From positions 10,274,009 to 10,306,758 of the forward strand of contig NC_057718.1 in the NCBI RefSeq assembly GCF_004010195.1: 32,750 nucleotides of DNA. The letters run 5' to 3'. Both the position numbers and the translations under genes were made by a program. Source of the DNA: Chiloscyllium plagiosum (taxonomy: Eukaryota). Positions 1 through 32,750 of this stretch are shown piece after piece (the first letter of the stretch is position 1; the number at the start of each line of letters is the position of its first letter). Below the pieces are notes generated by a model, which was not told the DNA's origin, made no database searches, and was given only the letters and a program-made list of their open reading frames with translations.

Positions 1-193
1 GTACAGAACCAAATTATATAGAGTCCATAGAATCCATACGGTGTGGAAACAGGCTATTTAGCCCAACAAGTCCACGCGGACCCTCCAAAGAGTAACCCAC
101 CCATACCCATTACTCTATATTTATCCCTGACTAATGCACCTAGCCTACATATCCTTGAATATTCTGGGTAATTTAGCATGGCCAATTCACCTC

Positions 194-362
194 GAGGAGA
201 AAGTGAGGTCTGCAGATGCTGGAGATCAAAGTTGAAACTTCATTGCTGGAACAGCACAGCAGGTCAGGAATTCCTGAAGAAGGGCCTGTGCCCGAAACGT
301 CGAATCTCCTGTTTCCTGGATGCTGCCTGACCTGCTGTGCTGTTCCAGCAATAAAGTTTCAA
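194..362. mobile_element. PLE pLTR-derived inverted-repeat element with one hammerhead motif
   Basis: Arms gttgaaact..ttgctggaacagcacagcaggtcagg / cctgacctgctgtgctgttccagcaa..agtttcaac. 11-bp TSD caattcacctc at 183-193 and 363-373. Confidence 0.85.
274..301 (+). ncRNA. Minimal type I hammerhead ribozyme motif (intact core)
   Basis: CUGAAGA-A-GGGC(CUGU)GCCC-GAAA-CG-UC. Stem I attc/gaat. Palindromic ACGU stem III. Confidence 0.8.
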
Positions 363-1344
363 CAATTCACCTCACCTACCTATCTTTGGACTGTGGGGGG
401 GGAAACAGGAACACCCAGTGGAAACCCACGCAGACACGGAGAGGGTGTGCAAACTCCACACAGACAGTCGCCTGAAGCTGGATTCAAACCCAGGTCCCTG
501 GTGCTACGAGGCAGCAGTGCTAACCACTGAGTGACTATATATATATGCACAGATGTTTTTCAGGAATAAAGTATATTTTTGAATTTATGGAGAGGGACAG
601 TGTGTCCTCCTGATTAAACATCTCCAAGGAGATGTCTAACAAGCACAGGTCATGGTGAGGACACAGACCCCTCAGAAAGAGGACACTATGTCACAGGTCT
701 GACACAGCATCGAGGGGATAATTGGATAATTTCTTGTTGTGTCAGGTGCCTGCTCTCTCCCTCTCCACAGCCAAGTTAGCATCTTCATGCTATCCTACTA
801 TGACCAGAATTGTCTCTTTCAGGGAAGTGAGAGGATACAGCTGATGGACACCAGTCTAATTCCAGTCTGTACTGGGAATGACTTCCCATCATGGCTTCAT
901 GAGTGTTCTACTTAATCAGAGAAGCAATCGTGTTCCTGTAAAGTTTTAAACCGTCCTCCAGGCTCTCATACCGTAACATCAAAAAGAAAAATGTCTTACA
1001 AGATGCAGGCTGGTCAGTTAAGGTGCCTTATATCTAAGAACAACTATTCTGCTCTCTGGAGATATCAGAACCAATCCCTATTAAAGTGTCACATGTTTGT
1101 CTGCGTTAAGTGTTTCACCATCACAATCAAGGATGATGCAAACCTTAGATAATTGACTGTCCACCCAGCAGGATTGGCAGAGATGTGTAATAGGATTTGC
1201 CTTTACCTTGGCAGAATTCAAATGGTGTAGCTTGGCTGAGAGTTTTTTTGGAATTTATTTAGGCAAGGGCAAGTGTAAATAATATGAATAAATGGTGTAC
1301 CTGCCATAACACAGTGGATAGTACTGTCACCACTAGGCAGACGT

Positions 1345-1850
1345 CACCCACCACCAGGTTATAGTCCAACCAGTTTCATATCATAGAATCTCCACAGTGT
1401 GGAAACAGACCATTTGACCCAACAAGTCCACACTAATCTTCTGAACAGCATCCCACCCAGACCCATCCCACTACCCTATCCATGTAACTCTGCATTTCCC
1501 ATGGCTACACATTCCTGGAAACTACGGGCAATTTAGCATGGCCAATGCACTCTAACCTGCACATTGTTGGATTGTGGGAGGAAACCAGACCACCCGGAAG
1601 AAACCCACGCAGACACGGGGAGAACATGCAAACTCCACACAGACACCCCAAGGGTGGAGTTGAACCCGGGTCCCTGGCGCCGTGAGGCAGCAGTGCGAAC
1701 CACTGAGCCACTGTGCCGCTCAAAGCCACCTGATGAAGGAGCAGTGGTCCAAAAGGTTGTGATTTCAAATAAATCCATTGGACTATAACCTGTTATTGTG
1801 TGACTTCTGACTTTGTCCACCACAGTCCAACACCAGCACCTCTGCATCAC
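1345..1850. mobile_element. Degenerate PLE palindrome (second family), split by a V-SINE
   Basis: caccaggttatagtccaa (~1351-1368) is inverted relative to ttggactataacctg (~1778-1792). Decayed HHR cctgatgaaggagcagtggtccaaaa near 1729-1754. Same family as 21162-21395. Confidence 0.7.
1377..1719 (-). mobile_element. HE1-type V-SINE, near full length
   Basis: gcggcacagtggctcagtggtt head, B-box gggttcaactcc, V-domain and CR1-type tail on the minus strand. Confidence 0.92.
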
Positions 1851-1894
1851 CACTGAATCTAAATCTGTACTTTCATTATCCTGGATATTGAAAT

Positions 1895-2217
1895 TAAGGC
1901 TGACATCATCAGAACTGTACTGAAGAGGTGCTACGCTGTCAGAAATGACACCTTTCAGGTGAGACTTTGAATTGAGGACTTGACTGCCCTCTCAAATAGA
2001 AATAACAGATCCCATAGCACTACTTTAAAGAAGTTAAGGTAATTTATTCTGGTTTCCTGGCCAATATTCGTCCCTTGATCAAAATTATTTCAGCATTATC
2101 ACTTACTGCATGCAGGAGATATCAATATTCAATCTGGCCAGGGCATTTCCTGCATTACGCTAACGACTGTAAAGAATCTTATCGTATGATTGTGACAGGT
2201 GCTGTATAAATGCAGTT
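1895..2217 (+). mobile_element. Old DeuSINE (SacSINE1/AmnSINE1-like) remnant
   Basis: Deu-domain-like text gtactgaagaggtgct..gtcagaaatgacacctttcaggtgagac..agatcccatagcact..cctggccaatatt and tail ggtgctgtataaatgca. Confidence 0.7.
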
Positions 2218-3310
2218 TTACGGAGTTTTTTTTAACCTTTTGACATACTTTTAGTTTGGCGTTAAGTTTGATATAACTAGCAAACATTATAAAATTGAAA
2301 AGGATTGATCTGAAAACACTGAGTCCTCCAAGGAGTCTAACCTGAGAAGTAAACCTACCTTTTCCACTTCTACAGATTGACAGATCTTTGTATTTTTAAT
2401 ATTGCTTACTTTGTTCCTCCTCTTTATTTTCCTTGCTCCTGACATTTTAAATCTGGTTTTAAAAAAACCTGCTTCAGTGCAGAATTGAAAACGGCACTGA
2501 CCTAAAATTAAAATGTGTCTGGTATGTTTGGATGCTGGTGAGCAGGCATTTTACTGTGTGCAAGGAGCTGATCTCAATCTGCCTGGCCAGAGTACAATGG
2601 GGAGCCAGCAGTTTAACTTGAGTCTGCAAATGCTTAATTGCTCCTTCCTTACTCTATATCCTTTGATGCCAAATCATGATTTAAAAAATTATGAATCACA
2701 ATCTTAATGTGACCCCCAGCATCATTTGGTCAAGACAATTCCTGCATTCTAACAGCCTTTGAATGAAGAAGTATTTTGTGGTGATCTGAACTTCATTTAC
2801 ATTCTTTCCTTTCATTTACACACCAAGTGGGTAATGGCTTCACTCTATTTACCTGAGTAAAACCTTTAGTAATTGAAGCACCTCAATTAGATCATGCATT
2901 ACTCCTCTGGATTAAAGGGAGTGCAAATCAGGTTTATGTAAATCACCCTCAAAATAACCTTTGAAATCCCCTTAGCATCGAACTAGTGAAGATGCATTGG
3001 AACCACATTGCACTGAGAGAAGTCTTTTCTCCTGAAGATCGGTATCTAACAGAATTACTTCTGCTTTACACGACACCCTGCCTTAGAACAAGCTGTCAGA
3101 AGAAAATCTCACAGTATGCTGTCATCCTGAAATGGCGGAGAAAGATATTAAACCACCAATTCCCCAAGGCTTTACGTTTTCATATTGGCAATTACTGTAG
3201 CTCACAACTGGATTAATGCCCTATGATTTAACAGTTCTTGCATTCTCATAATTGCCCATGAAGAAAACTTGAGGGTGCCTTCTTGTGGTGCATTAGACTA
3301 GTAGACCACA

Positions 3311-4110
3311 TCAGGAGCACCTGATGCAATAAACTAAGTTGGAACAGAGCAGGTGAACCTCTGTCTCACCTGGAAGGACTGTTTGGGGCTCTGGATGGAG
3401 GTGAGGGGGGGTGTACTGGCAGGTTTTGCATTTTTTCTGGTTGCAGAGGAAGGTACCTGGGGGTTCGGTGGTGGGGATGGCGTGAACTAAGGACTGGAGA
3501 AGGCAGCGGTCCTTGTGGTTGGCTGAGAGGTGTGGATGTTCTTGGTGGTGGGGTCTATTTGGAGTTGGCAGCAATGTTTGAGGATGGTGTGTTGGATGCA
3601 GAGACTGGTGGGGTGGTAGGGAAGGACGAAGGGTCTCTGTCCTTATTGCTTTGGGAGGGAGGAGGATTTAGAGTGATGGAATGGGGAATGGTGCTGGTGC
3701 AGAGGAGGGTTGTCTAGGTGACGGAGGGAGGAAAAGCGCGTTGCTCAAAATAGGTGGACATCTGGAATGTTCGTGAGTGGAATGTCTCCTCGTCTGAGCA
3801 GATGCAGCGGAGGCGCAGGAATTGGGAGAATGGGATAGAGTGTTTGCAGGATACTGGGTGGGAGGAAGTGTAGTCCAGGTAGTTATGGGAGTCTGTAGTT
3901 TTGTAGTAGATGTCTGTTAGATGTAAATGGTGAAATCGAAAAAGGGGAGGGAGGTGTCCAAAGTGAGGTAAGTTAACTTGAAGGCAGGGTGGAAGTTATG
4001 GGTGAAGTCGATGAACTGCTCCAGGTCAGCCTGGGTGCAGGACGCTGCGCCGATGCTGAAGAGTTGGTGTACAGTGCCTGTGTAGGTGCTGAAGAGGGAC
4101 TGTTCAATAT
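3311..4110 (-). mobile_element. Penelope-like element fragment (RT C-terminus plus start of GIY-YIG endonuclease), pseudogenised
   Basis: Translated PGTFLCNQKKCKTCQY and SNLVYCIRCS (PLE zinc-binding linker and GIY-YIG start). Upstream ctacaaaactacagactcccataactacctggactacacttcctcccac encodes YKxTDSHNYLDYTSSH. Confidence 0.88.
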
Positions 4111-4325
4111 AGCCCCTAAGATGTTAGAATGGCAGTTCTATGCTTTAAATCTTGCGAGAGGGAAGGGATGGCAATATCTCCAGCCAAGTGGGACTAATTC
4201 AGTTTAAGAAACCTGGTCAGCATAAGTGAGATGGGCCCATGGGCCTGTTTCCATGCTGTGTGAAGCTATCCCTCTGGGTGGAGGGGAATGTATAGGTGGT
4301 GGTGTTCCCATGTATCTGTTATGAT

Positions 4326-4651
4326 GATTAGATTAGATTCCCTACAGAATGGAAATAGGCCGCTCGGCCCAATAATCCATACCGACCCTCCGAAGAGCAA
4401 TCCACCCAGACACATTCCCCTACATTAACCCCTGACTAATGCACCTTACACTACGGGCCATTTTAGCATGGTCAATTCACCTGACTTGCACAGCTTTGGA
4501 CTGTGGGAGGAAAACGGAGCACCTGGAGGAAACCCACGCAGACACGGGGAGAATGTGCAAACTCCACATAGACAGTTGCCCGAGGGAGGAATTGAACCCA
4601 GGTCTCTGCTGCTGTGAGGCAGCAGTGCTAACCACTGAGCCACCGTGCCAC
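4326..4651 (-). mobile_element. HE1-type V-SINE, full length, present only in copy A
   Basis: ggcacggtggctcagtggttagcac head, V-domain and (aatct)n tail. Absent at the homologous site near 7625. Confidence 0.92.
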
Positions 4652-4659
4652 CCCAATAT

Positions 4660-5360
4660 AGTCATTCATCATGGAAATAGGCCCTTCAGCCCATCTAGTT
4701 TATACCTACCAGATTTCCCAAACTGAACTAGTTCCATTTGCCTGTGTTTGATCCCTCTAAACCTTTCCTATCCATGTGCCTGTCCAAGTATCTTTTAAAA
4801 GTTGTAACTGTGCCTGCATCTACCACTTCCTCTGGCAATTCATTCCATATACACATCACTGTTTATGTGTAAAAGTTGGCCATCAGGACCCTTTTATATC
4901 TTTCCCCTCTTTTCATAAACTTACGTCCTTAGTTTTGAACACTCCTGCCCTGAGGAAAAGACCTTGTCTACTCACCCTGTCCATGCCCCTCTGATTTTAT
5001 AAACCCCAATAAGGTCACCCCTCAGCCTCCACCGCTCCAGGGATAAAAGTCCCAGCTTCTCTACTTAACTCAAACCCTCCAAACCCAGTAACATTCATGT
5101 AAATATTTTCTGCATCCTTTCCAATTTAATAATATCCTTCTTATAGCACGGCAATCAGAATTAAAAAGAGTACTTCAAAAGTGGCCTCCCCTGTACAGCT
5201 GCAACAAGACATCCCAACTCCTGCACTCAATGCTCTGACCAATGAAGGCAAGTATGGCAAAAACCTTCTTAACCAGCCTGTTTACCCCTGATTACACTTT
5301 CTAGGAACTATGTATCTGCACCCCTAGATCTCTCTGTTCGGTAACACTCCTCAGGGCCTG
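4660..5360 (-). mobile_element. CR1/HER1-type LINE 3' fragment
   Basis: Degraded RT C-terminus and 3' tail ...gggctgaagggcctatttccatg. Confidence 0.85.
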
Positions 5361-5977
5361 AGCTGTGTCCTTCCAGGTAATTACAAAAGTAATTTCTATC
5401 TAACTTTTCACACTTAGGTATTCTAAAAAAGCAATGCGATTAAGCAAGGTTACATGAAAAGCTCCAAGACAGTTTTTTTTTATTTAATGTGTCTGATCAT
5501 TTACTCTTCTGTTATCACACACAAGGCCCAATTATGGACTCAATGCAGCTGCCTTCCCCTATAAATAAATATTGCACAAATTCTGTTTCAAGGGAAACAA
5601 AACTTTAAACAGCTTCCTGTCGAGTGAAACTGACAGCACTAACGTATTCCTTTTACTATTTCAGGGTGGTGACTAAATATAATGTTTATTCTAAATATAT
5701 GCCTAATGGCCAACACTTGCTCTCTGCCACATATCCTGACCATTGACCATAACTTATAGCAGCTGTCTCTGTCCTCCCGCACTCTTTGATAACACAATTA
5801 GGGGAAATGGTGGTACAATGGTAATGTCACAGCACCAGTGTGATCCAGAGGGTCACTCTCTGCCAACATGGGCTCTCATCTCACCATGCCATTGGTGAAA
5901 CTTAAATGCAATTATTACCTCTGGATTACAAAGCCACCGTCTGTGACGGTGACCACAATTGATTATCATAAGATGGA

Positions 5978-6198
5978 GCTGGAAATGTGTTGCTGGAAAA
6001 GCGCAGCAGGTCAGGCAGCATCCAGGGAACAGGAGAATCGACGTTTTGGGCATAAGCCCTTCTTCAGGAATGATTCCTGAAGAAGGGCTTATGCCCGAAA
6101 CGTCGATTCTCCTGTTCCCTGGATGCTGCCTGACCTGCTGCGCTTTTCCAGCAACACATTTCCAGCCCTGATCTCCAGCATCTGCAGACCTCACTTTC
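5978..6198. mobile_element. PLE pLTR palindrome with HHR motifs on both arms
   Basis: ~93-bp near-perfect inverted arms centred near 6072. 15-bp TSD ttatcataagatgga at 5963-5977 and 6199-6213. Empty site in copy A'. Confidence 0.92.
6077..6104 (+). ncRNA. Minimal type I hammerhead ribozyme motif (intact core)
   Basis: CUGAAGA-A-GGGC(UUAU)GCCC-GAAA-CG-UC. The mirror copy on the minus strand (6040-6067) has GAAA>AAAA. Confidence 0.8.
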
Positions 6199-6242
6199 TT
6201 ATCATAAGATGGAATCTGGTTCACTGATATCCTTTAAGGAAG

Positions 6243-6466
6243 CTGAAAAATGTGTTGCTGGAAAAGCGCACCAGGTCAGGCAGCATCCAAGGAGCAGGAG
6301 AATCGACATTTCGGGCATAAGCCCTTCTTCAGGAATAATGCCCGTTCGGGGCTTATGCCCAAAACGTCGATTCTCCTGCTCCTTGGATGCTGCCTGACCT
6401 GCTGCGCTTTTCCAGCAACACATTTTTCAGCTCTGATCTCCAGCATCTGCAGTCCTCACTTTCTCC
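6243..6466. mobile_element. PLE pLTR palindrome; HHR motif on minus strand at 6305-6332
   Basis: Inverted arms. 15-bp TSD tatccttta(a/g)ggaag at 6228-6242 and 6467-6481. Empty site in copy A'. Confidence 0.9.
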
Positions 6467-6749
6467 TATCCTTTAGGGAAGGCGATCTGCCATCCTTACC
6501 TGGTCTGGCCTACTTGTGAATCCAAACCCACAGCAATGTGGTTGACTCTTAAATGCCCTCTGTAATGGCCTGAGCGAGCTATTTAGCTTAAGGGCAATTA
6601 GAATTGGGCATCAAATATTAACCTTCCTGATCCTGCTCATATTGTCACAGCTCACTGGGATAATATGCTGCACATCACATCCCATGATTCATAGAGTCAT
6701 CACAATTGTGGGGGTTTGATTATACACAAAATTGCCCAATTTTACCTTT

Positions 6750-6880
6750 ATCTGCAGCTCCCCACACACCCACCTCTAGTCCTGAAGAAGGGTTATATCT
6801 GAAATGTCCACTTCGATTAGATTAGATTCCTTACAGTCTGGGAACAGGCCATTTGGCCCAACCAGTCCACACCGACCCTC
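6750..6880. mobile_element. PLE 3' fragment with degenerate HHR (+, ~6782-6808) followed by a V-SINE/CR1 tail (-)
   Basis: cctgaagaagggttatatctgaaatgtc, then gattagattagattcc..aacaggccatttggcccaa. Confidence 0.6.
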
Positions 6881-6881
6881 A

Positions 6882-7158
6882 ATGGTAGAGTTCACGTTTT
6901 TGCAATTTTCACTTGAAAGAGTCTTGACGAGTTGCTACAGTTCATCTTGTAGGTGGTACACTAAGTCAACGATGGACTGATTGTTTAAGGTGGTGGATGG
7001 GGTGAAGATCAGATGACTGTTTTGTTCTGGTGCTGGGCTCCATGAGTGTTGTTCATGTTGCATTCACTCAAACAAATGTCTATAACTATTTATCACTGTT
7101 CCTTCATTGTTTCTGGGACAAATATTCCAGAACTTTCTCCCTAGCAGCACAGTAGGAA
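6882..7158 (-). repeat. Inverted copy of 9556-9852
   Basis: Reverse complement matches ttcctactgtgctgctagggagaaagttctggaat...gtgaaaattgcaaaaacatgaactc, including the same internal chimeric junction. Confidence 0.88.
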
Positions 7159-9253
7159 GTCCAAGTAGTTATGGGAGTCTGTAGGTTTGGAGTAGATGTC
7201 TGTTGGATGCAAATGGTGAAATCGAGAATGAGGAGGGAGGTGTCCAAGATGAGATAAGTGAATTTGAGGGTGGGGTGGAAGTTGTGGGCGAAGTCGATGA
7301 ACTGCTCGAGTTCAGCCTGGATGCAGGACGCTGCGCCGATGCAGTCATCAGTGTCACAGCTGACGATTTGGCATACAGTGTCTGTGTAGGTGCTGAAGAG
7401 GACTGTTCAATCTCGCCCCTAAGATGTTAGAATGGCAATTCTATGCTTTTAATCTTGTGAGAGAGAAGGGATGGTAATATCTCCAGGCAAGTGGGATTAG
7501 TTCAGTTTGAGAAACCTGGTCAGTATGAATGAGATGGGCCGCAGGGCCTGTTTCCATGCTGTATGATGCTATCCCTCTGGGTGGAGGGGAACATGTAGGT
7601 TGTGGTATTCCCACGTATCTGCTATCGTAGAGTCATTCATCATGGAACCAGGCCCTTCAGCCCATCTAGTTTATACCTACTAGGTTTCCCAAACTGAACT
7701 AGTCCCATTTGCCTGTGTTTCACCCATATCCCTCTAAACCTTTCCTATCCATGTACCTGTCCAAATATCTTTTAAAAGTTGTAACTGTGCCTGCATCTAT
7801 CGCTTCCTCTGGCAATTCATTCCATACACGCACTATTATTTGTGTGTAAAAGTTGGCCATCAGGACCCTTTTATGTCTTTCCCCTCTCTTCTTAAACTTA
7901 CGTCCTTAGTTTTGAACACTCCTGCCCTGAGGAAAAGACCTTGTCTATTCACCCTGTCCATGCCTCTCTGATTTTATAAATCCTAATAAGGTCACCCATC
8001 AGCCTCCACCGCTCCAGGGATAAAGGTCCCAGCCTATCCAGCCTTTCTTTTTAACTCAAACTCTCCAAACCCAGTAACATTCTTGAAAATCTTTTCTGCA
8101 TCCTTTCCAATTTGATAATATGTGTCTTATAGCATGGAGATCAGATTTGAAAACAGTACTCCAAAAGTGGCCTCTCCTGTACAGCTGCAACAAGATTTCC
8201 CAACTCCTGTACTCACTGCTCTGACCAATGAAGGCAAGTATGCCAAAAACCTTCTTCATCGGCCTGTCTACCTCTGATGCCACTTTCTATGAACTTTGTA
8301 TCTGCACTCTTAGATCTCTCTGTTCGGTAACACTCCTCAGGGCCTGACCTGTGTCCTTCCAGTTAATTACAAAAGTAATTTCTATCTAACTCTTCACACT
8401 TAGGTATTTTAAAAAAGCAATGCAATTAAGCAAGGTTACATGAAAAGCTCGAAGACAGTCTTTTTTATTTAATGTGTCTGATCATTTACTCTTCCATTAT
8501 CACACCCAGCGCCCAATTATGGGCCCAATGCAGCTGCCTTCCCCTATAAATAAATATTGCACAAATTCTGTTTCGAGGGAAACAAAACTTTAAGCAGCTT
8601 CCTGTTGAGTGAAACTGACAGCACTAACGTATTCCTTTTACTATTTGAGGATGGTGACTAAATATAATGTTTATTCTAAATATATGCCTAATGGCCAACA
8701 CTTGCTCTCTGCCACATATCCTGACCATTGACCATAACTTATAGCAGCTGTTTCTGTCCTCCCGCACCCTTTGATAACACAATTAGGGGAAATGGTGGTA
8801 CAATGGTAATGTCACTCTCTGTGATCCAGAGGGTCACTCTCTGCCAACATGGGCTCTCATCTCACCATGCCATTGGTGAAACTTAAATGCAATTATTACC
8901 TCTGGATTACAAAGTCACCGTCTGTGACAGTGACCACAATTGATTATCATAAGATGGAATCTGGTTCACTGATATCCTTTAGGGAAGGCGATCTGCCATC
9001 CTTACCTGGTCTGGCCTACATGTGAATCCAAACCCACAGCAATGTAGTTGACTCTTAAATGCCCTCTGTAATGGCCTGAGTGAGCCATTTAGCTCAAGGG
9101 CAATTAGGGATGGGCACCAAATGTTAACCTTTCTGATCCTGCTCATATTGTCACAGCTCACTGGGATAATATGCTGCACATCACATCCCATGATTTATAG
9201 AGTCATCACAATTGTGGGGGTTTGATTATACACAAGATTGCCCACTTTTACCT
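7155..9253 (+). repeat. Tandem segmental duplication, copy A' (PLE fragment, CR1 fragment 7630-8345 on minus strand, SINE 8786-9140)
   Basis: Collinear with 3864-6747, with scattered substitutions and small indels. Confidence 0.92.
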
Positions 9254-9499
9254 AATTCTGGTGAAAATAATATGCACTTCAGGTGGTTTTTTTTCCATTA
9301 ACTCCAAAAAATAACTTCTTATTGGAATCAAACTGCTTTTAGGATTGCCAATAAAAAGACAAGTTGAATTGTTAATCTATAACTCTATAACTTACATTCT
9401 ACCCTTTTTGAAGACCTCCAAGCACGTGTTATGTGAATGGAAGTTGTTCAATTCCAGTTGCTTGTTCTCGTGGCCTCATTTATTTCCCATCCATAATTA

Positions 9500-10135
9500 C
9501 TATTGAGAAAGTGGTGGTTATCTGCCACTTTGAGCTGCTGCATGATGTGTAAATATTCCTACTGTGCTGCTAGGGAGAAAGTTCTGGAATTTTTATCCCA
9601 GCAACAGTGAACGAACAGCGATAAAGTTCCATAATAGTTGTAGACATTTGTTTGAGTGAATGCAACACGAACAACACTCATGAAGCCCAGCACAGAATAA
9701 AACAGTCCTCTGATCCTCACCCCATCCACCACCTTAAACAATCACTCCATCGTTGACAATTAGTACGACAGTGTGTACCACCTACAAGATGAACTGTAGC
9801 AACTCATCAAGACTCTTATAAGTGAAAATTGCAAAAACATGAACTCAACCATCTAGAAGGGCAAGATGTGCAGATACACATGAGCCACAAAGTTACCACC
9901 ACCAGCATGTTCCCCTCCAAGTCACTCACCATCCTGAATTGAAAATATACTGCCATTCTTCAGAGTCGCTGGGCCAAAATCCTGGAACTCCTTCCCTAAG
10001 AGTACTGAGGGAGTGCCTGCATCATGTGGCCTGTAGCACTTCAAGAAAGCAGCACCTCAAAGGCATTGAGAGATGGGCCACAAATGTTGGCCTAGTCAGC
10101 GATGCGCAGATGCTGTGAATGGATGTTTCAAAAAT
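9500..10135. mobile_element. Old non-LTR retrotransposon 3' end (L2/CR1 group), two opposed pieces
   Basis: gtgtaccacctacaagatgaactgtagc..aaaatcctggaactccttccct..agggcaattagggatgggc-like tail. Related copies at 14560-14971 and 28440-28780. Confidence 0.7.
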
Positions 10136-10797
10136 GGCACTAAACTATTTGTGAAATATCATCCCTGTTCAGACTTATTGAACCTGCAGAATACAATGCA
10201 ATCAATTCACTGAACTGACAATCATAGACTCTGACCACTCTGCAGAGGCTGTGAGTTGCAAATGCAATATGTTGAAATGAGCTGGCAAAGACGGAATGCC
10301 ATAAAGGATTTGTTCTTCTGTTCTCATATATCATTATTATGGCATTGGAATGAAAGAGCCATTATTTATTATCAGTCAGTTCCCAACAGATGTGGCCTAA
10401 CAAGGTACAGTTCTCATACATACTGTCAGACACCACAATCCAAGCCAGTTACATTGCCACAAATTGTATACAGTGACATTAGCAAAGATTCAATTATTCT
10501 GGACTGAGAGGAGGAAAGCTTTCTTCATACAAAGGGTTGTGAAACAGTAAAATTCACGACTCCTGGGAACTGTAGATATTACATTATTGATCACATCCAA
10601 GGCTGGAGTGGAGTGATTTTTGACTTCCCAACGGATCAAGGGATATGTGGATTGGACAGTCAAATGGAGAAAAAGCCAATGATTATTCATGACCTTAACG
10701 ATGGGCAAAGCAAGATGGATGGACGAATGGTCTACTTCTACTCCAGTTCTTTATCTAGTAATTAAAGACATCTAAGATTGGACTTAAAGGAACAATT

Positions 10798-11023
10798 AGG
10801 AGATAGTGAGGACTACAAATGCTGGAGAAGTCAGAGTCGATAAAGTGTGGTGTTGGAAAAAGCACAGCGGATCAGGCAGCATCTGAGGAGCAAGAGAGTC
10901 AACATTTCGGATGTAACTCTTCCCCAGTCCTGATGAAGGGTTACACCCGAAACATTGACTCTCTTGCTCCTCAGATGCTGCCTGACCTGCTGTGCTTTTT
11001 CCAGTGCCACACTTAATCGACTT
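10798..11023. mobile_element. PLE pLTR palindrome (third variant) with HHR at 10930-10956 (+)
   Basis: Inverted arms. CUGAUGA-A-GGGU(UAC)ACCC-GAAA-CA-UU, stem I agtc/gact. Approximate TSD ttaaagg(a/g)aca(a/g)tt at 10784-10797 and 11024-11037. Confidence 0.85.
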
Positions 11024-11249
11024 TTAAAGGGACAGTTGCCCAGTTTGAAAGAGGGAGGGACAGGAGCAAAGCCCTGGATAGTCAGGGATTTCTGGCAGAT
11101 TTTACACCTTTTCCTTATTCTTTCACAAGATGTAGGCACTGCTGGTGAGGTACCCATCCCTAAATGCCCTTAAGAAGGTGGCGTTGAGATGCCTTCTCGA
11201 ACCGCTGTAGTCGATATGGTATAGATAGAGACATAGATTCATACAGCTA

Positions 11250-11815
11250 TCTCTGTGGCTACTTCCTTTAATATCCTGGGATACATCCCATTAGATCCTG
11301 GGCACCTAATGTCCTTAGATCCATTTGTTTCCCTCGTACTATTTCTCTGGTAATAGATGTTGTATTTATATCCTGCCCTTTTCCCCCTTAAATATTTAAT
11401 AACCTTGGAATACTTTTAGTGTCTTCTACTGTGAAGACCGATGCAAAGTATTCATTGAGCTCCTCTGCCATTTCCTGGTTTCCCATCATTATTTCCTCAC
11501 CTTCATTTCCTAAATGTTAATTTTGGCTTCTCTCTGCCTTTTTATAATTTTAAACAATCAGTCTGGGTATTCGTTGCAAGTTTAACCTCAAAGTTTATTT
11601 TCTTCCCTTTTTTTAGCTGTCTTTTGCTGCTTCTTAAAACCTACCCAATCCTTTGGATACCATTAATTTTTGCTACATTGTATGTTTTGTTTTCTTTCAA
11701 TCTAATGCTATCCTTAACTCCCTGGTTAATCATAGTTGGCCTATCACCTTCCTAAAATCCTTCTTCCTCATTGAAACATGTCTTTGCTGTGAGCCCTGCA
11801 TAATTTAGTTAAACA
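11250..11815 (-). mobile_element. Degraded CR1 ORF2 fragment (EN-RT linker)
   Basis: Minus strand encodes MAEELNEYFASVFT and GPx..MYPRILKEVA-like segments. Confidence 0.75.
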
Positions 11816-13105
11816 TGATGAAGGTAGAGCAGTGGATGTGGTGTATATGGATATTAGCAAGGCATTTGATAAGGTTCCCCATGGTAGGCTCATTCAGAAA
11901 GTAAGGATGCAAGGGATACAGGGAAATCTGGCTGTCTGGAAACAGAATTGGCTGGCCCATAGAAGACAGAGAGTGGTAATAAATAGAACGTATTCAGCCT
12001 GGAGCTCGGTGACCAGTGGTGTTTCACAGGGATCAGTTCTAGGACCACTGCTCTTTCTAATTTTTATAAATGGCTTGGATGAGGAAGTAAAAGAGTGGGT
12101 TAGTAAGTTGGCCATTGACGCAAAGGTTGATGGAGATGTGGATAGTGTAAAGGGATGTTATAGGTTGCAACGGGGCATTGACAGGATGCAGAAACGGGCT
12201 GCGAAGTAGCAGATGGAGTTCAACCTGGGAAAGTGTGAAGTGATTCATTTTGGAAGGTGGAATTTGAATGCAGATTACAGGGTTAAAGGCAGGATTCTTG
12301 GCTTTATGGAGGAACAGGGGGATCTTGGGGTCCACGTCCATAGATGCTTCAAAGTTGCCACCAAAGTTGATAGGGTTGTTAAGAAAGCGTATAGTGTGTT
12401 GGCTTTCATTAGCAGGGGGATTGAGTTTAAGAGCCACAAGGTTATGCTGCAGCTCCATAAAGCCCTGATTAAACAATGTTTGAAATATTGTGTTCAGTTC
12501 TGGTCGCCTCATTATAGGAAGTATGTTGAAAGCTTTAGAGCAGGTGCAGAGGAAATTTACCAGGATGCTGCGTGAACAGGAGGGCCTGTCTTATGAAGAA
12601 AAGTTGAGGGAGCTAAGTCCTTTTTCATTGAAGTAAAGAAGAATGAGAGGTTACTTGATGATTAGATTCCCTACAGTGTGGAAACAGGCCCTTCGGCCCA
12701 ATAAGTCCACACCGACCCTCCGAAGAGTAACCCACCCCCCCCTCTGACTAATGCACCTAACACTATGGACAATTTAGCATGACTAGAGATGTACAAGATG
12801 ATAAGAGGCATAGATACAGAGACTTTCTCCCAGGGCGGAAATGGCTATCATGAGGGGTATAATATTAAGGTGATTGGAGGAAGGTTTAGAGGAGATGTCA
12901 GAAGTAGGTTATTTATATAGAGTGGTGGGTGTGTGGAATGCACTGCCAGCAATGGTAGTAGAGTCAGATACATTAGGGACATTGGATAGGCACATGGATG
13001 ATAATAAAATGTAGGGTATGTAGATTAGTTTTGATCTTACAGTAGGGTAAAATGTTGGCCCAACATCGAGGGCCGAAGGGCCTGTACTATGCTGTACTGT
13101 TCTAT
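11816..13105 (+). mobile_element. CR1-clade LINE 3' portion (RT, disrupted), with a V-SINE tail inserted at 12660-12781
   Basis: DVVYMDISKAFDKVPH, GVSQGSVLGPLLFLIFIN, MEFNLGKCEVIHFG, YCVQFWSPHY. Tail gagggccgaagggcctgtact. Confidence 0.93.
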
Positions 13106-13329
13106 CTGAGCTCTGGACCAGCCACAGCTAGCTAGGAGACACTCCCAACTTGTACCATCTGCCAATGCCATACACCTCTCTGAAGAATTTACTGGCTGAT
13201 AGTCAAATTGTTTGGGTGTACTATCAATGCAGCCTTCTTGGCCAGGCCAGGAAGTCTTAGAGTGGGACTTAAATCTGAAGTTTCTGGCTCTTGTATCACA
13301 AGACGTAATCTCCAAAACATAAAGGCATA

Positions 13330-13980
13330 AAGATTTCTTGAAAGTGGAGTCCCAGGTAGAAGGTGCTTGCCTTTATTGGTTAGTGCATTGAGTGTAGGAG
13401 GTGGGAGGTCATGCTGTGGCTCTACAGGACATTGGTTAGGCCACTTTTGGAATGCTGCATGTAATTCTGGTCTCCCTGCTATACAAAGGATGTTGTGAAA
13501 CTTGAAACAATTCAGAAAAGATTTACAAGGATGTTGCTGGGATTGGAGGTATAGGGAAAGGCTGAATAGGCTGGAGCTATTTTTCGTGGAGCATTGAAAG
13601 TGAGGGGTGACCTTATGGAGGTTTATAAATTCATGAGGGGCATGGATAGGGTGAATAGAAAAGATCATTTTTCCAGGTAGGGGAGTTCAAAGCTAGAGGC
13701 CATAGGTTTAGGGTGAGAGGGAAAATATTTAAAAGGACCTATGGGCAACTTTTTCATTCAGACGGTGATGTGTGTATGGAATGAGCTGCCAGAGGAAGTG
13801 GTGGTGGATGGCATAATTACCACTTTTAAAAAGCATCAGGATTGGGACATGAATAGAAAAGGTTTAGAGGGATATGGGCCAAATGCTAGCACATGGGACT
13901 AGATTAATGTAGGATATCTGGTTGTCATGGACGAGTTGGACCAAAGGGTCTGTTTCCATGCTGTACATCTCTATGTCTCT
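13330..13980 (+). mobile_element. CR1/HER1-type LINE 3' fragment
   Basis: RT C-terminal remnant and tail ggaccaaagggtctgtttccatgctgtacatctctatg. Confidence 0.88.
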
Positions 13981-14069
13981 CAGGTCAGTAGGACCAATCT
14001 GTTAAAATTGTACAGTGTAATTCTGCATGTGTACACCAGATGGAGCATGTAGGTCTTGGGCCTTAATAA

Positions 14070-14355
14070 TACTCCAGCGACTTGGGCACAGACTCTTGAC
14101 TGACACTCCCACTGTAGTATTGTGGGAGTGCCACATTGTTAGACATGCCATCACTCACTTTACATATTAAACCATTGGCCCCACCAGGAGGATGAGAGTT
14201 AACTGATGGAAAGCTATTATCTCAGTGTTCTGATCAATCTCATTCCTTCAAACAACATGACAAATAAATCACAGTAATCTGGCCATTGCTATGCTGCTAA
14301 TGACCGGATCTTGCTGTGTGCAAACTGGGTGCTACATTTCTTGAAGTACCACAGC
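14070..14355 (+). mobile_element. Old DeuSINE remnant
   Basis: ctgacactcccactgtagtattgtgggagtgccacattgt..ggatcttgctgtgtgcaaactgg. Confidence 0.6.
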
Positions 14356-14559
14356 ATCTGCATTTTGCCTTCTACTGCAAGGAATGAGCAGAAAACACTC
14401 CCTAAGTTCCAAAGTCAGGATGCTGTTAGCAAGCTTCCCGGACACTGAAGCCAGAATTCTGAGTGATGAGGTTAGGTGTGAGGAGATAAAACAACCTTCA
14501 CAGTTTTGTCTGACTGGCAAGAATGGGCATTGAATTGTTATTTTTAAATTCACTGACAA

Positions 14560-14971
14560 CATGTGGGCATCACTGGCTGAGCTCAGCATTCAATGCCTGT
14601 CCCTAGTTGCCCTTGAGAAGGTGGTGATGTGCTGCCTTTTTGAACCGCTGCAGTCAATGTGCTGCCATTAAAGCTGTGTTTTCAATATTTTGATGCAGTG
14701 ACAGTGAAAGAATGACAATATATTTCCAAGTCCTGATGGAGAATGGCTTGGAGGGGAACTTGCACCTGGCAGGGTTCCCATGTATCTGCTGCCCTTGTCC
14801 TTCTAGATGGAAGTAATTGTGACTTTGGAAGGTGCTATCTAAGGATCTTTGTGAATTTCTGCATTGCATCTTGTAGATAGCACACACTGCTGTGACTGAG
14901 CATTGGCATTGCAGGGAATGGACCCTGTAGGTGTTAGATGGGCTGCCAATCTAGCAGACTGCTTTGTCCTG
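14560..14971 (-). mobile_element. Old non-LTR 3' end (same family as 9500-10135)
   Basis: atgcctgtccctagttgcccttgagaaggtggtg..gaggggaacttgca..catcttgtagatagcacacactgc. Confidence 0.75.
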
Positions 14972-15426
14972 GAAGTTGGAGGATTTGAGCTAGAGGGAGA
15001 GGCTGAACAGGCTGGGGCTGTTTTCTCAGGAGCGTCAGAGGCTGAGGGGTGACCTTATAGAGGTTTACAAAATTATGAGGGGCATGGATAGGGTGAATAG
15101 GCAAAGTCTTTTTCCTGGGGTCGGGGAGTCCAGAACTAGAGGGCATAGGTTTAGGGTGAGAGGGGAAAGATAGAAAAGACACCTAAGGGGCAACTTTTTC
15201 ACAGAGAGTGGTACGTGTATGGAATGAGCTGCCAGAGGAAGTGGTGGAGACTGGTACAATTGCAACATTTAAGAGGCATTTGGATGGGTATATGAATAGG
15301 AAGGGTTTGAAGGGATACGGGCCGGGTGCTGGCAGGTGGGACTAGATTGGGTTGGGATATCTGGTCGGTATGGACGGGTTGGACCGAAGGGTCTGTTTCC
15401 ATGCTGTACATCTCTATGACTCTATG
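14972..15426 (+). mobile_element. Young CR1/HER1-type LINE 3' end
   Basis: ERLNRLGLFS..LRGDLIEVYKIMRG, with (atgactct)n tail. Confidence 0.92.
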
Positions 15427-15732
15427 TTGAGCTTCTTGAATATTGTTGATGTTGTGTTTTGTCTCATGGTCAGTATGTTACTATACCTTTAAGAAATACA
15501 GTAGGTCAGTGGAACTTTAGGAGGACATGTGCAAAGTATGATTGCTGCATCATAACATGTGACCCAAAGATGCAAAGATCTCAGACTCCCTCTTAACTCA
15601 GATCGCTTGATGAATGACATGTTATTGAAAGCATGTTGCTGTGTTGTAACCTATTAAGTTAATGTTAGCCTGATACTGATGAGCCTGTGAATGTAATGTA
15701 CATATAGAATAATTGGAATAAACGTCTGTACG

Positions 15733-15835
15733 GCTCCAAGAAGAGTCATATCAGACCCATAATGTTAACTTGGTTTCTCTCTCCACAGATGCTGCCAGAC
15801 TTGCTGAGTTTCTTCACCATTGTCTGTGTTTGTAA
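15733..15835 (+). mobile_element. Old PLE 3' terminus with decayed HHR
   Basis: aagaagagtcatatcagacccataatgttaact followed by ctctctccacagatgctgccagacttgctgag. Related to the 28221-28251 family. Confidence 0.55.
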
Positions 15836-16134
15836 TAAATGCCAGTTGGATCTTACAGTGCCGTGATATTCACATGGTTTCTTACATTAGAGGAGATAAC
15901 ATAACATGAGGTAAAAAAAACCTTGCTGAAGGCAAAAAGCACATCAGTTGGATTGTTCTATCACACTCTTGACTGGTGTCTTCTAAATGGTTTATAAACT
16001 ATGTGTCCCATTGTGTCCATGTTGGTTCTCTACAACAGCAACTCACCTTGTTACATTCTCTTGCCTTTTTCCTGTAATCCTGAAAGTATTTTCTCTTCAA
16101 ATAATTATCCAATTCCCTTTGAAAGCTAAATTGG

Positions 16135-16459
16135 AATCGCTACAGTGTGGAAGCAGGCCATTCAGCTCAACGAGTCCACACTGACCCTTCAACGGGCAAT
16201 CCACCTAGACCCACCCCTTGCATGTATTTCCCATGGCTAAGCCTGCACATCTCCGCATACTATGGGCAATTTAGTATGGCCAATCTGCCTGAACCTGCAC
16301 ATCTTTGGACTCTGGGAGGAAACTGGAGCACCCGGAGGAAGTCCACGTAGACATGGGGAGAATGTGCAAACTCCACACAAACAGTCTCCTGAGGGTGGAA
16401 TCAAACATGGGTACCTGGCACTGTGAGGCAGTAGTGCTAACCACTGAACCACCATGCTG
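16135..16459 (-). mobile_element. HE1-type V-SINE
   Basis: gcagcatggtggttcagtggttagcac head, V-domain and CR1-type tail. Confidence 0.9.
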
Positions 16460-16817
16460 CTCAAGATCAAATTCCATCATCTTCCATGGTGGGATTCAAA
16501 CCCGTGTCCCCAGAACACTATTACCTGGGTCTCTTGATTACTAATTTAGTTGTATCTCTTTACATCAGCCAATGCCCTTCATTGAGGCATGTTTGGTACA
16601 CGTGGGCTGAAGTGTTAAAGCTTAGGTATAGTAAGGTATAGATAAAGTTGATGGTCGTTGTCTTTTTCCTGAGATGGGAAATTTCAAGTCTAGAGGCCAC
16701 ATTTTTGAGGTGAGAGGAGAGAGATTCAAAGAAGACAGAAGAGGCAAATCTTTTACATGGAGGCTGGTTCGAATGTGGAATGAACTTCTTAAGGAAGTGG
16801 TGGAAGTGGGTACAACA

Positions 16818-18125
16818 TGTATTTGGAAAGGCAAGGACTGATTCGGGATAGTCAACATGCCTTTGTGCATGGGAAATCATGTCTCACAAACTTGATTGAG
16901 TTTTTTGAAGAAGTAACAAAGAGGATTGATGAGGGCAGAGCGGTAGACGTGATCTATATGGACTTCAGTAAGGCATTCTACAAGGTTCCCCATGGAGACT
17001 GGTTAGCACGGTTAGATCTCACGGAATACAGGGAGAACTAGCCATTTGGACACAGAACTGGCTCAAAGGTAGAAGACAGAGGGTGGTGGTGGAAGGTTGT
17101 TTTTCAGACTGGAGGTCTGTGAATAGTGGACCGGTCCACTAGTGCCACAAGGATCAGTCTCTACTTTTTGTCATTTATATAAATGATTTGGATGTTAGCA
17201 TAAGAGGTAAAGTTAGTAAGTTTGCAAATGACACCAAAATTGGAGGTGTAGTGGACAGCGAAGAGGGTTACCTCAGATTACAACGGGATCTTGATCAGAT
17301 GGGCCAATGCGCTGAGAAGTGGCAGATGGAGATTAATTCAGATAAATGCGAGGTGCTGCATTTTGGGAAAGCAAATCTTAGCAGGACTTATACACTTACT
17401 GGTAAGGTCTTAGGGAGTGTTGCTGAACAAAGAGACCTTGGAGTGCAGGTTCATAGCTCCTTGAAAGTGGAGTCGCAAGTAGATAGGACAGTGAAGAAGG
17501 GATTTAGTATGCTTTCTTTTATTGGTCAGAGTGTTGAGTACAGGAGTTGGGAGGTCATGTTGTGGCTGTACAGGTCATTGGTTAGGCCACTGTTGGAATA
17601 TTGCGTGCAATTCTGGTCTCCTTGCTATTGGGAGTATGTTGTGAAATTTAAAAGGGTTAAGAAAAGATTTACAAGGATGTTGCCAGGGTTGAAGGATTTG
17701 AGCTATAAGGAGAGGCTGAACAGACTGGTGCTGTTTTCCCTGGAGTGTCGGAGACTAAGGGGTGACTTTATAGAGGTTTACAAAATTATGAGGAGCATGG
17801 ATAGGATAAATAGACAAAGTATTTTCCCTGGGGTCAGGGAGTCCAGAACTAGACTAGGGTGAGAGGGGAAAGATATAAAAGAGACCTAAGGGGCAACTTT
17901 TTCACACAGAGGGTGGTTTGTGTATAGAATGAGCTGCCAGAGGATGTGGTGGAGGCTGGTACAATTGCAACATTTAAAGGGAATTTGGATGGGTATATGA
18001 ATAGGAAGGGTTTGGAGATATATGGACCAGTTGCTGGCAGGTGGGACTAGATTGGGTTGGGATATCATGGACGGGTTGGACCAAAGTGTCTGTTTCCATG
18101 CTGTACATCTCTATGACTCTCTGAC
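16818..18125 (+). mobile_element. CR1/HER1-type LINE (RT, frameshifted), nested in an older CR1 3' end (~16610-16817 and ~18127-18280)
   Basis: SQHAFVHGKSCLTNLIEFFEEVT..DFSKAF, KVSKFANDTKIGG, LEYCVQFWSP. (atgactct)n tail. Confidence 0.94.
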
Positions 18126-18569
18126 TAAATACAATGTTTTAAAGACATTTTGATAAATACGCGAAAAGGAAATGTTTGGAGGGATATGGTCCAGGAGCAG
18201 GCAGGTGGGACTAATTTAGTTTGGGATTATGTTCGACATGGACTGGTTGGATCGAAGGGGCTGTTCTCTGCTGTAGATGATCGCATTGGAGCCGAGTACT
18301 GATGCCTAACCAACAGCAAACACTAGAGGTCAGCACATCCACATATGGGACCATCATTGGAAAAGGAATGGAATCTAATGAGATATCCTCATATTGATAC
18401 TTCAACACTTTATTGTGAGGGTATCCAACAAGTTAAATTGATCTATTCTAATGGAATTTGCTTGTAACTAGCCATTAGCAATTCATTGGGCATGATTTTT
18501 GATCTCATTCTCACCAATTCACCTTCTGAAGACACATTTGTCCAGGATAGTATTGGTAAGAGTGACTGA

Positions 18570-20250
18570 CAATAGACAATAGACAATAGACAATAGGTGC
18601 AGGAGTAGGCCATTCAGCCCTTCGAGCCTACACTGCCATTCAACATGATCATGGCTGATCATTCCTAATCAGTATCCCGTTCCTGCCTTATCTCCATAAC
18701 CCTTGACTCCACTATCTTTGAGAGCTCTATCCAACTCTGTCTTAAATGAATCCAGAGACTGGGCCTCCACTGCCCTCTGGGGCAGAGCATTCCACACAGC
18801 CACCACTCTCTGGGTGAAGAAGTTTCTCCTTATCTCTGTCCTAAATGGTCTACTCCGTATTTTTAAGCTGTGTCCTCTGGTTCGGCACTCACCCATCAGG
18901 GGCTCATTCCAGTGTAGGTGGGACTTCTACAAACAGAATGGTCTACACCTGAACCAGAGGGGTAACAATATCTTGGGGGGAAAATTGCTCATGCTATTCA
19001 GGAGGGTCACCTAATTTGTCCAGGTCACCCTGTAATCTCCTACCATCCTCCTCACTTTTCACCCTGCCACCCAGCTTTGTATCATCAGCAAATTTGCTAA
19101 TGTTATTGCTGATACCATCTTCTATATCATTAACATATATTGTAAAAAGCTGCGGTCCCAGCACGGATCCCTGCGGTACCCCACTGGTCACTGCCTGCCA
19201 TTCCGAAATGGAGCCGTTTATCACTACTCTTTGTTTCCTATCAGCCAACCAACTTTCAATCCAATCTAGTACTTTGCCCCCAATACCATGCGCCCTAATT
19301 TTACTCACTAACCTCCAATGTGGGACCTTATCAAAAGCTTTCTGAAGTCCAAAACACTACATCCACTGGATCTCCCTCATCCATCTTCAGAGTCACATCC
19401 TCAAAAAATTCAAGATTAGTCAAGCATGATTTCCCCTTCATAAATCCATGCTGACTCTGTCCTATCCTGTTACTACTATCCAGATGTGCCGTAATTTCAT
19501 CCTTTATAATAGACTCCAGCATCTTTCCCACCACTGAGGTCAGTCTAACTGGTCTATAATTTCCTGCTTTCTCTCTCCCACCTTTCTTAAAAAGTGGTAT
19601 AACATTAGCCACCCTCCAATCCTCAGGAGCCGACCCTGAATCTATTGAACTTTGGAAAATAATCACCAACGCATCCACGATTTCCTTCAGTACCCTGGGA
19701 TGCAGACCATCAGGCCCCGGAATCTTATCAACCTTCAGACCTAACAGTCTCTCCAACACCAAATCCTGGCAAATATAAATTCCCTTAAGTTCAGGTCCTT
19801 CAGCCACTGTTACTTCAGGGAGATTGCTTGTGTCTTCCCCAGTGAACACAGATCAGAAGTACCCATTTAATTCCTCTGCCATTTCTTTTTTCCCCGTAAT
19901 ATATTCCCCTGTTTCTGTCTTCAAAGGCCCAATTTTTGTCCTAACCATTTTTTTGCCTTGCACATACCTAAAAAAGCTTTTACTATCCTCCTTTATATTA
20001 TTGGCCAATTTACCTTCGTACCTCATTTTTCCTCTGCGTATTTCCTTCTTAGTAATCCCCTGTTGCTCTTTAAAAGCTTCCCAGGCCTCCGTTTTCCCCC
20101 TTATCTTTGCTATGTTGTACTTTTTCTCTTTTAACTTTATATGTTTCTTAACTTCCCTCATCAGCCATGGCTGCCCATGCCTCCTCCTGGGATCTTTCTT
20201 CCTTTTAGGAATGAACTGATCCTGCAACTTCTGCATTATACACAGAAATA
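18570..20250 (-). mobile_element. Young CR1-clade LINE (ORF2 linker plus RT), 5'-truncated and internally rearranged, (aatagac)n tail; inserted into an old LINE endonuclease remnant (~18500-18566 and ~20251-20430, +)
   Basis: GNYRPVRLTSVVGKMLE, GVPQGSVLGPQLFTIYVND, SKFADDTKLGG, RRNFFTQRVV. Host reads DLILTN..SIGKSD and WHYHHAKWNRF. Confidence 0.94.
18900..19009 (+). mobile_element. CR1 ORF1 SGNH-esterase C-terminal fragment, opposite orientation to the flanking ORF2
   Basis: GSFQCRWDFYKQNGLHLNQRGNNILGGK resembles the DGLHLN block V of CR1 ORF1p esterase. Confidence 0.75.
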
Positions 20251-20750
20251 ACTGTCAAGATAAAGACTTCTCTTTATACTAAGGAAACTCCACATCATGT
20301 GGCATTACCACCACGCTAAATGGAATAGATTTCAAAGAGAACTAGCAAGTCAAATCTGGGCATCCATGAGGTACTGTGGGCCATCAGCAGCAGCAGAGTT
20401 GTATTCAACTACAATCTGTAACCTCATTGTAGTGATTGTAATGGGGTCAGCCATTAGGTGGATCTTAGAGAATATGAAGAGTCAAACTGGTGAAGCCACA
20501 TAGCAGGACTACTTGTGTGCCATCGCCAACGTTGGGGGAGCATTAAAGTAGACCTCAAAGGTGAGTCTCTTAGATTGAAAATGTCTGAGGGAAGTGAAGA
20601 ATACTGTAAGATCCTCTGATTCCTCCACAACCTCAGTTTAAAGGCAGATCATGTTTAGCAAAGTATTAGCACCATTCCCGTTTCCCCTGATGTTGCTTGC
20701 TGTCAGTGTCAAGTGCCTTTCTTGTTGTATTGAGTAGCTTGGTAATTGCA

Positions 20751-20881
20751 CATTCCTGTTGAAGGGCTTATGTCCGAAATGTTGATTCACCTGCTCCTCG
20801 GATGCTGCCTGACCGGCAGTGCTTTTTCAGCGCCACACAGTCGACTCTGATCTCCGGCATCTGCAATCCTCACTTTCTCCT
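20751..20881 (+). mobile_element. Single PLE pLTR 3' terminus with degenerate HHR
   Basis: attcctgttgaagggcttatgtccgaaatgttga...gcatctgcaatcctcactttctcc. Possible TSD ta(a/g)ttgca. Confidence 0.75.
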
Positions 20882-21260
20882 AGTTGCATCTTCATACAGA
20901 TTTTGGTCGTGTTCTTGCTCTTGAAAACTTGTGAGAGTGAAATCCAGCTTTCTCAATGATCTCAAGGTCAGGCATTCATTGAGGTTGGTCCTCTCCCTAT
21001 TTCCTGACATGAAACATTATTCAACCAGGGATGATATATTCAGGTCCATATTCAGGTGTCATACAACACCTTACACTTTGCTGGTATCAGTGAAGTAGCT
21101 AACAAATCATTCAGACGTGTTGATAGTGTTATGAAGCTGTAAAGTGAACTGTACCTTTAAGTAGTCATGATTCGGAGATGCCGGTGTTGGACTGGGGTGT
21201 ACAAAGTTAAAAATCACACAACACCAGGTTATAGTCCAACAGGTTTAATTGGAAGCACAT

Positions 21261-21289
21261 TAGCTTTCGGAGCGATGCTCCTTCATCAG
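21261..21289 (-). ncRNA. Minimal hammerhead motif (intact core, stem I mismatch)
   Basis: Minus strand reads cac-CUGAUGA-A-GGAGC(AUC)GCUCC-GAAA-GC-UA-aug. Confidence 0.65.
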
Positions 21290-21309
21290 GTGATGAAGGT
21301 AACAATCAC

Positions 21310-21338
21310 CTGATGAAGGAGCGTCGCTCCGAAAGCTA
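21310..21338 (+). ncRNA. Minimal type I hammerhead ribozyme motif (intact)
   Basis: cac-CUGAUGA-A-GGAGC(GUC)GCUCC-GAAA-GC-UA-gug. Palindromic AGCU stem III, stem I cac/gug. Confidence 0.82.
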
Positions 21339-21463
21339 GTGTGCTTCCAATTAAACCTGTTGGACGATAACCTGGTGTGGTGTGATTTTTAACTTTGTAC
21401 CTTTAAGAGAGTTGAAGGACTTAGCAAGGACACAGAGTGCTGAAGAATTTAAAATGTAACACT

Positions 21464-21483
21464 TGGTCCAGCAGATGGCAGTA
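21464..21483 (+). promoter_or_regulatory. CTCF consensus motif match
   Basis: tggtCCAGCAGATGGCAGta fits CCASYAGRKGGCRS. Motif match only. Confidence 0.45.
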
Positions 21484-21794
21484 CCTGGGTTGCTATGAGA
21501 CAAAAACAAATTCAAATTTGGACAGTTCAAATTATGCCCCAAAATACTAAACTCCAATTAAGTTTGAATTTGGTATTTTGACAATCTTTAAACCAAGCTT
21601 GTTGAAAGGGGAAGGTTTCATACAAACACATTGAAGTGCAAGGCAGCTCCTGAGGCAGGGTTTAGCTCAGTCTAGCACTTAGTCAGACATTGAATGCTGC
21701 TGCTCCACAATAGCTGTGACCTTGACTCTGTGTAGTCCACATAGTGACAAACCCTCGAGACCACTGGACCATAAGACTTTGTCAAGAGGGAGGA

Positions 21795-22075
21795 GATAGA
21801 ATCATAGAGTTTTACAGTTAAGAAAATGATGATTCAGCCCATCATGTCCATGCTGGTCATCAAGTATCCATCCAATTCAATTGTCCGATATTTGGTCCAT
21901 TCCCTTGTATGCTATGGTGCATCAAGTGCTTGTCTGAATACTTCTTGAGGGTTCTCACCTCTGGCATCCTCTTAGGCAGTGAGTTCCAGATAGCCAACAG
22001 CCTCTGGGTGAAAGAGATTTTCCTTAAATCCCCACTACGCCTCCTGCCCATTACCTTAAATCTGATCCCACCAAT
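21795..22075 (-). mobile_element. Old CR1-type 3' end
   Basis: LRKISFTQRLLAIWNSLP, with tctatgattct tail. Confidence 0.8.
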
Positions 22076-23277
22076 TTACCTCATTATTAAGCAGAAAGGT
22101 TTACTCTAGAGCCAATGAGAACCCCGTGTCACCTCTTTTGAGAATGATTCATTGCATTTAAGTGGCCAACGATGGGTCTTCTCCTTGGATTAAGGACCAT
22201 TGGAGACAGAAATCCCCTCCTGCATTCCACCCCCACCTCCACCAATCCCAACTCCACCTCCCCTGCCAGTCCCAAAACAGGATCAATTGGAGGGGTCATA
22301 TCCAAGGCAAGGGCAGGGTAGAGTCTTTCTGTAGCTCCCACTTTCCCCAAAGCTGGGTCCCTCATACAAGACACTGGGTGCCATTGAACAAAGGATTTCA
22401 TCCCATCCATGCTCCTGGGAGCCCATATGTTCATGAGGTGTGCTATCTGGTTGCTCGGCAATTATTTCCTAATTGAAGTTCTCCATTAGCTTGTGGACAG
22501 GTGGTTTTGGGAAGGCTGCCTACCAATCATTAAGGCCCAGACTTAATAGGGGCAGAAGGGGGATCAACAGTGGCGCCCCACTGCAAACTTCGACCAAGGT
22601 CCTTGCATCCCATGGGCACATTCTTTTGAATTTAGCACTAGTTCTCTTTGTAGGCAACATTTATTGATGACCTGAGGTAGGCAGATGGGCTGGAAGGATT
22701 TTTTTGAACCTGATGCATCTGTGGAAGGTGGGTTCAACCTTTTGAGAAGGTTGACAATGACCTTATTCCTTCCTGGATGCGTGTTAATCCACAAATTTCC
22801 TACGTAGCTTTGGAAACCTGCGGCTATTTGGGAGGTATAATTTAACCCAAAATAACTTCACAAGAAGCAGATCATTTGGACATTAACTTCACTGTTCTTT
22901 TTAAAACCTCGCCGTGGCCAAAATTGAATTGTTTCCCTTCATTACAGCAATGACAATGTAGTTGACTCATAACTGTGTTCTGCAATGACCCGGCAAACTG
23001 CTCAGTTCAAGAGTCATTAGGGATGGGTAACAAATACTGGTCCCGCCAACAATGCCTACATCCCATAGAAGAGAATAAAGAAAGCACAACTATGTTCCAA
23101 CTGTGTTTACTGGACTTAGCAAAACATTTTGGAATGACCACAGGACCTGAAGATGCTTTATGAATGTATGTTTGTTGCTTATTTCATACATGGGAGCCCT
23201 AGAGAAAAGCTCGTGATGACACACATGAATTATTCTTAGCATAAAGAGACTAAGTGAGAACCTCCATGAACTCTGAA

Positions 23278-23598
23278 TGATAGATTCCCTACAGTGTGGA
23301 TGCAGGACATTCAGCCCATCAAGTCCACACTGACCCTCTGAAGAGCATCCTTCCGAGACCCACCCCATCCCAATAACCCTGTAATCCCATAGCTAACCCA
23401 CCCAGCTTGTATGTCCTCGGACACTACGGGGCAATTTAGCATGGAGAAAGTGAGGATTGCAGATGCAGATGCATGGGCAATCCACCTAGCCTGCACAGCT
23501 TTGGACTGTAGGAGGAAACCAGAACACCTGCAGACACAGGGAGACACATCATTTCAAAGCTGGGATCGAACCCGGGTCCCTGGCACTGTGAGTCACTG
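23278..23598 (-). mobile_element. HE1-type V-SINE, internally deleted, with a ~25-bp PLE 3'-tip insert near 23443-23470
   Basis: gggacccgggttcgatccc B-box and tail. Insert ggagaaagtgaggattgcagatgc flanked by gcatgg. Confidence 0.8.
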
Positions 23599-24613
23599 TG
23601 TCATTCACAAGGTGAGGAGGTTAAGGACACTTTAGTTATTGAAGGATGTTGACAAGGTGGTTAAAGAATCTCTCTGCCTTTTGATAGGACAGACCCATAA
23701 ATGAATGATGCAACAAATCCAAAAATGTGTGGGAACAAGAGGCAGTTATTTAGCTCCTTGAACCTTTTCTGACATTCAATGAGATCGATGCGATCATCAC
23801 TGAGAAATCACCACTTTCCCTATATCGCTCAACGCCTTCACTAACAAAAACCTACCTCAGAGTTCAAATTAACAACTGATCCAGTATCATTGGATTTGCA
23901 GAAGAGAGTTCCGAACTACAGTGTGTGTGTGAAAATATTCCCCAACATCATTTCTAAAAGCTTGACTCTGATCTGTGTCACTGCATCCTAAACTCCAAGT
24001 GGAGTTGACACCCGGATAAGATCAGCAATGATCATGTTAAATAGCGTAGTGAGCTCGAAGGACTAAATTAGCTAATTTCATTCCTATTCTTGTACACACT
24101 TCACAAACTCCACCCCATCCAAACCCTTAACACTATGACAGTCCCAGTCTATGTTTGAAAAGTTAAAATCTCCCACCATTACAACAGGCCATTCGGCCCT
24201 TCAGGTGTATGCCGATGCATTTTGCCCTTCCATAAGACAACTGTCTTCACTTATAGGATCTGTGTCCTTCTATTCCCTTGCTATTCATATATATGTCCAG
24301 GAGCTTCTTGAATGCTTGCTTCTAACTTTGAAAAGGGAATTGGATAGATACCAGGAAAGGAGAGAATCTGCATTGTCATGGGGAAGGGGCACGGAGTGGT
24401 ACTCATTGAAAATTTCTTTCAATCAGCCAGCACAGATAGCATGAACTGAAAAGTCATCTCCTGTTTTATATGGAGTTCCAATATTAAGATGGACAATCAG
24501 AATTGTACAGTACAGAAGATGCCCTTTTTTTATTTACTGCCATAAAGACACTACTACCTACACTTGTCCCATTTTCCAACACTAGGCCCGTGGCCTGGTA
24601 TGACATTTCAAGT

Positions 24614-24975
24614 AGGGTGAGGTGGGGGAAGGGGAAATGAGGAAACTGTTGAAGTCCACATTGATGCCCTGGGGTTTGTCCGGACTCAGGACTTTCCCCA
24701 TGACTTGTCCGGACTTGTCCTACCTGCCTATCTCCTTTTCCACCTATCCACTCCACCCTCTCCTCCCTGACCTATCACCTTCATCCGCTCCCCCACTCAC
24801 CCATTGTACTCTATGCTACTTTCTCCCCACCCTCACCCTCCTCTAGCTTATCTCTCCACGCTCCAGGCTCACTGCCTTTATTCCTGATGAAGGGCTTTTG
24901 CCCGAAACGTCGATTTCAAAGCTCCTTGGATCCTGCCTGAACTGCTGTGCTCTTCCAGCATCACTAATCCAGAAA
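24614..24975 (+). mobile_element. 5'-inverted PLE 3' end with intact HHR, inserted in an old CR1 tail
   Basis: Inverted ORF-end piece (minus strand QGINVDFNSFLISP), C-rich 3' UTR and pLTR. 14-bp TSD atgacatttcaagt at 24600-24613 and 24976-24989. Confidence 0.88.
24884..24911 (+). ncRNA. Minimal type I hammerhead ribozyme motif (intact core) in native PLE context
   Basis: CUGAUGA-A-GGGC(UUUU)GCCC-GAAA-CG-UC. Confidence 0.8.
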
Positions 24976-25231
24976 ATGACATTTCAAGTGCTCATCCAAG
25001 TTCCTTTAAAAGTTGTGAAGTTTCCTGTCTCAACTACCCTCCCAGACAATGCATTTCAGATCCTCTGGAGCAAATTACTTTTCCTCAAATGCCCTCAAAA
25101 CCTCCTGCCTTTCACTTTATAAGTGTGCCCCCTCGTCCTTGACCCTCTGACTAAGTGTAACAATGGTTTTCTGTGTCCCTCATAATCTTATACCTCTCAA
25201 TCAGATTCCCCACCTTAACCTTCTCTACTTC

Positions 25232-25625
25232 AAGGTCAGAAGTCACATGACACAAGGTTACAGTCCAACAGGCTTACTTGAAATCACGAGTTTTCGGAGC
25301 GCTGCTCCTTTGTCAGGTAAAGTGAAGAAAAGCAAACAGGCACAAAATGTATAGGCATTGAGATCAAAAAATCATACAAATTCTGTGAGTGGAGTGTCTG
25401 TAGGCTGAATAATAGGTCTCTGCAGGTGATCAAAATTGTCAGACAGTGTGAGTAAAGTCTCAACAGCTGAATAACAAGTGAAGGGATATAATCCAATTAA
25501 ATGAGGCAGACAGATATTTACAAAAAATTAAAACTAAAATGGTGCTGGAGACAAACCAAACGGCTGGAATAACGTAATAGGTATAAAAGTCATATGCCGA
25601 GGGTCTAACCAAAGTAGCAAGTAAT
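25232..25625 (-). mobile_element. PLE 3' region (second family) with degenerate HHR
   Basis: Minus strand cctgacaaaggagcagcgctccgaaaactcgtg...ctgttggactgtaacct. Confidence 0.75.
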
Positions 25626-25880
25626 CTACAGCATTATCTACTCCAACGAAAACAACCCAAGCTTTATGCATCCCTAATGTTTGTGTGTTCTGATCATTGA
25701 GTGAGGTTCATTACATTTTTTAACCAGTAAGACAGCTGGATATAAAGGGAGTGGTTTGAGTCCAGTGAGGTATTTCGGTAAGTCACATTCATGATTAAGG
25801 TATAAAAGACTAAAGCCCAATGATGGAAAGGGCAGGGAAAAGGGTGTGTCGAGCTCCCTCTAATGAATAATCTCCCTCTC

Positions 25881-26358
25881 ATAGATGTAGTGAAACTTGA
25901 AAGGGTTCAGAAAAGATTTACAAGGATGTTGCCAGGGTTGGAGGATTTGAGCTTTAGAGAGAGGTTGAATAAGCTAGGGCTGTTTTCCCTGGAGCGTTGG
26001 AGGCTGAGGGGACCTTATAGAGGTTTACAAAATCATGAGGGACATGGATCGGATAAATAGACAAAGTCTTTTCCCTGGGGTGGGTGAGTCCAGAACTAGA
26101 GGGCATAGGTTTAAGGTGAGAGGGGAAAGATATAAAAGAGACTAAGGGGCAACTTTTCACGCAGAGGATGGTACTTGTATGGAATGAGCTGCCAAATTGC
26201 AACATTTAAAAGGCATCTGAAAGAATATATGAATAGGAAGAATTTGGGGGAATATGGGCCGGGTGCTGGCAGGTGGGACGAGATTGTGTTGGGATATCTG
26301 GTCGGCATGGATGGGTTGGAGGGTCTGTTTCCATGCTGTACATCTGTATGACCCGATG
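25881..26358 (+). mobile_element. CR1/HER1-type LINE 3' end
   Basis: DVVKLERVQKRFTRMLPGLEDLSFRERLNKLGLFSLE. Confidence 0.92.
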
Positions 26359-26609
26359 ATTCAGTGCAAAAGTGAAAATTAGATTTGATTTGGCAGATCT
26401 TTGTTGGTGGTTGAGACCTCATCTCCAGCCCCAGTGAGAGGGGGAAAGGGTCATCCAGGGTGGATTTGGTTGCATCATATAAATTAAGTTTAAAATGTTG
26501 ACTTTTTTTTAATATGTTAGCTTTGAATACACAAGGTAGACATCAAAAGACACATTTAATAGGAAATAAAACAATTGTGAAGTAAGTTTGAAAGAAAGGC
26601 TGAAAAATC

Positions 26610-27155
26610 TTTTTGGATGTCCCAATGAAGTAATTTATGAAGTGGAGTCCTTGTTAAAATCTACAAAATGTGGCAACCCATTTGCACACAGCAAGTTCCC
26701 ACAGACAGCATTGAAATAAGTACTCAATCATTCAATTTAGGAGCTGAAAATGTGTTGCTGGAAAAGCGCAGCAGGTCAGGCAGCATCCAAGGAGCAGGTT
26801 TCAGGCATGAGCCTTTCTTCAGGAATGAGGAATGAGGACACTCTCCTAATTCCTGAAGACGGGCTCATGCCCGAAACATCGAATCTCCTGCTCCTTGGAT
26901 GCTGCCTGACCTGCTGCGCTTTTCCAGCAACACATTTTCAGCTCTGATCTCCAGCATCTGCAGACCTCACTTTTTCCCATTCAATTTAGGAGTCAATTTG
27001 ACTGATAAAGATTGGCCAATATATCAGAGACAACAATGAACAATCTCTTTGAAATGTTGCTGTGGGATCTCCTTCAGTTCAGGTAATGAATTTCCAGCTA
27101 AGGTGGAAGCTACAGGTTTTTAAGGACAGGAGTGCAAGTAATGGACAGCACTTTG
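26610..27155 (-). mobile_element. Old DeuSINE remnant hosting a PLE palindrome
   Basis: tttgcacacagcaagttcccacagacagca..gataaagattggcca..gctgtgggatct..ggacagcact. Confidence 0.6.
26744..26977. mobile_element. PLE pLTR palindrome with HHR (+, ~26853-26880)
   Basis: CUGAAGA-C-GGGC(UCAU)GCCC-GAAA-CA-UC, stem I attc/gaat. 15-bp TSD cattcaatttaggag at 26729-26743 and 26978-26992. Confidence 0.9.
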
Positions 27156-27240
27156 TAGGAGCAAATTACTGCGGATGTGGGAAACTGGACTAAACAAAAA
27201 AAAATGCTGGAATTCACAGTGAGTCAGGCAGCATGGAGAG

Positions 27241-28201
27241 TGCTATACATTTACTATAAACCAACCGACTCCCACAGCTATCTAGACTACACCTCCTCCC
27301 ACCCTGCCCCCTGTAAAAACGCCATCCCATATTCCCAATTCCTTCGTCTCCACCGCATCTGCTCTCAGGAGGACCAGTTCCAATATCGTACAACCCAGAT
27401 GGCCTCCTTCTTCAAAGACCACAATTTCCCCCCAGACGTGATCGACGATGCCCTCCACCGCATCTCTTCCACTTCCCGCTCCTCCGCCTTTGAGCCCCGC
27501 CCCTCCAATCGCCACCAGGACAGAACCCCACTGGCCCTCACCTACCACCCCACNNNNNNNNNNNNNNNNNNNNNNNNNNNNNNNNNNNNNNNNNNNNNNN
27601 NNNNNNNNNNNNNNNNNNNNNNNNNNNNNNNNNNNNNNNNNNNNNNNNNNNNNNNNNNNNNNNNNNNNNNNNNNNNNNNNNNNNNNNNNNNNNNNNNNNN
27701 NNNNNNNNNNNNNNNNNNNNNNNNNNNNNNNNNNNNNNNNNNNNNNNNNNNNNNNNNNNNNNNNNNNNNNNNNNNNNNNNNNNNNNNNNNNNNNNNNNNN
27801 NNNNNNNNNNNNNNNNNNNNNNNNNNNNNNNNNNNNNNNNNNNNNNNNNNNNNNNNNNNNNNNNNNNNNNNNNNNNNNNNNNNNNNNNNNNNNNNNNNNN
27901 NNNNNNNNNNNNNNNNNNNNNNNNNNNNNNNNNNNNNNNNNNNNNNTCCTAACCTGCAATCTTCTTCCTGACCTCTCCGCCCCCACCCCCACTCCGGCCT
28001 ATCACCCTCACCTTGACCTCCTTCCACCTATCGCATTTCCAACGCCCCTCCCCCAAGTCCCTCCTCCCTACCTTTTATCTTAGCCTGCTGTGCACACTTT
28101 CCTCATTCCTGAAAAAGGGCTCATGCCCGAAACATCGATTCTCCTGATCCTTGGATGCTGCCTGACCTGCTGCGCTCTTCCAGCAACACATTTTCAGCAC
28201 T
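27241..28201 (+). mobile_element. Young 5'-truncated Penelope-like element (RT C-terminus, gap, 3' UTR, pLTR with CUGAAAA-variant HHR near 28109-28136)
   Basis: YYKPTDSHSYLDYTSSHPAPCKNAIPYSQFLRLHRICS..PLALTYHP. pLTR matches the palindrome arms. Candidate TSD catggagag at 27232-27240 and 28202-28210. Confidence 0.92.
27554..27946. other. Assembly gap (393 N)
   Basis: Run of n. Confidence 0.99.
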
Positions 28202-28220
28202 CATGGAGAGACAGCAAGCT

Positions 28221-28251
28221 AATGTTTCGAGTCTAGATGACCGTTCATCAG
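28221..28251 (-). ncRNA. Degenerate hammerhead motif of a fourth PLE family (host element ~27157-27240 and ~28202-28320, minus strand)
   Basis: agct-CUGAUGA-A-cgGUC(AUCUA)GACuc-GAAA-CA-UU-agct. 4-bp stem I. Confidence 0.6.
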
Positions 28252-28439
28252 AGCTGATGGGAAGTGTGGAGGGGCCAACATTTATGGAGAAGGGGGAAGG
28301 GATGGTGTTGACAAGCTCTGACACACTGCCTTCCTGATCAAATAGAGTTCATTTTGCATGAGAAAGTAATTTTCATTTTGTAATCTTTCTTTCAGTTGAT
28401 TTCATTCTCTTTTAAAACAGAATTACTACATCCACAAGT

Positions 28440-28780
28440 GTACACTCCCTCCACTTATCAATGCTCAGTAGCAGCAGTGTATACCATCTACAAGATGCAC
28501 TGCAAAAATTCACCAAAGATCCTCAGACAGCACCTTCCAAACCCATGACCACTTGCATCTAGATGGACACATGGGAACACTATCAGCTGCATATTCTCCT
28601 CCAAGACACTCACCGTCCTGACTTGGAAATATATCACTGTTTCTTCACTGTTGCTGGGTCAAAATCCTGGAACTCCCTCCCCAAGGCATTGTGAGCTAAC
28701 CTACAGCATATGGACTGCAGCGGTTCAAGAAGGCAGCTCACCACCCACCTTCTCATGCCCCACGAGTGAATTAAAAAGAA
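28440..28780 (+). mobile_element. Old non-LTR 3' end (same family as 9500-10135)
   Basis: gtgtataccatctacaagatgcactgca..aaaatcctggaactccctcc..ggactgcagcggttcaagaaggcagctcaccac. Confidence 0.8.
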
Positions 28781-29211
28781 ATTACAAAACAGCTCCCTTC
28801 CAGTCAGGTTTGTCGTGGGTTAAGCTCCAGTGCAGAGTGCAAACTGCATGTAGGGTGTGCTGCCAAGTCTGAGATGTTGTGGTTCATTACACATTTCAGA
28901 CACATCAGCACCAGGATTGGGAAAATTATTTATACAGGGCACAGTCCAGAGTTGAGACCGAGGTGGAGTGGGTAAGGGAAGAGCACTGATAGCCCTCCAC
29001 CCTCAGCCAACCTAACAGTTTCAATTACATGTTTTGTGATGGTGGATCTCACATACACAGCAGAACAGGAACAACTTGTTGCCATACCATTGTCTTGGGA
29101 TGATGATGAACAATTGCCAGGGAGTTTGGGAGCACCTTTCAACTTGCCTCAACTCCACATTGTAATTGCACCTCTGGTATCAGTCGGTAGTTTTTAAGAC
29201 CGACGAGATGT

Positions 29212-29310
29212 GGAGGTTGTTGTGATACACAGTGGATAGTGTCCCTTCCGCTGAGCTGGAGATCTGGGTTCAAGTCCCGCTCCAGGACCTGATGGCCAAG
29301 GAAGGTGTTG
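29212..29310 (+). mobile_element. tRNA-derived SINE head
   Basis: A-box-like gtgatacacagtggatagtg and B-box gggttcaagtccc. No tRNA cloverleaf. Confidence 0.6.
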
Positions 29311-30661
29311 GGTATCAGCCTACATGTTCTCCCATTTGCACACCAGCAGTGCTCAGTAAAAGAGGAAGAGTTTAGGTTCCATGTCATAGATTCGCAGAGC
29401 GTGGCAACACCAACATTACTATTCACCGCTCCAGGCGAAACACAAATGTTGTCATAGTAACTCGGATTTCCTGATTGAACTGTAACACGCCCTCACCTGT
29501 TGTTCACAGTCAGCAGTTTCACTCCCTGAGATTCCTGATACACCTGGTTTCAGTATCAGTAGCCTTGGTGCCACACCCAAACCTGGTGAATAACTATGTG
29601 CATAAAAAGCTGCAGAGAGAGTCTCTAAAGACTGTCAGCCTTTCATTTCCCATTCTTCCTTAAAGAATTGGCAGCATTTATGGCCCATCCCTAATTGGCC
29701 CCACACCACTGTCTCTCTGCAGCCATTACCCACCTGTGTTACGCAGAAGGGAGTAGCCTAATTCTAAAACTGGGTGTGTTTACCATGTCCCTCAGGCAGC
29801 ACTGCCCTTAGGTTTATTTGGAGAGCTTCTGAGAGCATACATGGCACTCAAATCATTACATATATACTGCTCCAAGACAATATTGTTTACAAGATTGGGT
29901 TGAATGAAATGTTCCCTTTTACCTATTTGATCTCTTCTTTCCTCTTGGTTTCACCATTTAACAGTTTCCTAAATGGATCTAGTATCCCCAGCCTCCGACA
30001 CCTGATTTCAGCCACTTGTGACCAACTGCACAAACTGTAATCTGTCAGAAAGATGATGTGTCAGAAAAGTCCATGATACTTGAGAAGGTGTTGATGACTG
30101 ATTAGCCATTTTGGCGAGGGAGTTAAACTTTGTTACATGTCTGATTTCAGGATTGTATTCCGTGTGAGTACTTTCACCCTGAATCAGAAGGTCAGGATGG
30201 AGGGAATTGATTGTGGGGGTGGGGGGGTGGATGGAGTTGTGGGGGAGGCGTAGTAATCAAAGCTGTTTAAGCCCCTCCCCATTACCTCCCCTGTCTAGCT
30301 TTTAAATAACAGCAGCCTGCATTTATATAGTACCTTTAGCACAATAGTACACCCGAAGATGCTTCAAAAAAAGCAATAACAACCAATCTTTTCACCTCAC
30401 CATGTGGGAGACAAACGCTTGATGAAAGAGGTAACATTTGAGGAACCTCTTACAGGTTAAAAAAGAGGCTGAGAGGCTCAGGGAGGGAATTCCAGAACTA
30501 ACAGTGTAACATTTTAAGTTCTATTTCTGATTACGTAATTATAACTTTCAGTATGGGAACTGAATCAGAGGGAGGTCATAGGACAATAAGTGGATATAAA
30601 CAGCATGCTGTGACAGAGAACATCTATAATATCGACACATCCCTGATCTATAATTTCAGAA

Positions 30662-30795
30662 CAGGGATGGGGAGAGGAGAGAGAAGACAAGAGACGAGGA
30701 ATGAGGAGAGGAAAGGACAGGAGAGAGGAGGAGAAGTGAGAGAAGGGGAGGGGAGGGGAGGACAGGAGAGGGGATTGGAAGGAAGGAGAGGAGGA
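30662..30795 (+). repeat. Polypurine (GGAGA/GGAGG)n low-complexity tract
   Basis: Direct inspection. Confidence 0.9.
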
Positions 30796-31199
30796 TGCGC
30801 AGAGAGCATTTTGAGAGGTTTCAAAATCAGGAGCACTTTGAACTGAGTAGATAGGGGAAAGTATTCCTCTTGGTGGAAGGGTTGAGAAGCAGATGACACT
30901 GAATAAAGGTGACTGCGAAAAAAAAAATGGCTCCTCCAACTCCATTTTGAATTAGGCTTTTCCCTCTCTCCCTACCCACACCCCACCCCCCCTCACTTTT
31001 GAAGGTTCACATTGCCAGTAATGGGCTTTCCACATAAAAGTCTAACTGACTGCATTGGTGATTATTGTTGGGGGTTAATAGTTAAAAACAAAAAAATCGT
31101 GGTAATTTGGTAATGGGAAAGCTGCTCAGTTGTGCGTGATAACATCTGTGGGTTTAAAAAAAAGAAACAGTGGCCACAAGAGATAAGAAAAAGGCAGGC

Positions 31200-31870
31200 C
31201 AGTTGTTTCCGCTGGTGGGTGAGACTAGGACTAGGGGACATGGCCTCAAGATTAGGGGGAGTAGATTTAGGACAGAGATGAGGAGGAACTGCTTTTCCCA
31301 GAGAGTAGGAATCTATGGAATTCTCTGCCCAAGGAAGCAGTAGAGGCAAAAAAAACTGCAGATACTGGAATCCAAAATAGACAGGCAGGAAGGAGGCTGG
31401 AAGAACACAGCAAGCCAGGCAGCATCGGAGGTTGGCAGAGAACTTCTTCAAAGTGGGTAAAACACAGTAGGATGGGTTTTTGCATGGTAGGGGAATGAAG
31501 GGTTATGGGGATAATGCAGTTCAGAGGAGCAGAGACGATGAATAGATTGGCCATGATCTTAATGAATGGTGGAGCAGGCTCTATGGGCTAAATGGCCTAC
31601 TCCTGCTTCTGTTACTGTGAAACTATGAAAGAGGATAAACCTGCTTCCACAGCAAGTAGAGAGAATGTGGAAGGCACCATCTGAGAGTGCAGTGGAAACA
31701 GATTCAATCATGCCTCTCAGAAGATATTTGGATAATGATCTGAACAGGCAGAGCTTGCAGGGCTCTGTAGGGAAGCAGGGGAGTGGGTCTAGCTGAATTA
31801 GTACAACAGAGGGCCAGCACAGACATGATGGGCCACTTGAGCTCCTTCTATATTGTACACATTCCATATA
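31200..31870 (+). mobile_element. Two old CR1 3' ends, with a PLE-like tail (-) inserted at ~31347-31450
   Basis: ETRTRGHGLKIRGSRFRTEMRRNCFSQRV, tail gggctaaatggcctactcctgct. Confidence 0.8.
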
Positions 31871-32063
31871 CTACCAAGGGTAGATAATGTGTCTGGAATG
31901 ACAGACCATGGATGGGTCTTGTGGTAGTACACCCGGATGTAGGCCAGATAGCCGAGGTTCAGAACCTAATGGTAAGGTCCTCGGGAGTGTTGCTGAACAA
32001 AGAGACCTTGGAGTGCAGGTTCAAAGCTCCTTGAAAGTGGAGTCGCAGGTAGATAGGATAGTG

Positions 32064-32750
32064 AATAGACAATAGACAATAGGTGCAGGAATCGGCCATT
32101 CTATCCTTCGAGCCTGCACCACCATTCAATATGATCATGGCTGATCATCCCTAATCAGTATCCTGTTCCTGCCTTATCTCCATAACCCTTGATTCCACAA
32201 TCCTTGAGAGCCCTATCCAACTCTTTCTTAAATGAGTCCAGAGACTGGGCCTCCACTGCCCTCTGGGGCAGAGCATTCCACACAGCCACCACTCTCTGGG
32301 TGAAGAAGTTTCTCCTCATCTCTGTCCTAAATAGTCTACCCCATAGTTTTAAGCTGTGTCCTCTGGTTCGGCACTCACCCATCAGCAGAAACATGTTTCC
32401 TGCCTCCAGAGTGTCCAATGTCTCAATCCTACATGTCTCAATCAGATCCCCTCTCAATCTTCTAAACTCAAGGGTATACAAGCCCAGTCGCTTCAGTCTT
32501 TCAGTGTAAGGTAATCCCGCCATTCCAGGAATTGACCTCGTGAACCTACGCTGCACTCCCTCAATAGCCAGAATATCTTTCCTCAAATTTGGAGACCAGA
32601 ACTGCACACAGTATTCCAGGTGTGGTCTCACCAGGGCCCTGTACAGCTGAAGAAGCACCTCTTTGCTTCTATACTCAATTCCTCTTGTTATGAAGGCCAG
32701 CATGCTATTAGCCTTCTTCACTACCTGATGTACCTGCATGCTTACCTTCA
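32064..32750 (-). mobile_element. Young CR1-clade LINE 3' end, ORF2 open to its stop, continuing beyond the window
   Basis: 194-aa ORF (LYRALVRPHLEYCVQFWSP..RRNFFTQRVV..GTGY*), (aatagac)n tail. Very similar to 18570-18899. Confidence 0.95.

Follow-up and report, generated by a model that had tools for sequence, protein, structure and literature searches.

Minimal type I hammerhead motifs, very probably of PLE origin, at high copy number in the genome of the shark Chiloscyllium plagiosum

Minimal hammerhead ribozymes (min-HHRs) of metazoan PLEs have been reported at about 4,000 copies in the coelacanth and about 9,000 in Xenopus (Cervera & de la Pena 2014, PMC4209133). Retrozymes, which are thought to be derived from PLE pLTRs, were present in the one chondrichthyan genome of a preprint (Li, Clavereau & Pollet 2026; see also Cervera & de la Pena 2020). 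The hosts named in the parts of the 2014 paper drawn on here are fishes, coelacanth, Xenopus and reptiles, and the term shark was not found in two of its supplementary files; the host studied here is an elasmobranch. The window, the whole stretch of 32,750 nt that was analysed (contig NC_057718.1, positions 10,274,009 to 10,306,758), carries motifs which resemble the metazoan min-HHRs described in those parts of the paper in their type I layout, which lacks a helix III hairpin, in the single nucleotide between A9 and 10.1, in the G10.1-C11.1 pair and in the palindromic 15.2-16.2. The likeness extends to many families per genome with compensatory changes, to close motif pairs on opposite strands and to copies that are mostly solitary and away from complete elements. 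The published marks of PLE minimal hammerheads, including families with covariation, are present, which supports the interpretation given in the initial annotation of this locus. We consider it very likely that the motifs are minimal type I hammerheads of shark PLEs and that what the window holds is mostly a neutrally decaying by-product of PLE retrotransposition. The motifs are of an already described kind, here at unusually high copy number; the noteworthy points are the scale and the fixed 5' boundary of the copies.

In the window a hammerhead descriptor identified 9 sites; 300 dinucleotide shuffles yielded 0.14 on average and never more than 2. The layout is helix I, CUGANGA, one extra nucleotide, stem II, GAA, A-NN-U, H and helix I, and intact sites have C3 at 274, 6077, 10930, 21310, 24884 and 26853 on the plus strand and at 6332, 21289 and 28251 on the minus strand. 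These sites are not independent events; all belong to a small number of repeat families. CTGANGA alone matched 40 times (24.35 +/- 4.56 expected; maximum 35 in 100 shuffles). When the core letters were scanned without a demand for pairing across the window and ten arbitrarily placed 10-kb loci (132,750 bases), 17 of 22 matches had at least four contiguous stem II pairs, two were decayed D/F copies and three were chance-like. Once decayed copies are counted, the window contains about 20 motif copies. Rfam hammerhead models did not match the motifs even at E up to 10, which is expected for a motif without the helix III hairpin but is still a miss. Inspection of all 17 coordinates named in the initial annotation confirmed its observation of a recurrent hammerhead layout. 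The entries 6305(-), 21261(-) and 28221(-) are the minus-strand copies with C3 at 6332, 21289 and 28251, the sites listed there as decayed are genuine copies that have decayed (15735 being a weak D/F-like remnant), and the cuts predicted 3' of 21338 and 24911 match the H17 parse (A21338, C24911).

The repeat families in the window are A (subgroups A1 and A2), A', C and D; a fifth family, F, is located elsewhere in the genome. A single nucleotide separates A9 from stem II in 66 of the 68 descriptor matches in 260,672 bases. Helix III in the descriptor matches is ACGT or AGCT, or one of the CpG-decay forms ACAT and ATGT, as had been proposed for the ACAU/AUGU variants, and H17 is C, T or A, never G. 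In the commonest A subfamily, helix I (ATTC/GATT) forms three of four pairs, with a U-U mismatch.

The family A1 head-to-head insertion at 198..361 (inverted arm about 198-268, forward arm 270-361; target-site duplication CAATTCACCTC at 183 and 363) carries an intact plus-strand hammerhead at 268-307 (C3 274, H17 C301, helix I ATTC/GAAT, helix III ACGT). At 5978..6199 another A1 head-to-head insertion, whose forward arm reaches the long ('tail') end site, holds a minus-strand hammerhead with G12 changed to A (6034-6073, C3 at 6067) and an intact plus-strand one (6071-6110, H17 C6104), between duplications TTATCATAAGATGGA at 5963 and 6199. A second, independent A1 head-to-head insertion lies at 6248..6466 (TATCCTTTA at 6228 and 6467); it has a minus-strand hammerhead at 6299-6338 (C3 6332, helix III ATGT) and a partly deleted forward arm, 6342-6374 onward. 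The 265-nt 'array' called by TRF at 5983-6464 corresponds to these two insertions, which are separate and do not share a target duplication. A further A1 head-to-head insertion, at 26744..26977 (CATTCAATTTAGGAG at 26729 and 26978), combines an inverted-arm motif with a deletion (26791-26828, minus strand) and a plus-strand hammerhead at 26847-26886 in which the extra nucleotide is C, helix III is ACAT and helix I is ATTC/GAAT. The decayed plus-strand A1 copy at 20751..20878 (core CTGTTGA, A6 changed to T; helix III ATGT; CM E 1.4e-9) ends at the long site, and a short minus-strand fragment of the family A downstream region at 31396..31431 has no hammerhead part.

Family A' is present as a head-to-head copy at 10835..11004 (inverted arm 10842-10910) with a plus-strand hammerhead at 10924-10962 (stem II GGGU/ACCC, helix I AGTC/GACT, helix III ACAT, H17 = T), and an A'-like plus-strand remnant with a GGGT stem at 6776..6814 stops just past H17 (CM E 1.3e-5). 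In the family C head-to-head insertion at 21162..21396 the tail is on the inverted arm and the forward arm stops at the short site, with target-site duplications GTACCTTTAAG at 21151-21161 and 21397-21407. Its minus-strand hammerhead (21255-21295, C3 21289) has a decayed helix I, and the plus-strand one (21304-21344) is intact, with stem II GGAGC/GCUCC, helix III AGCT, H17 A21338 and helix I CAC/GTG. Decayed family C copies lie at 1727..1816 on the plus strand (C3 1730; GAAA changed to AAAA, stem II broken), where the copy starts at the ribozyme edge and adjoins a SINE-like repeat, and at 25231..25318 on the minus strand (core CTGACAA, G8 changed to A; GAAAAC for GAAAGC). The family D hammerhead at 28215..28257 (minus strand; C3 28251; genome position C9:10302232; helix I AGCT/AGCT, stem II type GGGUC/GACUC; CM E 0.074) adjoins the end of an A1 copy, and a change of G10.1 to C in this hammerhead disrupts the innermost pair of stem II. 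The least certain part of this parse is a weak, decayed D/F-like plus-strand remnant at 15734..15795, with an unrecognisable core and downstream TCTCTCTCCACAGATGCTGC similar to families D and F.

Helix I, stem II and the core pair C3-G8 vary in compensating fashion between lineages, and G12-A13-A14 is kept across lineages with differing flanks. An alignment was made of 12 hand-picked natural copies from lineages A1, A2, A', D, E and F; family C is absent because MAFFT misaligned it. The paired fraction of cells in this set is 93.1%; shuffles have 85.7%, and none of the 500 reaches the natural value. Two-sided change is seen in 5 of 12 pairs, a count reached by 7 of 500 shuffles; slid controls gave 19-41% paired and 0-1 two-sided pairs. 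The covarying stems claimed in the initial annotation are supported, for these 12 copies, by compensatory changes above shuffles. In family F, U3-A8 replaces C3-G8, as also in Schistosoma PLEs described in part of PMC4209133; among the first 100 listed of its 3,234 genome matches, the core is TTGACAA in 91 and G8 occurs in none. Variation within families looks like neutral decay, since among 12 family D copies with A at 10.1, position 11.1 is U in 7 and C in 5. Judging from the compensatory changes, including U3-A8 for C3-G8, the ribozyme fold appears to have been kept in the propagating lineages. That the ribozyme is 'selected' and 'acts as a dimer', as the initial annotation has it, remains an inference.

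Most copies are terminal fragments of 90-130 nt that very often start within a few bases of the ribozyme 5' boundary and finish at either of two sites separated by 32-35 nt. With arms anchored on downstream sequence, 13 of 68 begin at -5..-2 relative to C3. The 3' ends of 30 strict copies lie 88-99 nt after C3 in 16 cases, 124-127 nt after it in 12 and elsewhere in two; the two sites are the PLE 'tail' signature. Single-arm copies are common and 5' truncation is graded. A head-to-head inverted arm is frequent (about half of the window copies are in such hairpins), the inner end of an arm can vary while the partner arm is complete, and the target duplications are 9-15 bp long. Copies that are inverted and 5'-truncated are characteristic of PLEs. 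Head-to-head transcripts are predicted to form duplexes of ~90 bp (-168 to -200 kcal/mol), which would outcompete the hammerhead fold. No start cluster was found at the cut site among the insertions examined, and every motif-holding insertion was copied from RNA uncut at H17. Cleavage is not the maker of the insertion ends. Self-cleavage as a dimer or with protein assistance, published for other PLEs, is putative here, and raw polyA single-cell RNA reads, a weak test, show no accumulation of molecule ends at either 21338 or 24911.

The copying of uncleaved RNA by all insertions and, weakly, the lack of a read-end pile would also fit a CUGANGA-hairpin-GAAA block kept for a non-catalytic job (RNA fold or PLE reverse transcriptase binding), the hammerhead being vestigial and uncut in vivo. 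In the Anolis carolinensis Poseidon-type PLE PAc, insertion in vitro was unaffected when the ribozyme was mutated, cutting by the ribozyme required protein, and RNA-seq gave no reads with a start or end at the cut site (Frangieh et al. 2024, PMC11167929); minimal hammerheads of Schistosoma cleave poorly in vitro, according to part of PMC4209133. We nevertheless regard this explanation as unlikely, as a protein-binding hairpin does not predict the U3-A8 swap of a catalytic-core pair, the exclusion of G from H17, the palindromic 15.2-16.2 or the retention of G12-A13-A14 despite differing flanks.

The association with PLEs comes from reading frames. Motifs of A1, A2, D and F are found 240-330 nt downstream of PLE frames for reverse transcriptase and GIY-YIG endonuclease (RVT_1 27 bits and GIY-YIG 22.5 bits in L034/L044). 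Within the window, the plus-strand PLE copy at 27195..28201 links A1 to such a frame by tblastn: a fragment at 27195-27554 (residues 590-709 of the 902-aa relative P0001, E 9.7e-21) is followed by an N run (27554-27946) and an A1 copy (27952-28201) that ends at the short site and has, 3' of the 3' untranslated region, a plus-strand hammerhead at 28103-28142 with core CTGAAAA (G8 changed to A). Elsewhere, tblastn located PLE frames upstream of hammerheads in L033, L039, L043 (A2), L057 (D) and L064 (F). The plus-strand A2 copy at 24615..24974 (ATGACATTTCAAGT at 24600 and 24976) comprises a 5'-truncated PLE 3' untranslated region and then an intact hammerhead at 24878-24917 (C3 24884, H17 C24911), and ends at the short site. 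An old minus-strand reading-frame fragment lies at 3278..3917 (residues 607-825 of P0001; tblastn E 3.8e-17). For family C, the 1.2 kb upstream in L070 contained no reading frame, and L015 and L046 likewise had none. The PLE origin proposed in the initial annotation holds by linked frames for four of five families (A1, A2, D and F), with C unlinked. The window copies are short terminal fragments and not pLTRs of complete elements.

CR1/L2-like reverse transcriptase fragments are abundant, both in the window (11793-12209, 17143-17862 and, on the minus strand, 19331-19852) and in most loci, and such LINEs rather than PLEs could in principle have moved the short copies as SINEs. This is very improbable given that A1, A2, D and F copies continue on the same strand from PLE frames, that head-to-head arms and a choice of two 3' ends separated by 32-35 nt are PLE signatures, and that no 3' sequence is common to the copies and the CR1-like fragments. 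Least probable of all are foldback/MITE-type DNA transposons or microRNA-like hairpin genes, suggested by perfect hairpins with target duplications and by sub-threshold Rfam miRNA-family matches in E-value mode (236-358, 6258-6415, 21245-21354), given the single-arm copies, variable inner ends opposite complete arms, graded truncation and 9-15 bp range of duplications, and given that the miRNA matches are far below gathering scores and on both strands, as for any hairpin.

We thus favor retrotransposition of PLEs that carry the hammerhead downstream of their reverse transcriptase/GIY-YIG frame. By analogy with PAc, reverse transcription would begin internally in the RNA, at either of two sites, ~90 and ~125 nt downstream of C3, pass through the uncleaved hammerhead and very often halt a few bases from its 5' edge. 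The product would land between the target duplications, often with a head-to-head second arm that may reflect cDNA snap-back or the use of both strands of the target as primers, and copies would then decay neutrally, chiefly at CpG; the decay observed is indeed mostly at CpG. Across the 3.56 Gb genome, four strict patterns for intact cores retrieved 110,253 motifs (88,166 + 18,788 + 3,234 + 65), a lower bound, and all reversed-pattern controls gave 0. The dense spread proposed in the initial annotation reflects retrotransposition rather than selection acting on individual copies.

The at least 110,253 intact-core motifs compare with the thousands given above for coelacanth and Xenopus, and stem II is 4-5 bp here versus 7-8 bp in Schistosoma (both from part of PMC4209133). 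As in PAc, the hammerhead lies shortly upstream of the internal reverse-transcription start region, two start sites (30-40 nt apart in PAc) yield an optional 'tail', and the template is uncleaved RNA; several target duplications, uncounted, end in ATT, the triplet preferred by the PAc endonuclease (PMC11167929). In contrast, the PAc reading frame begins at stem II, whereas the shark motif follows the frame and no 5' end of a complete element was seen. The sharp pile of 5' ends at the hammerhead 5' edge in shark copies is undescribed for PAc in the main text of PMC11167929. The copies are non-coding with type I hammerheads, like animal non-LTR retrozymes, but retrozymes, in the parts of the two retrozyme sources drawn on, form head-to-tail tandem arrays with a hammerhead per unit and circular RNAs. 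The copies here are mostly head-to-head, and the only TRF 'array' in the window is unlike such arrays. They also resemble the schistosome SINE-like elements Sm-alpha and Sj-alpha, as described in part of PMC6765202, in being short, very abundant, non-coding, retroposed and hammerhead-bearing; those elements have a promoter followed by a full, monomer-active hammerhead with tertiary contacts, whereas the shark motif is the minimal form.

The hammerhead layout proposed in the initial annotation was borne out on inspection of all 17 listed places in the window, which lies on contig NC_057718.1 (C9) of the 3.56 Gb, 101,977-contig Chiloscyllium plagiosum assembly, and nine of the sites are intact. 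The layout consists of a helix I strand, CUGANGA, one extra nucleotide, a stem II of 4–5 bp, a loop of 3–5 nt, GAA, A-N-N-U, a non-G nucleotide and the returning helix I strand. Anchored on the first core nucleotide, C3, the intact motifs are at 274, 6077, 10930, 21310, 24884 and 26853 on the plus strand and at 6332, 21289 and 28251 on the minus strand. The core is complete at all nine (C3 U4 G5 A6 N7 G8 A9, G12 A13 A14, A15.1, U16.1 and a non-G H17, the nucleotide 5' of the predicted cut). The two cuts predicted earlier, 3' of 21338 and 3' of 24911, fall exactly at H17 in the present parse. The places proposed as decayed can be recognised as copies in which the core has changed at one or a few positions; only that at 15735 is weak.

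A descriptor requiring the core, a stem II of at least 3 bp and U-H matched the window nine times, compared with a mean of 0.14 and a maximum of 2 in 300 dinucleotide-preserving shuffles. A scan for the core letters only, in which pairing was not imposed, covered the window and ten arbitrarily placed 10-kb stretches (132,750 bases) and gave 22 matches. In seventeen of them stem II has four or more uninterrupted pairs and follows immediately on one extra nucleotide; the remainder are two decayed copies and three chance-like matches. Based on self-comparison, the window sites are copies of a few repeat families and are not independent. The Rfam hammerhead models (type I, II, III, HH9 and HH10) gave no match in the window at gathering score and none at E-values up to 10.

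The published marks of the minimal hammerhead of Penelope-like elements (PLEs) include four that the descriptor used in the original study did not impose: families rich in compensatory changes, one nucleotide between A9 and 10.1, a G10.1-C11.1 pair and a palindromic 15.2-16.2 (Cervera & de la Pena 2014, PMC4209133, sections available to us). All four published marks are present here. Exactly one nucleotide separates A9 from 10.1 in 66 of 68 descriptor matches (260,672 bases), and it is A in 19 of the 22 core-only matches. The 10.1-11.1 pair is G-C in 11 of 12 aligned copies and A-U in one; the copy at 28251 on the minus strand, from family D, has lost G10.1. Among the core-only matches H17 is C in 12, T in 6 and A in 4, and helix III is ACGT in 7, AGCT in 3 and one of the CpG-decay forms ACAT (6) or ATGT (4). 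The suggestion of a palindromic stem III stands, with ACGU or AGCU in the intact copies and the two CpG-decay products, ACAU and AUGU, in others. There is no helix III hairpin; 15.1-16.1 and the palindromic 15.2-16.2 would let two copies form the predicted helix III together. Helix I has four pairs in ATTC/GAAT, AGTC/GACT and AGCT/AGCT and three in CAC/GTG, and the commonest family A subfamily, with ATTC/GATT, carries a U-U mismatch.

Pairing was counted on 12 hand-picked natural copies from lineages A1, A2, A', D, E and F. Family C was left out because MAFFT misaligned its 3' half by one column. In these copies 93.1% of cells are paired, compared with 85.7% in shuffles (0 of 500 reach 93.1%), and five of the 12 pairs change on both sides, a number that 7 of 500 shuffles reach. 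The covariation score is 0.285 against 0.167 in shuffles, none of the 500 reaching 0.285. When the partner is slid by 1–3 columns, pairing is 19–41% with zero or one double-changed pair. Double changes occur at three helix I pairs out of four, at one pair of stem II and at the core pair, which is C3-G8 or U3-A8. By eye, stem II of family C (G-C, G-C, A-U, G-C, C-G) has further double changes relative to family A. Covariation of the stems across lineages, as claimed initially, is thus upheld on hand-picked rows without family C. The U3-A8 core variant is known from Schistosoma PLEs in the part of Cervera & de la Pena (2014, PMC4209133) consulted. Without an interaction between the two positions like that in the hammerhead core, the U3-A8 swap is difficult to account for. 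The hand-picking of rows, the U-U mismatch in helix I and the variation within family D weigh against strong constraint: opposite the A at 10.1, position 11.1 is U in 7 and C in 5 of 12 family D copies (by reading), so that variation within the family looks like plain decay.

The motifs belong to distinct repeat families. Family A has stem II GGGC/GCCC, helix III ACGU, C at H17 and helix I AUUC with GAAU or, more commonly, GAUU; its lineages A1 and A2 differ in loop II and flanks. Family A' has stem II GGGU/ACCC and helix I AGUC/GACU. Stem II GGAGC/GCUCC, helix III AGCU, A at H17 and helix I CAC/GUG characterize family C, and stem II GGGUC/GACYC and helix I AGCU/AGCU family D. Family F, which occurs outside the window, was found by sampling copies through their downstream sequence; it is D-like (stem II, helix III, H17 and helix I as in D) with the core UUGACAA. 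Among the first 100 family F matches listed, the core is TTGACAA in 91, CTGACAA in 5, TTGATAA in 3 and CTGATAA in 1, and none has G8.

Strict patterns match the genome 88,166 times for family A, 18,788 for C, 65 for D and 3,234 for F, a sum of 110,253 intact-core motifs, and all reversed-pattern controls gave 0; A' was left out of these genome counts. In 100 kb of arbitrary sequence a covariance model seeded with family A, which missed family C, found 12 motifs at E < 0.001. BLAST found 18 family A arms totalling about 1.8 kb in 100 kb of arbitrary sequence, after three of 21 rows that matched only the flank of the query were dropped. By very rough extrapolation, there would be several hundred thousand copies genome-wide, making up about 2% of the 3.56 Gb.

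The A2 copies reach upstream of the motif to varying lengths. Such graded upstream ends are the pattern of 5'-truncated retroposed copies, whose RNA would have been in the hammerhead sense. The longest A2 copies extend into reading frames with a reverse transcriptase (RT) segment (YIDD), a Cys/His cluster and a GIY-YIG motif. In the decayed frames of two loci, L034 and L044, the Pfam scores are just below cut-off (RVT_1 27.0 vs 29.6; GIY-YIG 22.5 vs 22.6). A relative of 902 aa, P0001 (E 1.6e-41; 41% identical to the query across 74% of its length), exceeds both cut-offs, with RVT_1 at residues 394–575 (42.4 bits) and GIY-YIG at residues 806–886 (32.4 bits). A predicted RT followed by a predicted C-terminal GIY-YIG domain in one frame is the defining architecture of endonuclease-bearing (EN+) PLEs. 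The named proteins closest to the retroelement frames of the window are from Chiloscyllium punctatum.

When P0001 was mapped to the window and the sampled loci, the PLE frames were found on the same strand as the hammerheads and 240–330 nt upstream of them. These frame-linked hammerheads are of lineage A2 in L033, L039 and L043, of family D in L057 and of family F in L064. In the window, the frame at 27195–27554 is linked to an A1 copy at 27952–28201 (motif 28103–28142), and a run of 393 N (27554–27946) sits exactly between the PLE frame fragment and its 3' hammerhead copy. The PLE origin proposed initially is thus supported by upstream frames for A1, A2, D and F and did not gain such support for family C, where no reading frame was found upstream in L015, L046 or L070.

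Family C has a long form in which about 420–470 nt upstream of the motif are shared (L015, L046), followed by CA-rich sequence (L070). The long form starts beside CA-rich, microsatellite-like sequence at L070 1100–1260 and, on the reverse strand, at about 2080–2140 of L015; a preference for microsatellite targets has been reported for PLE relatives (Craig et al. 2021, portion available). Family C motifs often form minus/plus pairs about 0.9–1.8 kb apart, as on contig C1 of the genome at 12812783(-)/12813935(+), 2452784(-)/2453968(+) and 14217261(-)/14218370(+), and in L046 the long form, roughly 0.5 kb, makes up a large inverted repeat. A SINE-like repeat at about 1400–1728 of the window (minus strand), with a head that is tRNA-like by eye, lies directly against the 5' edge of the copy of family C at 1727; ARAGORN found no tRNA genes in the window, the head of this repeat included.

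Among candidates for a complete PLE, open frames reached 991 aa, but the one retrieved, L069, contained 2,224 N and is thus an artefact or a withheld stretch; the other long frames may likewise be N runs and not intact genes. A genome scan with Pfam GIY-YIG gave one weak match among the 150 of 14,403 candidates scored, and PDB sequence searches with RT and EN fragments gave none. The RT fragments of the window at 11793–12209 (plus), 17143–17862 (plus) and 19331–19852 (minus) are not PLE but CR1/L2-like, both by sequence and by relatives. The CR1/L2-like LINE is very abundant, with related fragments in most 3-kb loci sampled. In a test for pseudo-LTR tandems, L044 contained two adjacent PLE copies that are only 75% alike, and stretches in which complete copies might lie are N. 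A frame start in loop II, as in Anolis, was not supported.

The 3' ends of insertions were sampled from 30 strict family A copies in the first 0.8 Mb of contig C1, four of which served as references and were classified by reading. They fall 88–99 nt after C3 in 16 of the 30, 124–127 nt after C3 in 12 and elsewhere in two. Families C, D and F have the same two 3' ends, 32–35 nt apart. In the Anolis element, reverse transcription begins inside the RNA, 111–118 nt beyond the point where stem II begins, from two neighbouring sites, the distance between which is that of the 30–40 bp PLE "tail" (Frangieh et al. 2024, PMC11167929); the long end of the shark copies is about 117–119 nt after the start of stem II.

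The 5' ends were determined for 68 arms located by downstream sequence only. Relative to C3, 13 of the 68 lie at -5 to -2 and 18 at -8 to +5; 19 arms extend further upstream, a class inflated by loci picked for long A2 copies, and the rest end within the motif or have no motif. Seventeen arms scored as having no hammerhead part were rejected as starts at the cut site, since most belong to other families, contain internal deletions or are inverted arms that were misprojected. No pile of copy starts at the cut site was seen among the 68 arms, and one junction (L025) is near it. We conclude that the copied RNA was uncut at H17 and that its copying has a tendency to end at the hammerhead's 5' edge.

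Target duplications of 9–15 bp flank insertions at 183/363, 5963/6199, 6228/6467, 21151/21397, 24600/24976 and 26729/26978. In about half of the units a second arm, in inverted orientation, is joined to the first head-to-head at the edge of the hammerhead, with one arm complete and the other starting at a variable inner point. Adjacent inverted 5'-truncated copies are typical of PLEs (Craig et al. 2021, as far as accessible), and the PLE insertion marks (an optional 30–40 bp tail, 5' truncation and an inverted 5'-truncated neighbour) are present here. The second arm could arise by snap-back of the cDNA at the 5' end of the RNA, or by priming on each of the two target strands, as seen in vitro with the Anolis enzyme (Frangieh et al. 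2024, PMC11167929). The arms of the unit at 5978–6144 are 98.2% identical over 167 nt; because arms are identical at insertion, this unit is young. Arm-to-arm divergence could thus date head-to-head insertions individually.

In genome annotation, such fragments are likely to be classed among unknown repeats or to be taken for candidate hairpins or microRNAs. In E-value mode, Rfam returned only sub-threshold miRNA, snoRNA and lncRNA matches in the window, three of them on inverted repeats: mir-15, MIR904, MIR845_1 and others match 236–358, 6258–6415 and 21245–21354 on both strands, far below gathering scores. The miRNA-family matches are simply head-to-head retroelement arms, which could mislead hairpin-based miRNA prediction in this genome.

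Structure predictions and RNA reads were also considered. The monomers at 274, 6077 and 21310 are predicted to fold helix I and stem II at -9 to -11 kcal/mol, and dimer cofolds in silico were ambiguous. For a head-to-head transcript, the predicted fold is an almost perfect duplex (-168 to -200 kcal/mol) in place of a hammerhead. Raw polyA single-cell RNA reads cover the repeats on both strands, and 97% run on into unlike sequence and therefore come from other copies. No pile of read ends was seen at 21338 or 24911 in this 3'-biased polyA library, a weak test of cleavage with about 2% of the run sampled. In published work, cleavage by minimal hammerheads of PLEs is weak in dimers or depends on protein (PMC4209133, in part; PMC11167929), and PLE insertion in vitro did not need cleavage. 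Among the polyA reads, 293 and 206 enter poly(A) directly after 21365 and 21370, and 145 show a run of T ahead of 21229. Some 15–20 nt upstream of such points, family C has ATTAAA. Transcripts may thus gain polyadenylation sites from family C copies, or else A tails are present at this place in other copies in the genome.

This genome is a very large natural record of insertion junctions. The sampled junctions record RNA copied uncut at the ribozyme site, two fixed internal starts, as in the lizard element, and a regular stop at the 5' edge of the ribozyme. If this pattern holds genome-wide, it would tie the motif to definition of the template's 5' end and not to cutting. The U3-A8 lineage and the stem variants are natural mutants for cleavage assays. 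A bolder reading, which we regard as possible if rather doubtful, is that the 90–130 nt from the hammerhead's 5' edge to the reverse-transcription start sites are more than debris and form a self-propagating, SINE-like parasite of PLEs. The 5' end of its RNA, about 4 nt upstream of C3, would be set by a start or processing site, and the module would hold all that the PLE enzyme needs for recognition and priming. The motif would then mark the template's 5' end, and a SINE-like parasite would account for a copy number of several hundred thousand, about 2% of the genome.

A classification as retrozymes was rejected. Non-LTR retrozymes form head-to-tail tandems with a hammerhead in every unit, whereas no head-to-tail arrays occur here; the sole array found by TRF (5983–6464, 1.8 copies) is two insertions, each with its own target duplication. 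The motifs are PLE minimal hammerheads of the known kind; no account of a PLE hammerhead in elasmobranchs was found, the supplement of the 2014 paper being covered in part. PLEs themselves are reported from every vertebrate lineage surveyed, the elephant shark among them (Chalopin et al. 2015, text available in part). Coelacanth and Xenopus have 4,000–9,000 motifs (PMC4209133, accessible sections), compared with at least 110,253 intact motifs here. The scale of copying, the sharp 5' boundary at the ribozyme edge and a vertebrate lineage with U3-A8 go beyond the portions of the published texts compared.

Follow-up and report, generated by a model that had tools for sequence, protein, structure and literature searches.

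The window analysed here, a repeat-rich 32,750-nt stretch of the Chiloscyllium plagiosum genome (NC_057718.1, positions 10,274,009 to 10,306,758), contains six short palindromes, A to F, which are very probably products of Penelope-like elements (PLEs) assembled separately at each insertion event. Two of them, B and C, had been picked out by a sequence-only reading as TSD-flanked units at 5978-6198 and 6243-6466 that lie 14 bp apart and are absent from a duplicate, and arms, TSDs and empty site were all recovered. The 94-nt arms of B (5978-6071 and 6073-6166) are 99% complementary with 1 base between them, and its RNA fold is predicted at -200.4 kcal/mol against -67.5 for shuffles (z -27; 0 of 200 shuffles equal). 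Palindrome C has complementary arms of 84 nt (6241-6324 and 6349-6432; 96%). The TSD of B (5963-5977 and 6199-6213) is 15 bp and exact, and that of C (6228-6242 and 6467-6481) is 15 bp with 1 mismatch. Because 1-5 bases per junction match target and element alike, both TSDs are to be read as 14-15 bp, so that of the 15 bp originally given for each the duplications themselves stand but the exact length does not. The region is laid out as follows.

5963 to 5977, plus strand: left TSD of B, 15 bp, the last 2 nt also matching the element end
5978 to 6071, minus strand: inverted pLTR arm of B, outer end tailless; hammerhead core GAAA changed to AAAA
6072, no strand: centre of B, the single base G
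6073 to 6166, plus strand: direct pLTR arm of B; minimal hammerhead motif at 6077-6104
6167 to 6198, plus strand: PLE tail of B, 32-33 nt
6199 to 6213, plus strand: right TSD of B
6214 to 6227, no strand: host DNA between the TSDs of B and C, 14 bp
6228 to 6242, plus strand: left TSD of C, 14-15 bp, one mismatch; the empty site agrees with the right copy
6243 to 6336, minus strand: inverted pLTR arm of C; hammerhead motif at 6305-6332
6337 to 6348, no strand: centre filler of C, 12 nt assembled from short copies of the adjoining arms
6349 to 6432, plus strand: direct arm of C, starting 12 nt downstream of the inverted arm's start and without the CUGA core
6433 to 6466, plus strand: tail of C
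6467 to 6481, plus strand: right TSD of C
8944 to 8987, plus strand: empty paralogous site, each target once with the same 14 bp between

The empty site belongs to a local duplicate in which 4657-5977 corresponds to 7628-8958 (86 differences in 1314 columns) and 6467-6747 to 8973-9253 (14 differences in 281), a divergence of 5-6.5%. The duplicate carries each target singly (8944-8958 and 8973-8987) without either palindrome, and B and C are thus insertions younger than the duplication. In the public contig sets, a contig from another sample of one organism represents the empty duplicate, since it carries the paralog's variants; contigs of two further organisms depart from the reference at the left TSD edge of B (5962 and 5959), with 33 and 53 letters unplaced, as would be the case at an empty site. 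For six elements at random positions, the chance of two lying as near each other as B and C do (14 bp) is ~3%, which is not remarkable among the many windows scanned. The stretch 3872-4322 is also duplicated, at 7158-7625, and the local duplication thus includes PLE sequence.

The four further palindromes that had been reported at the following coordinates were likewise found, each with a TSD.

194 to 362, minus strand: palindrome A, TSD 10-11 bp; tailed arm without ~56 nt of the inverted arm
10798 to 11023, minus strand: palindrome D, diverged subfamily, TSD 14 bp with 2 mismatches; tailed arm without ~9 nt of the inverted arm
21162 to 21395, minus strand: palindrome E, second PLE family, TSD 12 bp and exact; hammerhead descriptor matched by both arms
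26744 to 26977, plus strand: palindrome F, TSD 15 bp; centre a 7-nt stutter plus upstream PLE sequence

From A to F the TSDs measure 11, 15, 15, 14, 12 and 15 bp; as a chance control, an exact 11-mer or longer was shared by 0.15% of 2,000 random flank pairs. A few bases short of the 3' end, each of the six TSDs has an AT-rich core (TTTA, TTAA, ATAA or AATT); this would agree with reports that the PLE endonuclease prefers to cut at AT-rich sites. The architecture ascribed to all six, with one overhanging arm and a spacer that differs each time, was seen in every copy, but the one at 21162 comes from a second PLE family, and the overhang measures 32-42 nt rather than the ~25-35 nt first estimated.

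By sequence, the palindrome arm is the terminal repeat (pLTR) of an endonuclease-bearing (EN+) PLE. The assignment made beforehand was borne out by the pLTR shared with an ORF-bearing copy (I), by relatives of that copy with RVT_1 and GIY-YIG, and by hammerhead motifs. Two neighbouring insertions are of particular use.

27241 to 28201, plus strand: copy I, a 5'-truncated PLE with an ORF fragment at 27249-27554, pLTR at 28105-28198, tailless, 9-bp TSD
24614 to 24975, plus strand: copy H, a PLE insertion with a 14-bp TSD and a 5' inversion of the twin-priming type; inverted ORF end at 24614-24680, then a direct part to the tailless pLTR end

The pLTR of copy I shows 4-11 differences from the arms of B, C and F, and its ORF fragment, compared over 27240-27551, is 75-81% identical to Chiloscyllium punctatum proteins and 64% identical to a Rhincodon typus protein, which most likely indicates a carpet shark. 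A Pfam search of the fragment itself gave no domain match, RVT_1 and GIY-YIG being seen via its relatives. The link between ORF fragment and pLTR spans a 393-N gap, and a single 9-bp TSD brackets both. The hammerhead-bearing end (pLTR) into which copy I is inserted lies on the minus strand and comes from a third PLE family (27158-28260). An open frame runs through the tail in B and F; 0 of 9 relatives start with that frame, so no ORF start is claimed. The arm patterns had no match in metagenome or viral contigs.

Other PLE remains are scattered through the window. Solo direct stubs of both families, at 20752-20882, 1727-1849 and 25231-25318, start at the hammerhead edge, two of them tailed and one tailless; for the solo copies G, J and K, the TSDs are no better than expected by chance. 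Another subfamily has left decayed PLE ORF fragments on the minus strand at 3278-4114 and 7156-7403. A further hammerhead-bearing PLE end (6782-6808) is interrupted by a SINE-like repeat, presumably HE1-like (6782-6880), which recurs at 28, 1382, 4329, 12660, 16127 and 23280. An inverted repeat at 7484-7715 (88 nt, 82%) is a palindrome of a different kind, from LINE sequence that we take to be CR1-like.

A minimal-hammerhead descriptor gave 9 matches in the window, whereas 100 simulated sequences averaged 0.03; palindrome arms account for 7 of the 9. An Rfam search of the window returned no hammerhead; its 8 matches were all to microRNA-precursor models, below gathering scores, and are due to the long hairpins. 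The term ribozyme, as initially applied to these units, is therefore kept for the sequence motif that the descriptor matches but not beyond it. The two motifs of a palindrome lie on opposite strands, core bases are lost in one arm of B and in one arm of C, and the motif would be buried in the 94-bp hairpin predicted for a transcript across B; the fold of a single arm is no more stable than that of shuffled sequence (z 0.0, -0.9, 0.0 and -1.9). One published monomeric minimal hammerhead failed to cleave (PMC4209133), and ribozyme activity within the predicted palindrome hairpin appears unlikely. The arms span the hammerhead cut site, indicating an uncleaved template.

The palindromes had been proposed as a distinct kind of product. 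In substance the architecture is already known, the ORF here being simply absent: a direct pLTR with a shorter inverted pLTR, a 31-bp tail and a TSD is the typical Penelope structure (Arkhipova et al. 2013, PMC3846280), the same structure was described by Craig et al. (2021, PMC8557442), who called the mechanism undefined, and opposite-strand hammerhead pairs 100-700 bp apart were tied to truncated PLEs in Schistosoma (Cervera and de la Pena 2014, PMC4209133). Published EN+ PLE units share with the shark palindromes a shorter inverted pLTR, a one-sided tail (30-40 nt in the published units), a variable TSD and a pLTR hammerhead (PMC3846280, PMC8557442). They differ in that the shark units have no ORF between the arms and belong to a family on the order of 100,000 arms (for an assumed genome size), and rotifer PLE TSDs are 8-10 bp, against 11-15 bp here. 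The shark motif resembles metazoan PLE minimal hammerheads in its CUGANGA core, unpaired base before helix II, GAAA, palindromic 15.2-16.2 and short helix I, and differs in a helix II of 4-5 bp (PMC4209133). In the text covered of that work, sharks are absent and TSDs and centres are not analysed. Inverted pLTRs and extensions also figure in a curation guide (PMC8969392), and siRNAs from Penelope inverted repeats have been reported (PMC3681739). The covered text of PMC3846280 and PMC8557442 describes no ORF-less PLE palindrome as such, a 2018 Repbase review has no passage on PLE palindromes, and no paper on ORF-less PLE palindromes in sharks was found in a search whose coverage excluded most subscription papers.

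Non-LTR retrozymes (bioRxiv 10.64898/2026.07.22.740005) are likewise ORF-less and pLTR-related with a type I hammerhead, but form head-to-tail tandems with two same-strand hammerheads. A retrozyme identity was rejected, since every unit in the window is head-to-head or solo and no head-to-tail tandem with same-strand hammerheads occurs.

Some features of the palindromes are fixed and others are particular to each copy. Exactly one end is tailed in all six, with a tail of 32-42 nt; one TSD brackets both arms, no TSD occurs at the centre, and both arms always belong to the same subfamily, an inverted, 5'-truncated pLTR adjoining a direct one. The palindrome form is present in four families or subfamilies. 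In the five family-1 palindromes the outer end of the short arm falls at the same alignment position, within 1-2 ambiguous bases, which is also the 3' end of the ORF-bearing direct copy I. The short arm therefore ends at a genuine second 3' end of the element, and the overhang beyond it, judged on sequence, is the tail already known from PLEs. The inner ends lie close together, immediately 5' of the hammerhead core: in A, B, C and D the inverted arm stops within 2 nt of the A in ATTCC or AGTCC and in F 5 nt upstream, while the direct arms start at that A in B, ~10 nt upstream of it in F, and ~9, 12 and 56 nt downstream in D, C and A, respectively. The inverted arm exceeds the tailed arm in three of the six (A, C and D), by about 56, 12 and 9 nt. 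The centres differ in all six, and in C, E and F they include short stretches copied from the adjoining arms. Arms differ less within a copy (1 in 94 for B, 3 in 83 for C, 3 in 74 for F) than between copies (7-10 for B versus C).

Whether one master predominates was addressed with public data aligned to 5750-6700 at 90% likeness, consisting of one raw run (about 4% of it read) and three contig sets. Among 121,903 raw reads, 120,890 fitted partially and 1,013 (0.8%) ran unbroken across B or C; depth was 41-142 on the filler of C and 8,000-11,000 on the adjoining arms. With the genome size taken, as an assumption of ours, to be 3-5 Gb, the summed arm depth of ~69,000 corresponds to ~107,000-180,000 arms at at least 90% identity, and the unbroken reads to an upper bound of ~3,000-5,500 copies with a B- or C-like centre. 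The data contained 1,831 joints and 800 filler rows. Among the 15 joints listed, 12 connect the inverted to the direct arm at varied points, the inverted arm reaching further 5' in 7 and the direct arm being longer in 5; in 5 of those 7 the sequence resumes within about 12 nt of the tail start, giving an inverted pLTR with little beyond the tail. Taken singly these listed joints are weak, most coming from one contig and 7 of the 15 having intervening sequence recorded as not known. A separate joint leads from 6467 back to 6433 and represents a tandem double tail; it occurs in 59 raw reads, with 46 starts between them, and in contigs of each of the three other runs, and fits re-priming between two start sites.

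With six differing centres, TSDs of 11-15 bp and unbroken alignment in just 1,013 of 121,903 reads, there is no dominant master, and the proposal of assembly per event was thereby upheld: its suggested tabulation of spacers and TSD lengths, applied to the six palindromes, showed neither identical spacers nor a fixed TSD. Palindrome centres can be remodelled after insertion, so unique spacers are not the sufficient sign of de novo origin they had been taken for. The label non-autonomous is also dropped, as it implies onward mobility and no sign of such mobility was found.

How a palindrome might arise in a single event is suggested by its two fixed outer ends. At a slightly better than even chance, in our estimate, both target nicks prime cDNA, starting at two sites separated by the length of the tail, and end-joining unites the resulting cDNAs. 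Each palindrome would then be one abortive insertion of a Penelope-like retrotransposon encoding RT and GIY-YIG. The endonuclease would cut an AT-rich target with an 11-15 nt stagger, the length observed in the TSDs; one target 3' end would prime a cDNA at the tail tip, and the other would start a second one 32-42 nt upstream, where pLTR and tail meet, using either that RNA or a sister molecule. Double priming is what we infer from end points that are fixed in the copies themselves. Host end-joining would fuse the two cDNA ends through microhomology, with loss on either side or with templated filler, the pathway being read from the anatomy of the junctions. The product would be a dead-on-arrival unit of inverted pLTR, pLTR and tail.

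That the second target strand can prime is apparently shown by copy H, in which an inverted ORF-end piece is followed by the direct continuation of the same RNA, with ~27 nt missing and no overlap between the pieces; its junction (24600-24989) contains short templated repeats. In the twin priming of L1 that Ostertag and Kazazian reportedly described in 2001, the second target strand primes internally, and a single TSD comes to enclose an inverted 5' piece. Copy H is arranged in this way. The L1 pieces are said not to overlap, whereas the arms of the shark palindromes copy the same segment from fixed starts.

The clustering of inner ends coincides with an initiator-like motif, accompanied in copy I by an AT-rich box ~30 nt upstream, and suggests run-off at the 5' end of the RNA. 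Against run-off at that very point, the arms of F reach 5-10 nt past it and most reads continue upstream; there are 16,521 loose ends there (agreement 0.71), from which most reads run on into upstream PLE sequence.

The strongest competing explanation, which is the one originally offered and which we regard as unlikely though not negligible, is fold-back. Here a cDNA begun at the tail tip would halt near the hammerhead, snap back or switch to its own strand and be copied back to the pLTR/tail boundary, ended there by the endonuclease or a block, and the centres would later be remodelled by hairpin or cruciform repair. The near-perfect palindrome B with its 1-nt centre is what such a process should leave, as are private variants common to both arms of a copy, and the tail has been ascribed to endonuclease-mediated resolution of an intermediate (PMC8557442). 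The 5 of 12 listed joints with a longer direct arm are compatible with fold-back too. Later hairpin breakage is expected to give fillers and central deletions, which we count in favour of fold-back. Against it, the inverted arms of A, C and D contain sequence that is missing from the tailed arm and that copying of the tailed cDNA could not provide; fold-back then needs a separate later deletion in three of six copies, always on the tailed side. The ~56-nt loss in A, bounded by a 5-nt direct repeat, could be such a later deletion. Moreover, the tailless direct copies I, H and K use the boundary without any inverted pLTR, and copy H points to second-strand priming. Fold-back thus fits worse, and the two-primer route, as judged from the six palindromes examined in full, is favoured over fold-back followed by central deletion.

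It is improbable that the B-like subset with near-zero spacers is a true hairpin retro-element, one or a few masters of which were copied whole by PLE proteins. The 1,013 unbroken reads, with their upper bound of ~3,000-5,500 B- or C-like centres at 3-5 Gb, and 54 reads from 35 starts that share a 3-nt-shorter centre like that of A would be expected of such a hairpin, but unbroken reads are just 0.8% of 121,903, the variants of B are minority alleles (the consensus base occurs in 82% of reads at 5982 and 95% at 6167), the filler of C is near-unique, and all four families or subfamilies carry the palindrome form. Repeated pairs of run-off cDNAs would yield the same centres, recurrent centres being also expected from run-off to a fixed RNA end. 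More improbable still is a head-to-head meeting of two separate PLE stubs at one site, or a palindrome made later by repair from a solo stub: a single TSD surrounds both arms with none at the centre, the arms are always of one subfamily and one end is always tailless, even though insertion of one PLE end into another does occur here (copy I in the pLTR of the third family) and B and C landed 14 bp apart. A DNA-transposon MITE with long terminal inverted repeats, to which the short, ORF-less, palindromic, TSD-flanked and high-copy units bear a resemblance, is refuted with a negligible residual probability by variable TSDs of 11-15 bp in place of fixed short ones, by inverted repeats that are not terminal (a tail overhangs one end in 6 of 6), by an arm that is the pLTR of an RT/GIY-YIG element and also occurs in solo direct copies, and by internal sequence that is not shared (6 of 6 centres differ; 0.8% of reads unbroken).

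Biochemical work on the Poseidon element of Anolis carolinensis (Frangieh et al. 2024, PMC11167929) accords with the priming of both target strands: in vitro the anole PLE protein cuts and extends both strands, uses two internal starts one tail apart and accepts uncleaved RNA, with AT-rich targets. In that study the start site was equal between strands, so the anole data leave the one-sided tail unexplained, and the text covered neither traces inverted pLTR units to dual priming nor settles the later steps. Tentatively, and with somewhat less than even confidence, we propose a PLE-specific dual-primed integration in which two programmed sites on the pLTR RNA, offset by the tail, would be used, followed by run-off at the initiator just 5' of the hammerhead and by end-joining. 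No published model of dual priming in PLEs was found in the literature searched, subscription papers being outside its coverage.

The origin of the inverted pLTR and one-sided tail of PLEs has been stated as unresolved (PMC8557442, PMC11167929), and the chief value of the palindromes is as natural evidence on PLE insertion. As short units that hold both junctions, the centre and the TSD in 250 bp, at very high copy, they make the question testable by counting. If the proposal is true, dual priming would explain the inverted pLTR and the one-sided tail across the PLE class without self-priming, and shark genomes would offer tens of thousands of natural test junctions. At the assumed genome size there are ~100,000 or more arms, forming near-perfect hairpins with a MITE-like look and sub-threshold microRNA-precursor matches, so that the mislabelling as MITEs foreseen in the sequence-only reading is plausible, and shark repeat and small-RNA annotation should treat the palindromes as PLE debris.
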